Source of the DNA: Gemmatimonadota bacterium
GTDB taxonomy: Bacteria > Gemmatimonadota > Gemmatimonadetes > Gemmatimonadales > Gemmatimonadaceae
Length of the DNA stretch: 64,000 nucleotides
Assembly: GCA_016714015.1 (NCBI GenBank)
Contig: JADJNZ010000009.1
Span: 56,321 to 120,320, forward strand
Reading direction: 5' to 3'
Part shown: one piece after another, positions 1-64,000 of the stretch
Position numbering within the stretch: position 1 is the first letter of the stretch
How the letters are laid out: every line of letters starts with the position of its first letter
Position numbers and translations under genes: made by a program
The notes under the pieces: model-generated
Databases searched by the model: none
Told to the model about the DNA's origin: nothing
What the model saw: the letters and a program-made list of their open reading frames with translations, nothing else

Positions 1-925
1 CGTTCCAGCGGCCCGAGGTGGTGCTGCCCGGGTACATGAACCGTCCGAACCGATAGACGATCGTGCCCTGCACGGGCCAGTCGAGCTGCCCGATGTCGGC
101 GGTCGTCAGCGTGCGCGGGGCCGGCGCGGCGTTCGGACGCGACTCGGCGCGCCGACGCGATTCCTCGAGGGCCGCGATCACCCCCGCCAGCCGCTGCTCG
201 TCGCGCTGCACCTGCTTCAACCGGTCCTCGGCCTGCTTCGCCTGCTGCTGGATCTGCGCGAGCGTGCGGCCGCGCTGCAGCTCGAGACGCCGGAGGCGCG
301 CCTCCTCCTCCGCCTTCTGCTTGCGGTTGGTCTCCATGTCCGAGCGGAGGCGCACGAGCAGGAAGCGCTGGGCGCTGATCTGGCCGCTCAACGCCTCCAC
401 GCGCTTCACGAGCGCGCGGTCGCGCTGCGCGACGAGGTGCAGGTACTTGTAGCGCGCGACGAGCGCGCCGAACGACTCGGCGGAGAGCAGCGCCTCGAAG
501 GCGTAGAGCGGTCCGCGCTTGTAGATCTCCTGCACGCGTCGGCGGAGCGTGGCGCGCTTGATGAGCAGCTCGTCCTGCGTGCGCGCGAGGCTCACGTTGA
601 CGTTCTCCACCTCCTCCACCAGCGAGCCGAGCTGCTGGTCGAGGGACCGCACCACGCGTGACGTGGCCTGCGCCTGCCGCTCGATGTTCGCGCGCTCGGC
701 CGAGACGTCGCGCGCGTTGGACTGGAGCCGGCGCATGCGCTGCTCCAGCTCGGTGCGCTCGGCGCGGAGGCGCTCGAGTTCGGCCTGCTCCTGGCGCAGG
801 CGCTCGGCGGCCTGCGCCGCGGACGGCGGGAGTCCGCCGCCCTGTGCCTGCAGTGCGCGGCCGGGCGCGGCCGCGACGAGGAGCGCGACCGCGAGGAGGA
901 GCGCGCGCACCCGCACCCGCATCAC
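1..925 (-). CDS. envC: EnvC-like murein hydrolase activator, N-terminal coiled-coil part (3' end outside window)
   Basis: Open minus frame from GTG/ATG at 925/922: MRVRVRALLLAVALLVAAAPGRALQAQ signal peptide, then long Glu/Arg coiled coil; directly downstream of ftsEX. Confidence 0.75.
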   Translation of the reverse strand, partial: MMRVRVRALLLAVALLVAAAPGRALQAQGGGLPPSAAQAAERLRQEQAELERLRAERTELEQRMRRLQSNARDVSAERANIERQAQATSRVVRSLDQQLGSLVEEVENVNVSLARTQDELLIKRATLRRRVQEIYKRGPLYAFEALLSAESFGALVARYKYLHLVAQRDRALVKRVEALSGQISAQRFLLVRLRSDMETNRKQKAEEEARLRRLELQRGRTLAQIQQQAKQAEDRLKQVQRDEQRLAGVIAALEESRRRAESRPNAAPAPRTLTTADIGQLDWPVQGTIVYRFGRFMYPGSTTSGRWN

Positions 926-926
926 C

Positions 927-1775
927 TCAGACCCGCCGCAGGTGCCGGCCGACGCTCGCGGCGCTGCCGAGCAGCCCGATGAGCGCGCCGCCGATCACGC
1001 CGAGCACCGCGGCGCCGCCATTGAAGTAGGTCGCCTGCACCACGTACTGCCCGACGAACTGGAAGGTCACCCAGGTGAGCGCGAGCGCGAGCACGCCGCC
1101 CAAGAGTCCCTTGAGGAAGCCCTCGATGAGGAACGGCGCCCGGATGAAGCCGTTGGTCGCGCCGACGAGCCGCATGATGCGGATCTCGCGGCTGCGCGCG
1201 AGCACCGCCATGCGGATCGTCGAGCCGATGATGATGATCGCGACGAGCGCGAAGGTGAGGCCGAGCGAGACGCCGACGGCGGTGGCGATGGTGCGCAGGC
1301 GATGCAGCTTCTCGACCCACTCCTCGCCGTACCGGATGTCGTCGATGAAGTCGTAGACCTCGAGGCGCGTGGCGATGGCGCGGACGTGGGTGGGGTCGCG
1401 GAACCCCTCCTTCAACCGCACCTCGATCGACGCCGGCAGGATCCCCGCCTCGAAGACGTCCTCGAACTCGCCGAGCTCGCGGCGCGCGCGGTCGAGGGCC
1501 TGCACCTCGGAGACCATGCGGACGCTCGCGACCTCGGGGAAGGCGCCGATGTCGCCCACCGCCGCGGCGGTCGCCTCGGGGTTGGTCCCCTCGGCGACGA
1601 AGCCGCGGATCTCGACGCGCTCCTCGATGTCGGCGAGGGCCGAGCGCAGGTTGAGCGCGACGAGCCCGAAGAGACCGAACGCGAAGAGGGAGAAGGCGAT
1701 GGTGGTGACGCTGAGCGCGCTGAGCATCGGCGCGCGCTGGAAGGCGCGGAGCGCCTCACGGAGGGCGAGGTTCAT
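927..1775 (-). CDS. ftsX: Cell division ABC transporter permease FtsX
   Basis: 282 aa, 4 TM pattern, MRLVGATNGFIRAPFLIEG motif, follows ftsE. Confidence 0.95.
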   Translation of the reverse strand: MNLALREALRAFQRAPMLSALSVTTIAFSLFAFGLFGLVALNLRSALADIEERVEIRGFVAEGTNPEATAAAVGDIGAFPEVASVRMVSEVQALDRARRELGEFEDVFEAGILPASIEVRLKEGFRDPTHVRAIATRLEVYDFIDDIRYGEEWVEKLHRLRTIATAVGVSLGLTFALVAIIIIGSTIRMAVLARSREIRIMRLVGATNGFIRAPFLIEGFLKGLLGGVLALALTWVTFQFVGQYVVQATYFNGGAAVLGVIGGALIGLLGSAASVGRHLRRV

Positions 1776-2500
1776 GGCGTCGCTCCCGTGGGGTCGGGGA
1801 CCGGCGGGTCGAACTCGTCCGCAGGGACGGGGTGCTCGGCGCCCGTGTCGTACACGAGCTTGCCGCGGTTCATCTCGAGGGTGCGGAAGGCGTGCGCCTT
1901 CACCGTCGCCAGGTCGTGCGTCGCCATGAGCACGGCGGTGCCGGTCGCGTTGATCTCCTTGAGCAGCTGGAAGATCCCGCGCGTCGCGCGGTCGTCGAGG
2001 TTGCCGGTGGGCTCGTCGGCGAGGAGGACGAGCGGGTCGTTCACGAGCGCGCGCGCGATGGCGACGCGCTGCTGCTCGCCGCCGGAGAGTTCGTGCGGGA
2101 GGGCGGTCGCCTTGGCGGCGAGCCCCACCTGCGTGAGCACGCGCGCGACCTTGGGGCCGATGTTCTCCTGCGGCGTGCCGATCACCTCGAGGGCGAACGC
2201 CACGTTCTGCTCGGCCGTGCGGTCCTCGAGGAGCCGGAAGTCCTGGAAGACGACGCCGAGCCGGCGGCGGAGCGCGGGGATCTGCCTGGGGGTCAGCGTC
2301 GCCGAACTCTGGCCGGCGACCTTCACCTCGCCGTGCGAGGGGCGTTCCTCGACGTAGATGAGCTTGAGCACCGTGCTCTTGCCCGCGCCCGAGGGACCGG
2401 TCAGGAAGACGAACTCCCCGCGATTGACGTGGAAGGAGACGTCATCGATCGCGGGGCCGCCCTTCGGGTACTGCTTCGTGACGTGGGAGAAGCGGATCAT
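1772..2500 (-). CDS. ftsE: Cell division ATP-binding protein FtsE
   Basis: Walker A GPSGAGKS, LGVVFQDFRLL, LSGGEQQRVAIARA, LADEPTGNLD. Confidence 0.95.
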   Translation of the reverse strand: MIRFSHVTKQYPKGGPAIDDVSFHVNRGEFVFLTGPSGAGKSTVLKLIYVEERPSHGEVKVAGQSSATLTPRQIPALRRRLGVVFQDFRLLEDRTAEQNVAFALEVIGTPQENIGPKVARVLTQVGLAAKATALPHELSGGEQQRVAIARALVNDPLVLLADEPTGNLDDRATRGIFQLLKEINATGTAVLMATHDLATVKAHAFRTLEMNRGKLVYDTGAEHPVPADEFDPPVPDPTGATP

Positions 2501-2504
2501 CGGG

Positions 2505-3669
2505 TCACTTGAGGGCCTGCTCGAGGTCGGCGATCAGGTCGCCCACGTCCTCGAGCCCGACGCTGAGGCGGAGGAAGCCGTCGGGGATGCCGATGCGGGC
2601 GCGCTCCGCCGACGTCATCTTCGCGTGCGAGGTGTAGCGCGGCTCGCTCACGAGCGTGTCCACGCCGCCGAGGCTCGGCGCGTGGGTGACGAGGCGCAGG
2701 CGGCGCAGGAAGCGCTCCGCCGCCTTGCCGCCGCCCGCCAGTTCGAGCGCGAGCATCCCGCCGAAGCCGTCGAGGATCTCGGCGGCGATCTTGTGGTCCT
2801 CGTGCGTCGCGAGCCCGGGATAGTGCACGCGCTTCACTTCCTTGCGCGCGGAGGCCCACTCGGCGATCGCGCTCGCGCTCGCGTTGGCGCGCTGCACGCG
2901 CACGTCGAGCGTCTTCATGCCGCGCTCGAGGAGCCAGAGCGCGAACGGGTCGGGCGTCTGGCCCCAGAGCATCTCCTTCTGGAGCACTTCCTCGATGTAC
3001 GGCTGCGAGCCCGCGACCACGCCGGCGAGGACGTCATGGTGCCCGTTGAGGTACTTCGTCGCCGAGTGGATCACCACGTCGGCGCCGTGCTCGATGGGGC
3101 GGAAGTTCACCGGGCTGGCGAAGGTCGAGTCGACGACGAGCGCGAGCCCCTCGGCCTTGGTCAGGTACGAGATGGGGCGCAGGTCGATCACGCGGCAGGT
3201 GGGGTTCACCGGCGACTCGACGAAGACGGCGCGCGTCTCCTTGCGGAGGCGCTTGCGGAACGACCGCGGCTCGAAGGGATCGACGAGCGTGACCTCGATC
3301 CCCATCGCCGCGAACTCCTCGAGGAAGAGCCGGTGCGTCCCGCCGTAGATGTACATCGACGACAGCAGGTGGTCGCCGGGGCGGAGCAGGGCCATGAGCG
3401 CGCACGCGGTCGCGCCCATGCCGCTCGACAGCACGAGCGAGGCCTCGGCCCCCTCGAGCATCGCGATGCGCTTCTGCACGCGCTCGGCGTTGGGCGTGTT
3501 GCCGTAGCGCGTGTACTTGAGGCCCGTCGGCGGTGCCGAGGGCCTGCAGGTGGTTCACCGACTGGACGAGCGGCTCGACGACCGGGTCGCCCGGACGATG
3601 CGCCTCGCGCGCGCCGTGGATGGCGAGCGTGGCGAGGGCGGGACCTTTGGTGGGCTTCGCGCGGGACAC
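2505..3669 (-). pseudogene. PLP-dependent transsulfuration enzyme (Cys/Met metabolism family), split by a 1-nt frameshift near 3521-3525
   Basis: N-terminus ATLAIHG..PLVQSV lies in one frame and KYTRYGNTPNAERVQKRI...HSATKYLNGHHD...LRLSVGLED in another; may be a sequencing error. Confidence 0.8.
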
Positions 3670-3677
3670 GGGAGACC

Positions 3678-3983
3678 TCAGGCGAGATTCGTGGTGAGCA
3701 CCGGACGGTGATCGACATCCATCTTGACGAGCCGCACGATCTCGGTGATGGCGACGCCGCCGAGATCGCGGACGACGACGCCACCCTTGGGCAGCGTCTC
3801 ATCGTACACCGCGGGCGCGAGTTCGTGGCGGCGCGGACCGTACACCCAGACGAGTTCGCCGTCGCCGATGAGGCGCATGCGGGCATCGTCCGGCCGGAGG
3901 CGCACCTGCGGTCCGCGGTCGGTGTCGCCCTTGCGGGTGGCGACGTAGCCGACGACCTGCAGCGGGAGGAAGGCGCGGCTCAT
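3678..3983 (-). CDS. Small molybdopterin dinucleotide-binding (double-psi barrel)-like protein
   Basis: 101 aa, VRLRPDDARMRLIGDGELVWVYGPR pattern. Confidence 0.6.
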   Translation of the reverse strand: MSRAFLPLQVVGYVATRKGDTDRGPQVRLRPDDARMRLIGDGELVWVYGPRRHELAPAVYDETLPKGGVVVRDLGGVAITEIVRLVKMDVDHRPVLTTNLA

Positions 3984-4534
3984 CAGGCGACGCGTCCGAG
4001 GGGGCAGAAGCCGTCGGAGTCGCGCCGCAGGAGGCGACGGCGCGCGAGCGAGTCGAGCAGCTGCTGCGCCTCCTCGGGCGAGAGGTCCGCGTCGGCCGGC
4101 AGCGCCGCCGCGCTCGCGCGTCCCGCGTGCATGACGAGCTCCCAGACCCGCCGCTCGCGCTCGGTCACCGCGCCGACGAGGCGCGTGTCGCCGTCGTTGA
4201 ACTGCACGACGAGCGCGAGCCCGTGCGCATGGAGCACCGACTCGATCGCATCGACGTGGCCGTCGTTCACTCCGCGGAAGATCACGTAGCCGTCGCGCGT
4301 GGGATGGTCGCCGCTCAGGGGGAGCATGAGCTTGGCGACGAACTCGTCGGCGCAGGAGCGGTCGAGCACGCCGATGTGCGTGAAGTCGAGGAACGCGACC
4401 GAGCCGTCGGCGAGGCCGGCGAGCTGGCCCTCGATGACCGTGCGCACGGCGGCGCCGGTGCGCCGCGTCACGAGGTCGTGATACGGCATCGACAGCGAGC
4501 TCTCCAGCGCGACCTGCACGTCGATGTGCGTCAT
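3983..4534 (-). CDS. STAS-like (DUF4325-type) domain plus C-terminal winged-helix-like protein
   Basis: ATG at 4534 overlaps upstream stop; LVTRRTGAAVR..LDFTHIGVLDRSCADEFVAKL. Confidence 0.65.
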   Translation of the reverse strand: MTHIDVQVALESSLSMPYHDLVTRRTGAAVRTVIEGQLAGLADGSVAFLDFTHIGVLDRSCADEFVAKLMLPLSGDHPTRDGYVIFRGVNDGHVDAIESVLHAHGLALVVQFNDGDTRLVGAVTERERRVWELVMHAGRASAAALPADADLSPEEAQQLLDSLARRRLLRRDSDGFCPLGRVA

Positions 4535-5424
4535 GGGCGGGTCACCTTCTTGGGGATGATGACCTGCAGCTGCGCGCCGGGGAAGGCGGGGAGCCCGTCG
4601 GAGCGCGCCTCGTCCTCGTCCCAGTCGGGGATGACCGGGGCGATGCGCGACGTGCCGGAGCGGACGGTGAGCTTGCCGTCGAAGCGGTGCACGAAGCCGC
4701 GGATGCCCTTGAGGCCCTGCCCGCGGCCCGGATCCTGGAGGCGGCTCACGCCGTTGATCACCGCGCTCTCGAGCGCGATCCCGTCGTCCCACCGGTCGGC
4801 GAGGGCGCGCGCGCGGCTCGTCTCGAGGGAGCGGCGGAAGCCGATGCCGGCGTCGTTGACCGCGATCTGCACGACGTCGCGGCCCACGCGGCGCTTGGCC
4901 CAGCTGTATCGCTGCACCATCACCCACCCGCCACGCCCGGCGTGCTCGATGATGTTGGAGCAGGCCTCGGAGAGCGTCATCACGAAGCTCATCGTCGCGC
5001 GCGGGTCGAGGTCGAGCTTCTGCACGAGGATCTGCGTCGCCTTCTCCTGGATCCGCGACACGATCGCGTGCACGTCCTCGTTCCGCGCGACCGGCGTCAC
5101 CTCGAGGAGCACGTCCGACTCCCGGCCGGGGCGCGGCCGCGGGAGCGTGCCCCGGATGGTGAAGAGCTCCTCGGCGTACTTGAAGAAGTCGCAGCGGCTC
5201 CAGTAGCTCGAGGTGTCCGCCTCCTCGGGCGGGGCGAGGTCGGGCTTCTCCTCGCGCGACTGCGCGAGGCAGAGGAGGGCGGTGAGCCCGTACGGCGTCG
5301 CGAAGCGGCAGTGGCGCGCGTCGACCAGCACCTTGGCGTCGGCGGGCACGCCCGCGAGCTGCTCGATGACCGACTCGAAGCTCTGCTCATCGAGCGACGA
5401 CGGGAGGGTGATGACGGCGGTCAC
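4531..5424 (-). CDS. STAS-like plus GHKL/HATPase ATP-binding protein (anti-sigma-kinase-like)
   Basis: N box EACSNIIEHA, G1 VNDAGIG, G2 GRGQGLKGI. Confidence 0.8.
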   Translation of the reverse strand: MTAVITLPSSLDEQSFESVIEQLAGVPADAKVLVDARHCRFATPYGLTALLCLAQSREEKPDLAPPEEADTSSYWSRCDFFKYAEELFTIRGTLPRPRPGRESDVLLEVTPVARNEDVHAIVSRIQEKATQILVQKLDLDPRATMSFVMTLSEACSNIIEHAGRGGWVMVQRYSWAKRRVGRDVVQIAVNDAGIGFRRSLETSRARALADRWDDGIALESAVINGVSRLQDPGRGQGLKGIRGFVHRFDGKLTVRSGTSRIAPVIPDWDEDEARSDGLPAFPGAQLQVIIPKKVTRP

Positions 5425-6419
5425 GGCGTGTGCAGTTCCCCGCGAAGGTGGTGGGCGAGGCCGGTCGCGCCCCGGTGCTCGACGTTCCGCGCCGCGGCCT
5501 CCATCGCCCGGCGCAATGCGCCACTCATTATATCACCCGCGAGCAACCGCGAGAAATAGGTCGCACCCCACACATCGCCGCAGCCGGTCGGATCGCCCGG
5601 GCCCTCGACGCGCGCCGCGGCCGCCGGCACCAACGCCGTGCGGAGTGGCCCGGCGCCCGGACGCGGCGGCACGCGCAGGTCGGCGAGCCGGTCGAAGCCG
5701 GGCTCCGCGAAATAGACGACCCCACGCTTGCCCAAGGTAACGAGGAGGTTCCGCACCCCCGCCCCCATCGCGGTCGCCGCGAGCGCCAGGCCGTCGGGCG
5801 CCATCATCGCCAGCTCGTCCTCGTTCACCTGCAGGAGGTCGAAGCAGCCGCACCAGGCCGCGACCTCGGGGAGCGGCCGGTACGTCCGCAACCCGTTCGC
5901 CTCGAGCGCCAGCACCAGCGAGTGCAGGTCGCAGTAGATCGGGCCCTTGAAGTGCTGCCGGATCAGGCGCGCCGTCGCGAGGTCGAGCTCGAACCCGCTG
6001 ATGAGATTGATGTACAGCGCGTCGAGGTCCCGGAGCAGGGGCTGCAACCCGGCCCAGGTCCACGGCGGCACGCCGCCCGAGAGGACCTCGCTGCGCCGCT
6101 CGTCCGAGTGGTAGCGCAGCTCCACGCGGTTGTTCGCCTGCGGCACCTCGATCGGCGCGGCGTCGGGGGCGAGGTGCCGCAGCGTGCGCAGGAAGCGTCG
6201 CGCCTCGACGATCCGGTCCTGCCCGACCTTGGCGAGGGGGACGAGCGACCAGTCATCGCCGAGGGCGGCGTCACAGGCGCTGAGCGCGTAGGTGATCCCG
6301 CCCCACTCCTCGATCGCCGCCTGGCGGACATCGCGGCCGTGGATCACGTCCCAGACGAAACTGCCGATCACGCCGAGGCGCTTCGCGCGCCCCGGCCCGG
6401 CCGCCCCCACGATGCTCAC
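5421..6419 (-). CDS. PfkB-family carbohydrate kinase
   Basis: GTG at 6419 overlapping ROK stop; WGGITYA, QVNEDE, DPTGCGDVWGA signature. Confidence 0.85.
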   Translation of the reverse strand: MSIVGAAGPGRAKRLGVIGSFVWDVIHGRDVRQAAIEEWGGITYALSACDAALGDDWSLVPLAKVGQDRIVEARRFLRTLRHLAPDAAPIEVPQANNRVELRYHSDERRSEVLSGGVPPWTWAGLQPLLRDLDALYINLISGFELDLATARLIRQHFKGPIYCDLHSLVLALEANGLRTYRPLPEVAAWCGCFDLLQVNEDELAMMAPDGLALAATAMGAGVRNLLVTLGKRGVVYFAEPGFDRLADLRVPPRPGAGPLRTALVPAAAARVEGPGDPTGCGDVWGATYFSRLLAGDIMSGALRRAMEAAARNVEHRGATGLAHHLRGELHTP

Positions 6420-7429
6420 GCCAGCCCGTGCGCCTGCACGAAGGTCGCGACGGCCCCGACCACACCCGCGTTGCCATGCAGCGCGCCCGGCACGATCCGG
6501 CACGCTTCCACCGCCGGCGCGAACGCGCGGCGCCGCACCTCGGCGCGCAGCGGCTCGAAGAGCGCCTCGCCCGCCTGCGTCACGCCGCCCGCGATCACGA
6601 CCACTTCGGGATTGAAGATGTTGAGGAAGTTCGCGACGCCGATCCCGAGGAACTTCGCCGTGTCGCGCACGACATGGCCGGCGAGCTCGTCGCCGCGGTG
6701 CGAGGCATCGAACACCGTCGCGGCGGTGATGCGCGAGAGGTCGCCGTCCACGAGCGAGGGCATGATCGAGCTCTCGCCCCCCTGCAGCGCCTCGCGCGCG
6801 CGCTGCGCGATCGCCGGGCCGGAGGCGTACGCCTCGAGGCAACCGTAGTTGCCGCAGCCGCACTTGCGGCCGGTGCTGTCGATGGTGATGTGCCCGAGCT
6901 CGCCCGCGGCATCGCTCGCGCCATGGTAGAGCTTGCCGTTGAGGATGAGCCCGCCGCCGATCCCCGTGCCGATCGTCAGGCCGACGACCTGCTTCGCGCC
7001 CTTCGCGGCCCCGATCCACCACTCGCCGAGTGTGGCGCAGTTGGCGTCGTTGTCGAGCGTCCCCGGCATGCCGAGCGGGCCAGCGACCTTGTCGCGCAGC
7101 GGGAAGTTGGTCCAACCGAGGTTCGGCGTGACGATGACCACGCCACTCTCGCGGTCCAGCGGCCCGGGCGATCCGATGCCGACACCGAGGAAGTCCGCCC
7201 GCGCGCAGCCGGTGGCCGCCATCGTCTCGGCGATCACGCGCTCGCAGAGCTCGACGATCCGCGCGACGACGGCGTCGCCGCCGAGGTCGGCGCGCGTCGG
7301 CACGGTGAGCATCGCGTACTGCGAGGCCCCGTCCGCCGTCATCGCGCCCGCGACGATGTTCGTGCCGCCGAGGTCCACGCCGATGATGTAACGCTGGGCC
7401 GCGTCCGTGCGGCTCGTGATCCCGGTCAC
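6416..7429 (-). CDS. ROK-family sugar kinase (glucokinase-like)
   Basis: IGVDLGGT, LDNDANCA, LTIGTGIGGG, GELGHITI, CGCGNYGCLE; GTG start 7429 with GGAGG. Confidence 0.92.
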   Translation of the reverse strand: MTGITSRTDAAQRYIIGVDLGGTNIVAGAMTADGASQYAMLTVPTRADLGGDAVVARIVELCERVIAETMAATGCARADFLGVGIGSPGPLDRESGVVIVTPNLGWTNFPLRDKVAGPLGMPGTLDNDANCATLGEWWIGAAKGAKQVVGLTIGTGIGGGLILNGKLYHGASDAAGELGHITIDSTGRKCGCGNYGCLEAYASGPAIAQRAREALQGGESSIMPSLVDGDLSRITAATVFDASHRGDELAGHVVRDTAKFLGIGVANFLNIFNPEVVVIAGGVTQAGEALFEPLRAEVRRRAFAPAVEACRIVPGALHGNAGVVGAVATFVQAHGLA

Positions 7430-7526
7430 CACTCCTCCGTTCTCCTGTCGTCCCCGTCGGGCGCTGGCTAGCTTTCGAGCCGAGCCCCCGCGCCATCGCG
7501 CGGCCCAACAAAGGTAACGCCTCTTC

Positions 7527-8363
7527 ATGCGCCTGTCCGTCGTCATCACGACCTACAACCATCCGGAGTGGCTGGAGAAGGTGCTCTGGGGGTTCGAGGC
7601 GCAGACGTTCCGCGGGTTCGAGGTGCTCGTCGCCGACGACGGCTCCGACGACCGCACCCGGACGCTGCTCGAGCGCGTCCGGTCCGAGGTGCGCTACCCG
7701 ATCGTCCACGTCTGGCACCCCAAGGAGGGGTTCCGGAAGTGCACGATCCTCAACGAGGCCATCGCGCGCTCGCAGGGGGAGTACCTGTTCTTCACCGACG
7801 GCGACTGCATCCCGCGGGCCGACGTCCTCGCGGTGCACGCGCGCCTCGCGGCCCCCGGCCGCTTCCTCTCCGGCGGCTACCTCAAGCTCCCCATGGCGAC
7901 CAGCCAGGCGATCACGCGCGACGACATCATGGCCGGCCGCGCGACCGACTACGCCTGGCTCCGCGCGCACGGCACGCCGGCCGACAAGCAGTCGCGGCGC
8001 CTCTACTGGGGCCCGACGGTCTCGCGCGTGCTCGACGCGCTCACCACCACGCGACCGAGCTTCAACGGCCACAACGCGAGCGTCTGGCGTGACGACCTCG
8101 TGCGGGTGAACGGGTTCGATGAGCGCCTCGAGTGGGGCGGACTCGACCGGGAACTCGGCGAACGCCTCGAGAACGCCGGCGTGCGCGGGACGCAGGTGCG
8201 CCATCGCACCATCGTGGTCCACCTCGACCACGGCCGCGGCTACAAGCGCCCCGAGGCGATCGCGAAGAACCGCGCGATCCGCGACGAGGTCGCGGCCGGG
8301 AAGCTCGTGCGCACGCCGGCGGGACTCGATCGCCACCTCGCCGGCGCAGGGACGGGCGCCTGA
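7527..8363 (+). CDS. Glycosyltransferase family 2
   Basis: SVVITTYN, ADDGS, FTDGDC, NGFDE motifs. Confidence 0.92.
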   Translation: MRLSVVITTYNHPEWLEKVLWGFEAQTFRGFEVLVADDGSDDRTRTLLERVRSEVRYPIVHVWHPKEGFRKCTILNEAIARSQGEYLFFTDGDCIPRADVLAVHARLAAPGRFLSGGYLKLPMATSQAITRDDIMAGRATDYAWLRAHGTPADKQSRRLYWGPTVSRVLDALTTTRPSFNGHNASVWRDDLVRVNGFDERLEWGGLDRELGERLENAGVRGTQVRHRTIVVHLDHGRGYKRPEAIAKNRAIRDEVAAGKLVRTPAGLDRHLAGAGTGA

Positions 8364-9634
8364 GGATCCACATCGTCAACTCGGTCGCCCTCAATGTGGG
8401 CGATGCCGCCATCCTGCAGGGCGAGATCCGCGCGCTGCGCACGGTCTTCGGCGCCGACGCCGAGATCGAGGTCTCGGAGCAGACGCCCACCGTCGCGCAG
8501 CGGCTCTATCCCGACATCCGCTTCCATGCGGGGCTGCACGCGCAGCACGCGCACTGGCCCCGCTGGCGCTCGCACGGCGGCGTGGCCTCCCTGCGGAAGC
8601 GGCGCACCTCGCTCGCGGTCCGGTTGCTGTCCACGTCGCCGTTCCTCGCGCGGCTGCTCCTCTCGCGCGAGCAGCGCGCGCACCTCGATCGCCTCGCCGC
8701 CGCCGACGTCGTGGTCGCCACCGGCGGCACCTACTTCGTGGAGCACTACAACTTCACCGCCAAGGCCGACGAGCTCCTCGCGGCGCAGGCACTGGGGCGG
8801 CCGACCTTCCTCTTCACGCAGTCGATGGGCCCGTTCACGCGCCCCAAGAGCCAGCTGACCATGCAGCGCATCGCCGCGGGGAGCCGCGGCGTCTTCCTGC
8901 GCGATGCGAAGTCCAAGGGGCACCTCACCGCGCTCGCCGCCGACGCGACCAAGCTGCACGTGCACGCCGACGCGGCCTTCGCGCTCGCCACGCCCGAGGC
9001 GCCGCGGCCGCCGCGCGCCGCCGGCGCGCCACGCGCGCGCGTCGCGATCTCGGTGCGCCAGTGGTCGCACTTCAAGCAGGGGAGCGGCGACGACGCGGGG
9101 ACGCGGTACCGTCGCGCCGTCGCCGACGCGGCGCGCACGCTCGCGCGCGAGGGCGTCGAGGTGACCTTCCTCTCCACCTGCCAGGGCGTCCCCGAGTACT
9201 GGACCGACGACTCGCGCTTCGCGGCCCAGCTCGTCGCCGAGCTGCTCCCGGGCGAGCCGAACATCCACGTCGACACGTCGTTCCGCACGCCGGAACAGCT
9301 CGCCGAGGCGCTGCGCGGTTTCGATGTGGCGATCGCGACGCGGATGCACTTCGCCATCCTCGCGCTCGCCGTCGCCACGCCGGTGGTCGCGATCGCGTAC
9401 GAGTTCAAGTCGCGCGAGCTGCTCCGCGCGATGGGGCGCGAGGCGTGGGCGTTCGACATCGAGGAGGTGTCGTCGGAGGGGCTCCTGCGCGCGACGCGCG
9501 AAGCGTTGGCCGGCGGCGATGCGCTGCGGGCGGGGATCGCCGCGCAGGTCGTCGGGTATCGCGATGACGCGATCGGTCCGGCGCGCCGGATCCGCGAGGC
9601 GCTCGGCGCCGGCACGCGCGGGGGGCGCAAGTGA
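8360..9634 (+). CDS. Polysaccharide pyruvyl transferase (WcaK-like)
   Basis: NSVALNVGDAAI, QSMGPF, VFLRD, DAAF, ATRMHFAILA; probable CTG start at 8360. Confidence 0.85.
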   Translation: MRIHIVNSVALNVGDAAILQGEIRALRTVFGADAEIEVSEQTPTVAQRLYPDIRFHAGLHAQHAHWPRWRSHGGVASLRKRRTSLAVRLLSTSPFLARLLLSREQRAHLDRLAAADVVVATGGTYFVEHYNFTAKADELLAAQALGRPTFLFTQSMGPFTRPKSQLTMQRIAAGSRGVFLRDAKSKGHLTALAADATKLHVHADAAFALATPEAPRPPRAAGAPRARVAISVRQWSHFKQGSGDDAGTRYRRAVADAARTLAREGVEVTFLSTCQGVPEYWTDDSRFAAQLVAELLPGEPNIHVDTSFRTPEQLAEALRGFDVAIATRMHFAILALAVATPVVAIAYEFKSRELLRAMGREAWAFDIEEVSSEGLLRATREALAGGDALRAGIAAQVVGYRDDAIGPARRIREALGAGTRGGRK

Positions 9635-10809
9635 TCGGCGCGTCCACCGGCGAGCGCCGCTCCGCGATCATCTTCCGCAAGCGGATCCTGCCGTGGAGCG
9701 AGACCTTCATCGCCGCGCAGTCGGGGGCGATGACGCGCCACGCGCCGGTGCTCGTCGGCTACTCGCGCGACCCGAGCGGTGCGGCGTACCTCGTGGGCCG
9801 TCCGCAGCTGCTGCTCGACGAGCACAGCCTCTTCCCTGCGCTCGAGAAGTTCCTGCTCAAGAGCGCCGGCCGCGCACCGCGCCGCTGGTTGCGCGCCATC
9901 GCCGAGACGCGGCCGGTGGTGCTGCACGCGCACTTCGGGTCGAGCGCGCTCCCCGCGAGCCGCATCGCGAAGGCGCTCGGGATCCCGCTCGTGGTGACCT
10001 ACCACGGGATGGATATCACCGTGCGCGCGAAGACCGAGGCCGAGGCCGCGCGCCGGCGCGCCGCGTTCGCCGCGGCCGACCGCGTGATCGCCGTCTCGCG
10101 GTTCATCCGTGACGCGTTGCTCGCCGCGGGATGCCCGGCCGAACGGATCACGCTGCACTACATCGGCGTGGACACGACGAAGTTCACGCCGGCGACCGCG
10201 CCGCGCTCGGCGACGGAGGTGCTGTTCGTGGGGCGGCTGGTGGCCAAGAAGGGCGTGATCCATCTCGTCCGCGCGATGGCCGCCGTACGGAAGGCGATCC
10301 CTGCCGCCGAGCTGGTGATCGCCGGCGACGGCCCGTTGCGCGACGGCCTCGCGACGGAGGCCGCGCAGCTCGGCGTGCCCGCGCGGTTCCTCGGAGTGCA
10401 GACGCCGGCCCAGGTGCAGGACCTCATGCGCCGCGCCGCCGTGCTCGCCGGTCCGTCGATCGCCGACGACCGCGGCAACGCCGAAGGGTTGCCCATCACC
10501 TTCCTCGAAGCGCAGGCGAGCGGGCTGCCGCTCGTCGTGTCCACGTCCGGCGGAACGGGGGAGGGTGTCGTCCACGGCGAGACGGGGTATCTCTTCTCGC
10601 CCGGCGACGAGACCGCCCTCGCCGCGCACCTCACCGCGTTGCTCGCGGATGCGGCGCTGCGCGAGCGGATGAGCCGCGCCGCGCGGGCGCACATGGAAGC
10701 ACACTTCGACCTCGCGCGGCAGACGGCGGCGCTCGAAGCGATCTACGACGATGTCCGGACCCACCACGACGTACGGACCCGCCACGACGTACGGACCCAC
10801 GCCCCCTGA
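9631..10809 (+). CDS. Glycosyltransferase family 4
   Basis: HAHFG, VGRLVAKKG, EGLPITFLEAQASG. Confidence 0.92.
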   Translation: MIGASTGERRSAIIFRKRILPWSETFIAAQSGAMTRHAPVLVGYSRDPSGAAYLVGRPQLLLDEHSLFPALEKFLLKSAGRAPRRWLRAIAETRPVVLHAHFGSSALPASRIAKALGIPLVVTYHGMDITVRAKTEAEAARRRAAFAAADRVIAVSRFIRDALLAAGCPAERITLHYIGVDTTKFTPATAPRSATEVLFVGRLVAKKGVIHLVRAMAAVRKAIPAAELVIAGDGPLRDGLATEAAQLGVPARFLGVQTPAQVQDLMRRAAVLAGPSIADDRGNAEGLPITFLEAQASGLPLVVSTSGGTGEGVVHGETGYLFSPGDETALAAHLTALLADAALRERMSRAARAHMEAHFDLARQTAALEAIYDDVRTHHDVRTRHDVRTHAP

Positions 10810-10822
10810 CCCACGCCCCCTG
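10750..10822 (+). repeat. Three 18-bp tandem units plus two 14-bp units spanning the GT4 stop
   Basis: gacgtacggacccgccac-type units (DVRTHH/DVRTRH/DVRTHA); acccacgccccctg twice. Confidence 0.85.
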
Positions 10823-10839
10823 ACCGGAGTGCACGACCG

Positions 10840-12000
10840 ATGATGGACTCGACCACGCACGGGATGTCCCGCCCACTCGCGGGCGCGATGCTCGCCGCCG
10901 CCCTCCTCGGCGGCGCGGATGTCGCGACGGCTCAGGACCCTTATCGTCCGCTCCGCGTGGGGCAGCCGGTGACGGCGACCCTCGCCGAGTCGGATCCGCG
11001 CTACGGGCAGCGCGGCCGCTTCCACGCCTACAAGCTCGAGGCGAAGGCGGGCCAGCGCTTCGAGGTCACGATGTCCTCGGACGACGTGGACTCGTACGTG
11101 TGGGTCGCGCGGTTCGTGAGCGGCCTCACCGAGGAGTTCGCCGCGGACGACGACGGCAGCGGCAACACCAATGCGCGACTCCGCTTCCGCGCCGCGACCG
11201 CGGGGACCTACGTGGTGGTCGCGCAGTCGCTCGACGCCGCGGCGAAGGGCGCGTACGAGCTGCGGGTGACCGAGCTCCCGCCGGCCCCCGTGGCGACGGC
11301 GATCGCGCTGCAGGTGGGCCAGGCGCGCGAGGGGGCGCTCGATGATCGCAGCCCCATCCTCGACGAGGGACCGGGCGAGACGCGCTACCAGCTCTACACC
11401 TTCTCGGCGCGCGGCCAGCGCGTGCGCGTGACGGTGCGCTCGGGCGCGTTCGACGCGATGGTGCGCGTGACGAAGGTGACGACGGGAGGGGAGGAGGAGG
11501 TCGGGACCGACGACGACAGCGGCGGCGGCTCCGACGCGCAGCTCATCCTCACGGCCAACGGCGACTATCGCGTCTACGCGCGGCCGCTCGAGAGCGAGAA
11601 GACGGGACCGTTCACCGTCTCGGTGAGCGAAGTGGTCGTGCAGCCGGTGACGACGCGGCCCCTGCCGCTCGGCCAGACGACCGAGGCGTCGCTGACCGCG
11701 GACGATCCGTCGCTCGAGGACGGACGGCAGTTCCACCAGTACGCGATCACCGGCCGCCCGGGCGAGCGGTTCGTGATCACGATGCGGTCCACGGACTTCG
11801 ACGCCTTCCTCGACTGGGGAAGCCTGTCGAACAACGTCTTCGAATCCTCGGCGACGGACGACGACAGCGCGGGCGAGACGAACGCGCGGCTCGAGATCAC
11901 GCTGCCGGCGGACGGGACGTTCGTGCTGCGGGCGATGGGGCTGGAGAGGGGGAAGCTCGGGGCGTACACGATCGCGCTCGAGCGGCGGATGTCGAAGTGA
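10840..12000 (+). CDS. Secreted protein with three PPC (pre-peptidase C-terminal) beta-sandwich repeats
   Basis: Signal peptide; repeated DDDGSGN/DDDSGGG/DDDSAGE..NARL motifs. Confidence 0.85.
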   Translation: MMDSTTHGMSRPLAGAMLAAALLGGADVATAQDPYRPLRVGQPVTATLAESDPRYGQRGRFHAYKLEAKAGQRFEVTMSSDDVDSYVWVARFVSGLTEEFAADDDGSGNTNARLRFRAATAGTYVVVAQSLDAAAKGAYELRVTELPPAPVATAIALQVGQAREGALDDRSPILDEGPGETRYQLYTFSARGQRVRVTVRSGAFDAMVRVTKVTTGGEEEVGTDDDSGGGSDAQLILTANGDYRVYARPLESEKTGPFTVSVSEVVVQPVTTRPLPLGQTTEASLTADDPSLEDGRQFHQYAITGRPGERFVITMRSTDFDAFLDWGSLSNNVFESSATDDDSAGETNARLEITLPADGTFVLRAMGLERGKLGAYTIALERRMSK

Positions 12001-12010
12001 CGGGGCGATG

Positions 12011-12105
12011 TGAGTTGTGAGTTGTGAGTGGTGAGTTCGAACGGCGATGCGGGATTCGTGACCCCGCATCGCCGTTCGAACTCACCACTCACAACTTACA
12101 GCTCA
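12011..12105. terminator. Long palindrome between convergent genes, probable bidirectional terminator or REP-like element
   Basis: Perfect 34-bp arms 12020-12053 and 12063-12096 with a 9-nt loop; built of GTGAGTT-type heptamers. Confidence 0.75.
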
Positions 12106-12141
12106 CCACTCGTCGTTCACCGCGAATCCCGCACCCCGCGA

Positions 12142-13941
<1,800 letters not shown>

Positions 13942-14007
13942 GGCGGCGGGTGCGGAGGGGGCTAGCCTTGAAAGCTAGTCGGGGGTCGGAGTCGGTCCAA
14001 GCCTTTG

Positions 14008-14372
14008 AACGGCAACGGCTTTCACCACAGAGGGCACAGAGGGCACAGAGAACGGCGGAGAACGGCAACGGCTTTCACCACAGAGGGCACAGAGGGCACA
14101 GAGAACGGCGGAGAACGGCAACCGCTCTACGGCAGGGGCTGTTCGGCAGGGGCTGTTCGGCAGGGGCTGTACGGCAGGGACTGTACGGCGGGGCTGCACG
14201 GTAGCCGCACGAAGACGACCACTCTCGGCGCCGTCCGCCCCTTTGCCCCATCCCCCCCATGCCCCCCGGTGCCCCTCTGTCCCCCTGACCCTGCGCCCCG
14301 TCTTGAACCGCAGCCCGATGCCTCTCTCCGCCGTTCTCTGTGCCCTCTGTGCCCTCTGTGGTGAACGCCGTT
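14008..14372. repeat. Composite intergenic repeat element, copy 1 (MITE/REP-like)
   Basis: 53-bp tandem duplication 14008-14113; 14-bp ggcaggggctgt(t/a)c units 14131-14199; perfect 40-bp inverted copy 14326-14365. Confidence 0.85.
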
Positions 14373-14457
14373 CGCCCGTGCCGTGTCAAAGACCCGAACG
14401 CCCGGACCAACCCGAGCGTATCCTTCCACGGCGGCACCACTTAGCTTCCCCCTTCGC

Positions 14458-15378
14458 ATGACCGCACCGGCAACGCAGTCCGTCCGGGCTGACCTGATGG
14501 ATCCACAGACCCTCGCGGCCCTCGGGCGCCTCGAGGTCGTCTCGCGTTGGCTGGTGGACGGCCTCCTCGCCGGCCTCCACCGGTCGCCCAAGAAGGGATT
14601 CTCCGTCGAGTTCGCCGAGCACCGCTCCTACCAGCCCGGCGACGACCTCCGCTTCATGGACTGGAAGGTCGCCGCCCGCGCCGACAAGTGGCTCATCAAG
14701 CAGTACGAGGAGGAGACCAACGTCCGCGCGACGGTCGTCGTGGATGTCTCCAAGTCGATGGACTGGCGCAGCCGGCCGAACCTCCTCACCAAGCTCGCGT
14801 ACGCCGAGCGCCTCGCCGCGGCCCTCACGCTGCTCCTCATCCGCCAGCGCGACTCCGTCGGGCTCATCCGCTTTGATGAGCAGCTCCGCTCGGTGATCCC
14901 GCCGCGTTCACGCTCGGTGCAGTGGAAGCGCATCCTCTCGGCCCTCGCCGAGCCGGGCTCGGGGCAGGGCTCCGATGCGGCGGGCGCGCTCTCGCAGGCG
15001 GGGAAGCTCATCAAGCGGCGCGGCATCGTCATCCTCATCTCCGACCTGCTGCTCGACGCGCAGGAGGTGGACGACACCGTCCACGCGCTCCGCGCGCAGG
15101 GGCACGACATCACGGTGCTGCACGTGATGGATCCCGCCGAACGGAAGTTCGACGTGCAGGCCGGCGAGGCGCTCTTCGTCGATCCGGAACGCGGCGACTC
15201 GCTCGCCGTCACGCCGGCCGATGTGCGGGAACTCTACCAGAGCACCGTCGCCGAGGCGATCGACGAGTGGCGCGCGCGGTTCGCCGCGGCCGGCGCGTTC
15301 TACGAGCCGATCATGACCGACCAGCCCTTTGGCGTGCCGCTCCGCCGCGCCTTCGCCGCCCGCCAGCGCCTCTCGTGA
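14458..15378 (+). CDS. DUF58 domain protein (MoxR/VWA-associated)
   Basis: GLHRSPKKGFSVEFAEHRSYQPGDDLRFMDWK, EEETN, LISDL. Confidence 0.92.
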   Translation: MTAPATQSVRADLMDPQTLAALGRLEVVSRWLVDGLLAGLHRSPKKGFSVEFAEHRSYQPGDDLRFMDWKVAARADKWLIKQYEEETNVRATVVVDVSKSMDWRSRPNLLTKLAYAERLAAALTLLLIRQRDSVGLIRFDEQLRSVIPPRSRSVQWKRILSALAEPGSGQGSDAAGALSQAGKLIKRRGIVILISDLLLDAQEVDDTVHALRAQGHDITVLHVMDPAERKFDVQAGEALFVDPERGDSLAVTPADVRELYQSTVAEAIDEWRARFAAAGAFYEPIMTDQPFGVPLRRAFAARQRLS

Positions 15379-17186
15379 GTTTCCTCGCCCCGTGGGCGCT
15401 CCTGCTCGCCGTCGCGGCGGGCGTGCCGCTCCTGCTCCATCTCCTCCGCCGGCGGTCGGGCGACAAGCTCGACTTCCCGGCGGTGCGCTACCTGCTGCGC
15501 ATGGAGCGCGAGCACGCGCGCGAGGTGCGGCTCAAGAACATGCTGCTGATGGTGCTGCGCATCGCGATCGTCGTCGCGCTCGCGCTCGCGGCGGCGCGTC
15601 CGGTGGGCTGGCTCCCGGGGGTGGGGCACGCGCCGAGCGCGGTGGCGATCGTCCTCGACAACTCGCTCTCCTCCGCGGCCGCGGGCGCCGAAGGGCAGAT
15701 GCTCGCGCGCCTCGTCGCGGCCGCGGGCGGCATCATCGACGGCTCGGCCTCCGGCGACCGGCTCTGGCTCATCACGATGGACGGCGCCGTGGTCGGCGGG
15801 GACAAGGGCACGCTCCGCGCCGCGCTCAGCGGCGTGCGCGCCCTCGACGGCGCGGGGGATGCCGGGGCGGCGCTGCGACGCGGCACGGCACTCGTGAAGG
15901 AGAGCGGCATCCCGTCGCGGCACGTCGTCGTGCTCACCGATGCGCAGCGCACGAGTTGGGAAGGCGTCGTCCCGCCGGCCGACGCCGAGGTGCCGGTCGC
16001 GCTCATCGCGCCGGGCGGGACGGTGGGGCTCAATCGCGCGGTGATCGCCGTCGCGACCGAGCCGCAGCACTGGGACCCGCGCGGCACGGTGCGCGCGACG
16101 GTCGCCGGCAACGACTCCGCGAGCTGGCGCGTGGTGCTCGACGGCCGGACGCTCGCGCGCGGGACCGCGCAGCCCGGCGCGACGGTCCTCGCCCGCGTGC
16201 AGCCCCCGTCGCGCGGCTGGGTGGCCGGCACGGTCGAGCTCGCGCCCGACGAACTCCGCGGTGACGACACGCGGCACTTCGCCGCGCATGTGGGCGAGCC
16301 GCCCGCGGTGAACGCCGACCCCGCGAGCGGTCCGTTCCTGCGGGGCGCGGTCGATGCGCTCGTCAACGGCGGACGCGCCCGCCGCGGCGACGGCGTGCTC
16401 CTCGCGAGCGCCGAACGCGCGCGCACGCCGGCGCTGCTCTTCGCGCCGGCCGATCCGGTGCGCGTGCCCGATGCCAATCGCGCGCTCGAGCGCGCCGGCA
16501 TCCCCTGGCGGTTCGGCGTGCGCCGCGACGGGCCCGCGCCCCTGCGCGGTTCCGGCGTCGATGGTGCCGTCGCCAAGTCGTGGCATGTCCTCGAGGCCGC
16601 GGGCGACGTGAGCAAGGCCGACACCATCGCGCGCGTCGGCGGCGCGCCCTGGGCGGTCGCGGGTGAGGGCTACGTCCTCGTCGCCTCCGCCGCCGTCGCC
16701 GATGCGACCGACCTGCCGGTGAAGGCGAGCTTCCTCCCCTGGCTCGACGGCCTGCTGGCCCAGCGGCTCACCGCGGGCACGGCAGGCGTGACCGAGAGCG
16801 CACCGGGACGACCGGTCCGCGTGCCCGCGCTCGCCGATGCGCTCGAGGCGCCCGACGGGAGCGCGGTCACCGTCGTGCCCGGCGCCACCCGCGAAGCCCC
16901 GTGGACCGCCGGCGTGCACTTCTGGCGCCGCGGTGCCGAGCGGGTCGGCGCGCTCGTGGTGAACGCCGACGCGTCGGAGAGCGACCTCGCGCGCCTTCCC
17001 GCCGACTCGCTCGCCACGCGGCTCGGCGCCACCGTCGCGAGTGCCGATCCGAGTGCCGCCGCCCGCGCCGCCTTTGCCGCCGGCGGCGCGCGAGCGCTCG
17101 CCCGCACGTTCCTCCTGCTCGCGCTCGTGCTGCTCGTCGCGGAGACGCTCGTCGCCCGCCGCGGTCAGGCCAAGTCCGAGGACTGA
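15375..17186 (+). CDS. BatA (aerotolerance N-terminal) plus VWA-domain membrane protein
   Basis: FLAPWALL..PLLLHLLRRR..FPAVRYL, VLDNSLS MIDAS-like, VVLTDAQ. Confidence 0.85.
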   Translation: MSFLAPWALLLAVAAGVPLLLHLLRRRSGDKLDFPAVRYLLRMEREHAREVRLKNMLLMVLRIAIVVALALAAARPVGWLPGVGHAPSAVAIVLDNSLSSAAAGAEGQMLARLVAAAGGIIDGSASGDRLWLITMDGAVVGGDKGTLRAALSGVRALDGAGDAGAALRRGTALVKESGIPSRHVVVLTDAQRTSWEGVVPPADAEVPVALIAPGGTVGLNRAVIAVATEPQHWDPRGTVRATVAGNDSASWRVVLDGRTLARGTAQPGATVLARVQPPSRGWVAGTVELAPDELRGDDTRHFAAHVGEPPAVNADPASGPFLRGAVDALVNGGRARRGDGVLLASAERARTPALLFAPADPVRVPDANRALERAGIPWRFGVRRDGPAPLRGSGVDGAVAKSWHVLEAAGDVSKADTIARVGGAPWAVAGEGYVLVASAAVADATDLPVKASFLPWLDGLLAQRLTAGTAGVTESAPGRPVRVPALADALEAPDGSAVTVVPGATREAPWTAGVHFWRRGAERVGALVVNADASESDLARLPADSLATRLGATVASADPSAAARAAFAAGGARALARTFLLLALVLLVAETLVARRGQAKSED

Positions 17187-20100
17187 TGGCCCTCCCGATC
17201 CTGATGGAGCGCCTCGCGGCGCTCAGCGCCTTCACCGCGCTCACCCGCGCGCTGCCGGCGCAGGGCGGGCGCGTGGGCGTCACCGGGCTCGCCGGCTCCG
17301 CCGACGCGGTGCTCCTCGCGACGCTCGCCGCGCAGCAGCCCAACCGGCTCTTCGTCGTCATCGCCGACCAGCTCCCCGAAGCCGAACGGTGGCTCGCCGA
17401 CGTGCAGAGCGTGCTGGGGGATGTGGGGATCAAGCTCTATCCGCCGCGCGAAGGGTTCGGCGAGGTGGAGCCCCACGCCGAGGTCGCGGGCGAGCGGGTG
17501 GAGACGCTCGAGGCGCTCGCGCGCGGCGCGGTGCGCGTGCTCATCACCACCGCGCGCGCGGTGCAGGAGCGGACGCGCCTCCCGCGCGCCCTCGCCGATG
17601 CGCGGCTCGAGCTGCGCCGCGGCGACGTGCGGCGGCTCGAGGACCTCACGGCGCACCTCGACGCCGTGGGCTTCGAGCGGGTGCAGCTGGTGGAGGACGT
17701 CGCGCAGTACAGCGTGCGCGGCGGCATCCTCGACGTCTACGGCTTCGGCATGAGCGAGCCGGTGCGCCTCGAGTTCTGGGGCGACGAGCTCACCGAGATC
17801 CGCCGCTTCGACGTGGCGACGCAGCGGATGCTCGCCAGCGCCGACCAGGTGCTGATCCTCCCGGTGGACGTGAAGGGCGAGGCGGCCGAGCTGCGCTACG
17901 AGCGCGCGACGCTCGCCGAGCTCTGGCCGGAGGGCTCGCTCGTCGTGATCCCCGCGGGCGTCGCGATCCGCCCGGAGCTGCAGCGCACCTGGGACGAGGC
18001 CGATCATCACGCCCAGCTCGCGCGGCGTCGCGGCGAGGACGTCCCGTCGCGCGACGAGCTCCTCCAGTCGCCGCACGACACGATGCGCGCGATCGATGCC
18101 TTCCCGTCGCTCGAGGTGATCGGCGCGGGGACGGCGCGGGCGCGCGAGGCGGGATTGAGTCCCGCCGCTGCGGCCGAGCTCCCCGACGCCGTCGCCGACG
18201 GCGCCGCGGCCGCCGAGGCGCACGCCGCCGCCGAGGAGGCGATGCAGGCGATGGGCCGCATCAAGCGGCCGCACGAGATCGTGCAGTTCCCGCTCCGCGC
18301 CCCCGAACCCGTGGAGCGCGACATCGCGCGCCTGAGCGCGATGACGCGCGACGGGACGCAGACGATCATCCTCTGCGACAACACCGGGCAGGCCGAGCGC
18401 CTCGAGGAGCTGCTCGACGCGCGCGGCGAAGGGCGCTCGCCCGCGGCGCTCGTCATCGGCGTGCTGGCCGGCGGCTTCCTCATCCCGCCGCGCGGGACGC
18501 CGGCCGGGCTCCGCGTCCTCACCGACCACGAGATCTTCCGGCGCGAGCGCCGCATCCGCCGCAGCCGCAAGTACGCGACCGGCACCGCGCTCGAGCAGGT
18601 CACCGCGCTCAAGCCGGGCGACTTCGTCGTGCACCTCGACCACGGCGTCGGCATCTACCGCGGCATGACGACCGTCTTCCACGGCGAGGCGACGATCGAG
18701 GTCGCGGTGATCGAGTACGAGGGCGGTGACCGCCTGAACGTGCCGCTCTACCGTCTGGACCAGGTGGAGAAGTACCGCGCCGCCGGCGATGTCGCCGACG
18801 ACCTCCCGCCGCCCCTTCTCCACAAGCTCGGCGGCAAGAAGTGGAGCGCGCAGAAGGAACGGACGCGCTCGGCGATCCACGAGATGACGGCCGAGCTGCT
18901 CGCGCTCTACGCGGGGCGCCGCATCGCGAGCCGCCCGCCGCATCATCCCGACGGGGCCTGGCAGAAGCAGCTCGAGAGCTCGTTCCTGTTCGAGGACACG
19001 CCCGACCAGCGCAAGGCGACCGCCGACGTCAAGCAGGACATGGAAGGCGCGAAGCCGATGGACCGGCTCCTCGTCGGCGACGTGGGCTACGGCAAGACCG
19101 AGATCGCCGTGCGCGCCGCGTTCAAGGCGATCCAGAGCGGCCGGCAGGTCGCGGTGCTCGTGCCCACGACGGTGCTCGCCGAGCAGCATGCGCGCACCTT
19201 CGGCGACCGCTTCGCCGATTTCCCGGTGCGCATCGCGGTGATGAGCCGCTTCCAGACCAAGAAGGAGCAGGACGCGGCGCTGGTGGAGCTCGCGAAGGGC
19301 ACGGTCGACGTCGTCATCGGCACGCACCGCCTGCTGAGCCCCGACGTCAAGTTCGAGCGGCTGGGGCTCATCATCGTGGACGAGGAGCACCGCTTCGGCG
19401 TGAAGCACAAGGAGCGGCTCAAGCAGCTCAAGCTCGAGACCGACGTGCTCACGCTCACCGCGACGCCCATCCCGCGCACGCTGCACCAGTCGCTCGCGGG
19501 GCTGCGCGACATGACGCTCATGCAGACGCCGCCGCGCGACCGCTCGCCGGTGCTCACCTTCCTCGAGCCCTGGGACGACGGGCTGATCGAGGAGGGGATC
19601 TCGCGCGAGCTCGACCGCGGCGGGCAGGTCTTCTTCGTGCACAACCGCATCGAGACCATCCTCGCGATCGCCGACCACATCAAGCGCGTCGTGCCGCGGG
19701 CGCGCGTGGGGGTGGGGCACGGGCAGATGAAGGAGCGCGAGCTGGAGCAGGTGATGAAGCAGTTCGTGAGCGGCGAGCTCGACGTGCTCGTGAGCACGCT
19801 CATCGTCGAGAGCGGCATCGACGTGCCCAATGCCAACACGATGTTCGTCAACCGCGCCGACCGGCTCGGGCTCGCCCAGCTCTACCAGCTGCGCGGCCGC
19901 GTGGGGCGCTCGCATCGCCGCGCCTACTGCTACCTGATCGTCCCCGAGAACACCGATGAGGACGCCGAGCGCCGGCTGCGCGTGCTCGAGCACCACACGG
20001 AGCTCGGCGCGGGGTACCGCGTGGCGCTCAAGGACATGGAGCTGCGCGGGGCGGGGAACCTCCTCGGCCCCGAGCAGTCGGGGTTCGTGCACGCCGTGGG

Positions 20101-20620
20101 GTTCGACCTCTACCTGCGGCTCCTCGACGAGGCGGTCACGCGGCTCATGCGCGGGGACGCGCCGCCGCCACCGCCCCCGACCGACGTCACGCTCGACCTG
20201 CCGTCGTACCTGCCGGACGACTACATCGCCGCCCCCGAGGTGAAGCTGGACCTCTACCGGCGGCTCGGGGCCGCCCGGGTGGTGGACCAGGTGGACGAAC
20301 TGCGGGACGAGGTCCGGGACCGGTTCGGCCCCCTGCCGTCGCCCGCCGACGCCTACTTCGCCGTGGCCCGGCTCCGGCTCCTCGGCGCCCCCCTCGGGGC
20401 GGAGGGGATTCTGGTGCATGGGAACGAGGCCCGTGTTAACTTCCGGGCCGACGCGGTCCCGCGTCTGAAGCCGCTCGCGGCCGCCTTCCGGGACGTGCAG
20501 TTCCAGGTGGATGTGCGTCGCGTCCAGCCCCTGTCATTGAAGCTCACGCGCCTCGGCGGCGCGTCGCTCCTGGACGGCCTCGTCCGGGCGCTGCGAACGA
20601 TTTCGCCCGACGCACGGTAG
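17186..20620 (+). CDS. mfd: Transcription-repair coupling factor
   Basis: VHLDHGVGIY, MDRLLVGDVGYGKTE, IVDEEHRFGV, QLRGRVGRS. Confidence 0.98.
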   Translation: MALPILMERLAALSAFTALTRALPAQGGRVGVTGLAGSADAVLLATLAAQQPNRLFVVIADQLPEAERWLADVQSVLGDVGIKLYPPREGFGEVEPHAEVAGERVETLEALARGAVRVLITTARAVQERTRLPRALADARLELRRGDVRRLEDLTAHLDAVGFERVQLVEDVAQYSVRGGILDVYGFGMSEPVRLEFWGDELTEIRRFDVATQRMLASADQVLILPVDVKGEAAELRYERATLAELWPEGSLVVIPAGVAIRPELQRTWDEADHHAQLARRRGEDVPSRDELLQSPHDTMRAIDAFPSLEVIGAGTARAREAGLSPAAAAELPDAVADGAAAAEAHAAAEEAMQAMGRIKRPHEIVQFPLRAPEPVERDIARLSAMTRDGTQTIILCDNTGQAERLEELLDARGEGRSPAALVIGVLAGGFLIPPRGTPAGLRVLTDHEIFRRERRIRRSRKYATGTALEQVTALKPGDFVVHLDHGVGIYRGMTTVFHGEATIEVAVIEYEGGDRLNVPLYRLDQVEKYRAAGDVADDLPPPLLHKLGGKKWSAQKERTRSAIHEMTAELLALYAGRRIASRPPHHPDGAWQKQLESSFLFEDTPDQRKATADVKQDMEGAKPMDRLLVGDVGYGKTEIAVRAAFKAIQSGRQVAVLVPTTVLAEQHARTFGDRFADFPVRIAVMSRFQTKKEQDAALVELAKGTVDVVIGTHRLLSPDVKFERLGLIIVDEEHRFGVKHKERLKQLKLETDVLTLTATPIPRTLHQSLAGLRDMTLMQTPPRDRSPVLTFLEPWDDGLIEEGISRELDRGGQVFFVHNRIETILAIADHIKRVVPRARVGVGHGQMKERELEQVMKQFVSGELDVLVSTLIVESGIDVPNANTMFVNRADRLGLAQLYQLRGRVGRSHRRAYCYLIVPENTDEDAERRLRVLEHHTELGAGYRVALKDMELRGAGNLLGPEQSGFVHAVGFDLYLRLLDEAVTRLMRGDAPPPPPPTDVTLDLPSYLPDDYIAAPEVKLDLYRRLGAARVVDQVDELRDEVRDRFGPLPSPADAYFAVARLRLLGAPLGAEGILVHGNEARVNFRADAVPRLKPLAAAFRDVQFQVDVRRVQPLSLKLTRLGGASLLDGLVRALRTISPDAR

Positions 20621-20655
20621 AAGGACCTCTGCGGCACTCTTCCCCTCATTCGCTC

Positions 20656-22131
20656 ATGACTCGCACCCGACTCCTCACCGCTTCGCTCGCTGCCGTCCTC
20701 GGCCTCACCGCCTGCGAGGGCCTCAAGGAAGCGATGACCGCCCATGTGGACACGGTCGCCCGCGCCGGCTCGCAGGAGCTGACCGTCACCCGCCTCGCCG
20801 AGCTCGTCGGCCCGACCGACGTGCCGTTGCAGGCCGATGCGATCCGCACCATCGCCCAGCTCTGGGTGAACTACCAGCTCCTCGGCCACGCGGCCGCGCG
20901 CGGCGATTCGCTCTTCACCGACGCCGACGCCGATCTGGGCATGTGGTCGGCGATCGCGCAGATGCGCTCGCGCAAGCTCTACGACGAGCTCGCGAAGGGA
21001 TGGTCGGGGAACCTCGACCCGGCGACGTTCGAGAAGGCCTACAACGACGGCGTGCTCCTCGCCGCCTCGCACATCCTGCTCAGCAAGCAGCCCGAGGGGA
21101 TGTCGCCCGAGGCCAACGCGGCCACGCGCGCCGAGGCCGAGAAGATCGCGACGCAGCTCAAGAACGCGACGCTCGAGCAGTTCGGGGCGGTCGCGCGGGC
21201 CCGCACGCAGGATCCGGGCTCGAAGGATCGCGGCGGCGACTACGGCGTCTTCGCGCGCGGCCAGATGGTCGCCGAGTTCGACGCGGGCATCCTGTCGGTC
21301 GCGCCCGGCGCGGTGACGGGCGTGGTGGAGACCCAGTTCGGCTACCACATCATCCGCCGTCACACCTACGCCGAGATCGCCGACCAGTTCCCGCAGCAGT
21401 ACATGCAGATCGCGGGCGCCTCGGCCGAGAGCACCTACTTCGCCGGCGTCGAGAAGGCCGCGAACGTGCAGGTCCGGGCGAGCGCCGCCAAGCTCGTGAA
21501 GGCGATCGCCGAGGACGTCGATGCCTATCGGGACGACAAGACCGTGATCGCGACCGCGCGCACCGGCGACCTGACCGCGGCGCGGATGTCGATGTGGATG
21601 GCGGCCTTCCCGGCGCAGACGCGGATGCGGCAGCAGGTCGTGCAGGCGCCGGACTCGCTCATCCCGATGTTCGTGAAGGACTACGTGATGCGCAACGAGC
21701 TCCTGCTCCGCGCCGCCGACTCGGCGGGCGTGACGCTGGACTCGGCCGACGTGAAGCAGATCCGCGAGGCCTTCCGCGCCCGCGTGACCGAGACGATGAC
21801 CCAGCTCGGCCTCACGCCGAAGCTGCTCGCCGACAGCGCCGCCGACACCGGGGCGCGCGAGCGTCTCGCCGCGGCCCGTGTGGACGAGTACCTCGGCAAG
21901 CTGGTGAAGAACGAGGTGCAGTACGTCGACGTGGCCGAGCAGATCGCGCTCGTGCTCCGGGGGCGCTACGAGAGCCGTCTCGTGCCGGCGGGCGTCGATC
22001 GCGTCCTCGCCGAGGCGACGAAGCTCCGCGCCGTGGCCGACTCCGCCCGGGCCGCGACGCAGCCGCCGACCGCGGTGCCGATGGGTCCGCCGGCCGGCGC
22101 GCCGGTCGCCCCGCCCATGCCGCAGCCGTAA
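20656..22131 (+). CDS. Lipoprotein parvulin-type peptidyl-prolyl isomerase
   Basis: LGLTAC lipobox, ASHILL, GGDYG, ETQFGYHII. Confidence 0.88.
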   Translation: MTRTRLLTASLAAVLGLTACEGLKEAMTAHVDTVARAGSQELTVTRLAELVGPTDVPLQADAIRTIAQLWVNYQLLGHAAARGDSLFTDADADLGMWSAIAQMRSRKLYDELAKGWSGNLDPATFEKAYNDGVLLAASHILLSKQPEGMSPEANAATRAEAEKIATQLKNATLEQFGAVARARTQDPGSKDRGGDYGVFARGQMVAEFDAGILSVAPGAVTGVVETQFGYHIIRRHTYAEIADQFPQQYMQIAGASAESTYFAGVEKAANVQVRASAAKLVKAIAEDVDAYRDDKTVIATARTGDLTAARMSMWMAAFPAQTRMRQQVVQAPDSLIPMFVKDYVMRNELLLRAADSAGVTLDSADVKQIREAFRARVTETMTQLGLTPKLLADSAADTGARERLAAARVDEYLGKLVKNEVQYVDVAEQIALVLRGRYESRLVPAGVDRVLAEATKLRAVADSARAATQPPTAVPMGPPAGAPVAPPMPQP

Positions 22132-23471
22132 TGCGCCTGCTCTCGCCGCGCGCGCTCGGTCGCGCCGTCCTCCTGGCCGTCGGCACCGCGCTCGTCGCGG
22201 CGCCGGCGGCGGCACAGCAGGTGCCGGCCTTCCGCGGCATCGAGGTGGACCGCGTCGCCGGCGTCGTCGGCAGCACGCCCATCCTCTTCAGCGAAGTGCT
22301 GGAGGCGATCAACTTCGCGCGCGCGCAGGGGCTCCAGCTCCCGCCCGACAGTCTCGGGCAGATCCGCGTCGCGCGCGAGTTCCTCAATCGCATCATCGAC
22401 CGCGAGGTGCTCATCGCGGTCGCGAAGGACTACAAGATCGAGATCGCCGAGAGCGATGTCGCGCAGCAGGTGGAGCGCGACCTCGACCGCGCGCGCAGCC
22501 AGTTCCGCACCGACGCCGAGTTCCGCGCGGCGCTCCAGCGCGACGGGTTCGGCACGCCCGAGGAGTACCGCAAGAAGGCGGTGGAGGCGGCGATCCGCGA
22601 CGAGAGCCAGCGCCGCGCGATCGATTCGCTCAAGGCGAAGGGGCGCATGGCCCCCGCGAACGTGACCGAACGCGAGGTGAGCGAGGCGTTCGAGCGCCTC
22701 CGCACCGAGCTCCCGCCGCGCCCGGCGACGGTCGGGTTCCGCCAGGTCGTCGTGAAGATCCGGCCGCGCGCCGAGAGCATCGCGCGCGCGCGGGCGCTCA
22801 TCGACAGCATCCGCCTGGAGCTCGAGAAGGGCGCGAGCTTCGAGGATGCGGCGAAGCGCTTCTCGATGGACGGCACCGCCGAGAAGGGCGGCGACCTCGA
22901 CTGGAACCGCCGCGGCGTGATGGTCCCCGAGTTCGAGCGCATGATGTTCGCGCTCATCCCCGGCCGCATCAGCCCGATCGTGGAGACGCAGTACGGCTTC
23001 CACATCATCCGCGTGGACCGCGTCCGCGCGGGCGAGGTGCGCGCGCGGCACATCCTGATCAAGCCGGCGGTCGATTCGCAGGATCTTGCGTCGTCGCGCG
23101 CGCTGGCCGACACCGTGCTCGCCCTCTGGAAGCAGGGGACGCCGTACGACACGCTGCTCGCGAAGTACCATGACTACGACGAGGAGCGGTCGATCCCCGA
23201 GGGGCTCGCGCGCGACTCGCTGCCCGCCGAGTATCGCGTGGCGCTGAAGGACATCCCCGTGCAGGGGTTCACGCCGATCTTCGCGCTCCCCGATCGCGGC
23301 TCGGGCTTCAACAAGTGGGCGATCGCGCAGGTGCTCGTGAGCAAGCCCGAAGGGCGCTTCACGCTCGAGGAGTACCAGGAGAACATCCGGAAGCAGTTGC
23401 GCGAGGAGAAGTCCATCCGCCGCACGCTCGACAACCTGCGACGCGAGATCTACGTCTCGCTCAGGATCTGA
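22131..23471 (+). CDS. surA: SurA-like periplasmic chaperone/PPIase
   Basis: DRVAGVVG..ILFSE, GGDLDW, ETQYGFHII, ARHILI; upstream of pdxA. Confidence 0.85.
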   Translation: MRLLSPRALGRAVLLAVGTALVAAPAAAQQVPAFRGIEVDRVAGVVGSTPILFSEVLEAINFARAQGLQLPPDSLGQIRVAREFLNRIIDREVLIAVAKDYKIEIAESDVAQQVERDLDRARSQFRTDAEFRAALQRDGFGTPEEYRKKAVEAAIRDESQRRAIDSLKAKGRMAPANVTEREVSEAFERLRTELPPRPATVGFRQVVVKIRPRAESIARARALIDSIRLELEKGASFEDAAKRFSMDGTAEKGGDLDWNRRGVMVPEFERMMFALIPGRISPIVETQYGFHIIRVDRVRAGEVRARHILIKPAVDSQDLASSRALADTVLALWKQGTPYDTLLAKYHDYDEERSIPEGLARDSLPAEYRVALKDIPVQGFTPIFALPDRGSGFNKWAIAQVLVSKPEGRFTLEEYQENIRKQLREEKSIRRTLDNLRREIYVSLRI

Positions 23472-24391
23472 CGCCGACGGCCGCGGTCCCCACGCTCGCG
23501 ATCACCCTCGGCGATCCCCGGGGCATCGGCCCCGAGATCGTCGCCACGGCGCTCGCCACCCCCGAGGTGGCGGGCGCCGCGCGCTTCGTGGTCGTGGGGC
23601 CGACCGGCTGCGGCGTCGCGGTGGACGAGCCGGTGGGGGAGTGGACGGAGGGCACCGGCCCCAGCCCCGACACACCCGAGGGCCACGCGCGTGACGCGCG
23701 GGCGGGCGCGCTCGCGGGCCGGGCGATCGCGCGCGCTTTCGAGCTCGTGCAGGGCGGGCGGGTGCAGGGGATCGTGACGGCCCCGATCGACAAGGCGGCG
23801 CTCCTCGCCGGCGGCTACGACTTCCCGGGCCACACCGAGATGCTCGAGGCGCTCGCCGGCACGCCGACGGTGATGATGCTCGCGAGCGACCGGCTGCGGG
23901 TGGTCCTGGCGACGACGCACATCGCGCTGCGCGACGTGCACGCCGCGCTGACCCGCGAGCGGCTGGAGCGGACGGTGCGGATCACGCGCGAAGGACTGCG
24001 CGCGGGCTTCGGCATCGCCGCGCCGCGGATCGCGCTCTGCGCGCTCAACCCGCACGCCGGCGACCATGGGCGCTTCGGTCGCGAGGACGACGAACTGCTC
24101 GCGCCGGTCGCGCAGGCGATGGGGATCGCGGGGCCGTTCCCGGCGGACACGGTGTTCGTGCGGGCGATGCGCGGGGAGTTCGACTGCGTGATCGCGCCGT
24201 ACCACGACGTGGGGATGACGGCGATCAAGATCGCGTCGTTCGGCGAGGGGGTGAATGTGACGCTGGGGCTGCCGTTCGTGCGGACGTCGCCGGACCACGG
24301 GACGGCGCTCGACATCGCGGGGCAGGGGCGGGCGTCGGCGACGTCGTTCGTGGCGGCGGTGCGGACGGCCGTGTCGTTGCTGTCCCGCTGA
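23468..24391 (+). CDS. pdxA: 4-hydroxythreonine-4-phosphate dehydrogenase
   Basis: ITLGDPRGIGPE, LNPHAG, YHDVG, RTSPDHGTA; start uncertain (CTG 23468). Confidence 0.92.
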   Translation: MTPTAAVPTLAITLGDPRGIGPEIVATALATPEVAGAARFVVVGPTGCGVAVDEPVGEWTEGTGPSPDTPEGHARDARAGALAGRAIARAFELVQGGRVQGIVTAPIDKAALLAGGYDFPGHTEMLEALAGTPTVMMLASDRLRVVLATTHIALRDVHAALTRERLERTVRITREGLRAGFGIAAPRIALCALNPHAGDHGRFGREDDELLAPVAQAMGIAGPFPADTVFVRAMRGEFDCVIAPYHDVGMTAIKIASFGEGVNVTLGLPFVRTSPDHGTALDIAGQGRASATSFVAAVRTAVSLLSR

Positions 24392-24401
24392 GGGAACCGC
24401 C

Positions 24402-24737
24402 TTCACCACAGAGGGCACAGAGGGCGCAGAGAACGGCGGAGAACGGCGAACTGCAACGGCGTGGACCACAGGGGCACAGGGGGCACAGGGGTGCTTCGCG
24501 CGTTGGGGCGGGGGTCGGTCTGGTCTCATCGTCTTTCTCTTTGGAACGACAACGACAGCCCTCGAGCAGGCGCTGTTCCACCCGAAGAGTCGTTCCCTGT
24601 GTCCCCTGTGCCCCTTTGGTGAAAGCCGTTGCTCCGAGGAAGGCGGAAGGATGAAGGGTGAAAGCAGAAGGGCGGAGAGCGCCAAGCGCCCTCCGCCCTT
24701 CTCTGTGTCCTCTGTGCCCTCTGTGGTGAACGCCGTT
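24402..24737. repeat. Composite intergenic repeat element, copy 2
   Basis: Same 40-bp terminal motif (24402-24441; inverted 24691-24730) as at 14021-14060, with nested inner inverted repeats. Confidence 0.85.
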
Positions 24738-26043
24738 ACGCCCCCGCAACGACCTCGATCACGAGCATCCGGATCCGCCGCCCCTCCATCTCCTTCACCA
24801 CGAACGTCGCCCCACCCCCCGTCACGCGGTCGCCGGCGATCGGGAGACGCCCGAGCATCCCGAAGACGTAGCCCCCCACCGTCGTGTAGTCCTCCTCGGG
24901 GATCGTCAGCCCGTACTCCGCATTCACCTCGGAGATGTTCGAATCCCCCGGCACGACCTTGGCCCCCTTCGCGCCCGCGTCGAGCGCCGGCGCCGGCGCG
25001 TCGTCGTACTCGTCGAGGATCTCGCCCACGATCTCCTCGAGCAGGTCCTCCATGGTGACCATGCCCGCGGTGCCGCCGTACTCGTCGAGGACGATCGCCA
25101 GGTGCTCCTTGCGCCGCTTGAAGTCCGCCAGCACCTCCTCGACCTCGCGGGAGCCGGGCACCACGTGCACCGGACGCAGGATCGACTCGAGCGCGAACTC
25201 CGCCGGCCGCCGCGCGAGGACCTTCAGCAGGTCCTTCGCGTGCACCATCCCCACGATGTCATCGATCGTGTCGCGGTAGACCGGATAGCGACTGAATCCC
25301 GCCTCCTCCACCGCGTCCACCGCCTCGTCGAGCGACGCTTCGGCGGCGATGGCGACGATCGCCGTGCGCGGCGTCATCACCTCGCGCGCGTTCTTCTCGC
25401 TGAACTCGAAGACGCCCTCGAGGATCTCCGCGTCCGAGGTAGGGAGCACGCCTCCCTCGGAGGCCCGCTCGACGAGGAGCTTGAGCTCGTCCGCCGAGTG
25501 GGGGGTCTCCTCCTCCGACACCGACTTCTGCCCGAAGACCCGGAGGAGCAGGTTGCTCGACCCGTTGAGCACCCAGATGAACGGCCAGGTGAGCCAGGTG
25601 AACGCGAGGATCGGCGGCGCGAGCCACTTGGCGAACTGCTCGGGGTAGTTGAGCGAGAGGGCGCGGGGCGCCAGCTCGCCGAAGACCACGTGGAGGTAGG
25701 TGACCACGGTGATCGCGATGCCCGCGGCGAGGCCCACCCGGACCGACATCTCGAAGGGGAGCGGGAGCCCGGCGAACCAGTGCTCCAGGGCCTCGCCCAG
25801 GGTCGCCTCGGCCACCCACCCCAGTCCAAGCGATGCCAAGGTGATCCCCAACTGGCCCGCCGACAGCACCCGTGTGAGATTTGAACGGGAGGTCGCGGTG
25901 ACCGCGAACCGGGCGAAATGGTCTCCACCTCGGACCATGGCCTCCAGGCGCGACCGGCGCGCCCGCACGAGCGCGAACTCCACCGCGACGAAGAAGGCGT
26001 TCAGGGCCAACAGGGCGACGATGGCGAACAGGCGCGAGAACAC
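24736..26043 (-). CDS. Hemolysin-family CNNM/CBS-domain membrane protein
   Basis: NAFFVAVEFAL, QLGITLASLGLG, FGELAPR, VLDEYGGTAGMVTMEDLLEEIVGEI. Confidence 0.95.
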   Translation of the reverse strand: MFSRLFAIVALLALNAFFVAVEFALVRARRSRLEAMVRGGDHFARFAVTATSRSNLTRVLSAGQLGITLASLGLGWVAEATLGEALEHWFAGLPLPFEMSVRVGLAAGIAITVVTYLHVVFGELAPRALSLNYPEQFAKWLAPPILAFTWLTWPFIWVLNGSSNLLLRVFGQKSVSEEETPHSADELKLLVERASEGGVLPTSDAEILEGVFEFSEKNAREVMTPRTAIVAIAAEASLDEAVDAVEEAGFSRYPVYRDTIDDIVGMVHAKDLLKVLARRPAEFALESILRPVHVVPGSREVEEVLADFKRRKEHLAIVLDEYGGTAGMVTMEDLLEEIVGEILDEYDDAPAPALDAGAKGAKVVPGDSNISEVNAEYGLTIPEEDYTTVGGYVFGMLGRLPIAGDRVTGGGATFVVKEMEGRRIRMLVIEVVAGA

Positions 26044-26068
26044 GGGCGAAAGCTATGGCGACTGCGTG

Positions 26069-27088
26069 ATGAATCGCCAGTCGGCCGAGGGGGGCGCGGC
26101 GCTTGACAGCGCGCCCCTCCACGCCCACGCGCATCCCCATCCGCACGACCACGCGCATGGCCATTCGCACGATCAGGCGCACGGTCGCGCGCACGGTCAT
26201 GCCCACACGCACGCCGTCGGCACCCGGCGCCTCGCCATCGCCCTCGTCATCACGGCGCTCTTCCTCGTCGCCGAGGTGGTGGGCGGGTGGCTGAGCAACT
26301 CGCTCGCGCTGCTGGCCGATGCCGGGCACATGCTCACCGACGTCGGCGCCCTCGCCCTCTCGCTCTTCGTCGCGTGGTTCTCCCGCCAGCCCGCGACGCC
26401 GCAGAAGACCTACGGCTACCTGCGGTGGGAGATCCTCGCGGCGCTCATCAACGGGGCCGTGCTGCTCATGGCCTCGGGCTTCATCCTCTGGGAGTCGTTC
26501 CGCCGGCTCTCGGCCCCCGAACCGGTCGCCGGCGGCCTCATGCTCGTCGTCGCCGTGCTCGGGCTCGTGGTCAACGCGGTCTCGGCCTGGCTCCTGCACG
26601 GGAGCGCGCACCACTCGATGAACATCCGCGCCGCCTATCTGCACGTCCTCGGCGACCTCCTCGGCTCGGTCGCGGCGATCGTGGCCGCCGTGCTCGTGCG
26701 CTGGCAGGGCTGGCTCATCGCCGACCCCATCGCGTCGATCGCGATGACCGGTCTGATCATCCTCGGCGCCTGGCGGCTGGTGAAGGAGGCCGTGGACGTG
26801 CTCCTCGAGGCGACGCCGGCGCACATCGAGCTCGAGTCGCTCCGTCGCGCCATGCTCGCGGTGCCCGGGGTGACCGAGGTGCACGACCTCCATGTGTGGA
26901 GCCTCACCTCGGGCGTGGTGGCGATGTCCGCCCACGCGGTCGCGCCCGCCGAGTCCGGGCACCAGCGCGTGCTGGAGGAGCTGCACGCGGCCGTGGGCCG
27001 CTTCGGCATCCACCATGCGACCATCCAGCTCGAAGGGGCGCCCCTCGACGCGTGCTGCCCACCGACCCAGACACTGGCCCACGCGTAG
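26069..27088 (+). CDS. Cation diffusion facilitator (CzcD/ZitB-like) with His-rich N-terminus
   Basis: [42 protein letters not shown]. Confidence 0.93.
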
Positions 27089-27095
27089 TGCCATC

Positions 27096-27124
27096 TTTCA
27101 TCCTTCCTCCTTCCGCCTTCATCC
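27096..27124. repeat. Short pyrimidine-rich heptamer-type repeat
   Basis: tttcatccttcctccttccgccttcatcc; reverse complement shares gaaggcggaagga with 24639-24651. Confidence 0.6.
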
Positions 27125-27131
27125 CAGGGTA

Positions 27132-28700
27132 ATGGCCCAACTCGACCGCCTCCTCTCCGTGATGATCTCCAATCGCGCCGATTCCCTCTCGCTCAAGGAG
27201 GGGGAGGCGGCGTCGCTCATGGTGGAGGGCCAGCCGCGGCCGGTGACGAAGGCGCTCACCGGGCCGCAGGTGATCGCGCTGCTCAAGGAGATCGCGAGCC
27301 CGCAGGCGACGGCGCAGCTCGACGCCAAGCAGCCGACCAAGTTCCGCTACTCGAGCGTGGACTCGGTGTTCGTGGTGCGCGCGATGCTGCAGGGCGAGCT
27401 GATCACCGCGACGATCGTCGTGGACGACAACGCCGAGTTCCAGCGCTCGACGGGGATGATGCAGCGCATCGTGTTGCCGGAGGACCTGCCGGCGCCGACG
27501 GTGAAGGTGCCGGACGTGAAGGAGGCCGCGGCCGACCCGGTCGCGGCGAAGGAGGCGATGGAGAAGCTCCTGCGGATGCTCGTGGACCAGGGGGGCTCCG
27601 ACCTGCACATGCGCGTGGGCGAGCCGCCGATCCTGCGCAAGTCGGGCGAGATGGAGCGGATCGAGGGGCAGAGCAAGCTCGACCCGTCCACGACGGAGAG
27701 CCTGCTGCAGGCGATCATGCCCGAGCGGAACCGGCGGGAGTTCGCCGAGACCAACGACACCGACTTCGCGTACGAGATCGCCGGGGTGGCGCGCTTCCGC
27801 GCGAACGTCCTGCGCGACCGGAAGGGCGTCGCGGCGGTGTTCCGCGTGATCCCGAGCAACATCGTCACCGCCGACCAGCTGGGGGTGACGCAGGAGGTGC
27901 AGAACCTCTGCTACCTGACCAAGGGGCTCGTGCTCGTGACCGGCCCCACCGGCTCGGGCAAGTCCACGACGCTCTGCGCGCTGGTGGACCTCGTGAACCG
28001 GTCGCGGTCGGACCATGTGATCACGATCGAGGACCCGATCGAGTTCGTGCACGAGAACAAGAACTGCATCATCACGCAGCGGCAGGTGGGGGTGCACACC
28101 GGGAGCTTCAAGAGCGCGCTCCGCGCGGCGCTGCGCGAGGACCCGGACATCATCCTCGTCGGCGAGCTGCGCGACCTCGAGACGGTGAGCATCGCGATCG
28201 AGACGGCGGAGACGGGCCACCTCGTGTTCGGGACGCTGCACACGACGACCGCGGCGAGCACGATCGACCGCCTGATCGACCAGTTCCCGGCCGACCGGCA
28301 GGAGCAGGTGCGGACGATGCTGTCGGAGTCGCTCAAGGGCGTGGTGTCGCAGGTGCTCTGCAAGAAGATCGGCGGCGGCCGCGTGGCGGCGCGCGAGATC
28401 CTGCTGGTGACGCCGGCGATCTCGAACCTGATCCGCGAGGGGAAGACCTTCCAGATCCCGTCGATCATGCAGACGAGCAAGCGCCTGGGCATGATCACGA
28501 TGAACGACACGCTGCTGGACCTGGTGGAGCGGAAGCTGGTGGAGCCGAAGGAGGCCTACATGAAGTCGGTGGACAAGGGCGCCTTCGTGAACCAGCTCAA
28601 GGCGAAGGGGCATGATGTCAGCTTCGTCGAGGCGGACCCGACGAATACCCCGGGCGGGGCGGGGCCCTCGGCGCCGGCGAAGCCGGGCGTGCGCCGGTAG
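27132..28700 (+). CDS. pilT: Type IV pilus retraction ATPase with extra N-terminal PilT-like domain
   Basis: [37 protein letters not shown]. Confidence 0.93.
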
Positions 28701-28709
28701 GACGGCTGG

Positions 28710-28868
28710 GAGGAGCGAGGAGCGAGGGGAAATAGCGAGGGGCGAGGGAAAGGGAGAGGGGCGAGGCTGTGGGGCGAGGGAAAGGCTCCGCCCCTCCCCC
28801 TGAGCCCTCCCCCTGAGCCTTCCCCCTCCCCCTCCGGCCCTCTCCCTTCCCCTCGCTCCTCGCTCCTC
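28710..28868. repeat. Purine/pyrimidine palindromic intergenic element
   Basis: Perfect 22-bp inverted repeat 28710-28731 / 28847-28868 built from GAGGAGC heptamers. Confidence 0.8.
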
Positions 28869-28911
28869 CGCCACTGCAATGCGGGGGGCCGCCCACTTAT
28901 ATTTTCGGGCT

Positions 28912-30747
28912 ATGCAGATTCGCAACATCGCCATCATCGCGCACGTCGACCACGGGAAGACCACCCTCGTCGACAAGATGCTCCGGCAGGCCGGGGCCTT
29001 CCGCGCGAACCAGGTCGTCGCCGAACGCGTGATGGATTCCAACCCGCTCGAGAAGGAGCGGGGCATCACCATCCTGGCCAAGAACACCTCGGTCCACTGG
29101 GGCGAGACCAAGCTCAACATCGTCGACACGCCCGGGCACTCCGACTTCGGCGGCGAGGTCGAGCGCATCCTGCGCATGGTGGACGGCGTGCTCCTCGTCG
29201 TCGACGCCTTCGACGGCCCGATGCCGCAGACCCGCTTCGTGCTCCGCAAGGCGCTCGCGCTCGGCCGCACCGTCATCATCTGCATCAACAAGATCGACCG
29301 CCCCGGCGCCGACCCGATGCGCGTCCACGAGGAGGTCCTCGACCTCCTCATCGAGCTCGAGGCCAACGAGGATCAGCTCGACGCCCCCGTCGTCTACGCC
29401 TCCGGCCGTAACGGCACCTCCACGATGGACATGGACGTGCCCGCCGTCGATCTCACGCCGCTGTTCGACACGATCGTGAAGCACGTCCCGGCGCCGCCGA
29501 GCGACAAGGACGGCCCGTTCCAGATGCTCGTGTCGACGATCGACTACTCGAACTACCTCGGCCGCCTCGCGATCGGGCGCATCGAGCGCGGGACCGCGCA
29601 CGTGGGTGACGTCGTCCACCTCCTCCCGGTGGACCACACGCACAAGGGCGCCCCGGGGCGCATCACCAAGCTGTACGGCTTCGAAGGGCTCGAGCGCATC
29701 GAGGTCCAGAGCGCCGTCGCGGGCGAGATCGTCGCGCTCGCCGGCCTCGAGGGCGTCGAGATCGGCCTCACCATCACCGACCCGGAGCACCCGGAGCGCC
29801 TCGAGGGCATCGCCGTCGAGGAGCCGACCATCTCGGTCGACTTCATGGTGAACAACTCGCCGTTCGCGGGCCAGGACGGCAAGTTCGTGACGAGCCGCCA
29901 GGTGAAGGAGCGGCTGGAGAAGGAGCTCGAGCGCAACGTCGCGCTGCGCGTCGAGGACACCGAGACGACCGATGCCTGGACCGTCTCCGGCCGCGGCGAA
30001 CTGCACCTCTCCATCCTCATGGAGACGATGCGCCGCGAAGGGTACGAGTTCCAGGTGAGCCGTCCGCGCGTGATCACGCACCTGGGCCCCAACGGCGAGA
30101 AGCTCGAGCCGTACGAGGAGCTCGCCATCGACGTGCCCGAGGAGTACATGGGCACCGTCATCGAGAAGCTCGGCCCCCGCAAGGCGAGCATGATCGAGAT
30201 GAAGAACCCGGGCATGGGGCTCGTGCGCCTCGTCTACCGGATCCCGGCGCGCGGCCTCTTCGGCTACCGCTCCGAGTTCATGACCGACACGCGCGGCATG
30301 GGCATCATGCACCACCGCTTCCTCGAGTACGGGGCGTGGGCCGGCGCGCTGCAGGGCCGCCTCCGCGGCGTGCTCGTGTCGATGGAGGGCGGGACCATCA
30401 TCGCCTTCGCGCTCGGCAACCTCCAGGACCGCTCCACGCTGTTCGTGAAGCCGGGCGACGAGGTGTACGAGGGGATGATCGTGGGCGAGAACTCCCGGCC
30501 GGGGGACATGGACGTGAACCCGACCAAGGAGAAGAAGCTCACGAACATGCGCTCCAAGTCGGCCGACGACGCGATCACCCTCGAGCCGCCGCGCCTCCTC
30601 ACGCTCGAGAGCGCGCTGGAGTACATCGAGGACGACGAGCTGATCGAGGTCACCCCGTCGAACATCCGCCTCCGCAAGCGCCTGCTGGGCGTGAGCGACC
30701 GCAAGCGGATCAACCGCGACGCCAAGAAGGAGCGCGCGGGCACCTGA
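28912..30747 (+). CDS. typA: Translational GTPase TypA/BipA
   Basis: [40 protein letters not shown]. Confidence 0.97.
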
Positions 30748-30916
30748 TGCCCGTGCGCCCCGCCGGGGGCCCGGCGTCCGCGGGCCCGGCCATGGCCGGT
30801 CCTGTCACGTAACGGACCCCCCGCTTGACGCGTCCTACTCACCAGTAGATAGTCATCATCATCCGGGTGCGGTCTCGCCGCCGCGCCCTGGACCACCTTG
30901 TCTGGAGAAATGCGGA

Positions 30917-31180
30917 ATGCCGGCGATCGTGCAGTCGTCCTGGGTGCTGGGCCCGACCGAGGACGATGAGGAACTCGAGGGGTTCGACGCGGATCTCGAT
31001 GAGGACGACGAACTCGATGACCTCGACGACGAGGATCTCGACGACGACGACCTCGATGACGATGACCTCGATGACGACGACGACCTCGATGACGAGGACG
31101 ACGACCTGATCGACCTCGATGACGAGTACGACGACGGCGAGGACGAGGACCGGCCGCATCCGGGCCGGTTCGACGAATAG
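30917..31180 (+). CDS. Small, extremely Asp/Glu-rich protein
   Basis: 87 aa, GGAGA upstream, long D/E tract, followed by terminator. Confidence 0.65.
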   Translation: MPAIVQSSWVLGPTEDDEELEGFDADLDEDDELDDLDDEDLDDDDLDDDDLDDDDDLDDEDDDLIDLDDEYDDGEDEDRPHPGRFDE

Positions 31181-31211
31181 TCGACCGGTCGATCGCTTCG
31201 GAGCGGACCTG

Positions 31212-31236
31212 GGGGCGCCTTTCGGGGCGCCCCTTT
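31212..31236 (+). terminator. Rho-independent terminator
   Basis: ggggcgcct-TTCG-gggcgcccc followed by TTT. Confidence 0.7.
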
Positions 31237-31267
31237 CGCGTGGTGGCGGTGCGGCGGTGACGCCCGC

Positions 31268-32806
31268 TCAGTCCAGCGCGCGCTCGATCCGGTCGGCGAT
31301 CGCGCGGACGATCTGCACCCGGGCGAAGCGCTTGTCGTTCCCCGCGACCACCGTCCACGGCGCCGCAGGCGCCTCGCAGCGGGTGAGCATCTCCTCCACC
31401 GCCTCGCGATAGGCCGGCATCTTCTTCCGGTTCCGCCAGTCCTCGTCGGTGATCTTGAACTGCTTGTACGCGACGCGCTCGCGCTCCTTGAAGCGCTTGA
31501 GCTGTTCGTCCGGGCTGATGTGGATCCAGAACTTCGCGACCGCCATCCCGTGGTCGGTGAGCTGCCGCTCGAAGGCGTCGATCTCGTCGTAGGCGCGGGC
31601 CCAGTCGGCGACGGGGGCGAACCCCTCGACGCGCTCCACGAGGACGCGCCCGTACCAGGAGCGGTCGAAGATCGTGATCCGCCCGTCGCGCGGGACGTGG
31701 CGCCAGAAGCGCCAGAGGTAGTGTTGCGCCCGTTCCTCGTCGGTGGGGGCGGCGATGCCCACCACGCGGTAGAGCCGCGGGTCGATCGCCGCCGTGACGC
31801 GGCGGATCGCGCTCCCCTTGCCGGCGGCGTCCCATCCTTCGAAGGCGAAGACCGAGGCCACGCGCTGCTCGCGCGCCGCCCAGGCCAGGCGCGCGAGGCG
31901 TTCCTTGAGGCGTTCCATCTCGCGCTCGTACTCGGCGACGGTGAGCCGCTGCGTGAGGTCCACGGCGTCGAGGATCGAGGTGCCGGGCTTGTAGGCACGG
32001 AGGGCGGGGGCGGCGGCGGCGGCCGCGGCCGCCGCCTCGCGCTTCGCCGCCTTGGGCGTCGCGACCTTCCGGGTCGAACCCTTCCGGGTCGCGACGTGCT
32101 TCGTCGCGGCCTCCTCCGTCGCCAGTGTGAGGGCGGAGAGGAGCAATCGTCCGACGGTGACCTCGCGGTAGCGCCGGTCGGTCGCGTCCACCGGATGCCA
32201 GGCCGCCCAGGGTTCGTGCGTGGCCGCGAGCGCGCGCTCCGAGACCTCGCGGAAGCGGTCGTAGGACTTGAAGTGCGCCCAGTCGTCCGGCCCGATCCGC
32301 CCGTCCTTCTCGAGCTGCTGGAGCCGCGTGCGCTGGGCGTCCTTGGAGAGGTGCATCCAGAGCTTCACGAGGACCGTCCCGCCCTCGGCGAGCATCCGCT
32401 CGAAGGCGACGATGCGGTCCATCTCCGGCCCGAACTCCCGCTTGCGCCGCTGGCGCGTGACGCGCTCGATGATGGGCCGCGTGTACCAGGAGCCGAAGAA
32501 GATCCCCACGCGCCCCGCGCCGGGCATCGCCTTCCAGAAGCGGTAGAAGTGGGGCCGTTCCTCGTCCTCGTCGGAGGCGTCCCAGAAGGCGTGCGTGACG
32601 ACGCCGCGCGGGTCGAGCCATTCGTTGAGGCGGTGGACGAGTTCGCCCTTGCCGGCGCCGTCGGCGCCGCCGACGATGACGATCACCTGCCGCTTGGTCT
32701 CGCGGAGGGCGAAGTGCGCGGCGAGCAGCTTGCTCCGGAGGGAGCGGACGGTGGTCTCGTAGCTGCGGTCGGAGAGGGTGCGGCCCTGTTCGGCTTGCTC
32801 GAGCAT
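31268..32806 (-). CDS. Two-domain polyphosphate kinase 2 (polyphosphate:AMP phosphotransferase)
   Basis: GGADGAGKG, FEGWDAAGKG, FDRSWYGRVLVERVEG. Confidence 0.92.
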   Translation of the reverse strand: MLEQAEQGRTLSDRSYETTVRSLRSKLLAAHFALRETKRQVIVIVGGADGAGKGELVHRLNEWLDPRGVVTHAFWDASDEDEERPHFYRFWKAMPGAGRVGIFFGSWYTRPIIERVTRQRRKREFGPEMDRIVAFERMLAEGGTVLVKLWMHLSKDAQRTRLQQLEKDGRIGPDDWAHFKSYDRFREVSERALAATHEPWAAWHPVDATDRRYREVTVGRLLLSALTLATEEAATKHVATRKGSTRKVATPKAAKREAAAAAAAAAPALRAYKPGTSILDAVDLTQRLTVAEYEREMERLKERLARLAWAAREQRVASVFAFEGWDAAGKGSAIRRVTAAIDPRLYRVVGIAAPTDEERAQHYLWRFWRHVPRDGRITIFDRSWYGRVLVERVEGFAPVADWARAYDEIDAFERQLTDHGMAVAKFWIHISPDEQLKRFKERERVAYKQFKITDEDWRNRKKMPAYREAVEEMLTRCEAPAAPWTVVAGNDKRFARVQIVRAIADRIERALD

Positions 32807-32901
32807 GGGGCGTGGCGGGTGAGGGCGGGCTGGGGGCACCGGGAGGCGCGATGCCAGAGCATGGGGCGCGGCGGGGCGCCCCGCCAGCGGGGATTCTGCC
32901 G

Positions 32902-32930
32902 TTGACCCGGCCCGCAGGACCGGCTTTATT
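32902..32930 (+). promoter_or_regulatory. Possible sigma70 promoter for tRNA-Ile
   Basis: TTGACC-N17-TTTATT, 12 nt upstream of the tRNA. Confidence 0.4.
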
Positions 32931-32942
32931 TCATGGCTCGCC

Positions 32943-33016
<74 letters not shown>

Positions 33017-33134
33017 CTCCCGGACCCGACGGCCCGCCGGCATCTGCCCGGCGGGCCGTCGTGCGTTCGGGCCGTCGCCCGTTCGGGCCGTAGGCGCGTC
33101 GTGCTCGCGCCGTACGCGCGCGCGGCGCGAACCG

Positions 33135-34025
33135 ATGAGCGGAGCCGCGCGTTCGACGCGCATGAGACTCCGCACCCTCGCGGCCGCCTTCGCGCTGTCG
33201 GTCCCGCTCGCCGGCTGTACCCCCATCCTGCTCGGCGCCGCGAACCTGATCGAGAACGGCGACCGTCCGCGCCTCACGGTCGCGTACGGCACCGGCGCGC
33301 GGCAGGCGTACGACGTGTATCGCCCGCTCGGTGCCGACGGGCAGCCGCTGCCCGGACCGTCGCCGGTGGTGATCTTCGTGCACGGCGGGAGCTGGGAGAG
33401 CGGCGACAAGCACGCCTACCGGTGGGTGGGGCAGGCGCTCGCGCAGGAGGGCTTCGTCGCGGTGCTGCCCAACTACGGCCTGATGCCCGCGACGCGGTTC
33501 CCGGCGTTCGTGGACGATGTCGCGGCCGCGGTCGCGCATGCACGGGCGCGGGTGGGGGCGTGGGGCGGGGACACCACCCGCCTCTTCCTGATGGGGCACA
33601 GCGCGGGCGCGCAGATCGCGGCGCTCGTCGCGTACGACGCGCGGTACCTCGCACGCCGGGGGCTCACGCCCGCGGTGTTCGCCGGATTCGTGGGGCTCTC
33701 GGGGCCGTACGACTTCCCGCTCGACTCGAAGCTGTTGCGAGCGACCTTCGCCGGGAGCGCCGAGCGCGAGCGTGACGCGCAGCCGGTGACGTTCGTGCGG
33801 CGCGACGTGCCGCGCACGCTGCTGGCGATGGGACGCGACGACACGACGGTGGACCCGCGCAACACGACCTCGCTCGCCGCGCACCTGCGCGGGGCGGGGG
33901 CGGCGGTGGAGGAGGTGTGGGTCGATGGCGCGCACGGCGCGACGGTGGGTGCGTTCGCGCGGATCAATCGCGGCGACAGCGAGCTCGTGCGGCGCATCCG
34001 CGCGTTCGTGCGGGGGGCGCCGTGA
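33135..34025 (+). CDS. Alpha/beta hydrolase (lipoprotein esterase); alternative start 33162
   Basis: LAGC lipobox, HGGSW, GHSAG nucleophile motif, distal His. Confidence 0.9.
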   Translation: MSGAARSTRMRLRTLAAAFALSVPLAGCTPILLGAANLIENGDRPRLTVAYGTGARQAYDVYRPLGADGQPLPGPSPVVIFVHGGSWESGDKHAYRWVGQALAQEGFVAVLPNYGLMPATRFPAFVDDVAAAVAHARARVGAWGGDTTRLFLMGHSAGAQIAALVAYDARYLARRGLTPAVFAGFVGLSGPYDFPLDSKLLRATFAGSAERERDAQPVTFVRRDVPRTLLAMGRDDTTVDPRNTTSLAAHLRGAGAAVEEVWVDGAHGATVGAFARINRGDSELVRRIRAFVRGAP

Positions 34026-34855
34026 GCCGGGTCGCGGTGATGAAGCTCGTCAACCTCGCGACCCTCCTCGCGGTGCTCGCCCTGAACGGCCTGGCCGCGA
34101 CCGGCGCGATGAGCGGTGATTCGATCGGCGTGCTCGCCAACCGGTACGAGTCGCTGTTCCTGCCGGCGAACTACGTGTTCGGGATCTGGAGCCTGATCTA
34201 TCTCGGCTTGACGGCGTCGGTGGCCTACCAGTTGCTGCCGACCGCGGCCGCGGCGCGCGCGGTGGAGCGGATCGGTCCGTGGTGGGTGGTCGCGAGCGTG
34301 CTCAACGTGGCGTGGATCTCGCTCTTCTCGTTCTCCCGGTTCGGCGCGGCGCTGCTGGTGATGGTCGCGTTCCTCGTGGCGCTGGTGCTGACCGGTGCGC
34401 GCCTGCGCGCCCCGCTGGCGGGCGACGCCCCCGGCCTCCCCGGCGCCCCCGGCGCGCCGGGAGCGCGCCCGGTGCGCGACGGGTGGGCCGAGCGTGTGCT
34501 GGTGCGCTGGCCGTTCGACCTGTATCTCGCGTGGATCTCCGTCGCGCTCATCTCCAACACCTTCCAGTTCGCGCACGCGATCGGCTGGGGCGGCTTCGGG
34601 ATCGCCGAGTCCACGTGGGCGGTGGCGATGATGATCGTCGCGACGGTGCTCGGCGTGGTGATGGCCTGGGGCCAGCGCGCCTGGGTCTTCCCGCTGGTGG
34701 TGGCCTGGGCGCTGCGCGGGATCGGCGTGCGCCATGCGGGGCTGCCCGTGATCGCGACGGCAGTCGGGTGGCTCGTGCCGCTGGGGATCGTCGCCGGCGC
34801 CGTCGCCGTGATCGTGCGCGCGGAGCGCGGTGCGCACCGCCTCCTGAGCATGTGA
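34022..34855 (+). CDS. TspO/MBR-like tryptophan-rich sensory membrane protein
   Basis: LFLPANYVFGIWSLIY, LNVAWI, FDLYLAWISVA; multiple TMs. Confidence 0.75.
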   Translation: MSRVAVMKLVNLATLLAVLALNGLAATGAMSGDSIGVLANRYESLFLPANYVFGIWSLIYLGLTASVAYQLLPTAAAARAVERIGPWWVVASVLNVAWISLFSFSRFGAALLVMVAFLVALVLTGARLRAPLAGDAPGLPGAPGAPGARPVRDGWAERVLVRWPFDLYLAWISVALISNTFQFAHAIGWGGFGIAESTWAVAMMIVATVLGVVMAWGQRAWVFPLVVAWALRGIGVRHAGLPVIATAVGWLVPLGIVAGAVAVIVRAERGAHRLLSM

Positions 34856-34948
34856 AGCATGTGAGGTCGGCGATCGCGATGCGCGTTTTCGGCGCCGCGC
34901 GAAATGGCGGGGTGCCGACCAGCGGCATCGGGAAGCGGATGTTCCCGC

Positions 34949-35932
34949 ATGGCCCAAGGACCGACGTTGCTCGCGGTGCTCCGCGACCGCCTCCGCACGC
35001 GGCACTACAGTCCGCGCACCGCCGAATCGTACGAGGGGTGGGTGCGGCGGTACGTGCGGTTCCATGGGCGCCGCCACCCGCGCGAGATGGACGTGAAGGA
35101 GCTGCGGGATTTCCTGACGCATCTCGCGCGCGACCTCAAGGTGAGCGCGAGCACGCAGAACCAGGCGCTCGCCGCGATCCGGTTCCTGTATGAGGTGGTC
35201 CTCGAGCGGCCGATGGCCGCGCCGACCGATCATCTGGTCGCCAAGCGTCCGACCCGGCTTCCGACGGTCCTCTCGGCGGAGGACGTGGACCGAGTGCTCG
35301 GCGCGATGCGTGGCACGCCGCGGCTGATGGCACAGCTGCTGTACGGCAGTGGCCTTCGCGTGATGGAGTGCTGCACCTTGCGGGTGAAGGACCTCGACCC
35401 GGGCCGCGGCGAGCTGACCGTGCGGCGCGGCAAGGGCGGCACGGACCGCCGGACCATGCTGCCGGAGGGGGTGCTGGTCGGACTGCGCGAGCACCTGAAG
35501 GAGATGCGGGAGCAGCATGCGCTCGACGTGGCGCGCGGGGCGGGGTACGTCGCGTTGCCTGGCGCGCTGCGCGCGAAGCTCGGCCCCGAGTCCGGCCGTC
35601 GCTGGGAGTGGCAGTGGCTCTTCCCGGCCACGCGCGAGTACTTGGATCCGGAGTCGGGCGAGCGTCGTCGCCACCATCTCCACGAGACCGTCGTGCAGCA
35701 GTCGGTGACCGCAGCCGCGCGGGAAGTGGGCCTGAGCCAGCGGGTGACGTGTCACACGCTCCGTCACTCGTTCGCGACGCACCTGCTCGAGGCGGGGTAC
35801 GACATCCGGACGATACAGGAGCTGCTTGGCCACCGGGACGTGAGCACGACGATGATCTACACCCATGTGCTGAACCGTGGCGGGCTGGGGGTTCGGAGCC
35901 CGCTGGACGGGCTACCTCGTCGTCGGCGCTGA
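34949..35932 (+). CDS. intI: Integron integrase (tyrosine recombinase)
   Basis: [32 protein letters not shown], integron-specific insert ([25 protein letters not shown]), [35 protein letters not shown]. Confidence 0.98.
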
Positions 35933-36099
35933 GCGCGGCGCGGGGGCCGAATTAGACAGACCGGTCCAATTCACCCAAGCGGAGGCGGACGGGGGGAACG
36001 CGGCAGCTATGGCGTTCTCCTGCTGGGGGTTGCGGGGTGGCGGTCTTCGGGCGGAACGTTAGAGTGGCGGCTCGGCCTGGGGGATCTGGTGGGATTGGA

Positions 36100-36124
36100 C
36101 AGGTCAAGCCAATACACGTTATGC
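36100..36124 (+). other. Putative attI site (core GTTATGC at 36118-36124), downstream of intI
   Basis: First core site without an upstream attC hairpin; complementary to R'' GCATAAC of attC1. Confidence 0.7.
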
Positions 36125-36452
36125 GGCCGGGAACGAGTGAACTGGCAACGGCTTCCCCGCAGGTGTCGCCCGCGCCGACCCGCCTGGCCCCGCTGAACTC
36201 GGCCGTCGTGTCTTCTCTTTGGGGGGTGCGCTCGATCAGATCTGTCTGGCACCGCGGCCGGTCGCGCTCCGGTGATCTCGATTGCTCGCGCCAGCACGGG
36301 TGCCACGCGAGGTAGCGGTCCGCACGCCGGCTGGGCAAGACGTTCGCCTCTCGCAATGCCGCCGCATAACGCGGGTTGGTGACCGATGGCCGGCTATTGA
36401 TGGCGGCCGCTCCGCGGCCGCATTATTGGATCGGCCACGGCACAACCAAACG
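36119..36452 (+). other. Cassette 1, ORF-less (family A), 334 bp
   Basis: Bounded by core 36118 and attC1; no convincing gene; homologous to family C. Confidence 0.75.
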
Positions 36453-36458
36453 TTAGCT
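36364..36458 (+). repeat. attC1 (short class)
   Basis: R'' gcataac, R' gttagct. Confidence 0.95.
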
Positions 36459-36489
36459 CGCTGGAACTGACTTCGATCCAGGCAAGCAC

Positions 36490-36651
36490 ATGGAGAAGTT
36501 GCTGGTGATGCTTGTGTCGACCGTCGCGAGTGCCGCTGGCTGGTGGCTCGGGGCGCACGTCGGGATCATGACGGCCTTCATCACGAGCATCATCGCGCTG
36601 GGACTCGGCGTGTGGGGCGGTCGGCAGCTCGCGCGCCGATGGATGCTGTAG
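36490..36651 (+). CDS. Cassette 2: 53-aa two-TM membrane protein
   Basis: MEKLLVMLVSTVASAAGWWLGAHVGIMTAFITSIIALGLGVWGGRQLARRWML (below ORF-track cutoff). Confidence 0.75.
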   Translation: MEKLLVMLVSTVASAAGWWLGAHVGIMTAFITSIIALGLGVWGGRQLARRWML

Positions 36652-36671
36652 CCGACGCCTCGCGGCCCACG

Positions 36672-36804
36672 AGCTAACGGCAGTTGGTGCAGATGGCCGG
36701 CTAGGGTGGCGGGTTGGCGGCCCCGGCCTCATCGTACTTCAGGGTCGGCCGTGGCCGCCAACCCGCAATTATTGGATCGGCCACAGCACAACTAGACGTT
36801 AGCG
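36672..36804 (+). repeat. attC2
   Basis: agctaac...gttagcg. Confidence 0.95.
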
Positions 36805-36834
36805 AGACCGGAACACCTCTCGCGAGACACGAAG

Positions 36835-37239
36835 ATGCCCTTCGAGAAGATGTGGAATACGAGGCTGGTGAAAGGCGTTCCGGTGCGCCGTCGGTTCATC
36901 CTCGCTGCGTTGAGCGCTGCGGTGGTTGCTCTCGTGTGGTCGCCAATCGAACGCATGTCCGATGCGAGGAGGGCTCAGTCTATCGCGTCGTTCGAGAGCG
37001 TCTTGCCGCCGAGCGACCCTGAAAACGGATTCGTCTGCTTGTTGCGGTACCGGGAGCCACTCTACGTCGTGGACGGCCAAGAACTGTCCCCTGCCGCGGC
37101 GAATCGCATCGTCCCGGAGGCGATCGAGTCGATCGAACTCATGGACAACAAGGCGGCAGGTGCAGTCTACGGCATCCGTGCTCGTGTTGGCGTAGTGTTG
37201 ATCGCCACGCGAGCCAAGCGTCCGCCCGCGGCTCGCTAA
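36835..37239 (+). CDS. Cassette 3: membrane-anchored stand-alone TonB-receptor plug-like domain
   Basis: PLYVVDG..IESIELM..AAGAVYGIRARVGVVLIAT; stop inside R''. Confidence 0.7.
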   Translation: MPFEKMWNTRLVKGVPVRRRFILAALSAAVVALVWSPIERMSDARRAQSIASFESVLPPSDPENGFVCLLRYREPLYVVDGQELSPAAANRIVPEAIESIELMDNKAAGAVYGIRARVGVVLIATRAKRPPAAR

Positions 37240-37367
37240 CGGCGGTTGGTGACCGATGGCCGGCTAGGGTAGCGGGGCGGCGGCCCCGCCTTATCGTCAC
37301 GGGAGGGTCGGCGTGGCCGCCGCCCCGCAATTATTTGAACGGCCACGGCACAACCTTGACGTTATGC
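37234..37367 (+). repeat. attC3
   Basis: cgctaac...gttatgc. Confidence 0.95.
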
Positions 37368-37900
37368 CGACGATCACACATCTCAGTCGTGCGCGTGAAG
37401 GTCTGCTGGCCGCCTGGAAGTGTTGCCTCTCGTTCACGAAGAGCGAGTGGCGGCTTGAGGACTATCCGCTGCGTCTGCGCCAGCAGTCGACGGGCAGCGG
37501 AGGCACCGTCCCCCCGTGGTCGGCTCAGATTATTGGCTACTGGCAGTTGTGCGGGCTTGGCGAGTCGCGTGAAGCCGCTATCGCCGACCTAACCTCGAGG
37601 CTTGAGCTCGTGCGTTCGCGCGGACCGCTTCCTCGCCCCGGGACCAAGGTTCCGGTGGTATTCGCTGCGTCGAGCGAGCTGGAACGCCACGGTGAGTTCG
37701 CCTTTGAGTTTGTGGAGCGAGTCACGGGCATTCGTCCCTTATTCATGTCGGACGAGTCATCGCTCGCTGACTTTGCGGACGGTGAGGGATTGGAGGAGTT
37801 CCGCGCAAAGATCTTCGCCGAGTACGGTCGAGAGGTACGGCTGGAGCTTGATGGGCCCCTCTGGCGGGTGCTTGACGCGGTCGGAGCTGGCGCGGCATAA
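37364..37900 (+). CDS. Cassette 4: hypothetical protein with a HicB-like segment
   Basis: WSAQIIGYWQLCGLGESREAAIADL; ATG directly after core GTT. Confidence 0.7.
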   Translation: MPTITHLSRAREGLLAAWKCCLSFTKSEWRLEDYPLRLRQQSTGSGGTVPPWSAQIIGYWQLCGLGESREAAIADLTSRLELVRSRGPLPRPGTKVPVVFAASSELERHGEFAFEFVERVTGIRPLFMSDESSLADFADGEGLEEFRAKIFAEYGREVRLELDGPLWRVLDAVGAGAA

Positions 37901-38027
37901 CGGCAGTTGGTGCTGATGGCCGGCTGGGGTAGCGGGTTGGCGGCCCCGGCCTCATCGTACCGCAGGGTCGGCCGTGGCCGCCAACCCGCATCTATGGAAT
38001 CGGCCACAGCACAACGTGACGTTAGGC
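37895..38027 (+). repeat. attC4
   Basis: gcataac...gttaggc. Confidence 0.95.
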
Positions 38028-38044
38028 GGAGCTCTGTGAGGTCG

Positions 38045-38788
38045 ATGACGCGGACAATCATGTTGCTCGCTGCGACGTCGCTTCTCGCGGCGTGTGCGCC
38101 CGAGATACCTCCAAGTTGGGAGCGCGGAAACTGTCTCGCTTCGACGCCAGAGGCTACACAACTGGCGCTCCTTCGTGCGCGGGCGGACTCGTCGCCGATC
38201 TTCCTGCTCGGCTCGACCGACGCCGCGCGGCTCCGCGGTGAACTCGATCGCCGCGCACGCGCGCTCGAGCAAGACACGATCTGGGTCCGTAGTGCCGACA
38301 CGGTACTGACCCAGCCGCCGCTCAGCGATGCGTGGTGGCATGTCGTTCAGACAGTACATCCCGAGCTCGAGCCGATGGACTCGTCGCTGGCGCGCGCGTA
38401 CGTCCAAGGTCGTTTCGCGCTTGATTCGACGCACACGGCGTTCCTCCTTCGTGTGCCCGGCGTTGAAGTCGCGTTCCGCGAGGAACTCTGGATTCACAGC
38501 GCCGTCGGACAGTGTTTCCTATTGCCCGAGCTCCTGGCACTCGCGTGGGGTGATGGTGGAGAGACCAGCGAGCTGGAGACATGGATTGTTGACTTGGACG
38601 CAAATGGAGTGCGCGAGCTTGTGCAGCGCAGCTATTCGTCGATTACGACGGAGAATCCGGACGACACGCTGGCCGTGACGGAGATATCTGATTCAGTCGC
38701 CGTACTCCGATGGAGAGTGCCGCGGTTCGTGCAGGACTCGAGCTTTGACCTCAACCGGATTCCGTGGGCGCGAATCCCCAGACCGTGA
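38045..38788 (+). CDS. Cassette 5: lipoprotein
   Basis: MTRTIMLLAATSLLAAC lipobox. Confidence 0.8.
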   Translation: MTRTIMLLAATSLLAACAPEIPPSWERGNCLASTPEATQLALLRARADSSPIFLLGSTDAARLRGELDRRARALEQDTIWVRSADTVLTQPPLSDAWWHVVQTVHPELEPMDSSLARAYVQGRFALDSTHTAFLLRVPGVEVAFREELWIHSAVGQCFLLPELLALAWGDGGETSELETWIVDLDANGVRELVQRSYSSITTENPDDTLAVTEISDSVAVLRWRVPRFVQDSSFDLNRIPWARIPRP

Positions 38789-38811
38789 TGGCGAGTGTCG
38801 AACCGCGGCCC

Positions 38812-38945
38812 GCCTAACGGCGGTTGGTGACCGATGGCCGGCTAGGGTAGCGGGTTGGCGGCCACGCTTTATCGTTCCTGAAGGACCGGCGTGGCCGCCA
38901 ACCCGCATTTCATTTGAACGGCCACGGCACAACCTGACGTTAGCC
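38812..38945 (+). repeat. attC5
   Basis: gcctaac...gttagcc. Confidence 0.95.
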
Positions 38946-38953
38946 CGACCTAC

Positions 38954-39409
38954 ATGAGATCGCGTCGAAGACACACTCCAACTCACCCACTGCTGCCTGA
39001 GGAAGCGTCCACGGCGCTCAATGTCGTGACGTTCCTCTTCGCATCGAGCGGAGGACTGTCGTTGCTGTTTCTCGCCGTCGGCCTCGTCGGCAAACTGCTC
39101 GGCTGGAGCGTGATGGCCGATGTCGCCATCAACCCACTCATCGTCCTCATCCGCCTAGCAGTCGCCGCTGGTTACCTCTGGACCGCGTGGCTGCTTTCCG
39201 AACGGCGCGAACTCGGCGGCTTCCTCGGCCTCGGGTTCCTCGGGCTTTCGATCGCGCCCCCCTTGCTGCTCGGTAGCAGGGTAGGCAGCAGCAACCTGTT
39301 GATTCCGGTCCTCGGCGCCATCGGCCTCGCGCTGTCCTGGTCGTACTTGAACGACGAGGATGAGGCAGCGCGAGACGCGTCTGCGAAGATCGGTCCGCGG
39401 GCGGGCTAA
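38954..39409 (+). CDS. Cassette 6: 4-TM membrane protein
   Basis: Hydrophobic helices; stop inside R''. Confidence 0.8.
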   Translation: MRSRRRHTPTHPLLPEEASTALNVVTFLFASSGGLSLLFLAVGLVGKLLGWSVMADVAINPLIVLIRLAVAAGYLWTAWLLSERRELGGFLGLGFLGLSIAPPLLLGSRVGSSNLLIPVLGAIGLALSWSYLNDEDEAARDASAKIGPRAG

Positions 39410-39537
39410 CGACGGTTGGTGACCGATGGCCGGCTAGGGTAGCGGGTGGGCGGCCCCGCCCTCATCGTACTTCAGGGTCGGGCGTGGCCGCCCACCCGCA
39501 ATTATTGGAACGGCCACGGCACAACCTGACGTTAGGC
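39404..39537 (+). repeat. attC6
   Basis: ggctaac...gttaggc. Confidence 0.95.
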
Positions 39538-39563
39538 GGACGGAGGAGGCTCTGGAGCGCTAC

Positions 39564-40214
39564 ATGCAGGCGGCGTTCATCGCCATGGCCGTGGCCACGA
39601 TCTCTAATGCCGCGAACGCTCAGCGCGCGCGCGAATGCGTCGCAGTGCCAGCGTCGCGCACTGCATCGCTCGACTCGGCGCAGCAAGCTCTCGGGTTCCG
39701 CCTCTACTGGCCAGCAATCGAGGCCTGCGGTCCCGAGAGAATTGTCGCTGCACTCTGGACGCCCGAGCGTGATCGCGACGGTGACTTCGGTTCGCGCATT
39801 GCATTGCTTCGACCCACGGACGGGCGCTCCTTCGTCGCAGTCTCGTTCTCGCGAGGCTTCCTTGAGTCGAGCCTGCCACGCGTGCGCGCGTTCGAGGCCC
39901 GGGGCCGAGTGCTCGCACTCGCGGACCTTGGTGACGAAGGAGGGAGTTGGGGTATCGAGGCATTCGAGGTGCTCCGCGACAGCCTTCTTGCGCTCGGCCG
40001 CCTGGATGTTGGCAAATCCTCGCGTGACGATGAGAATGACGGATCGGCCTTCAGCCACTTGGCCGTCGCGCTGAGTGCGGGAGAATGGCAGGTGAGCTTC
40101 GACACCGTTGTCGTGCTCGAACCGAACCGAGATTCTCGCTCCGTCATCGAGGCAAGTCCGCGCAGGCCGGCCCGGTTCCGCGCGCACGGCGGCACGTGGC
40201 GCCGTCTTCCGTGA
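39564..40214 (+). CDS. Cassette 7: secreted hypothetical protein
   Basis: Signal peptide MQAAFIAMAVATISNAANA; fills cassette. Confidence 0.75.
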   Translation: MQAAFIAMAVATISNAANAQRARECVAVPASRTASLDSAQQALGFRLYWPAIEACGPERIVAALWTPERDRDGDFGSRIALLRPTDGRSFVAVSFSRGFLESSLPRVRAFEARGRVLALADLGDEGGSWGIEAFEVLRDSLLALGRLDVGKSSRDDENDGSAFSHLAVALSAGEWQVSFDTVVVLEPNRDSRSVIEASPRRPARFRAHGGTWRRLP

Positions 40215-40220
40215 GCCGCC

Positions 40221-40353
40221 GCCTAACGGCAGTTGGTGCTGATGGCCGGCTGGGGTAGCGGGTTGGCGGCCCCGGCCTCATCGTACTTCAGGGTCGGCCG
40301 GGGCCGCCAACCCGCATTAATGGAATCGGCCACAGCACAACTTGACGTTATGT
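40221..40353 (+). repeat. attC7
   Basis: gcctaac...gttatgt. Confidence 0.95.
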
Positions 40354-40378
40354 TGACGACAGACCTCGTCGCGGCAGA

Positions 40379-40909
40379 ATGAGTCGCTCGCCCATCATCC
40401 GATACGCCAACGACTGGCTGCATTCACGAACGGCCTTGCTCGGGTACGCGGGCGCGTTCGCCGCCGAGGCTCGCGCGCTCTCGGGGGTCGTGCGCATTGC
40501 CCTGCTCGGATCGATCCTGACCGAGAAGCCGGATCCGAAGGACATTGATCTGCTCGTCATCGTGAGCGAGTCGTGCGACCTCGAACGCCTCGCCATGATG
40601 GCCCGCCGCGTGAAGGGTCGGGCCCAGAGCCTTGGCCGTGGCGCGGACGTGTTCCTCGGCGCCGAGAACGGGACATACCTCGGGCGCGCGTGTTCGTGGC
40701 GCGATTGTCGGCCTGGCGTGCGCAAGGCATGCGACGCGAACCATTGCGGCCGACGGCCGTTCCTCCATGACGATCTGCAAACCATCACGCTGCCGACGGA
40801 GCTCGTTCGAGAGCCGCCGCTTGAGTTGTTTCCACATGTGCTCGCGCGGCGCGCTCTGCCCGCGGACGTAGCGAAGTGGCTCGCTGAGCTGGCCGGATCC
40901 GCAACATAA
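40379..40909 (+). CDS. Cassette 8: minimal nucleotidyltransferase-fold protein with a Cys-rich C-terminal segment
   Basis: IALLGSILTEKPDPKDIDLLV (GS..DxD), third Asp in ADVFL, C-x3-C..C-x4-C. Confidence 0.8.
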   Translation: MSRSPIIRYANDWLHSRTALLGYAGAFAAEARALSGVVRIALLGSILTEKPDPKDIDLLVIVSESCDLERLAMMARRVKGRAQSLGRGADVFLGAENGTYLGRACSWRDCRPGVRKACDANHCGRRPFLHDDLQTITLPTELVREPPLELFPHVLARRALPADVAKWLAELAGSAT

Positions 40910-41037
40910 CGGCAGTTGGTGCAGATGGCCGCGCTGGGGTAGCGGTTGGGCGGCCGCGCTTTATCGTACACTTCGGTACGGCGCGGCCGCCCAACCGCAT
41001 CTTATGGAATCGGCCACAGCACAACTTGACGTTAGGT
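40904..41037 (+). repeat. attC8
   Basis: acataac...gttaggt. Confidence 0.95.
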
Positions 41038-41105
41038 TGACCGGAATTGGCTCCGTCCGGATCACTTCACACCGCACCGTCGCCAGTTTGGAGGCTGAGT
41101 CGTCC

Positions 41106-41702
41106 ATGCCGAGTAGGACGCTGACGTACAGGTGTCTGGTTATCTCGCCGAGCGACGTGGACGAAGCGCGCGACGCCGTGTGTGACGTGTTGGGCAGATG
41201 GAATGCGTCTATCGGTGTCGCGCTCGACCTGCGCGTCGAAGCAGTTCGGTGGGAGACGCATTCCCGACCAGAACTCGGCGGACATCCGCAGTCACTCCTT
41301 GACAGCCAGGTTGTCGCCGGCGCTGACTTCGGAATCGCAGTCTTCGGTGCGCGGATTGGCACTCCCACGCTTGAATGGGAGTCTGGCTCGGTTCACGAGA
41401 TTGAGCGCCTCAGAGGTGGTGGCGCGGAAGTCATGGTCTACTTCGACGCGGGTGCGCTTCCGCGCGATGTAGATCTCGCTCAGCTCGAAGCACTGCGCGC
41501 GTTCCAAACTCGAGTGCGCACACAGGGAATCGTATTTGAGTACAGCTCTCTCTCTGATCTGCGCGAGCACATCATGCATCACGTCACCACGCTGCTCGGC
41601 AGTCGCGCAAACCACGAGCGCTTTAGCACCTTCATTGAGAAGCGCACGAGCGACCCGGACTCGCCACGCGAAGGGCAGATCTGGCTTCGCACCGATCTGT
41701 GA
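41106..41702 (+). CDS. Cassette 9: DUF4062/TIR-NDT-like Rossmann-fold protein
   Basis: LVISPSDVDEARDAV, VRWE, ADFGIAVFGARIGTPT, SGSVHEIE, VMVYF. Confidence 0.75.
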   Translation: MPSRTLTYRCLVISPSDVDEARDAVCDVLGRWNASIGVALDLRVEAVRWETHSRPELGGHPQSLLDSQVVAGADFGIAVFGARIGTPTLEWESGSVHEIERLRGGGAEVMVYFDAGALPRDVDLAQLEALRAFQTRVRTQGIVFEYSSLSDLREHIMHHVTTLLGSRANHERFSTFIEKRTSDPDSPREGQIWLRTDL

Positions 41703-41720
41703 CTGCGAGTTGCGCGAGCA

Positions 41721-41854
41721 ACCTAACGGAGGTTGGTGCAGACGGCCGCGGTAGCGAAGCAGGTGGGCGGCCACGCTCTGTCGTACCTTTCGGTAGCGCG
41801 TGGCCGCCCACCTGCATTTTATGAAAGCGGCCGCAGCACAACCAAACGTTAGCC
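41721..41854 (+). repeat. attC9
   Basis: acctaac...gttagcc. Confidence 0.95.
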
Positions 41855-41872
41855 ATTTGCAGAGGCCTTCGC

Positions 41873-42634
41873 GTGAGTGAAGTCGTCGGAGCTCCCGGTC
41901 GGTTCCTGACCGCGCAGTGGCGCGACTTGCTCATGCTCAACTTTGTCGTCGACCCGCGCCTGCTCGCATCGTACGTGCCTGCCGGCACAGAACTGGATCT
42001 GTGGCAGGGCGAGGCAATCGTGAGTGTCGTCGGATTCCGATTCGTCGACACGAGATTGCTGGGCCTGCCTCTCCCCGGGCACCGGAACTTTGAGGAGGTC
42101 AATCTCCGCTTCTATGTGCGCCGGCACGAGCCGACCGAAGTGCGCCGCGCCGTTGTCTTCATCCGCGAACTCGTTCCGCGACGGGCCATCGCGTGGGTCG
42201 CCAAAGCATGGTACAACGAGCCCTATCGCGCGCTGCGCATGAGGCACACGGTGCTCGCGCAGGGCGACGACCGCTCGGTCCGCTATGAGTGGCGTGAGGG
42301 CAGCGTCTGGACCGGGCTAGCGGCGCGCACCGTCGGCGCACCGTCCGCGCTTGTTCCAGGATCGGAGGCCGAGTTCATCACGGAACACTATTGGGGCTAC
42401 ACTCGCCAGCGCGACGGCGGCACCGTCGAGTACCAGGTGGCGCATCCATCGTGGCGCGTGTGGGCGGCGCATGACGCCACGCTCAGCGGCGACATCGCCG
42501 TGACCTACGGTGACGCGTTTGCCCCTGCGCTCGGTGGCGCGCCGCGGTCGGCGTTCGTGGCCGAGGGCTCGCCCATCACCGTGTATCGTCCCCGTCGCCT
42601 CTCGTTGGTCGAGCACGGCGCGCGCAATGGCTAA
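41873..42634 (+). CDS. Cassette 10: DUF2071/YqjF-family protein
   Basis: FLTAQWRDLLMLNF, FEEVNLRFYVR, EFITEHYWGY. Confidence 0.88.
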   Translation: MSEVVGAPGRFLTAQWRDLLMLNFVVDPRLLASYVPAGTELDLWQGEAIVSVVGFRFVDTRLLGLPLPGHRNFEEVNLRFYVRRHEPTEVRRAVVFIRELVPRRAIAWVAKAWYNEPYRALRMRHTVLAQGDDRSVRYEWREGSVWTGLAARTVGAPSALVPGSEAEFITEHYWGYTRQRDGGTVEYQVAHPSWRVWAAHDATLSGDIAVTYGDAFAPALGGAPRSAFVAEGSPITVYRPRRLSLVEHGARNG

Positions 42635-42762
42635 CGGAGGTTGGTGCAGTCGGCCGCGCTAGGGAAGCAGGTGGGCGGCCGCGCTTTGTCGTACCTTGAG
42701 GTACGGCGCGGCCGCCCACCTGCATCTTATGAAAGCGGCCGCAGCACAACCAAACGTTAGGG
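42629..42762 (+). repeat. attC10
   Basis: ggctaac...gttaggg. Confidence 0.95.
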
Positions 42763-42782
42763 CGACTTCCGCGAAGGAGAGA

Positions 42783-43853
42783 ATGGAATCCGCAGAGTCT
42801 CGAGACCAGATCTTGACTCGTCTCGTCCGATGGACGCTTCTTGGCATCGGCACACTACCGACGGCCTTATTTGCTCAGGTGGTCGTGCGCGTGACCGACC
42901 CGGCGAATCATGCAGTTTCCGCTGCAATCGTTGAGTTCTGGTCCGCGAACGAACGCGTCGCAACGCGCGTGACCGACTCCGACGGTCTCGCGCGGTTCGT
43001 CGCGGGCGAACGCGCCCGTTCGAACGCCGCGATCGTCCGCCGGATTGGATTCCTTCCCGGTCACCTGGTCCTAGGCAGCACCAGCGACACCGTGGTCGTG
43101 AGCATGGAGCCTCTATCGGGCAGCCTGCCTTCCGTTACGGTGCTCGCGGCCCGCCAGGCATGCCCGCAGACCGATAGCCCCGAAGCGCGGAAGCTGTGGC
43201 AAGAGATTGCCTCTCGATACGAGACTCCGTCGACTCAAGGGAGGAAGGCGAACGTCGAGGAACGCCGAGCAACTGTTGCGGAAGACCAAGTGGGAGCCGT
43301 CGGCATCGGTAACCCGAGAACCGGCTGGCGTTTCTATACTCACGGCGGGATGACCGGAGCGCGAGCCAGCTTCGCCCAACGAGGATACATCCAGCCGCTC
43401 ACGGGGACTCACTCTTACGACGACTTCGGCGCTTGGCGCTATCCTCCTCTCCACGCTGAGATGGCCGGACACTTCGTCGATGCGATCTTCGGCGAGGCAC
43501 ACACGCTGACCCTGAGTCGTGCTGGCTCCCGGAATATCGTATTGCGCTTCTGCGCGCGTGACCGGCGCCGTAACGGACTGGATGGTGTCATGCGCGTGGG
43601 CGAATCGGGCGGCCTCGCGGATGCTCGCTGGACCTACTGGAATCCTGCCCGCGACGGGGAGTCGGCCGGTGGTGAGGTTGTATTCACTCCGCTCGCGGAG
43701 TCGGGGCACGCCCCTCTGTTCTCGGCGAGCGGCTTATTCTGGCGACGCCTACCGTCGAAGCGCTATCTCCAGAGCTGGCAGGACTACTCCGCCTGGGAGC
43801 TTCTCGCGGACAGTGTAGGAACCAATAGCGCGAGCCGCCGGCCCGCGCCCTAA
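42783..43853 (+). CDS. Cassette 11: secreted protein with a carboxypeptidase-regulatory-like N-terminal domain
   Basis: VTDSDGLARF, VRRIGFLP, LPSVTV; AGGAG RBS. Confidence 0.75.
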   Translation: MESAESRDQILTRLVRWTLLGIGTLPTALFAQVVVRVTDPANHAVSAAIVEFWSANERVATRVTDSDGLARFVAGERARSNAAIVRRIGFLPGHLVLGSTSDTVVVSMEPLSGSLPSVTVLAARQACPQTDSPEARKLWQEIASRYETPSTQGRKANVEERRATVAEDQVGAVGIGNPRTGWRFYTHGGMTGARASFAQRGYIQPLTGTHSYDDFGAWRYPPLHAEMAGHFVDAIFGEAHTLTLSRAGSRNIVLRFCARDRRRNGLDGVMRVGESGGLADARWTYWNPARDGESAGGEVVFTPLAESGHAPLFSASGLFWRRLPSKRYLQSWQDYSAWELLADSVGTNSASRRPAP

Positions 43854-43981
43854 CGGCAGTTGGTGACCGACGGCCGTCTAGGGTAGCAGGTGGGCGGCCG
43901 CGCCTTGTCGTACCTTTCGGTACGGCGCGGCCGCCCACCTGCATTTTATGAAAGCGGCCGCGGCACAACTTGACGTTATGC
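43848..43981 (+). repeat. attC11
   Basis: ccctaac...gttatgc. Confidence 0.95.
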
Positions 43982-44631
43982 CTACGGAGACGAGAATGGC
44001 GCGAGCGGATAGTGGGCGCATTCTCCGCGCGAGTGCGGCCTGTGTGCTCGCTTCCTGCATCGCGTCGGGCGCTGGCGCGCAAGCGAACACACGATCCGTG
44101 TCGGCCCCCGACACTGCGGCCTTCTACACGTGGTGGGTTCGAGCGCACTCGACGGACCTCAGCGCAGAGGCTGATACCGTCGGGTTCAGACTCCCGACTG
44201 GTGTGCGTCGCATCGGCCTCGCTCTCGCGACGATTCGCGCGAGTACTGGAGTGCGTCGTCGGCCCCCGCTGAAGGACCTCGTAGGGAAGTGGCGTGTCGG
44301 AATCCTCGCGTCCGTCGACGCTGAGGACCTCGTGGTCTGGGTTCCCGATGACAGCCTTGAGCTCAATCGTAACGACGTGGCGTGTCGGCCGCGGCGCAGT
44401 TGGCTCAGCGTCGTGCCTTCGGGCCAGTGGTTGAGCGTCGACCTGGATCCGAGTTGCGACGAGACGTATGGAAGCGACGAGGTGGACTTCACGCTCTATT
44501 GGCTTGGGATGGATCGGTGGCCGCACGTGCAGATTACGACAAATGGGCCTGCCTGCGTGCCGTCCCGCCTCTATCGCTTCGATCCCCGGGAACAGCGATA
44601 TGTCGAGGCGCGCGAGGCGTGCGCCGGATAG
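43978..44631 (+). CDS. Cassette 12: secreted hypothetical protein
   Basis: Signal-like N-terminus ending AGAQA; fills cassette. Confidence 0.7.
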   Translation: MPTETRMARADSGRILRASAACVLASCIASGAGAQANTRSVSAPDTAAFYTWWVRAHSTDLSAEADTVGFRLPTGVRRIGLALATIRASTGVRRRPPLKDLVGKWRVGILASVDAEDLVVWVPDDSLELNRNDVACRPRRSWLSVVPSGQWLSVDLDPSCDETYGSDEVDFTLYWLGMDRWPHVQITTNGPACVPSRLYRFDPREQRYVEAREACAG

Positions 44632-44646
44632 TCTGGCGCGCCCGAG

Positions 44647-44780
44647 GCATAACGGCAGTTGGTGCAGACGGCCGCGCTGGGGTAGCGGTTGGGCGGCCGT
44701 GCTTTATCGTACCTGAAGGTACCGCACGGCCGCCCAACCGCATTTCATGAAAGCGGCCGCAGCACAACTTGACGTTATGC
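44647..44780 (+). repeat. attC12
   Basis: gcataac...gttatgc. Confidence 0.95.
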
Positions 44781-45301
44781 CTGCACTGACGAAGATCATG
44801 ACCCTATTTCAGCGTGCTTCGTTTGCTGTGGCCGTCAGCGCCGCCTGTCTGCCTTCGGGCGGTCAGGCGCAGGACGGCAGAAGTGGCCTATTGCTCCAGC
44901 CGCCCGCCAGCACAGCGCCCTTGCTCTGCCGTCGCGTCCCTCGCGATGATGCGATATCGCCGCGGGCGGCTCTCGTTCTTGAGTTTCGCTACGGAACGGA
45001 TACGTCGCTCTACGACCTCGGGCAGGGAATGTCGCTGAATACGCGCCGTATCACCGTTGCCTGGGACTCGACGGGCAGGCCCCTTCTAGCGAGGTCGTCG
45101 TTCACACGCGACGTCGCGGTTGCGGCGCGCCTTGGTTTCGAGGTGCGCGCGACCGCGGACGGCGCGCTCAGTGGCGAGTGGACTGATCGCGACGCGAACG
45201 GAAAGCCGGCCGTGGTACCTCTCAGCCACGAGGAGTCGAACCGTGTGGAGGCGCTCATGCGGTGGCTCTGGTCACGTCGGTGCGAAGGTCGTACCCCGTG
45301 A
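44777..45301 (+). CDS. Cassette 13: secreted hypothetical protein
   Basis: Signal-like ASFAVAVSAACLPSGGQA. Confidence 0.7.
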   Translation: MPALTKIMTLFQRASFAVAVSAACLPSGGQAQDGRSGLLLQPPASTAPLLCRRVPRDDAISPRAALVLEFRYGTDTSLYDLGQGMSLNTRRITVAWDSTGRPLLARSSFTRDVAVAARLGFEVRATADGALSGEWTDRDANGKPAVVPLSHEESNRVEALMRWLWSRRCEGRTP

Positions 45302-45302
45302 G

Positions 45303-45436
45303 GCATAACGGAGGTTGGTGCAGACGGCCGCGGTAGCGAAGCAGGTGGGCGGCCGCGCTCTGTCGTACCTTTCGGTACAGCGCGGCCGCCCACCTGCATC
45401 TTATGAAAGCGGCCGCAGCACAACCAAACGTTAGGC
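45303..45436 (+). repeat. attC13
   Basis: gcataac...gttaggc. Confidence 0.95.
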
Positions 45437-45438
45437 GA

Positions 45439-46667
45439 TGCGGAGTCAGAGGGTCATTGCAACACCATCCATCTTTCTCAGCATGGAGGTGTGCATGGAA
45501 CTCAGCAGCAGCAGTCCGCGGGGCTTCACGTCGGAGCAGCGCGGCCTCCTATGGACGTGGCATCGCGAGGGCATCGCGCGACGGGCGATCGCCGAGCGGC
45601 TCGGCAAGCTGCCGGGCTCCGTTCACTTCATCATACGCGAAGCCGGTGGGATCGCCCCACGCCAGCGCGCCCGGTCGCCGCATCAACTCTCCCTCGCGGA
45701 TCGGGAAGCGATCGAACGGGCGCTGGCGCGGGGCTCGAACTATCGGCAGATCGCGCGCTGGCTCGGGCGGGCGCCGTCGACCATCTCGCGCGAGGTCGAG
45801 CGCCATGGCGGCCCCGATATCTACTGTGCGGTGCGGGCTGACATCGCGGCCTGGGTGGCCGCGCGGCGGCCGAAGGTCTGTCGTCTGGCGACGCATCGCC
45901 CGCTCCGACGGCTCGTCGCCGCGAAGCTGCGCCTGCCGTGGTCCCCGCGCCAGATTAGTCGGTGGCTACGGCGCACCGCGCCGCACTCCCCGGAGCTTCA
46001 GGTGTCGCACGAGACGATCTACCAGTCGCTCTACATTCAGTCGCGCAATGTGCTGCGGAAGGAGCTGACGCAGGAGCTGCGGCGTCGACGCGTCGTGCGC
46101 GTGGCGCGCACGGCGACCCGGAAACGGCAAGGGCGCGGGCAGATCGTCGACGCGATCCCAATCAGCCAGCGACCGCCGGACGTCGCCGATCGCGCGGTCC
46201 CTGGCCACTGGGAAGGCGATCTCATCGCCGGGCGGAACAACAGCTACATCGCCACGCTCGTCGAGCGCACGACGCGCTTCGTCATTCTGGTGAAGGTCCC
46301 GAGCAAGGAGACGACGACCGTCATCCCGGCGCTCATCCGTCAGATCAAACGACTGCCGGCGCACCTGAAGCGATCGCTCACCTGGGACCGCGGCACCGAG
46401 CTTGCCCACCATCGCGTCTTCTCGGTGGCCACCGGCGTGCAGGTCTACTTCTGCGATCCGCAGAGCCCGTGGCAGCGCGGGTCGAACGAGAACACGAACG
46501 GCCTGCTGCGGCAGTACTTCCCGAAAGGCGTGGATCTCTCCAGCTTCACGCAGCGACAGTTGGACGCGGTGGCCGATCGGCTGAACGGCCGGCCGCGGGA
46601 GACGCTGGGGTTCGAGTGCCCGGCGGAAGTGATTGCTCGGCTGTTGCGTTGATCACCTGATTCTACC
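45439..46667 (+). mobile_element. IS30-family insertion sequence
   Basis: Imperfect 26-bp inverted repeats (17/26) at 45439-45464 and 46642-46667; GA dinucleotide on both flanks. Confidence 0.88.
45495..46652 (+). CDS. IS30-family DDE transposase
   Basis: RAPSTISREV, VSHETIYQSLY, GHWEGDLI, LTWDRGTE, WQRGSNENTNGLLRQYFPK. Confidence 0.97.
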   Translation: MELSSSSPRGFTSEQRGLLWTWHREGIARRAIAERLGKLPGSVHFIIREAGGIAPRQRARSPHQLSLADREAIERALARGSNYRQIARWLGRAPSTISREVERHGGPDIYCAVRADIAAWVAARRPKVCRLATHRPLRRLVAAKLRLPWSPRQISRWLRRTAPHSPELQVSHETIYQSLYIQSRNVLRKELTQELRRRRVVRVARTATRKRQGRGQIVDAIPISQRPPDVADRAVPGHWEGDLIAGRNNSYIATLVERTTRFVILVKVPSKETTTVIPALIRQIKRLPAHLKRSLTWDRGTELAHHRVFSVATGVQVYFCDPQSPWQRGSNENTNGLLRQYFPKGVDLSSFTQRQLDAVADRLNGRPRETLGFECPAEVIARLLR

Positions 46668-46682
46668 GAACTCCCACCATCT

Positions 46683-47036
46683 GTGCTGGACCAGCAACGC
46701 ATTCAGTCCCTCGTGGACTTGCAGCTATCCTCGATCGCGGATCCGAGAGTTGCCGATGCTATCCGGCAACTGCTCGTCGTCCCGCGTGAAGAGCCGCGCC
46801 CTTGGGACTACGGCTTGCCGGATCACTCATATGCTTGCTGGATGGTTCTTGAGCATGCGGCCTCGAATACCGGCATCTGCTACTGTGCTCAGGGATTCGG
46901 GCCCAAGTCTCCGTGGGGCCTCCTGTTCCTCAAGGGCCCGCACAAAGGCATGGGCATGGACTCCTCGTGGTTTCAATCGCTCGAAGAGGCGTTCAGGGAT
47001 TCGCACGCGTTCGATCTCGGTAGCGAGTCGAGCTGA
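46683..47036 (+). CDS. Cassette 14: hypothetical protein (cassette 5' end interrupted by IS30)
   Basis: 117 aa filling the remaining cassette. Confidence 0.75.
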   Translation: MLDQQRIQSLVDLQLSSIADPRVADAIRQLLVVPREEPRPWDYGLPDHSYACWMVLEHAASNTGICYCAQGFGPKSPWGLLFLKGPHKGMGMDSSWFQSLEEAFRDSHAFDLGSESS

Positions 47037-47078
47037 CGGTGCGTGTAGGCTCATGTGCCGCGAGTCGCGCGCGCGGTC

Positions 47079-47212
47079 GCCTAACGGAGGTTGGTGCAGT
47101 CGGCCGCGTTAGGGAAGCAGGTGGGCGGCCGCGCTTTATCGTACACTTCGGTACGGCGCGGCCGCCCACCTGCATTTTATGAAAGCGGCCGCAGCACAAC
47201 CAAACGTTAGCC
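47079..47212 (+). repeat. attC14
   Basis: gcctaac...gttagcc. Confidence 0.95.
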
Positions 47213-47225
47213 GGAGCAACAAGCA

Positions 47226-47720
47226 ATGCTGCTACGCCTGTTGTTACTGCTTGCGTTCCTCGCGCCGCCAGGGATCGCACAGGAACGCCTGGAGCCTGAC
47301 GTGCTTGCGGCAATCGCTAGGCTCGGTGAACGGCGTACTCTGAACCTCGTCTCGGGGTGGCGGGACTCAATTCCGGTGCGGACTCTCGTCCTGTCTGCGC
47401 GAGGCTTCTCGTCAGCGGATTCCGGGCTTGTGCTCGCGCCGCTGCGCGCGGCATTCGGCGCGAACGAGCCGGACTCGCTGCCCGCGCATTGGTTTAGCGT
47501 CGAGATCAGATTGCGCAGCGTTTCCGTCGACACCGTTGTGATTGAGTGGAGCGAGGTAGTAGACTCTCGCTGCCCGAAAGTCGGTGAGTGGGGCACCATG
47601 CTCATCGAAACGTTGCCGTTCACGCGAGCACCAGACGGCAAGTGGTCGAGTAGTACGTCTGGAGAGTTCGGTCAGACGCGTTGGCTTGCCTCTTGCCCCG
47701 ATCGGTCCCCGCCCGGCTAA
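47226..47720 (+). CDS. Cassette 15: secreted hypothetical protein
   Basis: MLLRLLLLLAFLAPPGIA signal; duplicated as cassette 21. Confidence 0.8.
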   Translation: MLLRLLLLLAFLAPPGIAQERLEPDVLAAIARLGERRTLNLVSGWRDSIPVRTLVLSARGFSSADSGLVLAPLRAAFGANEPDSLPAHWFSVEIRLRSVSVDTVVIEWSEVVDSRCPKVGEWGTMLIETLPFTRAPDGKWSSSTSGEFGQTRWLASCPDRSPPG

Positions 47721-47847
47721 CGACGGTTGGTGACCGATGGCCGGTTAGGGTAGCAGGTTGGCGGCCGCGCTTTATCGTTCCTTTCGGACCGGCGCGGCCG
47801 CCAACCTGCATCTATTTGAACGGCCACGGCACAACCTGACGTTAGAC
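47715..47847 (+). repeat. attC15
   Basis: ggctaac...gttagac. Confidence 0.95.
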
Positions 47848-47849
47848 CG

Positions 47850-48461
47850 ATGAGCAATCTTCGCACCCTAGCACACTTGTTGGCCTTCGTTGCCGCGGCG
47901 GCGCCGGCATCGCGTGTTCGTGCGCAGAGCGCATTCGACTGGGAACGGCGCGTTGGGATAGTGGTCACTGAGCCAGCCGGCTCGCACTGCCTGTGGATCA
48001 GATCCGACAGCATTGCGCCGGGTTCGGCGGTTCTCCTCGCGAGCCCGGTGGATTCGTCAGCGGTCGTGACTGCACGCCTGTTGCGCCGTCGCTCCGCACC
48101 GTGCCCAGCTCCCGACCCGGACATCCCCCTCGCCGATGCGCACTACGACATCGGGGTGCTGAGTAGTGTGCGCCCACAGCCCGGGAGCGTGTGGTTCGCC
48201 GCTCTTGCTGCTCCAGGCGCACTTGTTGCGACGGGCGACGGCATTCGTGGTGATCTCGACGGTGACGGAAACTTGGAGACGCTCCGCGTCTGCACGTCCA
48301 TGGAAGGCCTGCACCTTACCGTGTGGACCGGAACTCCTCTCACGGGGCATCGACGCTGGCACCGCTACTTCTACCTCCAGTATGACGTCGAGCCCACGTG
48401 CGACGAGCGAGACTTCCAGGATCCGAAAGCATCGCCGAAGCGAACGCCGCCATCGTCGTAG
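47850..48461 (+). CDS. Cassette 16: secreted hypothetical protein
   Basis: Signal peptide; GDLDGDGNLE calcium-loop-like motif. Confidence 0.8.
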   Translation: MSNLRTLAHLLAFVAAAAPASRVRAQSAFDWERRVGIVVTEPAGSHCLWIRSDSIAPGSAVLLASPVDSSAVVTARLLRRRSAPCPAPDPDIPLADAHYDIGVLSSVRPQPGSVWFAALAAPGALVATGDGIRGDLDGDGNLETLRVCTSMEGLHLTVWTGTPLTGHRRWHRYFYLQYDVEPTCDERDFQDPKASPKRTPPSS

Positions 48462-48465
48462 CACG

Positions 48466-48599
48466 GTCTAACGGCAGTTGGTGCAGACGGCCGCGCTGGG
48501 GTAGCGGTTGGGCGGCCGTGCTTTATCGTACCTGAAGGTACCGCACGGCCGCCCAACCGCATTTTATGGAAGCGGCCGCAGCACAACTGGACGTTAGGT
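48466..48599 (+). repeat. attC16
   Basis: gtctaac...gttaggt. Confidence 0.95.
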
Positions 48600-48624
48600 T
48601 GCCGCACATCGTTATGGAGCGTGG

Positions 48625-49035
48625 ATGAGGATGCTGTGGCTGGCTCGCATGGCCTTGGAAATTCTCTGGCCGGTGTACGCGGTTCTCGGTGCGGTTGTGA
48701 TGGCTGAAGCCTGGCGCCGTGGCGTGAAGCCGCAGACTCTCCCGGTGGCGGCGTCCAGTCGCGAATTGTCTGCAGTCGTCCTGGCTCCGTGGCTGCTCGT
48801 CCTGTGGAGTGGAGTCATGTACGGTGCGGAGCAGTATCCCTGGACTGGAGGCTTCCGCTGGGCTTCCACGATTCACTCCGTCGCCGCGCTCACCATTGCA
48901 GGCATCTCCTTTTACGCAATGGTGCGTTGGCGGCGGAACTGGACGGTGTCCGTTCCGTGCGGACTCGCGGCTTTGGCGGCCACCGCGATCAACTGGTTCG
49001 TCGGTGCCATGGCGATCGCGAACGACTGGATTTGA
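48625..49035 (+). CDS. Cassette 17: 4-TM membrane protein
   Basis: Hydrophobic helices, fills cassette. Confidence 0.8.
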   Translation: MRMLWLARMALEILWPVYAVLGAVVMAEAWRRGVKPQTLPVAASSRELSAVVLAPWLLVLWSGVMYGAEQYPWTGGFRWASTIHSVAALTIAGISFYAMVRWRRNWTVSVPCGLAALAATAINWFVGAMAIANDWI

Positions 49036-49045
49036 GCACGCGCGA

Positions 49046-49140
49046 ACCTAACGAAAGTTGGTGCAGATGGCCGCGCTATTGATGGCGGCCGCTCCGCGGC
49101 CGCAATATTGAAGCGTCCACAGCACAACTTGACGTTAGCC
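49046..49140 (+). repeat. attC17 (short class)
   Basis: acctaac...gttagcc. Confidence 0.95.
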
Positions 49141-49159
49141 TGATAGAACGAGGATCGCG

Positions 49160-49858
49160 GTGACGACAGCAGCACAGTTCGCTTCCAGCGGCTTCTGCAT
49201 CGAAGCCGACGTCGCCACGCCCACCGAGATTGCGTCGCTGGTGAATGCCGTCGCGCCGAAGCTCGGCGCGACGGGCGTGCGCGGCGGGGTGAGACATGTT
49301 CTGCGCGATATCCCCGAGGTCCGCGCGCTGGCTGAGTCCCCCGGCATGCGCCGGCTCGCCGAGGCCGCCGTCGGTGTGGGGGCGTATCCCGTTCGCGGCA
49401 TCCTGTTCGACAAGTCACCCGACGCGAACTGGAAGGTCGTGTGGCATCAGGATCTCACCATCGCGGTGCGAACGCGTCGCGACGTGCCGGGATTTGGTCC
49501 GTGGTCCGAGAAGGACGGAGCGCCGCACGTGCAGCCGCCCGCTGAGCTTCTGAGCGGCATGGTGGCGGTGCGGATGCACCTGGACGACTGCACCTCGGAG
49601 AACGGCCCCGTGTGCGTCCTGCCGGGATCGCACTTGGAAGGGCGGCTCAGTGCCGCGCAGATCGACGCGTGGCGTGAGCGCGTACCGGAAGTGGAGTGTA
49701 TCGTTCCCGCTGGAGGCGTACTGGCGTTCCACTCGTTGCTCTTGCACGCCTCGTCGCCGGCACGTGTTCCTCTACATCGACGCGTGATTCACATCGAGTA
49801 CGTCGCGCCCGACTGGCGGCGGTTGCCGTGCGACCTGGAGTGGCAGGAAGCATCGTAG
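49160..49858 (+). CDS. Cassette 18: phytanoyl-CoA dioxygenase (PhyH)-family Fe/2OG enzyme
   Basis: WHQD (HxD), RMHLDDC..ENGP, LLHAS..RRVIHIEY. Confidence 0.9.
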   Translation: MTTAAQFASSGFCIEADVATPTEIASLVNAVAPKLGATGVRGGVRHVLRDIPEVRALAESPGMRRLAEAAVGVGAYPVRGILFDKSPDANWKVVWHQDLTIAVRTRRDVPGFGPWSEKDGAPHVQPPAELLSGMVAVRMHLDDCTSENGPVCVLPGSHLEGRLSAAQIDAWRERVPEVECIVPAGGVLAFHSLLLHASSPARVPLHRRVIHIEYVAPDWRRLPCDLEWQEAS

Positions 49859-49865
49859 CGCTACA

Positions 49866-49999
49866 GGCTAACGGCAGTTGGTGCAGACGGCCGCGCTAGG
49901 GTAGCGGTTGGGCGGCCGTGCTTTATCGTACCTGAAGGTACCGCACGGCCGCCCAACCGCAGTTTATGGAAGCGGCCGCTGCACAACTTGACGTTAGGT
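49866..49999 (+). repeat. attC18
   Basis: ggctaac...gttaggt. Confidence 0.95.
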
Positions 50000-50016
50000 C
50001 GACGAGGATCGCATCT

Positions 50017-50487
50017 GTGCGCATCCGGCTTCTGATCGTGCTCGCCGCCCTGAGCGCCTGCGCGTCACAGCGCAGGGACTCGAGTTCGCCCACGCCACTG
50101 GCGAGTTCACGCTGCATCGAAGTCACGGTCGTTCCAGACGCCCCAGTCCCGACGCGCCTGGAGCGGGATCCGGCGCGCTACGAGCTGACCAACACGCCAT
50201 CACCAAGTGCGTGGGCCGGTCAGGGCGCGCTACGCGCTGTGGGTGTCCCCGACGAAGGTCCCGTTGAGGGCTGGATTGAGAAGTTCTGGCGACTCGACGG
50301 AGACACATTGGAGATCGTCAGTCGGACCCATCTCTTCGGGACTGTCTACCGACTGGCGCAGTCGCCCGACACGATGAGGGGTCGCGCGAGGTTCTTTGGC
50401 GACGTGGAAGGAGCGGCTCGCGAGAGTCAGGCATGGGCGGTCCGCATTCCGTGTTCGGCGGTCGCGCGACCTAACGGCGGTTGGTGA
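50017..50487 (+). CDS. Cassette 19: lipoprotein
   Basis: LIVLAALSAC lipobox; reads through R'' and stops in L''. Confidence 0.75.
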   Translation: MRIRLLIVLAALSACASQRRDSSSPTPLASSRCIEVTVVPDAPVPTRLERDPARYELTNTPSPSAWAGQGALRAVGVPDEGPVEGWIEKFWRLDGDTLEIVSRTHLFGTVYRLAQSPDTMRGRARFFGDVEGAARESQAWAVRIPCSAVARPNGGW

Positions 50488-50601
50488 CCGATGGCCGGCT
50501 AGGGTAGCGGGGCGGCGGCCCCGCCTTATCGTACTACTCGGGTCGGCGTGGCCGCCGCCCCGCATCTATTGGAACGGCCACGGCACAACCTGACGTTAGC
50601 C
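50469..50601 (+). repeat. attC19
   Basis: acctaac...gttagcc. Confidence 0.95.
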
Positions 50602-50609
50602 CGATTCAC

Positions 50610-51133
50610 ATGGCATCGCGCAAAGTAGGGCTGCTGGTTGCGTCGCTGAGTGTGCTTTGCGCCTGCGTTGCCTCCGACGACGCGGGGGCACCAGAAGCCG
50701 CCACGCAAGTCGCTGAGGCCGTCGTTGCGGCCGAGAGCGACTCCGGTACTCGGCTAGGAACGCGACTCGCCGGAATGAACTCTTGTGTCGCAGTCGGTCA
50801 GTCAGTCAGCTACTCGCATCTCACCGATGACTCGCTGAGTGGCGACGTCGAGGGTTTCCGCGTGAATTCACGAGGGTGGATAGCACGAGGTGGGTGGGCG
50901 ACGGAAGCGTCTCCGCCGGCGATCGCGGCCTTCCGGTTCCCGTCGTCGCGCAGGCGGCGTCGGAGGCGGACTCGGCCCTGCGCTTCGCCCTCGTTGAGTA
51001 TGCGGACACCGTCTGGTTCAGAGTGCGCGTGAGCTGCGATGAGTTCACTGGCACAATGTGGCGTCGAGCGGATACGCTGACAGTGCGCGCCGCAGGGACG
51101 GTGTACTGGAAGCCCGGCGCCCGAACGGGCTAA
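50610..51133 (+). pseudogene. Cassette 20: lipoprotein gene with a 1-nt frameshift near 50865
   Basis: LSVLCAC lipobox frame joins a frame that ends at the TAA in R'' if one G is restored (RV-E-FTRVDSTRW). Confidence 0.7.
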
Positions 51134-51261
51134 CGGCAGTTGGTGCAGGCGGCCGCGCTGGGGTAGCGGTTGGGCGGCCGTGCTTTATCGTACCTGAAGG
51201 TACCGCACGGCCGCCCAACCGCATTCTATGGAAGCGGCCGCTGCACAACTTGACGTTAGCC
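51128..51261 (+). repeat. attC20
   Basis: ggctaac...gttagcc. Confidence 0.95.
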
Positions 51262-51274
51262 GGAGCAACAAGCA

Positions 51275-51769
51275 ATGCTGCTACGCCTGTTGTTACTGCT
51301 TGCGTTCCTCGCGCCGCCAGGGATCGCACAGGAACGCCTGGAGCCTGACGTGCTTGCGGCAATCGCTAGGCTCGGTGAACGGCGTACTCTGAACCTCGTC
51401 TCGGGGTGGCGGGACTCAATTCCGGTGCGGACTCTCGTCCTGTCTGCGCGAGGCTTCTCGTCAGCGGATTCCGGGCTTGTGCTCGCGCCGCGCTGCGCGG
51501 CATTCGGCGCGAACGAGCCGGACTCGCTGCCCGCGCATTGGTTTAGCGTCGAGATCAGATTGCGCAGCGTTTCCGTCGACACCGTTGTGATTGAGTGGAG
51601 CGAGGTAGTAGACTCTCGCTGCCCGAAAGTCGGTGAGTGGGGCACCATGCTCATCGAAACGTTGCCGTTCACGCGAGCACCAGACGGCAAGTGGTCGAGT
51701 AGTACGTCTGGAGAGTTCGGTCAGACGCGTTGGCTTGCCTCTTGCCCCGATCGGTCCCCGCCCGGCTAA
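51275..51769 (+). CDS. Cassette 21: near-identical duplicate of cassette 15
   Basis: 164 aa; differs from cassette 15 at LR vs RC. Confidence 0.8.
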   Translation: MLLRLLLLLAFLAPPGIAQERLEPDVLAAIARLGERRTLNLVSGWRDSIPVRTLVLSARGFSSADSGLVLAPRCAAFGANEPDSLPAHWFSVEIRLRSVSVDTVVIEWSEVVDSRCPKVGEWGTMLIETLPFTRAPDGKWSSSTSGEFGQTRWLASCPDRSPPG

Positions 51770-51896
51770 CGACGGTTGGTGACCGATGGCCGGTTAGGGT
51801 AGCAGGTTGGCGGCCGCGCTTTATCGTTCCTTTCGGACCGGCGCGGCCGCCAACCTGCATCTATTTGAACGGCCACGGCACAACCTGACGTTAGGC
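51764..51896 (+). repeat. attC21
   Basis: ggctaac...gttaggc. Confidence 0.95.
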
Positions 51897-51917
51897 AGAA
51901 GGAATCGGATTCGTGAA

Positions 51918-52397
51918 GTGCTAAGAGTCGCGGTAGTCGCGGTTTGTGCGATCTCCTGTGGGGGGCGCGTACCGGTCCAGAGTACGCTCCCGCCTTCGAC
52001 GTTTTCCGCAACGGAGCAGGCCGTGTATGTGGCCGTCTTGGACTCGGTGCTTCCCGCTGAACGAGCGATGATTCTGCGCCCAATCCGCTCCGTCGGCTAC
52101 CGTGGCGACACCGCGACCGCGGGCTTCTTCGCCATGCGCGAGTCGACAATCTCGAAAACGAGTCGTTTCCGGTGGGGGCCAGTCTTCGGCTTGCCCGGGG
52201 ACCCCGATCTCCGCGGAGAGCATCTTGGCAGGTTCCGCGAGGTGGAGTTCATAGGTGACAGCACGCGGGCCGCAGTCGCGTTTCAGATAGTCTCGTGCAC
52301 GGGACGCTGCAGGCCGGAGTCACTTGCGTGGCTTTCGCGCGACGAGCGGCAGGCGTGGCGGCTTGACTCGCTCACCTATCTGCAGCGCCACCGCTGA
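51918..52397 (+). CDS. Cassette 22: lipoprotein
   Basis: VAVVAVCAISC lipobox-like; start approximate. Confidence 0.7.
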   Translation: MLRVAVVAVCAISCGGRVPVQSTLPPSTFSATEQAVYVAVLDSVLPAERAMILRPIRSVGYRGDTATAGFFAMRESTISKTSRFRWGPVFGLPGDPDLRGEHLGRFREVEFIGDSTRAAVAFQIVSCTGRCRPESLAWLSRDERQAWRLDSLTYLQRHR

Positions 52398-52412
52398 GCT
52401 CCGAGCGCCTCT

Positions 52413-52546
52413 GCCTAACGGCAGTTGGTGCAGACGGCCGCGCTGGGGTAGCGGTTGGGCGGCCGTGCTTTATCGTACCTGAAGGTACCGCACGGCCGCC
52501 CAACCGCATTTTATGAAAGCGGCCGCTGCACAACTTGACGTTATGC
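52413..52546 (+). repeat. attC22
   Basis: gcctaac...gttatgc. Confidence 0.95.
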
Positions 52547-52845
52547 GGCGCCTCACCCGTCGCGATCGAGGTCGAAGCTCGGCCGAGATCGCTTGGGGTG
52601 AACAGCAACCACGAGGGACGACCGCACCGCACCCGTGGAGGTTGACCCGGTCCGCCCCTCGTCGCTCGTGCTGTCGGGACCTCTGCACGTTGGCCCCAGG
52701 TAGGGCGGATGGTTCGCCGCGCGATTCGTTCGCTCCCTGGCACCGGGCGGCGGCCTCGCATAACGCCGCTTGGTGCCGATGGCCGGCTATTGATGGCGGC
52801 CGCTCCGCGGCCGCATTATTCAATCGGCCACAGCACAAGCCAACG
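52541..52845 (+). other. Cassette 23, ORF-less (family B1), 305 bp
   Basis: No ORF confined to the cassette; paralog of cassette 25. Confidence 0.75.
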
Positions 52846-52851
52846 TTATGC
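52758..52851 (+). repeat. attC23 (short class)
   Basis: gcataac...gttatgc. Confidence 0.95.
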
Positions 52852-52883
52852 CGATGTCTCACGCATCCTGACGAGGAGGGCTA

Positions 52884-53132
52884 GTGATCTCTGCGCGCGA
52901 GCATGCTCATGAGATGGCACGCCGCTGGCCCACGTGGTTCGGCGCGCAAGTCTTCGTTGCGATCTATGGTGTGAATGCGTTGCTCGATCAGCTGTTCGAG
53001 CTCCTCGGTGTCGCCGGATGGGAGATGTCGCCCTTTGTCATGCTCGTCGGCGCGATCGCTGGTGCGTTCGCGGCTACTGGAGTCACGCGCGCGAGCCGTC
53101 CAACCGGAGGCACTGGATCGCGCACGGCATAA
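52884..53132 (+). CDS. Cassette 24: small two-TM membrane protein
   Basis: GAGGAGG RBS; stop inside R''. Confidence 0.8.
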   Translation: MISAREHAHEMARRWPTWFGAQVFVAIYGVNALLDQLFELLGVAGWEMSPFVMLVGAIAGAFAATGVTRASRPTGGTGSRTA

Positions 53133-53261
53133 CGGCAGTTGGTGACCGACGGCCGCGTTACTGAAGCAGGTGGGCGGCCGTGCTCTTTTGTACCTTTCGG
53201 TATCGCACGGCCGCCCACCTGCATTCTATTGAAGCGGCCGCGGCACAACTTGACGTTATGC
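53127..53261 (+). repeat. attC24
   Basis: gcataac...gttatgc. Confidence 0.95.
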
Positions 53262-53560
53262 GGCGCCCCACCCGTCGCGATCGAGTTCGAAGCTCGGCCG
53301 AGATCGTTTGGGGTGAACGGCAACAACGATGGACGGCAGCACCTCACCCGTGGGACTTGACCCGGTCCGCCCCTCGTCGCTCGTGCCGTCGGGACCTCTG
53401 CACGTTGGCCCCAGGTAGGGCGGATGGTTCGCCGCGCGATTCGTCCGCCCCCTGGCACCGGGCGGCGGCCGCGCATAACGACGCTTGGTGCCGATGGCCG
53501 ACTATTGATGGCGGCCGCTCCGCGGCCGCATTATTCAATCGGCCACAGCACAAGCCAACG
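53256..53560 (+). other. Cassette 25, ORF-less (family B2), 305 bp
   Basis: Same length as and colinear with cassette 23. Confidence 0.75.
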
Positions 53561-53566
53561 TTATGC
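53473..53566 (+). repeat. attC25 (short class)
   Basis: gcataac...gttatgc. Confidence 0.95.
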
Positions 53567-53588
53567 CGACCTCTGCAAGGAAAGTCTC

Positions 53589-53858
53589 ATGGAGCTCGTG
53601 ATCCTCCCACAGGGCCTGTTCCTCTTCTACGGTGCCCTCGTCCTCAGCTGCGGCGTCGGACTCGGCGCTGTGCTCGGTCGAAATCTGCTCCGCCGTCGGC
53701 ACGCTCCGATTCCTGAGCCGCCAGACCTCCTCCAGCAGCGCGTCGCGCTCCTCGAGCAAGAACTCGACGCGACGGTCGCACAGTTGGCGCGGCTCACCGA
53801 GGAACGCGAGTTCATGCGCGAGTTGGAACGGCCGCGCCCGAAAGGCGTCGCGGCATAA
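53589..53858 (+). CDS. Cassette 26: single-TM plus coiled-coil protein
   Basis: AAGGA RBS; TM then LQQRVALLEQELDATVAQLARL. Confidence 0.8.
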   Translation: MELVILPQGLFLFYGALVLSCGVGLGAVLGRNLLRRRHAPIPEPPDLLQQRVALLEQELDATVAQLARLTEEREFMRELERPRPKGVAA

Positions 53859-53986
53859 CGACGCTTGCTGCTGATGGTCGCGATGCGGATGGGTTTGGCG
53901 GGGCCTCCGTGATGACCTGGGTTGGTTGCGGAGGCCCCGCCAAACCCTTTTTATATGAGCGTCCACAGCAGAAGCAAACGTTAGGC
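53853..53986 (+). repeat. attC26 (divergent sequence)
   Basis: gcataac...gttaggc; own 19-bp inner stem. Confidence 0.9.
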
Positions 53987-54007
53987 GCACGGAACTGAGG
54001 TCTGCCT

Positions 54008-54463
54008 GTGTCGATATCGATACACGTCGCGTTGCAGGCCGAGCTGCGTCGAATCGGCGACACGTCGTCCCTGACAGCGATGGGCTCAAGCGGGCGCCTG
54101 GGCAAAGCTCCGACCGCAGCGCAGATTCTCGTTCGTCTTCAGGAACTGCCGGCCGGAGCGGACGCTGCGGCACTCGTTGCGGCTGTCTATCAACCGAGTG
54201 ATACCGAGGTCTCGGATGTTCGCGCCGCCTTGCGGCGTACGTTCGAGCGCTGCGAGTTGAGTGTCGAAGAGCGCGTGCTGGTCGAGATCGACCGCATCGC
54301 CCCGCGCCTGCCCGAAGGAGTCGGAGTGAGCTTCCCAAGCGGCCCCCGCTTGGCAGCGATTTTGGAGATGTTACGAACATTACCGAGTGGTGCAGGCGCG
54401 GAGGTTCTCGGCGCCGCCCTCGCCGCTGATCTCGATCCGCCGGCGCCTAACGATGGTTGGTGA
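54008..54463 (+). CDS. Cassette 27: hypothetical protein with an internal repeat
   Basis: ILVRLQELPAGADAAAL vs ILEMLRTLPSGAGAEVL; stops in L''. Confidence 0.7.
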   Translation: MSISIHVALQAELRRIGDTSSLTAMGSSGRLGKAPTAAQILVRLQELPAGADAAALVAAVYQPSDTEVSDVRAALRRTFERCELSVEERVLVEIDRIAPRLPEGVGVSFPSGPRLAAILEMLRTLPSGAGAEVLGAALAADLDPPAPNDGW

Positions 54464-54577
54464 CCGATGGCCGGCTAGGGTAGCGGGTTGGCGGCCACGC
54501 CTTATTGTGAAGGACGGGTCGGCGTGGCCGCCAACCCGCATCTATTTGATCGGCCACGGCACAACCTGACGTTAGAC
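54445..54577 (+). repeat. attC27
   Basis: gcctaac...gttagac. Confidence 0.95.
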
Positions 54578-54602
54578 CGACGACTGAGGATTTGCGGCCC
54601 CT

Positions 54603-54995
54603 ATGTTTCAACAGCGACGCTTTCTCCTCCTGTTGACCTTCGTGGGATGTGTGAGCATCCCCAAGCGTGATGTGGCTCCCCCGGAGGAGGCCTTCGCCGA
54701 AGCCGCGCGGCTTCACCTCACGCACCTGCCAGCGTATCGATCGCTCGACGCGACGTTGCAGCCCGCTGCCGCCGCGACGATGCGAGATCTGCGTCGTCGG
54801 AACCAGCGCCCGGTGGAGTGGTTCGTGGACCTGGGACTCAGCGAGGACAGCCTACAGGTGGACGTGAACTTGTGGCACATGTCCGGACTTCGCGCGGACA
54901 CTCGCTTCATCCTAGGAAATCCGAGTGGCAGAGACCATAGCCTGCGGTACGATCGGCGCAGCGGCAAGGTCGCGATGATCGGGCTCTGGCAGTAA
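54603..54995 (+). CDS. Cassette 28: lipoprotein
   Basis: FLLLLTFVGC lipobox. Confidence 0.8.
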   Translation: MFQQRRFLLLLTFVGCVSIPKRDVAPPEEAFAEAARLHLTHLPAYRSLDATLQPAAAATMRDLRRRNQRPVEWFVDLGLSEDSLQVDVNLWHMSGLRADTRFILGNPSGRDHSLRYDRRSGKVAMIGLWQ

Positions 54996-55006
54996 GCGGC
55001 CGCGCG

Positions 55007-55140
55007 GTCTAACGGCAGTTGGTGACCGACGGCCGTCTAGGGGAGCAGGTGGGCGGCCGCGCCTTGTCGTACCTTTCGGTACGGCGCGGCCGCCCACCTG
55101 CATTTTAATAAAGCGGCCGCGGCACAACTTGACGTTAGGC
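55007..55140 (+). repeat. attC28
   Basis: gtctaac...gttaggc. Confidence 0.95.
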
Positions 55141-55146
55141 GGACAC

Positions 55147-55674
55147 GTGCGCGTTCGTGGATTCTTGACTCTCGCGCTCTTGAGCGCCTGCACCGGAGCC
55201 TCAGGCGGGGAGCGAAACGCTCCGCCGCCGCGACTCGCCCGCGCAAGCCTTCGCGCGGAAGTCCTTGGCTGCTTCGAGCTGCGGGAAGTCAACGGCAGTC
55301 CGCTCGACTCGGCGCGAGCGTTCACCGCCGCTGCCGTACTCCGCCTGCGGCCCGACACGGTACCCGACAATCCGAGCGCGCTGATGGGGTACCATCCGCG
55401 GCGGTCAGTTTCGCTGCTGTCGCCTCGATTCAATCCTGAGTGGGATGAGAAGGCGACGGCCTGGGGATGGACCGTATGGATGGCGGACTCCCTGACAGAC
55501 TCCGTCCGCATCGACTTCAGCACTGGCTTCAGTGGTACGATGGTCGTGCTTGACCACCCGCCGGGGATGCAGACCGAACTTGATGGACGGATCGAGGAGC
55601 GTTGGGATGCAGGTCCCAGCCCTACGAGTCAGCGCCGTGTTCGCGCGGTCCGCCGAGATTGCCCGGTCCCGTGA
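55147..55674 (+). CDS. Cassette 29: lipoprotein
   Basis: FLTLALLSAC lipobox. Confidence 0.8.
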   Translation: MRVRGFLTLALLSACTGASGGERNAPPPRLARASLRAEVLGCFELREVNGSPLDSARAFTAAAVLRLRPDTVPDNPSALMGYHPRRSVSLLSPRFNPEWDEKATAWGWTVWMADSLTDSVRIDFSTGFSGTMVVLDHPPGMQTELDGRIEERWDAGPSPTSQRRVRAVRRDCPVP

Positions 55675-55682
55675 AGGGTGCC

Positions 55683-55815
55683 GCCTAACGACAGTTGGTG
55701 CTGATGGCCGGCTAGGGTAGCGGGTTGGCGGCCCCGGCCTCATCGTACCTCAGGGTCGGCCGTGGCCGCCAACCCGCATTTATTGAATCGGCCACAGCAC
55801 AACTCGACGTTAGCC
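55683..55815 (+). repeat. attC29
   Basis: gcctaac...gttagcc. Confidence 0.95.
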
Positions 55816-55846
55816 TGACGAGACAGAGGTCGGTCTCACTCCTAGA

Positions 55847-56179
55847 ATGTCGATCTCACCCGAATCCGCCGTTGCATACGGAACGAGGACCGTGAACTAT
55901 CCGGTCGTCGGAACCATGATCGCCCTTGGCGTTGGAGGCGTGGTATGGGCGGCACTCTCGTGGTCTCGACTGCCGCTCGCTATCTCCGTCTTCGCGCCGC
56001 TGCTAGCCTGGCCGGTTTGGTCCTGGCGCATCGCACGTTGGCGCGACTGGGTAGTCGACCACGGTCTTGAGCCGGATGACGTTCACGAGTTGGCCGTCCG
56101 AGCCGGGCTGCTCTGGCCGCGTGGGTCGGCGCTTGAGCGCACGGAGATGCGTCGCCGAAGTGGCCAGCGCGGGTGGTGA
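55847..56179 (+). CDS. Cassette 30: two-TM membrane protein
   Basis: GTRTVNYPV..TM..WSWRIARWRDW..GLLWPRGS. Confidence 0.8.
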   Translation: MSISPESAVAYGTRTVNYPVVGTMIALGVGGVVWAALSWSRLPLAISVFAPLLAWPVWSWRIARWRDWVVDHGLEPDDVHELAVRAGLLWPRGSALERTEMRRRSGQRGW

Positions 56180-56191
56180 CGCGGCGCCGCA

Positions 56192-56327
56192 GGCTAACGG
56201 CGGTTGGTGACCGATGGCCGTGGGTAGGGTAGCGGGTTGGCGGCCGCGCTTTTTCGTTCCTGAAGGACCGGCGCGGCCGCCAACCCGCATTTTGTTTGAA
56301 CGGCCACGGCACAACCTGACGTTATGC
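56192..56327 (+). repeat. attC30
   Basis: ggctaac...gttatgc. Confidence 0.95.
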
Positions 56328-56824
56328 CGACCTCCCAGGCCGTAGGTGCCGACAAGATGGATCCTTCATTCATTCCAACCGATAGCCTCTACAAGTTCGT
56401 CTCGATGAGCGGCGTAGTGCTCGTGTGCGTCTCGCTATGGGCGGTGCTGAAGCTCCGTGCAATCGTCTGGGCTCGACTATTCGACGCGGAGCGGAAGCTC
56501 GGCGTCGTCGACGTAGAGCTCTCGTTCTTGAGGCCGAAGAAGGGCTCAGCGGCAGCCGAAGTCTCTGTCGCCCCGGCCCCTTCGGTGCCACGCGAGGAGG
56601 TTAAGCGCGTCCTTCTGCTGCACGAGGAGAACCGTGTCCTGCATCGCGAGATTCGGCACCAGGTTCGCGAGTTGATCGTCCTTTCGGTAATCGCGTTGTT
56701 CACGACGGGCACCGGATTCGGAATGGCGTACTGGGGCTTCACCAATTGGTACTCCAAGATCCAGGTTCACAGCGACAAGCTGCTCGCGGCCGATTCGCTC
56801 CCCGGCGTCGAACAGAAGCCATAG
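56324..56824 (+). CDS. Cassette 31: two-TM protein with a coiled-coil loop
   Basis: IPTDSLYKF..TM..coiled coil..TM..WYSKIQ. Confidence 0.8.
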   Translation: MPTSQAVGADKMDPSFIPTDSLYKFVSMSGVVLVCVSLWAVLKLRAIVWARLFDAERKLGVVDVELSFLRPKKGSAAAEVSVAPAPSVPREEVKRVLLLHEENRVLHREIRHQVRELIVLSVIALFTTGTGFGMAYWGFTNWYSKIQVHSDKLLAADSLPGVEQKP

Positions 56825-56834
56825 TGTCCGGGCG

Positions 56835-56968
56835 GCATAACGGCAGTTGGTGACCGACGGCCGTCTAGGGGAGCAGGTGGTCGGCCGCGCCTTGTCGTAC
56901 CTTTCGGTACGGCGCGGCCGCCCACCTGCATCTTATGGAAGCGGCCGCGGCACAACTTGACGTTAGGC
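56835..56968 (+). repeat. attC31
   Basis: gcataac...gttaggc. Confidence 0.95.
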
Positions 56969-56993
56969 GGACGAGCCAGCATTGAGGGAGGGC

Positions 56994-57371
56994 ATGGCGA
57001 ACGACTCTGTATTGATTGATCATGCCAAGATCACCGACGGCTTCGGTCAGCTCGTGGGCTTCGTCGCGTATCTGGCCTTTGAGTCGTTCTGTGGAATCTG
57101 CGACGATCCCATCGAAGTGTCAGCGGCAGAGCAGAAGTTCCTACTAGAAGTCAAGCAGGTGCCCGTAAAGATGCTGCTGCGCGGAGCGACGTTCTGCGCT
57201 CGCTGCCGAACGCGTCGCGCGAAGATCAACCAGTTGGCACAAGGCGAGCGCTGGCGCACGATCGAGGGGGCAGGCGAGGAGTTGGAGCGTCTCCGTGCGG
57301 AGGAGAGTGCCCTGATGCTGGAGTCGCGGAATCGATCACCCGGAACGAAGTGGCCGTATCGCGCCGCCTAA
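56994..57371 (+). CDS. Cassette 32: zinc-ribbon domain protein
   Basis: FCGICDDPIEVSAAEQKF..FCARCR; GGGAGG RBS. Confidence 0.8.
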   Translation: MANDSVLIDHAKITDGFGQLVGFVAYLAFESFCGICDDPIEVSAAEQKFLLEVKQVPVKMLLRGATFCARCRTRRAKINQLAQGERWRTIEGAGEELERLRAEESALMLESRNRSPGTKWPYRAA

Positions 57372-57499
57372 CGACGGTTGGTGACCGATGGCCGGCTAGG
57401 GTAGCGGGTGGGCGGCCCCGCCCTCATCGTACTCCAGGGTCGGGCGTGGCCGCTCACCCGCAATTGTTTGAACGGCCACGGCACAACCAAACGTTAGGG
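57366..57499 (+). repeat. attC32
   Basis: gcctaac...gttaggg. Confidence 0.95.
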
Positions 57500-57535
57500 C
57501 GACCTGAATCAGATGCTTCCCTCTCCGGAGTCGTG

Positions 57536-57796
57536 ATGAACAAGTTCTTGCGCGCCGTGAAGGCAGGTATCGGCGCGGCGGCCGGATCGAGCGGACCTCG
57601 CCGCTACCAGGTCGCTGGGCGCGCGTTGAAGTGCCCGATGTGCGGCCACGATCACTTCGCGCGCGGCGAAGCGCAGTTGCACTCCATGGGAATGACGTTC
57701 GTCGGACTCGAGTGGGCGCAGAAGGAGGCGACCACTCTGGCGTGCGCGCAGTGTAGCCGCGTCGAGTGGTTCCTTGATGCGCCCGACGAGGCATAG
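57536..57796 (+). CDS. Cassette 33: small zinc-ribbon protein
   Basis: LKCPMCGHDHF..LACAQCSRVEWF; GGAG RBS. Confidence 0.85.
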   Translation: MNKFLRAVKAGIGAAAGSSGPRRYQVAGRALKCPMCGHDHFARGEAQLHSMGMTFVGLEWAQKEATTLACAQCSRVEWFLDAPDEA

Positions 57797-57806
57797 CGCG
57801 CCGGCG

Positions 57807-57940
57807 CCCTAACGGCGGTTGGTGACCGATGGCCGGCTAGGGTAGCGGGTGGGCGGCCCCGCCCTCATCGTACCTCAGGGTCGGGCGTGGCCGCCCACCC
57901 GCAATTACTGGATCGGCCACGGCACAACCTGACGTTAGGC
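57807..57940 (+). repeat. attC33
   Basis: ccctaac...gttaggc. Confidence 0.95.
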
Positions 57941-57942
57941 CG

Positions 57943-58551
57943 ATGCACTCTACTTGGGAGTCTATGAGAGTCCCTCGCCTCGCACTGTTGTGTGCGGCGC
58001 TGGCCCCGTTTTCGACGCCAACCGCAGGGGCGCAGGCGCCTCAGGCGCAGCTCCCGGGCACATATGAGTTCTGGATCTGTCGCGGAAGCTGTCGGTCCTC
58101 GACGGATAGCGCGGTCTTCGCGCGCGGCGTGCTGGTGCTCTTCGAAGCGACCATTCCGGCGGAGTCGCTCTCTGTCTTGCCCCGAAACATCGAATGGGCG
58201 TTGCGGTCCAATGCGTGCTTCGTGTTTCTCGAGCAGCGACGCACGCACGCGCAGTCCTTTGCAGGCATCACGGTCAGTGGGCTCACGAACTGGGAGGTGG
58301 ATTCTGCCTCCCTCCTCAGTCTGCTCCTGTATCGCTCTCCAGATGCTTGGTACAGCGTCCGGTTGGCGCCGCGACAGACGGGATGGCACGGAGGAGGCCA
58401 CTCCCGCGGATTCGGTGAGACTCCAGAGGACGTGGACGATTCCGTGGGTGTACGTCGGGCTTCGGCTCCCGAGTTGTCCCACTGTCGTAGAGCGCCCGGA
58501 CCGCGCCGTGCCTTTGGTCCGCTGCCACCACGGCCTAACGGCAGTTGGTGA
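57943..58551 (+). CDS. Cassette 34: secreted hypothetical protein
   Basis: Signal peptide ending AGAQ; stops in L''. Confidence 0.7.
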   Translation: MHSTWESMRVPRLALLCAALAPFSTPTAGAQAPQAQLPGTYEFWICRGSCRSSTDSAVFARGVLVLFEATIPAESLSVLPRNIEWALRSNACFVFLEQRRTHAQSFAGITVSGLTNWEVDSASLLSLLLYRSPDAWYSVRLAPRQTGWHGGGHSRGFGETPEDVDDSVGVRRASAPELSHCRRAPGPRRAFGPLPPRPNGSW

Positions 58552-58666
58552 CCGACGGCCGTCTAGGGTAGCAGGTGGGCGGCCGCGCCCTGTCGTACCT
58601 TTCGGTACGGCGCGGCCGCCCACCTGCATCTTATGGAAGCGGCCGCGGCACAACTAGACGTTAGCC
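58533..58666 (+). repeat. attC34
   Basis: gcctaac...gttagcc. Confidence 0.95.
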
Positions 58667-58684
58667 AGACGAGAGGAGACTCGA

Positions 58685-59002
58685 TTGCGCGTTGAGCTTT
58701 CGGAACTCACAGAGCCTTCGTTTAGGCTATGCGATGCGTTCCTCGAGGGTTTCAGCTGGCTCAATGACGGGCACGACGTGAGGCTCGATCTAACGAACGG
58801 GTTCCAGCAGGCGGTTCAGATCACATGCAGGTGGGTGACGAACCTTCAGATTGAGCTGAAGCCCAACCCTAAGCCCTTCTCGTGGGAGTGTTCAGCGGAG
58901 AAAGTTGGGGTCCGATGGCACTTGCTCCTCGATTTCGCGAGCACAGGCTCAATACAGCTGGAGTGTGAATCCGCGATCTTGGAGTCGGCGACTGGCGACT
59001 GA
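58685..59002 (+). CDS. Cassette 35: small beta-rich protein, weakly immunity-protein-like
   Basis: GAGGAG RBS, TTG start; DAFLEGF..VRLDL..GSIQLECE. Confidence 0.7.
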   Translation: MRVELSELTEPSFRLCDAFLEGFSWLNDGHDVRLDLTNGFQQAVQITCRWVTNLQIELKPNPKPFSWECSAEKVGVRWHLLLDFASTGSIQLECESAILESATGD

Positions 59003-59021
59003 TCGAGTCGGGCTCGCCGCG

Positions 59022-59156
59022 GGCTAACGGCAGTTGGTGACCGACGGCCGCGTTAGGGAAGCAGGTGGGCGGCCGTGCTCATTTGTACCTTCCGGTATCG
59101 CACGGCCGCCCACCTGCATTTTATGGAAGCGGCCGCGGCACAACTTGACGTTAGGG
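59022..59156 (+). repeat. attC35
   Basis: ggctaac...gttaggg. Confidence 0.95.
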
Positions 59157-59192
59157 CGACGACACTAGCGCCGTCTCACTCGGAGCAGAATC

Positions 59193-59432
59193 ATGGGTGC
59201 GCTCTTTCCACTCGCCTTCCTAGTAGCCATCGGCGCCCTCGTGACTCTTGGCGTCGGCTTGAGCGTCTACCAGAAGCGCGCTACGCAGCGACTGACCGAC
59301 GAACGGGACGATGATCGCCTGGCTATGCTGGAAGCTCGGTTAGAGGCGCTCGAGAGCCGTGCCGATTCGACGGATCGCGCTCTCGAAAGGGGGGCGAAGC
59401 CCCGCGAGCTTCAGTCCGGGGACTCAGCATGA
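59193..59432 (+). CDS. Cassette 36: single-TM plus coiled-coil protein
   Basis: TM then RLAMLEARLEALESR. Confidence 0.8.
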   Translation: MGALFPLAFLVAIGALVTLGVGLSVYQKRATQRLTDERDDDRLAMLEARLEALESRADSTDRALERGAKPRELQSGDSA

Positions 59433-59520
59433 GTCGGTCCAGCTCATTGCGAGTCCCGCTGGCGTTCCGCGAGTTGAGATCCGGATCAGAAGGGGCGTGA
59501 CCGAACTTCCGCGCGGCGCG

Positions 59521-59654
59521 CCCTAACGGCAGTTGGTGCAGACGGCCGCGTCAGTGAAGCAGGTGGGCGGCCGTGCTCTTTCGTACCTTTCGGTATCGCA
59601 CGGCCGCCCACCTGCATCTTATGAAAGCGGCCGCAGCACAACTTGACGTTAGCC
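59521..59654 (+). repeat. attC36
   Basis: ccctaac...gttagcc. Confidence 0.95.
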
Positions 59655-59665
59655 TGACACGCGCG

Positions 59666-60184
59666 ATGCGACTGGCACTGCTGCTCCTGACAACGGTCCT
59701 GGTTTCGTGTGCGCGCTCCGAAGCTCCGCGTGCCGAATCCGCGCGGATCGACGCCGCGGTCGCGTCGATCAGCGCGATGGACGATTCGAGTTGCGCGTTT
59801 GACCGGGCGCTCCGCCACATCGTGGGCGACTCGCTGGTCCGCGAGTTCGTTCGGCGTGCCGCGACTGGATCCTTCGATCGAACCGAGGAGTGGTTACCTA
59901 CCGCCGTCGATTGTATCGGCCACGAACCCGGATACGATACGTTCCTCGTCCTCGATTCCACTCGCGTCTCGCAGTTGCCCGCCGGTTCCGACACCTTGCG
60001 CTACGCTCTCAGCTCGCGACTCAGAGGTCGGCTGGTCGGCGGTCAGTTCGAACCCGACAGCGTCGCTCGAGTCGACACGATCGTTGCTTATCGCACGATG
60101 GCCGGATGGCGCATTGCTAGCCCCGCCTTCTGGAATTGGATGTCACCCGAGGCTGCCCGACTGAAGGGTTGGCGCGTGAGATAG
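59666..60184 (+). CDS. Cassette 37: lipoprotein
   Basis: MRLALLLLTTVLVSC lipobox. Confidence 0.8.
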   Translation: MRLALLLLTTVLVSCARSEAPRAESARIDAAVASISAMDDSSCAFDRALRHIVGDSLVREFVRRAATGSFDRTEEWLPTAVDCIGHEPGYDTFLVLDSTRVSQLPAGSDTLRYALSSRLRGRLVGGQFEPDSVARVDTIVAYRTMAGWRIASPAFWNWMSPEAARLKGWRVR

Positions 60185-60204
60185 GCAGCGGGGGCCGGGG
60201 TGCA

Positions 60205-60338
60205 GGCTAACGGCGGTTGGTGCAGATGGCCGTGCTAGGGTAGCGGGGCGGCGGCCCCGCCTTATCGTACTACTTGGGTCGGCGTGGCCGCCGCCCCGCA
60301 AATTGTTGGAACGGCCACGGCACAACCTGACGTTATGT
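60205..60338 (+). repeat. attC37
   Basis: ggctaac...gttatgt. Confidence 0.95.
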
Positions 60339-60389
60339 GGACGCGAGCGCGGGATGGCTCTACGACCGCTCGCCCCCTAGATTCCGTTC

Positions 60390-60584
60390 ATGCGTCTCTC
60401 CTTCGAGCTCACCGAGGCCCAGCAGGGCCAGCTCAACGCCATCGCCCAGCGGCTGAACGTGCCGGTGGACGCACTGGCGGCTGCCGCGTTGCGTGACCTG
60501 CTCGACCGTCGCGAGGCCGCCTACGAGACCGCGGCCCGCCATGTCGTCGAGAAGAACGCCGAACTCTACCGAAAGCTCGCGTAG
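60390..60584 (+). CDS. Cassette 38: antitoxin (RHH-like DNA-binding, Doc partner)
   Basis: 64 aa ending HVVEKNAELYRKLA, directly upstream of doc. Confidence 0.85.
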   Translation: MRLSFELTEAQQGQLNAIAQRLNVPVDALAAAALRDLLDRREAAYETAARHVVEKNAELYRKLA

Positions 60585-60599
60585 CGGGCGCCCGTTCGC

Positions 60600-60998
60600 G
60601 TGGCGACCCGGTTCCTTTCGCTCGCAGAAGTCCTCGATCTCTACAGCCGCGTGTTGGTCGCCGGCGGGGGCGCGTCTGCTATTCGCGATCTCGGCGCGCT
60701 GGAGTCCGCGCTCGCGCAGCCACGTGCGACGTTTGCCGACGAGGATCTCTATCCGTCGCTCGCCGAGAAGGCGTCCGCCCTTGGCTTCTCGCTCATCCTC
60801 AATCACCCGTTCGTCGACGGCAACAAGCGCATCGGCCACGCGGCGGTTGAAGTCTTTCTGGTGCTGAACGGCTTCGAGCTGTCGGCAGGGATTGATGACG
60901 CCGAACGGGTCATCCTCGGCGTTGCGGCGGGGACAATCAGTCGGGACGAGTTCACGACGTGGATCCGAGAATCTCTCGTCGCATTCCCGGCACCGTAG
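60600..60998 (+). CDS. doc: Cassette 38: death-on-curing (Fic-fold) toxin
   Basis: IRDLGALESALAQP, NHPFVDGNKRIG. Confidence 0.93.
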   Translation: MATRFLSLAEVLDLYSRVLVAGGGASAIRDLGALESALAQPRATFADEDLYPSLAEKASALGFSLILNHPFVDGNKRIGHAAVEVFLVLNGFELSAGIDDAERVILGVAAGTISRDEFTTWIRESLVAFPAP

Positions 60999-61015
60999 CG
61001 GATCGGACGGGCGCC

Positions 61016-61149
61016 ACATAACGGCAGTTGGTGCAGACGGCCGCGCTGGGGTAGCGGTTGGGCGGCCGTGCTTTATCGTACCTGACGGTACCGCACGGCC
61101 GCCCAACCGCATCTTATGGAAGCGGCCGCAGCACAACTTGACGTTAGCC
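61016..61149 (+). repeat. attC38
   Basis: acataac...gttagcc. Confidence 0.95.
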
Positions 61150-61151
61150 GG

Positions 61152-61370
61152 ATGAGAAATGGATTCGAGCATCCCATGAACGCGAATTCCGAGGCTCCTG
61201 GAACGGGAGCGATTCGGCGATGGGGCGGCATGTTCGCGACGGTGTTGTTTGCGGCGAGCCTGGTCGTGCACATCCGTGACGGATCATCAGTGGGACACCT
61301 TATGTCCGCGGCTGGTATGACCGTCGTGTTCGGCGCGCTTACATGGCAGCAGTGGCGGCGGCCACGGTGA
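61152..61370 (+). CDS. Cassette 39: small two-TM membrane protein
   Basis: 72 aa, two hydrophobic helices. Confidence 0.7.
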   Translation: MRNGFEHPMNANSEAPGTGAIRRWGGMFATVLFAASLVVHIRDGSSVGHLMSAAGMTVVFGALTWQQWRRPR

Positions 61371-61396
61371 CGCCGCCTTGGATGTCGAGCGTCACC

Positions 61397-61530
61397 GGCT
61401 AACGGAGGTTGGTGCAGACGGCCGCGTTAGGGAAGCAGGTGGGCGGCCGTGCTCTTTTGTACCTTTCGGTATCGCACGGCCGCCCACCTGCATCTTATGG
61501 AAGCGGCCGCAGCACAACCAAACGTTATGC
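61397..61530 (+). repeat. attC39
   Basis: ggctaac...gttatgc. Confidence 0.95.
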
Positions 61531-61861
61531 GGGCGGGGGACAGCCAACTGGCGTCGGCGTCACCGCGTGGGAAGTACAGCCCGAGGCATCGACGCCGCTG
61601 AACGTCGGCGTCCTCAATCCCACCGCTTTGGGGAGCGCGCTCCGCCAGGATCAAGCGACGCCGCGGCTCGGAGGGCTTCGCCGGGCGTCCGCGCGCCCGC
61701 ATTGCGTACGAGGTGGTCGGTCCGGCGCGCGCGCGAGGGTGGGCGCGCGGGGGTGAGTACGGCGGGCCACCGCATAACGGCAGTTGGTGCAGATGGCCGC
61801 GCTATTGATGGCGGCGCGCTCCGCGGCCGCATTATTGAAGCGGCCACAGCACAACCACACG
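61525..61861 (+). other. Cassette 40, ORF-less (family C1)
   Basis: 337 bp; only a 24-codon 5' ORF. Confidence 0.8.
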
Positions 61862-61867
61862 TTATGC
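61772..61867 (+). repeat. attC40 (short class)
   Basis: gcataac...gttatgc. Confidence 0.95.
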
Positions 61868-62198
61868 GGGCGGGGGACAGCCAACTGGCGTCGGCGTCAC
61901 CGCGTGGGAAGTACAGCCCGAGGCATCGACGCCGCTGAACATGGGCGTCCTCAAGCCCACCGCTTTGGGGAGCGCGCTCCGCCAGGATCGAAGCGCCGCC
62001 GCGGCTCGGAGCCGCCTCGCCGGGCGTCCGCGCGCTGGCATTGCTTACGAGGTGGTCGGTCGGCGCGCGCGCGAGAGTGGGCGCGCGGGGGTGAGGACGG
62101 CGGGCCGCCGCATAACGGCAGTTGGTGCAGATGGCCGCGCTATTGATGGCGGCCGCTCCGCGGCCGCACTATTGGGGCGGCCACTGCACAACCAAACG
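61862..62198 (+). other. Cassette 41, ORF-less (family C2)
   Basis: 337 bp paralog. Confidence 0.8.
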
Positions 62199-62204
62199 TT
62201 AGCT
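62110..62204 (+). repeat. attC41 (short class)
   Basis: gcataac...gttagct. Confidence 0.95.
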
Positions 62205-62222
62205 GGACGGGAGCGGAGATCA

Positions 62223-62633
62223 GTGAAGCCGAATGCCGCCAGTTTGCGCGCGTTGTGCGAGTGCTACACGCCGATCGGCGTGATCTATCCGTGGAGACGC
62301 GCGCTCAAGCGCGCCGGTTACGCGCGGGTCCGATCACAGTTGGTGCCTGACTGGCTGGTGCCGGTGCTACGAGACAATCCGCAGCTGATCGAGGGATGGG
62401 TGCGCTACGTGGAGGACAAGCGAGGCGACTTCGGCTGGATCCTGCAGCAGCGAGCCGACCTGCGCTGGGTGGTCTGCTATCGCGCCGACTGCCAGTGGCC
62501 GGCCACGTACGAGGACGGCGCAATCGCGTGCGCGCAGTTCCTGGTCCGCGAGTTCGAGGTGCTGTACGGCAGGCCCCGTGGGAACGCAAACGGTGGCACT
62601 TTGCACCGGAGTCCGGGTGTGGCCGCCAGCTAA
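62223..62633 (+). CDS. Cassette 42: hypothetical protein
   Basis: GGAG RBS; stop inside R''. Confidence 0.7.
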   Translation: MKPNAASLRALCECYTPIGVIYPWRRALKRAGYARVRSQLVPDWLVPVLRDNPQLIEGWVRYVEDKRGDFGWILQQRADLRWVVCYRADCQWPATYEDGAIACAQFLVREFEVLYGRPRGNANGGTLHRSPGVAAS

Positions 62634-62761
62634 CGGCAGTTGGTGACCGACGGCCGTCTAGGGGAGCAGGTGGGCGGCCGTGCTCTTTTGTACCTTTCGG
62701 TATCGCACGGCCGCCCACCTGCATTTCATGAAAGCGGCCGCGGCACAACTTGACGTTATGC
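62628..62761 (+). repeat. attC42
   Basis: agctaac...gttatgc. Confidence 0.95.
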
Positions 62762-63091
62762 GGGCGGGGGACAGCCAACTGGCGTCGGCGTCACCGCGTG
62801 GGAAGTACAGCCCGAGGCATCGACGCCGCTGAACATGGGCGTCCTCAAGCCCAACGCTTTGGGGAGCGCGCTCCGCCAGGATCGAGCGCCGCCGCGGCTC
62901 GGAGCGCCTCGCCGGGCGTCCGCGCGCTGGCATTGCTTACGAGGTGGTCGGTCCGGCGCGCGCGCGAGAGTGGGCGCGCGGGGGTGAGGACGGCGGGCCG
63001 CCGCATAACGGCAGTTGGTGCAGATGGCCGCGCTATTGATGGCGGCCGCTCCGCGGCCGCATTATTGGGGCGGCCACTGCACAACCAAACG
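62756..63091 (+). other. Cassette 43, ORF-less (family C3)
   Basis: 336 bp paralog. Confidence 0.8.
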
Positions 63092-63097
63092 TTATGC
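63003..63097 (+). repeat. attC43 (short class)
   Basis: gcataac...gttatgc. Confidence 0.95.
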
Positions 63098-63427
63098 GGG
63101 CGGGGGACAGCCAACTGGCGTCGGCGTCACCGCGTGGGAAGTACAGCCCGAGGCATCGACGCCGCTGAACATGGGCGTCCTCAAGCCCACCGCTTTGGGG
63201 AGCGCGCTCCGCCAGGAGCGAGCGCCGTCGCGGATCGGAGCGCTTCGCCGGGCGTCCGCGCGCCGGCATTGCGTACGAGGTGGTCGGTCCGGCGCGCGCG
63301 CGCGGGTGGGCGCGCGGGGGTGAGGACGGCGGGCCGCCGCATAACGGCAGTTGGTGCAGATGGCCGCGCTATTGATGGCGGCCGCTCCGCGGCCGCATTA
63401 TTGGAGCGGCCACAGCACAACCAAACG
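63092..63427 (+). other. Cassette 44, ORF-less (family C4)
   Basis: 336 bp paralog. Confidence 0.8.
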
Positions 63428-63433
63428 TTATGC
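63339..63433 (+). repeat. attC44 (short class)
   Basis: gcataac...gttatgc. Confidence 0.95.
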
Positions 63434-63763
63434 GGGCGGGGGACAGCCAACTGGCGTCGGCGTCACCGCGTGGGAAGTACAGCCCGAGGCATCGACGCCG
63501 CTGAACGTGGGCGTCCTCAATCCCACAACTTTGGGGAGCGCGCTCCGCCAGGATCGAGTGCCGCCGCGGCGCGGAGCGCTTCGCCGGGCGTTCGCGCGCC
63601 GGCATTGCTTACGAGGGGGTCGGTCCGGCGCGCGCGCGAGGGTGGGCGCGCGGGGGTGAGGACGGCGGGCCGCCGCATAACGGCAGTTGGTGCAGATGGC
63701 CGCGCTATTGATGGCGGCCGCTCCGCGGCCGCATTATTGGAGCGGCCACAGCACAACCAAACG
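63428..63763 (+). other. Cassette 45, ORF-less (family C5)
   Basis: 336 bp paralog. Confidence 0.8.
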
Positions 63764-63769
63764 TTAGGG
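63675..63769 (+). repeat. attC45 (short class)
   Basis: gcataac...gttaggg. Confidence 0.95.
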
Positions 63770-63791
63770 CGACGAGACCGGCATCGATCGT

Positions 63792-64000
63792 ATGCTAAGC
63801 GCGCACACCGCTCGTTGGCTGTTGTGTCCCCTCGCTGCCGTCGGCTCATGCGGAGCGACAGGCATCGCGTCGCGGGGCGTCCAAGGGTGGCTCCAGACAC
63901 GCCTCGGCCAGGCGACGCTTGAGGCAGTGCTTCCGCTAGATGGACAGGAAGCCGTCCGCCTCGCGCTCGAGGCCCTCGTGTTCGTCTTGGCCGGTTCGCT
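63792..64000 (+). CDS. Cassette 46: probable exported protein, truncated by the window end
   Basis: MLSAHTARWLLCPLAAVGSC..., open to the end. Confidence 0.55.
   Translation, partial: MLSAHTARWLLCPLAAVGSCGATGIASRGVQGWLQTRLGQATLEAVLPLDGQEAVRLALEALVFVLAGS

Follow-up and report, generated by a model that had tools for sequence, protein, structure and literature searches.

The inverted integron-integrase group was reportedly described in 2007 by Boucher et al., with Treponema denticola and other Treponema as its bearers. The 'inverted integron-integrase' is by now a published type (PMC4889954, PMC13323075, PMC3607928) whose members form a paraphyletic group (PMC4889954), the Treponema-type representatives being discussed in two of these papers (PMC4889954, PMC3607928). 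Gemmatimonadota are already among the integron-bearing phyla (PMC8618304), and the integron of Gemmatirosa kalamazoonensis KBS708 is among the largest that have been annotated on a 'plasmid' (PMC9024848), in a work that also discusses the array size from which an integron is considered as sedentary chromosomal (more than 10-19 attC sites).

The stretch of 64,000 nucleotides analysed here (the window) very probably contains a sedentary chromosomal integron that is complete and of the 'inverted integrase' type, on the chromosome of a Gemmatimonadaceae bacterium from activated sludge or wastewater. As is characteristic of the inverted type, intI and all 45 attC sites lie on the plus strand with attI downstream of the intI stop codon, and the 45 attC sites, having a mean column identity of 76%, constitute a large homogeneous array as is typical of sedentary integrons. 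Like the inverted integrons of Treponema it is chromosomal and sedentary, but it belongs to another phylum and has another attC family. With the Vibrio cholerae superintegron it shares a large array in which the attC sites are highly similar, cassettes of mostly unknown function, toxin-antitoxin cassettes and duplicated cassettes, whereas in V. cholerae intI is divergent from the array, attI and Pc are located upstream of intI, and the number of cassettes is about four times that of the window. The class 1 mobile integrons use a recombinase of this family (IntI1, about 50% identical) and the G|TT crossover logic; however, they reside on Tn402 or plasmids and carry resistance genes, their cassettes are few, their attC sites are heterogeneous and their intI1 is divergent.

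The integrase gene intI (34949-35932, plus strand) codes for 327 amino acids from the methionine at position 34949, with the upstream ATG at 34904 as an alternative start resulting in 342 amino acids. Its product belongs to the IntI clade of tyrosine recombinases and has the additional domain specific to IntI: it reaches 407 bits with the TIGR02249 'integron integrase' profile (cutoff 265), contains the Pfam domains Phage_int_SAM_4 and Phage_integrase, and can be aligned over its full length with IntI4 of V. cholerae (VchIntIA, 2A3V; 283 bits). In this alignment the residues of IYTHV and of the other catalytic motifs are identical and the IntI-specific insert matches the corresponding VchIntIA segment, so that the intact catalytic motifs recorded in the preliminary description are borne out. 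A database protein of 327 amino acids (P0001) is 100% identical. In a neighbour-joining tree of 81 IntI sequences, computed without Treponema or Chlorobium references and without support values, the integrase is placed in a Gemmatimonadota clade that is nested in a larger set with downstream arrays, while loci with upstream arrays cluster apart. The inverted layout is found in at least 19 of 80 related IntI loci, among them every Gemmatimonadota locus with a readable array position. Therefore, of the reversed architecture initially put forward the layout itself stands but not its unusualness, as these relatives and a published type share it.

On the plus strand, two half-site regular-expression scans detected 45 5' halves and equally many 3' halves paired with them; on the minus strand there were no 5' halves and two 3' halves without a partner, both outside the array. 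With these sites as its basis, a covariance model applied to the full 64 kb without filters found exactly the same 45 attC sites, with 78-151 bits on the plus compared to 16-58 bits on the minus strand, and nothing else in the window reached E < 0.08. Both approaches accordingly agree with the 45 attC sites in 27.4 kb, all on the intI strand, that had been counted before. The array of sites extends from 36364 to 63769, the individual sites 1 to 45 being located on the plus strand at 36364-36458, 36672-36804, 37234-37367, 37895-38027, 38812-38945, 39404-39537, 40221-40353, 40904-41037, 41721-41854, 42629-42762, 43848-43981, 44647-44780, 45303-45436, 47079-47212, 47715-47847, 48466-48599, 49046-49140, 49866-49999, 50469-50601, 51128-51261, 51764-51896, 52413-52546, 52758-52851, 53127-53261, 53473-53566, 53853-53986, 54445-54577, 55007-55140, 55683-55815, 56192-56327, 56835-56968, 57366-57499, 57807-57940, 58533-58666, 59022-59156, 59521-59654, 60205-60338, 61016-61149, 61397-61530, 61772-61867, 62110-62204, 62628-62761, 63003-63097, 63339-63433 and 63675-63769. 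They fall into two length classes (36 sites of 133-136 nt and nine of 94-96 nt) with an invariant TAAC...GTTA, and all are imperfect palindromes with R''/R' cores, paired L boxes, bulges and a variable terminal structure, by which attC sites are recognised. On folding, their bottom strands give z-scores between -5 and -8.4, four of the 19 conserved pairs of the proximal stem covary by compensatory changes, and the single-base bulges lie mostly on the R''-L'' arm (four unpaired columns compared to one on the other arm), as they do in the canonical attC. A generic attC finder (RYYYAAC...GTTRRRY) recovered only three of the 45 sites, as GCATAAC is a frequent R'' in this array, and a looser AAC...GTT palindrome finder was dropped after nine false matches in 35 kb of non-integron flank; arrays were called by self-BLAST repeat arrays and the covariance model in place of both pattern finders.

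At the cassette boundaries, all 45 sites have an R'' 7-mer exactly complementary to the R' 7-mer of the site before (for site 1, to GTTATGC at 36118), compared to a mean of 8.7 and a maximum of 22 such sites in 100,000 permutations, which corroborates the earlier statement that the 5' cores of the cassettes are perfectly complementary to their own R''. This complementarity reaches 9-10 nt in 41 sites, and just eight of the 45 sites match their own in-situ R' over at least 7 nt. In the proposed mechanism, IntI would choose, bind and act on the folded bottom strand of attC, attC x attC recombination would excise the cassettes, and the circles would be re-inserted at attI by a cut between G and TT; because of this G|TT cut, each cassette would start with a TTRRRY that pairs with its own R''.

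Directly past the intI stop codon, the sequence contains an imperfect palindrome (GAATTAGACAGACCGGTCCAATTC, 35949-35972, plus strand), which has the GATTRGACAG motif in common with the attI core, is perfect in the ortholog L081 (GGATTAGACAGACCTGTCTAATCC), and may serve as an accessory IntI site, a terminator or an operator. The attI core itself (GGATTGGACAGGTCAAGCCAATACAC-G|TTATGC, 36092-36124, plus strand) has its crossover between G36118 and T36119, 186 nt from the intI stop, and over the 10 nt of GTTATGCGGC it is complementary to the R'' of attC1. In two loci whose IntI is 87% identical (L081 and L082) the sequence is conserved with the window up to ...CCAATACACGTT and diverges directly after. 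Contigs from three independent sludge or wastewater metagenomes (runs X1, X3 and X4) match the window to 36121 and then end or enter a different cassette, and in a metagenome contig of 2053 nt intI-attI is followed by a first cassette unlike that of the window. Populations with 97-99% identical intI-attI carry another first cassette, joined precisely at G|TT, and depth is zero over the unique parts of cassettes 1 and 2 in four of four runs despite the presence of intI; the first cassette differs between natural populations. Judged from these sequences, attI adjoins intI and G|TTATGC (36118) appears to be the cassette insertion point.

As the far end of the array lies beyond the window, a second, canonically divergent intI/attI beyond base 64000 might own the array, with the intI of the window being a bystander (In0). 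However, this is excluded by the array polarity: both the top strands of the attC sites and the ORFs of the cassettes point away from the window's intI, and therefore attI must be on the left. Moreover, GTTATGC at 36118 is the pairing partner of the first R'', orthologs and other populations diverge at this very junction, and the only IntI match on the 1.1-Mb replicon of G. kalamazoonensis is the co-oriented one at the array head, which makes such a second integrase vanishingly improbable.

The integron of G. kalamazoonensis KBS708, which resides on this replicon (NZ_CP007129.1), likewise stems from the Gemmatimonadaceae and has intI co-oriented with and 5' of the array and all attC sites on the intI strand. 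Since the phylum is already listed (PMC8618304) and this strain has the same layout, the novelty ascribed to a Gemmatimonadota integron does not hold as stated. Its array counts about 78 attC sites (36 in the first 20 kb and about 42 more) compared to at least 45 in the window, and its attI, a GTTAGCC located some 280 nt downstream of the intI stop codon, is complementary to the first R'' and is preceded by a CTGTCTAATCC motif related to the attI box of the window. The 23-nt attI core of the window is absent from G. kalamazoonensis at up to three mismatches, the shorter CTGTCTAATCC/GTTA motif alone being shared. Differences are that its IntI is just 60% identical, that its attC sites of about 96-98 nt score only 14-38 bits on the covariance model that gives 78-151 bits for the window's own, and that it belongs to a secondary replicon, in contrast to the main-chromosome context of the integron described here.

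The array of 45 cassettes, each with its attC at the end, occupies 36119-63763 on the plus strand as delimited by the half-site scans and the covariance model. In 33 of them a plus-strand ORF fills at least 70% of the part before attC, and for 12 of these 33 ORFs the TAA inside R'' provides the stop codon. Most cassette proteins have no match in Pfam, NCBIfam or PADLOC. Cassette 14 (45431-47206, 1776 bp) harbours an IS30-family transposase gene (45438-46652, plus strand; NF033563 transpos_IS30, 274.9 bits, cutoff 80; Pfam HTH_38 and rve), and no terminal inverted repeats could be assigned to this IS30-like element. In cassette 38, a 64-aa ORF is followed by the gene of a 132-aa Doc (Fic/DOC) toxin (60390-60998, plus strand; Pfam Fic, 60.2 bits; TIGR01550 DOC_P1, 42.9 bits, cutoff 38.65); this would be a Phd-Doc-like toxin-antitoxin pair, with the 64-aa ORF as putative antitoxin by position only, and might guard the array against loss. 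Cassettes 15 and 21 are duplicates. A cassette of about 336 bp and about 75% GC is present in five copies (cassettes 40, 41, 43, 44 and 45; 61525-63763, plus strand; repeat families D6, D7, D9 and D13) that are interrupted by cassette 42. All copies end in the short (about 95 nt) attC class, and they have an evenly high GC at the three codon positions and no convincing ORF. Cassette 1 (36119-36452), having the 5' leader, the size and the short attC class of this family, may be a sixth member. Homologous recombination, rather than IntI, could be the origin of the tandem copies. Of a 46th cassette only the start is contained in the window (63764-64000, plus strand, after the R' GTTAGGG of attC45), and the covariance model finds no attC in the 231 nt past attC45. 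'Joints' between distant attC sites in Logan contigs were not counted as rearrangements, their short side being 18-34 nt in repeated attC sequence.

The exact one-cassette-length tandem copies at 61.5-63.8 kb and the duplicates 15 and 21, both of which could result from unequal crossing-over at near-identical attC sites, are also what might be seen in a fossil array, i.e. a once active integron whose IntI no longer acts on its sites and which is shaped by homologous recombination and drift. The IS30-family gene in cassette 14 points in the same direction, as does the lack of intI coverage in three metatranscriptomes in which the upstream abhydrolase and TspO-like genes are covered; one cDNA run has thin intI coverage, and none of the cassettes is covered in the metatranscriptomes and the cDNA run examined. 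However, the ORF of intI is uninterrupted and has every catalytic motif, and all 45 R''/R' pairs are perfect over at least 7 and usually 9 nt, which counts against a fossil because decay would be expected without selection or recent recombination. Together with the different first cassettes that populations with 97-99% identical intI-attI carry from the exact G|TT onwards, this renders a fossil array unlikely.

The host is a Gemmatimonadaceae chromosome, in line with the probable Gemmatimonadota chromosome of the preliminary description: TypA shows 86-96% identity with named proteins of Gemmatimonadaceae, and the upstream 15 kb, mfd-surA(-like)-pdxA-typA-ppk2, are collinear with a 3.1-Mb Gemmatimonadaceae contig. 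The source setting is activated sludge or wastewater. Synteny with other Gemmatimonadaceae stops right after ppk2 at a tRNA-Ile gene (32943-33017), the sole Rfam match at gathering thresholds. This is a typical insertion point of islands, and with the G. kalamazoonensis integron on a 1.1-Mb 'plasmid' as a precedent, the integron might instead belong to a secondary replicon or a large mobile island. Also the GC content, which drops from 72% to about 65% in the array, and the lack of an integron in this place in L205 and L207/L208, relatives with 91-94% identical TypA, would fit such an origin. The collinearity with the 3.1-Mb contig speaks against it, no transposition or conjugation genes adjoin intI, and the arrangement of flank and intI recurs in three other contigs with diverged IntI (79-87% identical), so that a replicon or island of this kind is distinctly unlikely. 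For the chromosomal integron, the typA-ppk2-...-intI order in L081 and L083 (IntI 87% and 79% identical) indicates a site inherited within the lineage; given the relatives without an integron, 'sedentary' therefore holds only for a narrow lineage. The preliminary interpretation was right and its novelty overstated: the sedentary chromosomal integron is confirmed, but its attC family is not a private one, as more than 120 metagenome contigs contain its conserved 3' half.

With regard to expression, intI reads towards attI, and at least 45 cassettes follow beyond it with attC (R''...R') and ORFs in the same direction as intI. Lacking a recognisable promoter of their own, the cassettes would depend for their transcription on a promoter located before attI, candidate sources being read-through from intI or a promoter within the 186-nt spacer. 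A scan of 34700-37000 found no sigma-70-like promoter or terminator, non-standard promoters being outside its reach. As intI reads into attI without a recognisable terminator or promoter in between, read-through expression is therefore possible. That read-through from intI (or TspO-intI) drives cassette expression, and that the ORF-less cassettes with 75% GC act as internal promoter or regulatory-RNA cassettes, is a tentative and rather doubtful proposal. If it were true, an inducer of the integrase would also switch on the first cassettes, the regulatory logic would be opposite to the canonical divergent Pc/Pint, and the five-copy family of about 336 bp, with cassette 1 as a possible sixth member, could restart transcription far inside the array.

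The Gemmatimonadaceae integron leaves present views of integron biology unchanged. It provides a cleanly resolved chromosomal integron of the inverted type outside Proteobacteria and Spirochaetes, in which 45 cassettes are delimited, attI is mapped and the attC family is defined. Its host is common in wastewater treatment plants, a setting in which assemblies of short reads normally break off at the first attC. With the attC model and the attI junction, orphan cassette contigs in metagenomes of sludge and soil can be attributed to Gemmatimonadaceae, and the cultured G. kalamazoonensis KBS708 is a practical model for cassette expression in inverted integrons.

The open reading frame on the + strand at 34949-35932, with an upstream ATG at 34904, codes for a tyrosine recombinase composed of a SAM-like N-terminal and a catalytic domain, which scores 407 bits with the model TIGR02249 ('integron integrase', curated cutoff 265 bits) and can be aligned end to end with IntI4 of V. 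cholerae (PDB 2A3V; 283 bits). A 100% identical database protein begins at the methionine at 34949, the start already assumed in the preliminary description. Together with the TIGR02249 score, the identity of the 24-residue motif and of the IYTHV motif to those of 2A3V, with the integron-specific insert being kept as well, bears out that the IntI motifs are intact.

Downstream of this gene, at 36364-63769, a search with two half-site patterns found 45 attC 5' halves on the + strand, each with its paired 3' half; the only halves on the opposite strand were two unpaired 3' halves outside of the array. A covariance model built from the attC alignment and searched against the whole window with filters off returned exactly these 45 sites (78-151 bits on the + strand, 16-58 bits on the - strand), so that the initial count of 45 sites, all on the intI strand, is reproduced, and it revealed no further attC site in the 64-kb window at E<0.08 and none upstream of intI. 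The bottom strands of the sites fold with z-scores of -5.0 to -8.4 relative to shuffled sequences, and the consensus has 19 proximal pairs, four of which show compensatory changes (e.g., G-C/A-U 20:19 and U-A/C-G 26:19), as well as single-base bulges that, like those of canonical attC sites, reside mostly in the R''-L'' arm. With respect to length, 36 sites measure 133-136 nt and nine measure 94-96 nt, both classes having the same proximal stem and cores (TAACG...GTTGGTG // GCACAAC...ACGTTA) but unlike distal hairpins. The distal hairpin of the class of about 134 nt is long and GC-rich, the R and L boxes being common to both classes, while the class of about 95 nt goes with ORF-less cassettes and has about the length of the attC sites of Gemmatirosa kalamazoonensis (~96-98 nt). 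The proposal that the element has an attC family of its own could not be upheld, as more than 120 metagenome contigs, drawn from many samples, carry the conserved 3' half.

At all 45 sites the 7-nt R'' pairs without mismatch with the R' of the site before it, in contrast to a mean of 8.7 and a maximum of 22 in 100,000 permutations, which confirms the cassette-boundary signature for the entire array. This complementarity usually extends over 9 nt, and the site's own in-situ R' is matched at only eight sites. Cutting and joining of cassettes between G and TT would be expected to leave such a pattern.

For the R'' of cassette 1 (36119-36452) the partner is GTTATGC at 36118, 186 nt past the intI stop, and the comparisons place the predicted attI there by two independent observations, one from orthologous loci and one from metagenome contigs. 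In the two loci coding for IntI proteins 87% identical to that of the window (L081 and L082), the spacer is kept up to ...GGATTRGACAGGTCAAKCCAATACACGTT and diverges directly thereafter. The intI-attI region was also found, at 97-99% identity, in Logan contigs from four sludge, wastewater or bioreactor DNA runs; in three of these runs the contig ends at 36121, in run X3 a contig of 2053 nt reads GGTTGAGCG... beyond GTTA and thus enters a cassette absent from the window, and for the sequences unique to cassettes 1 and 2 the depth is zero in each of the four runs. The contig breaks and the foreign cassette in X3 imply that populations with a near-identical integrase differ in their first cassette, which is joined at the predicted crossover. 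A second, unseen intI at the far end as the owner of the array, which had been named as the case that would overturn this description, is excluded by the array polarity and the attI junction.

Directly 3' of the intI stop, the sequence reads as a palindrome containing GATTAGACAG (35949-35972), which is perfect in L081 (~10980-11005; GGATTAGACAGACCTGTCTAATCC) and is a candidate IntI-binding or regulatory box. The GATTAGACAG motif also flanks the attI crossover in the window and in G. kalamazoonensis. In the locus with a 79% identical IntI (L083, 11005-11400), tandem repeats of ~21 nt (CTCGCAGGCGYCTGACAGTYC) following intI replace the conserved attI spacer. A sequence scan between intI and the first cassettes found neither a sigma-70-type promoter nor a terminator, and no cassette was covered by RNA contigs.

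As for cassette content, a + strand ORF fills at least 70% of the part preceding attC in 33 of the 45 cassettes and a - strand ORF in seven; 12 of the + strand ORFs terminate at the TAA contained in R'', and three further ones extend past R'' into attC. Most of the cassette proteins have no match in Pfam, NCBIfam or PADLOC. Among the others are a weak DUF6932 match (cassette 8), DUF2071 (cassette 10), a PhyH-type dioxygenase (cassette 18), and a 64-aa ORF followed by a Doc toxin backed by TIGR01550 (cassette 38, 60390-60998). The 221-aa protein of cassette 9 (41037-41702) matches PDC-S60, a candidate defence protein in PADLOC, over the N-terminal 170 positions of the latter (E 1e-21), Pfam and NCBIfam searches being empty. 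Cassette 14 (45431-47206, 1776 bp) carries an IS30-family transposase gene (45438-46652) and a second small + strand ORF; the unit as a whole has retained its R''/R' complementarity, and a search for IS ends of the IS30-like element found none. Depth over the transposase region is high in each of the four DNA runs. Two duplicate pairs occur in the array, cassettes 15 and 21 and cassettes 23 and 25. At 61525-63763 lie five copies of a cassette of ~336 bp and ~75% GC with a short (95-nt) attC and no convincing ORF. Cassette 1, which adjoins attI, resembles them in size, in its short attC class and in its 5' leader (72-77% identity over 47 nt) and may therefore belong to the same family; these ORF-less cassettes and cassette 1 could be promoter or RNA cassettes.

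The reversed architecture is real but not novel. The co-oriented layout was already described by Cury et al. (PMC4889954), is one of two accepted integron structures in a 2026 survey (PMC13323075), and has its classical case in the Treponema integrons (PMC3607928); Gemmatimonadota are among the integron-bearing phyla (PMC8618304). In a survey of 80 genomic loci encoding IntI relatives, with arrays recognised as repeat arrays or covariance-model matches, the array lies downstream on the intI strand in at least 19 and upstream on the opposite strand in at least nine, and the two layouts are broadly apart in a neighbour-joining IntI tree without support values. Every locatable array of the Gemmatimonadota loci is downstream of intI, most contigs of these loci ending 0.3-1.5 kb past intI, as would be the case if assemblies were interrupted within the array. 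A very large integron has been noted on the 1.1-Mb replicon of G. kalamazoonensis KBS708 (PMC9024848). Its IntI, the sole match in this replicon, is 60% identical to that of the window, and its array likewise follows intI on the same strand, the first 20 kb containing 36 attC sites and the part beyond ~42. The R'' of its first cassette pairs with GTTAGCC ~280 nt past the intI stop, and in front of this GTTAGCC stands CTGTCTAATCC, which is complementary to the GGATTAGACAG motif found at the window attI and after the window intI stop.

The assignment to a probable Gemmatimonadota chromosome is corroborated by TypA (28879-30747), which shares 86-96% identity with proteins named Gemmatimonadaceae, Gemmatimonadota or Gemmatimonas, and by the segment at 17-32.8 kb (mfd, two surA-like genes, pdxA, typA, ppk2), in which the genes stand in the same order as in a 3.1-Mb Gemmatimonadaceae contig. 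The organism occurs in many activated-sludge and wastewater runs. The G + C content is 72% up to ~36 kb and 64-65% over the remainder of the window. Synteny to other chromosomes of Gemmatimonadaceae breaks off exactly at a tRNA-Ile(GAT) gene (32943-33017), and the abhydrolase - TspO-like - intI segment that follows was found again only in contigs with an IntI of 79-87% identity. In other samples, the TspO-like gene has in-frame insertions of 9 and 18 nt in a Pro/Gly/Ala repeat (34428-34438), and in run X2 a 9-nt duplication at its stop region (34846).

The element is a real, large and well-preserved integron, and standard integron recombination in an inverted layout is the best-supported model for it; its architecture and its phylum are already publicly documented, as is a larger integron in a cultured bacterium of this family. 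In three relatives whose TypA is 91-94% identical (L205, L207 and L208), the integron segment is absent downstream of typA-ppk2. The integron has therefore been gained or lost within the family. Everything that follows the tRNA-Ile gene, from the abhydrolase gene to the array, may be an island that was inserted there.

Follow-up and report, generated by a model that had tools for sequence, protein, structure and literature searches.

In the textbook view of an integron, slot 1 of the array is both the newest and the best-expressed slot. Integrons also carry non-coding products, and sRNA-Xcc1 of Xanthomonas is an integron-borne trans-acting sRNA. Gene-less cassettes are a recognised and poorly understood class for which, to our knowledge, promoter activity (in AT-rich Vibrio cassettes and in Treponema) is the only role that has been demonstrated. 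They are defined by having no annotated gene and no ORF longer than 210 bp, and account for 6-49 % of the cassettes in Vibrio arrays (PMC11014356). Many of the Vibrio cassettes have demonstrated promoter activity, no recognisable sigma-70 element being required in promoter cassettes, and some derive from degenerated genes (PMC11014356). We describe here a gene-less family carried by a chromosomal integron of Gemmatimonadota.

The window, the 64,000-nt stretch of DNA that was analysed, holds intI, then attI, then a cassette array. The integron integrase gene (34949-35932, plus strand) matches TIGR02249 with 407 bits against a cutoff of 265, and the named relatives nearest to its product are from Gemmatimonadota/Gemmatimonadaceae MAGs. 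Cassette ORFs and intI share the plus strand; this co-directionality follows from attI lying downstream of intI. Three related integrons (L050, L051 and L052) encode integrases 87-89 % identical to that of the window and conserve the attI core ATTGGACAGGTCAAGCCAATACACG (36094-36118, plus strand). The attI common to them reads ...ATTAGACAGGTCAA(G/T)CCAATACACGTT, including GTCAA(G/T)CCAATACACGTT, and the version in the window is ATTGGACAG; the ATTAGACAG motif of attI has a second copy at 35941-35949. Similarity between the three and the window stops immediately 3' of ...CACGTT, and because the related integrons diverge right there we place the attI crossover after G36118, between G36118 and T36119. 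Their contigs end 200-320 nt past intI, with attI confirmed and no further cassettes visible, and position 1 is occupied in them by other cassettes.

An HMM of attC 3' ends located 45 attC sites from 36416 to 63768, so that the window contains 45 complete cassettes and the array continues beyond 64000. The opening 8 nt of the cassette are the reverse complement of the final 8 nt of its own R'' in 45/45 cassettes, which validates the cassette boundaries; the 8-mers vary from cassette to cassette and the perfect R'/R'' run has a median of 8 (range 6-9, 45 cassettes). No identical-protein records were found for the cassette 2 ORF, the S9 peptidase, the cassette 4 ORF or IntI of the window, and no Pc-like promoter was found in 35800-36900.

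Cassette 1 (36119-36452, plus strand, 334 nt; body HMM match E=7.5e-45) is a gene-less cassette that we call A-type. It consists of a 245-nt body and an 89-nt attC, and its last base is G36452 of the next G^TTAGC core (the caret marks the boundary). A previous interpretation made from the DNA letters, hereafter the sequence-only reading, had given the cassette these same limits, and they prove right, with the attI crossover at the 5' end and the G^TTAGC core at the 3' end. Cassette 1 is a bona fide integron cassette: it stands in an array beside intI and attI, has a G^TT 5' boundary, ends in an attC with R''-L''...L'-R' inverted repeats and opens with the complement of its R''. Its longest ORFs are 64 codons (sense) and 69 codons (antisense), below the limit of 70 for a gene-less cassette. 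The opening 8-mer TTATGCGG (36119-36126, plus strand) derives from R' of its own attC and is the reverse complement of CCGCATAA at 36362-36369. In cassette 1 TTATGCGGC is the reverse complement of GCCGCATAA across 9 nt, the attC being reconstituted in the circular form. TTATGCGG also includes the start ATG of the 64-codon ORF. The short attC, with core CTATTGATGGCGGCCGCTCCGCGGCCGCATTATT, occupies 36362-36452 on the plus strand (89 nt counted from GCATAAC at 36364), about 27 % of the cassette. Its layout is GCATAAC...GTTGGTG...GCACAAC...G^TTAGC and its 3' end matches the attC HMM with E=2e-14.

Five distal cassettes form family C, all on the plus strand: C1 (cassette 40, 61525-61861, 337 nt), C2 (cassette 41, 61862-62198, 337 nt, with indels of +1, +1 and -1 relative to the other copies), C3 (cassette 43, 62756-63091, 336 nt), C4 (cassette 44, 63092-63427, 336 nt) and C5 (cassette 45, 63428-63763, 336 nt). 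They lie in tandem as C1-C2 and C3-C4-C5 and are 94-100 % identical to one another. C4 is near-identical to the metagenome contig L003 (local score 334 over 336 aligned nt, body 100 %), and a contig from an RNA library spans 63405-63768, over C5.

Homology of cassette 1 to these five cassettes had been proposed from shared ordered blocks and near-equal length, and it holds with the attC removed: the bodies are about 60 % identical (145-152 identities over 245 nt against each C body), with global scores of 18-28 and z of 6.6-8.3; dinucleotide shuffles scored -26 +/- 6.5, and none of 410 natural control segments exceeded -10. The lengths are as described, 334 nt versus 336-337 nt, and every listed block is found in the MAFFT alignment. 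The ordered blocks thus exist, but two of them, ATGCGG and CCGCATAAC, are the R'/R'' of the cassette's own attC and do not reflect conservation of the body. Within the body, AACTGGC (36140-36146, plus strand) is invariant in the full-length aligned copies of the A, D and C lineages described below (alignment A6), GCTGAAC (36192-36198, plus strand) is a further invariant block, and the best conserved is CTTTGGGG..GCGCTC (36217-36233, plus strand), which falls in different frames among family members.

A pattern scan of JGI metagenome contigs returned five true homologs. C-type copies are on L003, L010 and L008, the L003 and L010 bodies being 94-100 % identical to the window copies. Lineage D copies are on L004 (1601-1974) and L006 (99-472); their body shares 64-67 % identity with C and 60-66 % with A, and is joined to a different, long attC of about 130 nt. 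With the 64-codon ORF of cassette 1 as query, HMMER found two ORF calls, P0121 and P0122, on contigs that hold two more A-type cassettes (L055 from 3162 and L054 from 698) with bodies 82-90 % identical to cassette 1. Across 13 family copies nhmmer gave E values from 1e-26 to 1e-75. Judged by their sequences, the copies fall into three lineages: A (cassette 1 and the two metagenome copies), C and D. Lineage D is a mosaic, A-like in columns 2-75 (13 mismatches versus 27) and C-like in columns 76-165 (19 versus 33), which indicates recombination among family members. In GTDB species representatives, two patterns built on GCTGAAC...TTTGGGG...GCGCTC gave 0 matches for the first and 37 for the second, all chance by nhmmer, and the single match of the pattern scan in IMG/VR viral contigs was also due to chance. 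K-mers of the C type turned up in no fewer than 20 DNA runs of wastewater or activated sludge, drawn from many studies; cassette 1 itself is rare. The carriers of the family are a clade of activated-sludge Gemmatimonadota, and the C lineage is common in wastewater.

The family has also moved. The sequence-only reading described the element as mobilised, and in the window as well as in contigs from metagenomes and RNA libraries, copies of the A, C and D types do follow a wide variety of neighbours. A-type copies are found behind attI in the window and behind two different attCs in L054 and L055. For C-type copies at least six distinct neighbours, upstream or downstream, are seen across the window, metagenome contigs and RNA contigs, and the neighbours differ among L003, L004, L006, L008, L010, L054, L055 and the RNA contigs. 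We conclude, with a probability of roughly 85 %, that cassette 1 is a member of a small, multi-copy, mobile family of non-coding, gene-less cassettes.

Cassette 1 had been called ORF-less. That description is correct in that no protein is conserved; it needs qualifying in that an ATG in the TTATGC core opens a frame of 64 codons in cassette 1 and of 24 codons in C. This frame (36121-36315, plus strand) runs from the core ATG to a TAG within CGAGGTAG at codon 65, and we judge it to be without protein-level selection. The same frame is open for 70 codons in L055, for 81 in L054 and for 24 in all C and D copies, which stop at codon 25 with the TGA within GCTGAAC. The longest sense ORFs of C1 and C3-C5 have 42-50 codons, and C2 has an 80-codon GTG frame that is a product of its own indels.

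One explanation for the open frame is that lineage A encodes a small protein of 64-81 aa, from the ATG of the TTATGC core to the TAA of R'', of which C and D would be pseudogenised copies. In L054 the frame extends over 81 codons as far as the R'' TAA, as it does in L055 over 70 codons with an in-frame deletion of 33 nt, and in cassette 1 it runs for 64 codons; both relatives, P0121 and P0122, were predicted by gene callers; the layout with ATG in the core and TAA in R'' is also found in the genuine ORFs of cassettes 4, 12, 13 and 31; and in A the third position of the frame has the highest phase GC (0.75-0.82). Against this, pN/pS of the ATG frame within lineage A is 2.5, 1.8 and 1.1, and the mismatches between cassette 1 and L055 number 5/13/4 by codon position, with an excess at position 2. 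L054 is frame-shifted for about 10 codons through the CTTTGGGG..GCGCTC block and thus reads it in another frame, and both stops and frameshifts interrupt C and D. By our own estimate an 81-codon open frame arises by chance in about one of five frames at 68 % GC. The product is of low complexity, rich in Arg, Ser, Ala and Pro, with GC2 of 0.62-0.67. It has no family match (none in NCBIfam for the cassette 1 ORF) and only two relatives in all databases searched: among 1.84e9 representatives and 5.8e9 clusters the 64-codon ORF retrieved just the two called relatives, and in the 5.8e9 clusters a profile built from the three A-type ORFs again recovered only P0121 and P0122. We therefore consider a small protein improbable.

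The rest of the family gives the same picture. Indels between lineages measure 1, 4, 4 and 5 nt and are not multiples of three, and mismatches by codon position (D-C 25/26/33, A-C 28/32/34, A-D 28/27/28, within C 10/6/11) have no three-base periodicity. The phase GC of family bodies is 0.6-0.8 with no dip at GC2, compared with about 0.65/0.50-0.56/0.71-0.77 in the real ORFs of the array. A concatenated six-frame protein query gave 0 matches in 5.8e9 clusters. By these measures protein-level constraint is absent in every frame of the family.

Three coding signals were considered and set aside. A 50-codon ORF starting at the ATG in GAACATGGG of C and D looked conserved as a protein and was rejected since pN is close to pS; its start is missing in C1 and L008 and it is frame-shifted in C2. 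An excess of synonymous differences in the ATG frame (14-18 versus 4-8 in other frames) is put down to its content of four-fold-degenerate codons because the mismatches lack periodicity. On the antisense strand, a frame that starts at an ATG in R'' and terminates at the TAA of the R' core has a pN/pS of 0.24 between cassette 1 and L055. It was rejected as a gene because stops interrupt it in cassette 1, L054 and D, leaving it open in L055 alone, and because its GC2 is about 0.79. Its phase bias is treated as unexplained noise.

The sequence-only reading also implied a structured non-coding element, riboswitch-like or a structured sRNA, displaying GCTGAAC in a hairpin loop. In cassette 1 GCTGAAC does lie between GGCC at 36186-36189 and GGCC at 36201-36204, and in C the GACGCC/GGCGTC hairpin is stable and stands out (z -1.5 to -2.4). 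The hairpin of cassette 1 itself is no more stable than expected (z 0.24). Hairpin z is about 0 in A and D, where the hairpin is shifted or broken, and lineage D does not retain it. An RNAalifold consensus of 71 pairs includes 12 pairs changed on both sides, which per-pair shuffles rarely match; its covariation term is only -0.97 kcal/mol. The per-pair result is discounted because the structure had been fitted to the same sequences, and the 12 apparently compensatory pairs were rejected since the whole pipeline run on column-shuffled alignments does as well. Column-shuffle z values are -0.63 (plus strand) and +0.93 (minus strand) with eight sequences, and +0.5 and +1.5 with nine representatives from A6, the 12-sequence alignment of the three lineages. 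Fold energy for the body and sub-regions is no better than that of column-shuffled alignments (z -0.7 to +2.6), and the full pipeline on such alignments, for both strands and for body and halves, gives z from -0.63 to +2.6. Rfam 15 holds no match to the cassettes at the gathering score or permissively (E up to 10). The covariation and selection tests span three lineages and have low power at that depth; with no covariation signal above shuffled alignments and no conserved hairpin, the proposed structure is not supported, and we regard a structured RNA or DNA element as highly improbable.

The sole helix with convincing compensatory change is the R'/R'' of the attC, in which TTATGCGG/CCGCATAA is replaced by TTATGCGC/GCGCATAA in lineage D. 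There GCGC/GCGC takes the place of GCGG/CCGC, a compensatory GC to CG change. The selection that is visible thus appears to maintain the recombination site, with R'/R'' complementarity kept by compensatory change, and the 245-nt body appears to drift almost neutrally. Invariant columns of the body do cluster in a permutation test (five runs of at least six columns versus 0.7 expected, P=0.0002), which ignores alignment bias. We down-weighted this result after a neutral simulation that was calibrated to an identity of 0.64, to the invariant fraction and to the indel load, and aligned by the same program. In the calibrated simulation four such runs were observed versus 1.5 +/- 1.1 simulated (P=0.048), and windowed variance gave P=0.064, so that the block pattern is at most borderline beyond neutrality. 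The term "selected", applied earlier to the whole module, therefore does not suit the body, whose substitution and block patterns are nearly neutral; clear constraint is confined to the attC.

Eight of the 45 cassettes have no cassette-filling ORF, namely cassettes 1, 40, 41, 43, 44 and 45 (A/C) and cassettes 23 and 25, which form family B (305 nt, 97 % alike). The body of family B has no significant similarity to the A and C bodies (z 0.9 and 2.5). These eight cassettes have the highest GC in the array, 0.68-0.72 in the A/C bodies. All eight carry a short attC of 88-90 nt, compared with 1/37 ORF cassettes; the other 36/37 ORF cassettes have an attC of 127-130 nt. The attC type of cassette 1, common to it and family C, recurs in cassettes 17, 23, 25, 40, 41, 43, 44 and 45, and thus also accompanies the unrelated gene-less family B. 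The short attC includes a weak antisense TTGGTT-16-AATAAT element. It is conceivable, if doubtful, that the unit of function or of selfishness is this short 88-90-nt attC and not the body, either as a hyper-recombinogenic "selfish attC" or as a mobile regulatory site. If true, a selfish attC could amplify empty cassettes in Gemmatimonadota integrons, and a short attC together with conserved body blocks could tune neighbouring cassettes where intI is co-directional with the array.

C-type contigs were present in 8/8 inspected RNA-derived libraries, wastewater metatranscriptomes included, as contigs that carry no strand. In four rRNA-depleted metatranscriptomes the depth of C-type words is 8-15 and that of the neighbouring ORF cassettes 0, values to be read with at least five copies per genome, unstranded contigs, possible DNA carry-over and an array order that may differ by strain. 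Two genes of the chromosome next to the integron, at 30.7-31.2 kb and 34.3-34.9 kb, have reproducible depths of 2-7, and intI at most 1. Four further libraries hold C-type contigs; X57, one of these, has the same coverage over the neighbours. One RNA contig runs through the attC for 136 nt into the following cassette. The body of cassette 1 was found in none of the RNA libraries, and the matched DNA/RNA runs of one bioreactor, where the host is rare, gave no RNA signal.

These observations bear on another explanation, that the family is a functional non-coding regulatory cassette acting as a promoter, a protein-binding site or the seed of an unstructured trans-acting sRNA. Candidate seeds would be AACTGGC, GCTGAAC and CTTTGGGG..GCGCTC, and the expression of downstream or upstream cassettes would be modulated, as in Vibrio or Treponema. 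Promoter activity, in the sense or the antisense direction, has been documented for gene-less cassettes, and according to the authors such promoters are not predictable in silico (PMC11014356). The C-type RNA in all eight libraries, its depth relative to the flanking cassettes and the 136-nt read-through are consistent with such a role, as are the three short blocks invariant across all lineages, the borderline clustering of conservation (P=0.048) and the existence of a multi-copy family of kept length. However, 35800-36900 and 61400-63900, which cover cassette 1 and C, contain no recognisable sigma-70-like promoter or intrinsic terminator on either strand; the A/C bodies are the GC-richest in the array, whereas the Vibrio cases are AT-rich; and the spacing of the blocks differs by 4 nt. 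The RNA depth is inflated by the five or more copies and is matched by the neighbours in X57, its contigs are strandless with DNA carry-over possible, the matched runs of the one bioreactor, with its low abundance, are blank, and the cassette 1 body is absent from the RNA libraries. A regulatory role keeps some probability, since promoter prediction in silico cannot be relied on and RNA can be detected, and we regard it as a tentative alternative.

Taken together, these results favour, with moderate confidence, a family that persists as a self-propagating "empty" cassette without a function of its own, driven by the short attC that it carries; a role in regulation is conceivable, though on the unlikely side. 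Only the recombination site is clearly constrained, and the family therefore looks like a common kind of empty cassette and not like a structured RNA under selection. By the textbook mechanism (PMC11014356), IntI would excise the family unit by attC x attC recombination and re-insert it at attI; such excision and re-insertion would account both for cassette 1 in the first slot and for the tandem arrangement of C. The body may be the decayed remnant of a small gene that ran from an ATG in the core to a TAA in R''. Its effect on the host would be passive, that of an untranslated, co-transcribed spacer of about 330 nt ahead of cassette 2. Several observations sit less easily with an empty cassette. 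The clustering of invariant columns slightly exceeds that of the calibrated simulation (P=0.048 and 0.064), the length of the body is held at 245-248 nt despite about 40 % divergence, the D body is still recognisable though its attC type differs, and C-type sequence is present in eight RNA libraries at a depth of 8-15 in four. Useless cassettes are also expected to be excised and lost easily (PMC11014356), which counts against the same reading.

Should the body prove neutral, the case would show that an attC alone can drive the accumulation and amplification of empty cassettes in integrons, which bears on the adaptive share of cassette metagenomes. If it is regulatory, promoter or regulatory cassettes are extended to a new phylum and sequence type. 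On either reading the result is incremental rather than surprising. The family offers a GC-rich counter-example from an uncultured activated-sludge phylum, traceable through three diverged lineages and dozens of wastewater datasets.

The family shares with the ORF cassettes of its own array the G^TTRRRY boundaries, the 8-nt R'/R'' complementarity and the placement of ATG in the core and TAA in R''. Unlike the gene-less family, the ORF cassettes have one cassette-filling ORF, with GC1/2/3 of about 0.65/0.5/0.73, and a 127-130-nt attC, and are mostly single copy. The likeness to sRNA-Xcc1 is that of a non-coding product encoded in an integron cassette region; our family yielded neither a defined transcript nor a terminator nor a conserved fold, and the sole Xanthomonas sRNA match in Rfam is asX1, sub-threshold, on an attC (20.8 bits versus 70). 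The gene-less cassettes of Treponema (Tansirichaiya et al.), so far as they are described in PMC11014356, have promoter activity measured in E. coli, whereas ours are known as sequence; they come from a different phylum, and to the extent of that description no sequence relation is apparent. The closest comparison is with the gene-less cassettes of Vibrionaceae (Blanco et al. 2024, PMC11014356). Ours differ in their Gemmatimonadota host, in a GC-rich body (0.68-0.72, theirs being AT-rich), in length (334 nt versus 491-666 nt), in having no promoter-like motif and in a distinct short attC class. Both are bounded by attC and have no ORF of 70 codons or more, both occur in several copies in a long chromosomal array with transcripts that cross attC, and both may have originated from a degenerated gene cassette (PMC11014356). 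The cassette 1 family thus belongs to the known class of gene-less integron cassettes.

The attC sites of the array fall in two length classes, 88-90 nt (n = 9) versus 127-130 nt (n = 36). The short class is found on all eight gene-less cassettes and, among ORF cassettes, only on number 17 (49046-49134). The gene-less carriers are cassette 1, the representative of lineage A (attC at 36364-36452), the five distal cassettes of lineage C, namely 40 and 41 (61772-61861 and 62110-62198) and 43, 44 and 45 (63003-63091, 63339-63427 and 63675-63763), and two cassettes of a second gene-less family that we define as family B (52758-52845 and 53473-53560). Lineage D, known from metagenome contigs, has a body of the same family as A and C but a long-class attC.

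The two family B members (52541-52845 and 53256-53560) are each 305 nt long and 97% identical, with 22-29 codons as the longest sense ORF. Their body has no significant similarity to the A and C bodies and their short attC is the same as that of the A/C cassettes. An RNA-library contig (X51) carries a C-type attC followed by the start of a B-type cassette.

Comparing cassette 1 (36119-36292) with its closest relative, the A-type cassette of metagenome contig L055 (3162-3335), we found mismatches concentrated in one phase (5/13/4, p = 0.036). This phase corresponds to third codon positions in an antisense frame that has a pN/pS of 0.24; it starts at an ATG in R'' and stops at the TAA in the R' core, R' and R'' being the paired boxes of attC. 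The frame is open in L055 alone and we rejected it as a gene, so that it offers no explanation of the bias.

The TTATGC recombination core supplies the start ATG for the ORFs of cassettes 4, 12, 13 and 31 (cassette starts at 37362, 43976, 44775 and 56322), and the TAA of the R'' box is the stop of many array ORFs; the recombination site therefore supplies translation signals. Cassette 38 (60333-61143) is a two-gene unit whose second ORF (60600-60998) matches TIGR01550, the Doc (death-on-curing) toxin family, the 64-aa ORF upstream being presumably the antitoxin. Cassettes 15 and 21 (47207-47841 and 51256-51890; 635 nt each) are duplicates, 92-97% identical. Cassette 14 (45431-47206) is unusually long at 1776 nt, with a 404-aa ORF; metagenome contig L004 carries a 90% identical copy of its 3' part, adjoining a D-type cassette.

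A tRNA gene (32943-33016; score 74 bits) precedes intI by about 2 kb, on the integron's chromosomal flank. RNA-library contigs have one or two additional CCCCGGCCT units inserted at 34428 (region about 34395-34450), within a TspO-like membrane protein gene, a copy-number polymorphism of a 9-nt (3-codon) repeat.

No Pc-like promoter was detected for the integron, whose intI/attI region occupies 34949-36118. The ATTAGACAG / ATTGGACAG repeats (35941-35949 and 36094-36102) are conserved across related Gemmatimonadota integrons. The intI gene and the cassette array are co-directional, which is the 'inverted' intI arrangement known from Treponema integrons.

Follow-up and report, generated by a model that had tools for sequence, protein, structure and literature searches.

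The attC sites of sedentary chromosomal integrons, for instance the repeats of Vibrio cholerae, are highly similar within one host lineage, in sequence as well as in structure, whatever the content of their cassettes. A cassette can also have a non-coding function, as is the case for sRNA-Xcc1 of Xanthomonas, an integron-borne small RNA cassette. Experiments on the expression of cassettes remote from Pc, a question raised by the very large chromosomal integrons, have to our knowledge been confined to Vibrio and Treponema to date. In Vibrionaceae superintegrons, most of the 29 gene-less Vibrio cassettes tested promote transcription of the following cassette in the sense direction, transcription starts within the attC of one of them (F2), and in-silico promoter scores were without predictive value for activity (Blanco et al., NAR 2024, PMC11014356). 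The promoters of ORF-less cassettes of oral Treponema were mapped to the cassette bodies and assayed in E. coli reporters (Tansirichaiya et al., Sci Rep 2019, PMC6557892). The existence of promoter-bearing ORF-less cassettes in other integrons, which the initial annotation of the present locus had mentioned, is documented in these two papers.

The window analyzed here is a stretch of 64,000 nucleotides of a Gemmatimonadota genome. The locus is a sedentary chromosomal integron of a Gemmatimonadaceae bacterium: a TIGR02249 integrase lies by attI, there are at least 45 cassettes, the attCs are homogeneous and the chromosomal position is conserved.

34904-35932, forward strand: intI, integron integrase (TIGR02249, E 5.6e-122, 407 bits against a cutoff of 265)
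36092-36124, forward strand: attI core, with the recombination point at the GTT of 36118-36120, between GGACAGGTCAAGCCAATACAC and GTTATGC

The attI point was placed from the start of cassette 1, where TTATGC reverse-complements the R'' of this cassette (GCATAA). The same boundary rule, by which the first six nucleotides of a cassette are complementary to its own R'', is obeyed by all 45 cassettes. The sequence AGGTCAAnCCAATnCACGTT is also found 3' of intI in three related loci (L044, L045 and L047), and the gene neighborhood BipA/TypA-like GTPase-PPK2-peptidase S9-esterase-TspO-intI is common to the window and L044, L046 and L047. Homologues of the integrase are 61-89% identical to it, and those with a named source belong to Gemmatimonadota/Gemmatimonadaceae, with matches in Minicystis being more distant. 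As in Vibrio, small gene-less cassettes are found among promoterless gene cassettes of a large sedentary chromosomal integron. However, unlike in Vibrio, the host belongs to the Gemmatimonadota, its DNA is 72% GC, and intI and the cassette array have a common direction of transcription. The unusual integrons of Treponema likewise have their intI oriented as the cassettes. They share with this locus the presence of ORF-less cassettes, whose promoter activity was shown there by experiment and is putative here, but the cassettes themselves have no sequence similarity to those described below.

The attCs were re-derived by anchor scanning of the window. The 45 sites, located between 36364 and 63769, fall into two discrete length classes, just as the initial annotation had described: nine (numbers 1, 17, 23, 25, 40, 41, 43, 44 and 45) are 94-96 bp long, 36 are 133-136 bp long, and none is intermediate.

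36672-62761 (span), forward strand: 36 long attCs of 133-136 bp, with R'', L'', GGCCG stem, AT-rich loop, L' and R' as in the short class

The motif CTATTGATG-GCGGCCGC-TCC-GCGGCCGC-A(T/C/A)TATT, likewise taken from that annotation, is present in all nine short sites. Its GCGGCCGC-TCC-GCGGCCGC part forms an 8-bp hairpin in place of the terminal stem of about 20 bp found in the long sites, in which the left loop arm is CTAGGGTAG where the short site has CTATTGATG. In an alignment of short and long attCs the flanks and the loop arm are identical, and the main difference is the length of the terminal hairpin. Judged against RYYYAAC and GTTRRRY, the R'' and R' boxes are in place, as all nine short sites start with NNNTAAC and end with GTTRNNN, and so do the 36 long ones. 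Folded as bottom-strand DNA, both classes form the R stem, the L stem with bulged bases, the GGCCG stem, an internal loop and the terminal stem, at energies of -28 to -35 kcal/mol and z-scores of -5 to -6 for the short attCs (-28.5 to -34.7 kcal/mol and -5.0 to -6.2 in four sites) and of -46 to -50 kcal/mol and -8 to -9 for the long ones. The attCs of the array thus belong to one sequence family that comes in two lengths. The short attC, which keeps all recombination-relevant elements, is predicted to serve primarily as a normal, functional recombination site. Unlike an attC family of the V. cholerae type, this one is split into discrete classes of about 95 and about 134 nt, set apart by the terminal hairpin, and its ~95-nt class has further subtypes with other loop sequences.

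In agreement with the initial annotation, eight of the nine short attCs end ORF-less cassettes of 305-337 bp (cassettes 1, 23, 25, 40, 41, 43, 44 and 45), and every ORF-less cassette in the array carries a short attC. A top-strand ORF is present in 36 of 36 long-attC cassettes. The exception among the short-attC cassettes is cassette 17, the ORF of which has no Pfam or NCBIfam match.

36119-36452, forward strand: cassette 1, non-coding, family A1, first position of the array, body GC 0.70; short attC1 at 36364-36458
48594-49134, forward strand: cassette 17, with a 136-aa ORF at 48625-49035; short attC17 at 49046-49140, with CAATAT at the -10 position
52541-52845, forward strand: cassette 23, non-coding, family B; short attC23 at 52758-52851
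53256-53560, forward strand: cassette 25, non-coding, family B; short attC25 at 53473-53566
61525-62198, forward strand: cassettes 40 and 41, both 337 bp long and non-coding members of family A45, with a body GC of 0.74-0.75
61772-61867 and 62110-62204: short attC40 (1-nt insertion in the palindrome) and short attC41 (CACTAT)
62756-63763, forward strand: cassettes 43, 44 and 45, tandem non-coding cassettes of family A45, 336 bp each
63003-63097, 63339-63433 and 63675-63769: short attCs 43, 44 and 45

None of the eight ORF-less cassettes has an ORF with coding-like codon-position GC, or a Pfam match in any candidate frame. Within the A45 family, substitutions are distributed over the codon positions as 13/11/8, which shows no 3-periodicity, and indels are present. 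The eight cassettes are not independent, for they make up only three sequence families: A45 with five members (cassettes 40, 41, 43, 44 and 45, 93.5-98.5% identical), A1 with one (cassette 1) and B with two (cassettes 23 and 25, 93% identical). Counted by family, three of four short-attC families are non-coding versus none of 35 long-attC families (Fisher p = 4/9139, ~4e-4; p = 3/703 when A1 and A45 are merged). The body GC of the non-coding cassettes is 0.70-0.76, near that of the chromosome (0.72), versus 0.58-0.67 in gene cassettes. A45 recurs at 94-99.7% identity in L022 and L036, where it has other neighbors; a relative of B, 91% identical and with different neighbors, lies at 738-1042 of L037; and A1 has relatives in L010 (76%, different neighbors) and L016 (92% over 66 nt). 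By their presence in different array contexts, the A45, B and A1 cassettes are probably mobile together with their attC.

The search for related arrays used an attC pattern that required neither hexamer of the promoter-like element discussed below. It returned 15 genome and 28 metagenome loci (43 in total), and the named genome bins with a short attC are mostly Gemmatimonadota. In these arrays the short attC is common on protein-coding cassettes: it ends ORF cassettes with MerR, HTH_37, SnoaL_4, GIY-YIG, DUF3224 and CarboxypepD_reg Pfam domains as well as a HicAB pair. Other ~95-nt attCs with neither hexamer end HigBA and further ORF cassettes, and there are non-coding relatives with a long attC (L014, 763-1059, and the first cassette of L047). 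Short and long attCs co-occur across Gemmatimonadota arrays. Hence, neither the dedicated short class nor the separate origin put forward in the initial annotation is supported: gene cassettes share the short attC, long-attC non-coding relatives exist, and both classes belong to one attC family, with R''/L'', L'/R', the GGCCG/CGGCC stem and the AT-rich loop arm in common. In this sample, whose short and long frequencies are biased because the arrays were selected for the presence of a short attC, a crude census counted 22 coding versus 15 non-coding clusters for the short attC and 46 versus 6 for the long attC, and manual curation found about 7 non-coding among about 31 short-attC cassette families versus about 2 among about 52 long-attC ones (roughly 25% versus about 4%). 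The non-coding enrichment among short attCs persists at the family level both in the window and in the wider sample.

The promoter-like sequence TTGATG-N18-CATTAT, said in the initial annotation to be present in most copies of the short attC, is exact in six of the nine; attC17 and attC41 have CAATAT and CACTAT in place of the second hexamer, and the spacer of attC40 is 19 nt long.

63372-63401, forward strand: promoter-like TTGATG-N18-CATTAT, 8/12 positions matching, A2 and T6 present
36397-36426, 52790-52819, 53505-53534, 63036-63065 and 63708-63737, forward strand: identical copies of TTGATG-N18-CATTAT
52815-52843, reverse strand: promoter-like TTGGCT-17-AATAAT in attC23, found by scan, 9/12, a better match than that of the top strand
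53530-53558, reverse strand: second copy of TTGGCT-17-AATAAT, in attC25, 9/12

Unlike in the Vibrio cassettes, the candidate promoter is located entirely inside a shared attC variant and not in the cassette body. At 8/12 it was not called by the promoter scan, which had a threshold of 9/12. The bottom-strand TTGGCT-17-AATAAT takes in the same AT-rich loop in the opposite reading direction, and equal or better matches on the bottom strand of the short attCs were found by scan and inspection. The "-10" position corresponds to the AT-rich loop arm, which in some AT-rich form is present in all 45 attCs; ATTATT also occurs in a few long ones (e.g. numbers 2, 3 and 6), and of the two hexamers TTGATG alone sets the short class apart. 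An 8/12 match inside a 95-bp element is nevertheless not trivial, because such matches are scarce in the GC-rich host DNA (6 in 68 kb of chromosomal strand). Among 52 distinct short attCs from elsewhere, the hexamers are present in about 40, and A2 and T6 of the -10 hexamer are kept in nearly all, with most of the variation at hexamer position 3. The hexamers are not conserved above their surroundings, as the whole site is ~90% conserved across these 52 attCs and the hexamers are broken at approximately the rate of the neighboring loop positions. Both hexamers are missing from the other ~95-nt subtypes. The sole probable host promoter that could be read, TTGACC-N17-TTTATT 5' of tRNA-Ile, resembles the attC element. 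That the candidate element fires in the host is conceivable, but we consider it doubtful.

The bodies of the non-coding cassettes have conserved segments of their own. A core of about 35 nt, YTTNGGGGAACGGCAAC-N2-4-CGATGKAC, at nt 55-90 from the cassette start, is common to non-coding cassettes of different arrays (BLAST E down to 5e-7). Unlike the gene-less cassettes of Vibrio, those of the present array are members of a superfamily whose core is conserved. In cassette 25 the core is conserved as TTTGGGGTGAACGGCAACAACGATGGACGGCAGC (about 53307-53340), and in cassette 23 it is degraded to GAACAGCAACCACGAGGGAC (about 52592-52625), with four changes. The A45 body begins with 79 nearly invariant nucleotides, with one variable site versus 29 in the next 168 nt. 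The words CTGGCAACGGCT and TTTGGGG are common to A1, the first cassette of L047 and the non-coding cassette of L014, the latter two of which have long attCs. In two different species, those of the window and of L047, the first position after attI is occupied by related non-coding cassettes. RNAalifold detected no conserved secondary structure (-3.7 kcal/mol with a covariation term of -0.15; covariation +0.22 in a second run), the fold z-scores of the non-coding cassettes were about 0 (-0.3 to +1.0), and an Rfam search at E <= 1 gave no meaningful match for them; in this they are unlike sRNA-Xcc1. In four metatranscriptomes, represented by contigs that carry neither strand nor 5'-end information, just two of the cassette bodies from 36001-56000 and 62700-64000 are represented, A45 among them, and the contigs cover, besides the A45 body, the long attC upstream of it.

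The most likely explanation, to which we assign a probability of roughly 55%, is that of a single attC family in two lengths, in which the link between the short site and ORF-less cassettes is due to descent and amplification and the promoter reading is incidental. A few small GC-rich non-coding families (A45, A1, B and their relatives in other genomes) would mostly have inherited the short site and, as mobile cassettes, would have been re-inserted repeatedly, giving rise to the five A45 copies of the window with their tandem triplet. A promoter would seem to be legible because the class-specific TTGATG happens to be 18 nt 5' of the AT-rich loop. We infer that shared descent and amplification explain the enrichment best, although it is also compatible with a functional link. 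The array is a caution that cassette duplication and shared descent can inflate associations within an array. In a rival model that builds on the initial annotation, the short attC would carry an outward-facing sigma-70 promoter, and the ORF-less cassettes with this attC would be shuffleable promoters from which, deep in the array, transcription starts anew into the following cassette. The recurrence of the hexamers with their nearly invariant A2 and T6, the rarity of such matches in the host genome, the likeness to the probable tRNA-Ile promoter and the sense-oriented cassette that follows every short attC in the window are all consistent with it, and the Vibrio and Treponema precedents make promoter activity of ORF-less cassettes plausible by analogy. 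However, the 8/12 match lacks a TG extension and its 18-nt spacer is GC-palindromic, the opposite strand does at least as well, the -10 position is in the loop arm of every attC, and the hexamers are no better conserved than the rest of the site. The short attC is not a property of promoter cassettes, because many ordinary gene cassettes end in it; moreover, the tandem triplet of cassettes 43-45 would be redundant, and metatranscriptome coverage of the A45 body together with the upstream long attC fits read-through and not initiation in the short attC only. We regard this explanation as unlikely.

Possible, although we propose it only tentatively, is that the functional part is the conserved 5' module (the first 79 nt of A45 or the 35-nt core of the B superfamily), with the short attC being incidental. 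The module could be bound by a protein, act as a promoter for an alternative sigma factor, or be a linear RNA signal with an effect on the transcription or processing of the array. The core is the sole segment that can be aligned between diverged cassettes of different genomes, and it is at a fixed distance from the start. The near invariance of the A45 module, the motif-bearing cassettes with long attCs, a body GC near that of the chromosome and the metatranscriptome representation of A45 point in the same direction. Yet there is neither conserved structure nor an Rfam family, the core is by inspection unlike the sigma-70, sigma-54 and ECF consensus sequences, and within families it is conserved no better than its flanks, with cassette 23 carrying the four changes. 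Should the ORF-less cassettes be functionless, decayed or selfish, they would persist and multiply only by means of an efficient attC, and the missing ORFs, structure and family matches, the multiple copies with tandem amplification and the decayed core of cassette 23 would all be expected. This is improbable, as the modules are conserved across genomes while the remaining body diverged, a related non-coding cassette is first after attI in two species, and the GC-rich composition is unlike that of decayed gene cassettes. Similarly improbable is a more elaborate scheme, in which Gemmatimonadota integrons would have a superfamily dedicated to regulation, made up of mobile non-coding cassettes that combine a conserved 5' module (binding site or RNA signal) with a short attC whose loop has been converted to an outward promoter, such that the site would double as a portable promoter reactivating silent cassettes behind the highly stable long-attC hairpins. 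The chances appear to be about even that array transcription is influenced in cis, in one way or another, by the non-coding cassettes, by analogy with the gene-less cassettes of Vibrio and Treponema. If they do, the conserved 5' body modules are at least as likely as the attC to be the active part.

In summary, the window documents a large Gemmatimonadota integron with intI co-directional with the array and with two attC lengths in one family. Its superfamily of non-coding cassettes with conserved cores provides concrete constructs for testing. If a recombination-site variant carries a promoter, any cassette that gains this attC would become a mobile expression signal, and this, if true, would be a new mode of coupling recombination to expression.

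The window carries a chromosomal integron of the sedentary type from a Gemmatimonadaceae bacterium, as follows from its integrase gene, its attI site and a kept gene neighbourhood. GC content is 70–77% over the first 34 kb, which is chromosomal DNA, and falls to about 65% from about 36 kb, where a dense direct-repeat family begins.

34904-35932, + strand: intI, integron integrase (TIGR02249, E = 5.6e-122, 407 bits, cutoff 265)
36118, + strand: GTT of the attI crossover; AGGTCAAnCCAATnCACGTT likewise lies 3' of intI in three related contigs

The nearest relatives of IntI are 61–89% identical to it, and the named ones belong to Gemmatimonadota/Gemmatimonadaceae, with Minicystis matches farther off. 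The gene order BipA/TypA-like GTPase, PPK2, peptidase S9, esterase, TspO, intI is kept in related contigs. Related loci are numbered L001-L051 here, those from L044 onward being contigs with an IntI homologue; intI and the array are co-directional wherever array sequence is visible, namely in the window, L044, L047 and L051. Six IntI-homologue contigs end 17 nt to about 4 kb past intI, most of them within about 1.3 kb, probably because the repeated attC sites break short-read assembly. Information on arrays came solely from L047, with one cassette, and L051, with about 4 kb. Words of the window also occur in sequencing runs from activated sludge and wastewater.

Two further repeats accompany the integrase region. 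A TTAGACAG-type word lies just past the intI stop (35950-35975) and again beside attI (36092-36117), and in L044 (about 10985-11005) it is a perfect palindrome, ATTAGACAGACCTGTCTAAT; such words could be operators or accessory IntI-binding repeats, as candidates only. In L047, a degenerate tandem array with a unit of roughly 30 bp (CTCGCAGGCGYCTGACAGTYC...) occupies about 0.9 kb of the intI–attI interval (11006 to about 11900); the window lacks it.

Anchor scanning of the window recovered 45 attC sites. Each cassette opens with its own R'' box in reverse complement, and the cassette boundaries are therefore exact. Nine sites (1, 17, 23, 25, 40, 41, 43, 44 and 45) are short, at 94–96 bp, and 36 are long, at 133–136 bp. 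A top-strand ORF is present in 36 of 36 long-attC cassettes, and cassette 17, with a short attC, has an ORF of 136 aa. The remaining eight short-attC cassettes measure 305–337 bp; none of their ORFs has coding-like codon-position GC, and no candidate frame matches Pfam. They form three families: A45 (cassettes 40, 41, 43, 44 and 45, three of them in tandem; 93.5–98.5% identity), its distant relative A1 (cassette 1 alone) and B (cassettes 23 and 25; 93% identity). Substitutions among the A45 copies lack 3-periodicity (13/11/8) and are accompanied by some indels. Hidden small proteins were rejected on the flat codon-position GC, the lack of Pfam matches and the lack of periodicity. The non-coding bodies (36119-36363, 52541-52757 and 61525-63674) have 70–76% GC, near that of the chromosome, versus 58–67% for gene cassette bodies. 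The initial annotation had described two attC length classes with all ORF-less cassettes of the array in the short one, and these counts bear it out. Counted by family, the association is non-random (Fisher, p = 4/9139, or 3/703 with A1 and A45 merged).

The array has also duplicated internally beyond the A45 copies: cassettes 15 and 21 (47207-47841 and 51256-51890) carry the same 164-aa ORF, and two-cassette junctions recur at 89–92% identity (47081-47380 and 51130-51429; 52433-52732 and 53148-53447). Over 62750-63922 (+ strand) the tandem A45 cassettes, 336 bp each, can be read in one frame without a stop, which yields a spurious ORF of 390 aa with flat codon-position GC and no Pfam match that gene callers could annotate as a repeat protein. 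Toxin-antitoxin-type cassettes are frequent in this and related arrays:

window 60600-60998: Fic/Doc, cassette 38
L024 1371-1942: HicAB-like pair, by inspection
L023 417-1029: likely two-gene toxin-antitoxin pair, by inspection
L051 13900-14511: HigBA

The same annotation had taken the short attC to be dedicated to ORF-less cassettes, a claim that fails outside the window. A scan with the L'' box and palindrome fixed and both hexamers of the promoter-like element free matched 15 loci in one-genome-per-species contigs and 28 in JGI metagenome contigs. The named genome bins are mostly Gemmatimonadota; the few others are short contigs, which we suspect to be mis-binned. Many coding cassettes elsewhere bear a short attC.

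Short attC sites located 3' of coding sequences
L001, L031: MerR ORF
L002: HTH_37 ORF
L005: SnoaL_4 ORF
L018: GIY-YIG ORF
L021: small membrane protein
L024: HicAB pair
L026: DUF3224 ORF
L033: CarboxypepD_reg ORF

Conversely, non-coding relatives of the window cassettes with a long attC are found in L014 (763-1059, containing CTCTTGGGGTGAAC) and as the attI-proximal cassette of L047 (containing CTGGCAACGGCT and TTTTGGGGGG). A crude census of clusters gave 22 coding versus 15 non-coding for the short attC and 46 versus 6 for the long one, and manual curation left non-coding families at about 7 of about 31 short versus about 2 of about 52 long, frequencies that are biased by a sample chosen for short attCs. 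The non-coding enrichment among short-attC cassettes is real, in a sample so selected, and the association in the window is real, yet not exclusive. It would be accounted for by shared descent, together with amplification, of a small number of non-coding families; inheritance is the simplest reason why non-coding cassettes mostly bear a short attC.

A separate origin of the short-attC cassettes, also proposed initially, is contradicted by the structure of the sites. As folded bottom-strand DNA, short and long attC sites share one architecture of four stems (R, L, GGCCG/CGGCC and terminal) and a large internal loop, the L stem carrying bulged bases. In alignment, their flanks and the right-hand arm of the loop are common to both. 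In the short sites and in a few of the long this arm is ATTATT; the remaining long sites mostly have TTTTATG or (T/C)CTATG there. The two classes differ in the terminal stem, which has 8 bp in the short attC (GCGGCCGC-TCC-GCGGCCGC) versus about 20 bp in the long, and in the left loop arm (CTATTGATG versus CTAGGGTAG). Intermediate or alternative sites of about 95 nt exist elsewhere, with CTATTG-TAGCGGCCGC in L019 and GGTAGCGAAGCGGCGGC in L023, L033 and L051; the attC of the HigBA cassette of L051, which belongs to this class, has neither hexamer. Judged by alignment and fold, the short attC is best described as an ordinary length variant of the recombination site within the resident attC family.

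The remaining proposal was that the short attC carries a promoter, TTGATG-N18-CATTAT on the top strand. The motif is indeed present in the short sites, in its exact form in six of nine copies. It matches 8 of 12 consensus positions, A2 and T6 among them, and is not listed by a promoter scan with a threshold of 9/12. In attC23 and attC25 the scan lists an opposite-strand match, TTGGCT-17-AATAAT; by inspection, TTGGTT-16-AATAAT (8/12) can be read in the remaining short sites, also on the bottom strand. We consider it doubtful that the element is an active promoter. Its 8/12 score is rare, such matches numbering 6 over 68 kb of chromosomal strand and 12 in array sequence outside the short attCs, and A2 and T6 are almost invariant among 52 distinct short attC sites. 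However, the -10 position falls within the AT-rich loop arm common to all attCs, and conservation is about equal over the whole short site, with no excess at the hexamers. Furthermore, ordinary gene cassettes end in the same short attC, and a promoter in each of three tandem cassettes would be redundant. Also in favour of a promoter is the element that probably drives the window's only tRNA gene:

32903-32942: TTGACC-N17-TTTATT, directly upstream of tRNA-Ile (32943-33017)

This probable housekeeping promoter is the sole host reference found, and the host would probably use canonical -35 boxes with AT-rich -10 boxes. Promoter-bearing ORF-less cassettes are known in other integrons, as had been stated: in Vibrio (PMC11014356), most gene-less cassettes have sense promoter activity, a start site can fall inside an attC, and activity is not tracked by in-silico prediction, and a Treponema study (PMC6557892) describes similar behaviour of ORF-less cassettes. 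The promoter idea is in line with a known phenomenon, but depends here on a weak, non-specific match and seems rather unlikely.

The attC L'/R' junction CAACTTGACGTTA creates TTGACG, 5/6 of a -35 box, at 40353-40380, 43970-43997 and about 20 other R' ends. At two such junctions a -10-like hexamer follows 16 nt on in the next cassette, for a total of 9/12, which is nearer to consensus than TTGATG-N18-CATTAT.

Metatranscriptome data were available as Logan contigs, which carry neither strand nor read ends. Four rRNA-depleted sludge metatranscriptomes, from the study with runs X28, X31, X33 and X34, contain contigs that cover the A45 body (cassettes at 62708-63768) at a depth of 8–12, a value inflated by the five A45 copies in the array. 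These contigs also take in the 3' half of the long attC lying upstream, and their short attC continues into a different downstream cassette. A45 is therefore present in the RNA libraries, with read-through from upstream. Within 36001-56000 and 62700-64000, the sole other cassette body covered is that of cassette 14 (45621-46310; depth 3–6). In run X28 one contig ends close to the predicted start, at about 63405; we take this as an assembly break, as it lies inside sequence common to all attCs. In top-strand RNA, the central region of a long attC folds at about -51 kcal/mol versus about -20 for a short one (e.g. 48466-48599 versus 63339-63433), and by this model read-through might be hindered more at long sites than at short ones. 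The long attC was rejected as an intrinsic terminator: further pairing encloses its AT-rich tract and leaves no free U-tail.

The non-coding bodies themselves contain conserved sequence. Family B and the non-coding cassettes of L004 (two), L029 (two), L012 and L013 can be aligned only over a core of about 35 nt, YTTNGGGGAACGGCAAC-N2-4-CGATGKAC(AGCGC), with BLAST E down to 5e-7 and a constant position 55–90 nt from the cassette start. Seven A45 copies compared show 1 variable site within the initial 79 nt of the body and 29 within the 168 nt that follow. GTGAACTGGCAACGGC and CTTTGGGG are common to A1 and the other non-coding families.

Conserved 5' modules (cores on the strand reading attC 5' to 3')
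window 53307-53340 (cassette 25) and 52592-52625 (cassette 23): core YTTNGGGGAACGGCAAC-N2-4-CGATGKAC
L004 about 3950-3990 and 5640-5680: core
L029 about 255-300 and 845-890: core
L012 about 113-150; L013 about 110-150: core
window 63428-63506, with equivalents in cassettes 40, 41, 43 and 44: near-invariant 79 nt of A45

Rfam gave nothing meaningful for the window array and eight loci, and RNAalifold found no covariation or conserved RNA structure in the B superfamily and the A family. Several other identities were rejected. As decayed attC hairpins the bodies fold no better than shuffled sequence; a small ORF from the core ATG is, by inspection, inconsistent in length and sequence among cassettes; and the spacing and half-sites do not fit an ECF, sigma-54 or LexA site, judged by eye against consensus. 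The chromosome has intergenic repeats of its own, a tandem 53-bp unit (GAACGGCAACGGCTTTCACCACAGAGGGCACAGAG...) with inverted partners:

window 14007-14122, 14326-14372, 24388-24440 and 24691-24737: chromosomal intergenic repeats

Homology of the bodies to these was rejected as well, the two sharing only the 13-nt word GAACGGCAACGGC at a chance-level BLAST E. In summary, the alignments indicate that the non-coding cassettes are a superfamily of mobile cassettes whose 5' module is conserved in linear sequence, and this module is a more interesting lead than the promoter idea.

Follow-up and report, generated by a model that had tools for sequence, protein, structure and literature searches.

A gene-less cassette family amplified in a chromosomal integron of a Gemmatimonadaceae-like bacterium

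Near the end of the locus described here, a long array of integron cassettes contains five short, diverged copies of a single cassette in which no long reading frame is conserved, and the question is what this unit is and why it has multiplied. The earlier note had read the copies as an amplified family shuffled by the integrase and had proposed a structured-RNA or regulatory role for them.

The 64,000-nucleotide stretch of DNA analysed here (the window) carries the array of a sedentary chromosomal integron in the genome of a Gemmatimonadaceae-like bacterium of activated sludge. The integrase encoded by intI (Table 1) matches the NCBIfam model TIGR02249 'integron integrase' with 407 bits (cutoff 265), contains the Pfam domains Phage_integrase and SAM_4, and has its closest named relatives among integrases of Gemmatimonadetes and Gemmatimonadaceae MAGs (80% and 77% identity). 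Exact look-ups of this integrase and of two window ORFs spanning repeat copies found none of them on record. Between 36119 and 63763, 42 cassettes were counted, and another runs past the window end, so that the array comprises at least 42. The 36 cassettes outside the family have an attC of about 125 nt and a plus-strand ORF occupying most of the body. The five copies (c1 to c5, type A) and the first cassette of the array (c0, type B) form the sole paralogue group larger than a pair, and they are the shortest cassettes of the array and those with the highest GC content.

Table 1. Positions of the integron platform, the family cassettes and their parts in the window
Feature	Position	Strand	Remarks
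intI, integron integrase gene	34904..35932	+	same orientation as cassettes
attI end	36090..36118	+	crossover between ...CAGGTCAAGCCAATACACG and TT; same end in L005, L006 and L008
c0, type-B cassette, 334 bp	36119..36452	+	first of array; same short attC
c0 ORF, 64 codons	36121..36315	+	starts at R' core ATG
c1, type-A cassette, 337 bp	61525..61861	+	1-nt indel in attC
c2, type-A cassette, 337 bp	61862..62198	+	three 1-nt indels in body
c3, type-A cassette, 336 bp	62756..63091	+	
c4, type-A cassette, 336 bp	63092..63427	+	one base different from metagenome copy L001
c5, type-A cassette, 336 bp	63428..63763	+	
Invariant 5' block of c4	63092..63170	+	same first 79 nt in c1, c2, c3 and c5
24-codon ORF of c4, MRAGDSQLASASPRGKYSPRHRRR followed by stop	63094..63168	+	ATG inside R' core
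24-codon ORF equivalents	61527-61601, 61864-61938, 62758-62832, 63430-63504	+	
Short attC of c4	63339..63427	+	R'' GCATAAC to G of R'

All five of the 336-337-bp cassettes that had been reported, each with its own attC, are present, and they are non-identical as had also been claimed, differing pairwise by 2-18 substitutions and by 1-nt indels in c1 and c2. Mean column identity among them is 97%, and a 58-mer of the unit is present in five places, where shuffles are expected to have none. The type-A unit consists of a 250-nt GC-rich body (74-76% G+C) followed by the attC, and every copy is bounded by G/TTATGC. At a distance of about 26 kb from attI, the copies form two tandem runs, one of two and one of three, with one unique cassette between them.

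The assignment of these five copies to one family stands, while its extent had been set too narrowly, as c0 is a sixth, diverged member outside the range given. The c0 body aligns globally with the type-A consensus with a score of 69 (shuffles -32 +/- 11), and nhmmer with a family model gives E = 2.8e-41 for c0, which is itself part of the model, and E = 1.5e-28 for the independent relative L004. When the body was compared with the remainder of the window, blastn and tblastx returned GC-rich noise only and missed c0, which came to light on inspection of the attI region, prompted by a weak 42-nt match at 36119. Contigs carrying relatives of the integrase (L005-L009) stop at attI or shortly past it and contain no additional family members; three of them (L005, L006 and L008) retain the attI end and have different first cassettes after it, and these attI contexts show c0 to be a cassette, separate from the integron platform. 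The sole database relative of the c0 ORF is P0003, from L004, which is 63% identical with a frame change within the ORF. At the nucleotide level, c0 and L004 are 95% identical over their first 95 nt; identity falls to about 55-60% in the middle and is back at about 85% at the 3' end, so that conservation along the cassette is U-shaped in type B as in type A.

The family is also set apart by its recombination site, as its attC is 86-89 nt long and all other attCs in the array are longer. Among the type-A attCs, differences from that of c4 are limited to one indel and to substitutions in five columns; the c0 attC is closely similar to them, with an identical centre. The bottom strand of the c4 attC is predicted to form a canonical bulged hairpin, in which a 9-bp R stem is followed by a bulged L stem and closed by a terminal hairpin (z = -5.1, compared with -4.1 for c0 and -10.1 for a long attC), a fold as would be expected for an integrase substrate.

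That the family is amplified and shuffled by the integrase is supported by the recurrence of the same unit, with exact G/TT boundaries, in six or more surroundings. In the window it follows cassette 35, cassette 38 and attI, and it is also present in L001, L002 and L004. Single type-A copies flanked by other cassettes are found in L001 and L002, and L004 has a type-B copy downstream of a long attC; in the window, type-A units also follow other type-A copies. The short attC is joined to a type-A start on contigs of runs X1 and X10. These junctions in independent data support the tandem arrangement, with the reservation that circular cassettes would contain the same junction, so that attC-end-to-cassette-start junctions in X1, X10 and X48 fit either tandem or circular forms. 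Near-identical copies occur in many wastewater metagenomes, including in other cassette contexts, and from this variety of contexts the family cassette evidently moves as one unit. The sequencing runs that contain type A and type B come from wastewater, soil and groundwater. Neither a 21-mer of the body nor a degenerate attC pattern has any match among GTDB species representatives or viral contigs.

The unit holds no conserved protein gene, in agreement with the earlier note, as bases 80-250 are under no coding constraint and protein homologues were not found. Frame +1 is without a stop across the 336-nt unit and gives rise to a spurious 390-aa ORF (62750-63922), in-cassette plus-strand starts give ORFs of 24 and 50 aa, and a minus-strand ORF of 79 aa begins inside attC. 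Mechanical ORFs thus exceed the limit of 150-210 bp used for gene-less cassettes, which follows from the rarity of stop codons at 74-76% G+C, and none has a coding signature: GC content is even across codon positions, and across columns 80-250 all six frames have a synonymous fraction of 19-35%, compared with 29-31% expected. Six-frame Pfam searches found nothing in the family cassette, and a six-frame, word-indexed search of concatenated proteins, possibly swamped by low-complexity candidates, found nothing either. An exhaustive HMMER search of frame +2 against 1.84 billion representatives had a single match, P0001, which is a spurious gene call made on L001.

Several further candidates for a product or a process were rejected. 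The 50-aa ORF, with its ATG at column 80, has GTC as its start in c1, is frameshifted in c2 and shows a predominance of non-synonymous changes. A body-filling ORF of 77 aa would require a +1 G slip in G5, and all copies have G5, homologues are absent and the slipped frame is without synonymous excess. No start codon lies downstream of TTTGGGGAG for a Shine-Dalgarno role, and diversification of the variable middle by a DGR-type system is contradicted by substitutions that are not adenine-specific and by the absence of a reverse transcriptase.

Bases 80-250 drift by substitutions and indels blind to the reading frame, and constraint is limited to two parts, the attC and the 79 nt beside the recombination junction. 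Among the five copies, variable columns number 0/79 in the 5' block and 24/168 in the middle (p = 1e-4), and among 11 sequences 1/79 and 29/170 (p = 1e-4); covering contigs from four further metagenomes have no variant in the block. This constrained part had not been singled out in the earlier note.

The cassettes may be explained, with about an even chance, as a lineage-specific gene-less family of degenerate small-ORF origin, spread by its distinctive short attC, and more tentatively as a passenger-poor or selfish cassette. The ancestor would have been a cassette with a small ORF that used the R'-core ATG as its start codon, and type A would now have its stop at codon 25 and a decaying remainder. 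ORFs from the shared ATG are 24, 64 and at least 81 codons long among relatives, with frame changes; the first 13 codons of type A and c0 share 9/13 residues and include 5 codons with synonymous-only differences (nominal p 0.017, uncorrected for the choice of region and frame). Persistence and multiplication would be due mainly to a short, well-recombining cassette, which IntI-mediated excision and re-insertion and unequal exchange between attCs may have spread, and the conserved ends would be a sign of constraint or of homogenisation near the junction. An effect on the host, if there is one, would be on the array in cis, by way of transcription or translation that enters at the 5' block.

Some observations run against this explanation or limit it. 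The 5' block is near-invariant including its synonymous sites, which speaks against simple decay and for function or very recent homogenisation; the end of the block matches the stop of the short ORF within 2 nt, favouring a translated product; and the cassette is present in metatranscriptome assemblies of three studies. The argument for an ancestral ORF draws on few sites, at a G+C content (76%) where open frames come cheaply.

The 24-codon ORF may instead itself be the functional part, its translation being what the cassette is kept for and the remaining 170 nt being a dispensable 3' region; as a variant, the ORF might encode a leader peptide and the 3' region act as an attenuator through alternative GGCGTC/GACGCC pairings around the stop. 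The ORF spans columns 3-77 of an invariant block spanning columns 1-79, and the lone variant in the block (T44C in L002) is synonymous in it, whereas in the type-B 5' block non-synonymous differences outnumber synonymous ones by about 6 to 1. Conservation between the subfamilies is protein-like in the N-terminal 13 codons, but codons 14-24 of type A and type B are unrelated, and the length of the ORF varies among relatives together with its frame. The same R'-core ATG starts ORFs in six other cassettes, four of them body-filling and two shorter (cassettes 22 and 23), although the family ORF, unlike other cassettes, is without an upstream Shine-Dalgarno sequence. An ATG or GTG stands 2 nt past the stop in 10/11 copies; the peptide, however, is hydrophilic and rich in Arg, Ser and Pro, like a random GC-rich translation, and 170 nt of unconstrained DNA conflict with the compact build of cassettes. 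Such a micro-protein or leader-peptide function is regarded as doubtful. A short ORF at attI1 of class 1 integrons, ORF-11, is known to aid translation of downstream cassettes, and the family ORF resembles it in being very short, in overlapping a recombination core and in that it may influence translation of the array. ORF-11, however, is part of attI and immediately precedes the cassette whose translation it aids, while about 260 nt of non-coding DNA separate the family ORF from the next cassette, which makes coupling to that cassette unlikely.

By likeness to the promoter cassettes of Vibrio and Treponema, a cis-regulatory role is plausible, in which silent downstream cassettes would be activated by a promoter or by some other signal for transcription or translation. 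Sense-strand promoter activity has been found in most of 29 Vibrio gene-less cassettes (PMC11014356) and in three Treponema ORF-less cassettes (PMC6557892), and Treponema integrons likewise have the integrase co-directional to the cassettes. The Vibrio activity is tied to AT-richness, however, which the body at 74-76% G+C does not offer, and a scan of 60300-64000 on both strands found no sigma-70-like promoter where 0.4 were expected, a weak argument as Gemmatimonadota promoters are uncharacterised. A candidate ECF-sigma promoter at a conserved CTGAAC motif was rejected for its unsuitable spacing. At about 26 kb from attI, expression from the cassette promoter Pc should be weak; in the tandem runs, though, most copies would drive only another copy. 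The nucleotide-level conservation of the 5' block is consistent with such a signal, as are the metatranscriptome contigs, one of which continues into the next cassette (without strand information or 5' ends), but RNA depth is not above that of the organism's housekeeping genes. The cassette is probably transcribed, with DNA carry-over as a possible source of these contigs, and its action as a promoter cassette is considered unlikely.

The narrower proposal that the 79-nt module is a new mobile cis-acting control element, which would tune read-through downstream as a leader, attenuator or micro-peptide, is quite improbable. Its parts may be the R'-core ATG, the 24-codon ORF ending in Arg codons and the exclusive GGCGTC/GACGCC pairings. 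If true, it would represent a control module that has a minimal cassette to itself, is multiplied by the integrase and is distinct from the AT-rich Vibrio promoter cassettes.

That the body encodes a structured non-coding RNA, acting as a decoy, antitoxin or riboregulator, is very unlikely, as this claim of the earlier note failed on fold energy, Rfam, covariation and stem retention. The body contains several short GC-rich inverted repeats, yet the fold of 249 nt of it does not differ from dinucleotide shuffles in the direction of stability by more than z = -0.77 (minus strand; +0.42 on the plus strand). The accompanying claim that no known RNA family is involved held, since at the Rfam gathering threshold nothing but a tRNA elsewhere in the window matches, and at E <= 1 only miRNA-like matches to attC hairpins appear, with 21-22 bits against cutoffs of 59-268. 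RNAalifold on 11 type-A sequences gives a covariation term of +0.95, a penalty, with 1/83 pairs compensatory, and addition of c0 raises the penalty to +1.5 and shifts the consensus structure. Variation had been said to spare four named stems. Stems 1-3 are indeed invariant in type A, which is uninformative because their columns never vary among type-A copies, and stem 4 is broken, being disrupted in c1 (GCGCGCCCG) and in the metatranscriptome variant X33. Depletion of variable columns in stems is not significant (5/43 vs 27/130, p = 0.26), and no pair in these stems has both sides changed among type-A copies; with c0 added, one pair is changed on both sides and 7 are broken in c0. The GGAGCGCGCTCC hairpin alone is retained in c0, and only through G-U pairs on the top strand, which would favour an RNA, but the other three stems lose pairs there (stem 1 2/6, stem 2 2/4, stem 4 4/9). 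The stem-bearing region 80-250 is the fast-drifting part, with about 15-17% variable columns and all three c2 indels. Three clustered changes in X33 perfect a local hairpin and are equally explained by template-switch correction of a quasipalindrome. The presence of the cassette in RNA libraries is consistent with an RNA product, and the body is without thermodynamic or evolutionary support as an RNA structure.

Although short-read assemblies break at attCs, inflation of a single cassette by repeat misassembly is extremely unlikely, as the copies differ pairwise, form two blocks with a unique cassette between them, and recur in independent metagenomes both as the short-attC/type-A junction and as single copies in other contexts.

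The amplified gene-less cassette is a known phenomenon, of which this family is a well-characterised example and not a new RNA class. Non-coding cassettes are, as a rule, highly conserved paralogues confined to a lineage (PMC1382264), and some gene-less cassettes are degenerated genes (PMC11014356). Of the traits by which Boucher 2006 and Blanco 2024 define such cassettes, the present unit has no protein match in any frame, is paralogous within its array (six members) and has close homologues only in related genomes, with mechanical ORFs longer than the size limit. Like the gene-less cassettes of the Vibrio superintegron, it is complete with attC, lacks a gene and a translated match, is strongly paralogous in one array with close homologues in related genomes only, is highly conserved at the nucleotide level, and, as for some of them, seemingly derives from a degenerated gene. 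It differs from them in its host phylum, Gemmatimonadota, in its GC-rich body where Vibrio is AT-rich, in its size of 336 bp (491-666 bp in Vibrio), in an attC shorter than every other in its array (86 vs about 125 nt), in conservation concentrated in the first 79 nt instead of over the whole length, and, compared with the Vibrio promoter cassettes, in that no sigma-70-like motif was found. Treponema-type integrons of oral metagenomes (PMC6557892) share the co-directional intI and the short ORF-less cassettes, and differ in phylum and base composition, with no sequence similarity found; promoter activity of their cassettes was measured in E. coli (PMC6557892).

Amplified gene-less cassettes, known from the AT-rich integrons of Vibrio and Treponema, are thus now found in a GC-rich Gemmatimonadota integron, where AT-driven spurious promoters cannot account for the pattern, and the 79-nt block is a defined piece worth testing. 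Since one frame of the 336-nt unit is open throughout, gene callers yield spurious proteins from it, such as the 390-aa ORF in the window and the publicly catalogued P0001. Wastewater metagenomes commonly contain the cassette, which is a possible marker of cassette turnover in this lineage.

The earlier note's five copies were borne out at their coordinates (table), and its family of five is real but incomplete, as a sixth member of diverged type B, c0, was overlooked directly at the attI crossover (...CAATACACG|TTATGCGG). The five type-A copies (c1 to c5) are 336-337 bp long with a mean column identity of 97%, differ pairwise by 2-18 substitutions and contain 1-nt indels in c2 (three, in the body) and c1 (one, in the attC). 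Each consists of a 250-nt body and an attC of 86-89 nt, the bottom strand of which folds into the canonical attC hairpin (z = -5.1). Variability along the cassette peaks at columns 99-101 (e.g. window 63190-63192), which occur in five states (CCG, ACG, CAA, CTG and CGG) among the copies and metagenome variants. Besides type A, c0 alone in the array has the short attC, and its body, though diverged, is homologous to those of c1 to c5, with a global alignment score of 69 (shuffles, -32 +/- 11) and ungapped blocks 59-75% identical. The attI end of the window recurs in related genomes with another cassette in first position; c0 is therefore a cassette rather than a piece of the integron platform. 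The five copies are the shortest cassettes of the array and have its highest body GC (0.74-0.76 vs 0.58-0.67 in the remaining cassettes).

The window is a chromosomal segment with a GC content of 68.6% carrying lepA, mfd, pilT, typA, a PPK2-family gene, one tRNA and the integron integrase gene intI, whose closest named relatives are the integrases of a Gemmatimonadetes MAG (80% identity) and a Gemmatimonadaceae MAG (77%). The order TypA - PPK2 - esterase - TspO-like - intI is conserved in related Gemmatimonadaceae contigs (L005, L007 and L008), as is the attI end ...CAGGTCAA(G/T)CCAAT(A/T)CACG|TT. In the window (34904-36118) intI is co-oriented with its cassettes, which is the 'inverted' arrangement known from Treponema. 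In L008, about 1 kb of tandem repeats (~11006-12000; unit ~22 nt, CTCGCAGGCGCCTGACAGTCC-like) separates the intI stop from attI, and the first cassette past attI (~12058-12250) is very small and gene-less in appearance, starting with TTATGCGAGCG and containing a 21-codon ORF (MRATLRH...). The array of the window runs from 36119 to the window end in the orientation of intI; 42 complete cassettes were counted, 36 of which have an attC of ~125 nt and an ORF on the + strand filling most of the body. Cassette 34, two cassettes upstream of c1, is probably of toxin-antitoxin type. Cassettes 14 and 20 each contain a 164-aa ORF in which no family was recognised, while the adjacent cassettes 22 and 23 represent, on comparison of their sequences, a mosaic or fusion cassette.

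Coordinates of the integrase gene, the family members and other cassettes (window positions)
Feature	Start	End	Strand	Remarks
intI	34904	35932	+	NCBIfam TIGR02249, 407 bits vs cutoff 265
c0	36119	36452		type B, 334 bp
cassette 14	47207	47841		near-identical duplicate of cassette 20 (3/635 nt different)
cassette 20	51256	51890		duplicate of cassette 14
cassette 22	52541	53255		first 314 nt common with cassette 23 at 94% identity; unrelated beyond
cassette 23	53256	54571		see cassette 22
cassette 34	60333	61143		ORF 60600-60995, Fic/DOC family, Pfam PF02661, E = 3.5e-16
c1	61525			type A
c2	61862			type A
c3	62756			type A
c4	63092			type A
c5	63428			type A

Outside the window, one wastewater metagenome contains single type-A copies flanked by unrelated cassettes (contigs L001 and L002), and a second metagenome contains a c0-type copy after a long attC (contig L004), recovered by a profile built without L004 (E = 1.5e-28); these other cassette contexts show that the family unit moves. 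Near-identical type-A copies are present in many wastewater and activated-sludge runs, and c0-matching sequence (at most one fifth of the sampled c0 words) in groundwater, soil and freshwater runs; among GTDB species representatives neither the body 21-mer nor this attC type was found. Contigs of three runs (X1, X10 and X48) join the short attC to the family start, compatible with tandem copies or circular forms. On a metatranscriptome contig of run X27 a type-A cassette is preceded by TCGAATACTCG, similar to an attI end (cf. the upstream junction at window 63090), so type A may occupy the first array position in some strains.

No Pfam match was obtained in any frame of the cassette and none in a six-frame word-indexed protein search. 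Exhaustive searching of 1.84 billion representatives, using the frame that most resembles a protein, returned a single match, P0001, a spurious 112-aa call on L001 that starts in the upstream attC and reads TGA as Trp. GC shows no codon-position bias in any frame, and synonymous changes make up 19-35% of those in columns 80-250 across the six frames, where random change would give 29-31%. As the 336-nt unit equals 112 codons and its frame +1 is stop-free throughout, a 390-aa ORF at 62750-63922 is an artefact of the tandem copies. With neither homologues nor a coding signature, the cassette is, on sequence grounds, not coding as a conserved protein, in agreement with the earlier description of it as ORF-less with no long frame conserved. 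The family matches the known class of gene-less integron cassettes, which in Vibrio are typically paralogous, lineage-restricted and highly conserved and have been proposed to be selfish or of use to the integron (Boucher et al., PMC1382264), and some of which are degenerated genes (Blanco et al., PMC11014356). It differs from known members in its very high GC, its small size, an attC shorter than those of its neighbours and conservation concentrated at the 5' end. That the cassette has no real passenger is a tentative reading, though one with an appreciable chance of being correct.

Promoter activity has been demonstrated in gene-less cassettes (Tansirichaiya et al., PMC6557892; Blanco et al., PMC11014356); neither a sigma-70-like promoter nor an intrinsic terminator was found in this one, and a cis-regulatory cassette is unlikely. 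The cassette is present in metatranscriptome assemblies of three studies (X25, X27, X29 and X33), the contigs of which are unstranded and may include DNA carry-over; one 504-nt contig contains a whole copy and then runs into a different downstream cassette. Host housekeeping genes in the same RNA runs have a depth similar to that of the cassette. These data fit read-through transcription of the array and do not point to an RNA of unusual abundance.

The first 79 nt contain no variable column among the five window copies (0/79) and one among 11 type-A sequences (1/79; the five copies, L001, L002 and four contigs rebuilt from variant tables), compared with 24/168 and 29/170, respectively, in the middle (p = 1e-4 in both cases); the attC has 5/88 among the five copies. 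Covering contigs from four further metagenomes contain no variant in this block. A 24-codon ORF (MRAGDSQLASASPRGKYSPRHRRR*; columns 3-77) coincides with it, starting at the ATG within the R' core (G|TTATGC), which elsewhere in the array starts the body-filling ORF of four cassettes and a shorter ORF in two. The sole variant of the block is a synonymous change in this ORF. Comparison of type A with c0 hints weakly at ancestral coding: 9 of their initial 13 residues agree, and five codons differ only synonymously (nominal p = 0.017, with no correction for how region and frame were chosen). Codons 14-24 of type A and c0 are unrelated, and type A has -1 and +4 indels relative to c0, with its stop codon between the two. 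Read from the common ATG, the ORF of c0 extends for 64 codons and that of L004 for no fewer than 81, and a short indel marks a change of frame. The type-B 5'-block differences are mostly non-synonymous, and identity between c0 and L004 falls from 95% over the first 95 nt to ~55-60% in mid-unit and recovers to ~85% at the 3' end, a U-shaped conservation as in type A. Constraint, or homogenisation, thus acts on the DNA flanking the recombination junction, and its effect looks to be at the nucleotide more than the protein level. A micro-peptide cassette is doubtful.

The feature is real and was accurately, if incompletely, described; its proposed identity as a mobile structured RNA is unsupported and very improbable, as fold statistics, Rfam, covariation and the broken stems of diverged copies all fail to favour it. 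Folds of the 249-nt body are no more stable than those of dinucleotide shuffles (z = +0.42 and -0.77 on the two strands); the attC folds, by contrast, reach z = -4 to -10. Rfam gave no match to the cassette, with miRNA-like sub-threshold hits on attC hairpins only, and RNAalifold on the 11 type-A sequences yielded a covariation term of +0.95 (a penalty) and compensatory changes in 1/83 pairs; adding c0 changed the consensus structure and raised the term to +1.5. Variation was said to spare four stems, three of which (GACGCC/GGCGTC, stem 1; CCCA/TGGG, stem 2; the palindrome hairpin GGAGCGCGCTCC, stem 3) are uninformative because their columns never vary within type A. In stem 4 (the GCGCGC(C/T)GG pairing), c2 and c3 have the weaker G-U pair that the earlier note described; the stem is broken in c1 (GCGCGCCCG) and in the variant X33 from a metatranscriptome. 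The share of variable columns is not significantly lower inside the stems (5/43) than elsewhere (27/130; p = 0.26). In c0, stems 1, 2 and 4 lose 2/6, 2/4 and 4/9 pairs, respectively, and the GGAGCGCGCTCC hairpin alone survives, via G-U pairs. The X33 variant that breaks stem 4 consists of three clustered substitutions at window 63280-63291 (c4), by which the imperfect GGTGG..CCGGC becomes a perfect hairpin, GCGGG..CCCGC, a pattern suggestive of quasipalindrome correction by template switching.

On our preferred reading, the ancestor of the family was a small-ORF cassette, type A is now gene-less, the family spreads and is amplified through its distinctive short attC, and constraint is limited to the attC and the adjoining 79 nt. 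A public catalogue already contains a spurious protein from the stop-free unit (P0001), and the invariant 79-nt 5' block is the single element of the family that deserves experiment.
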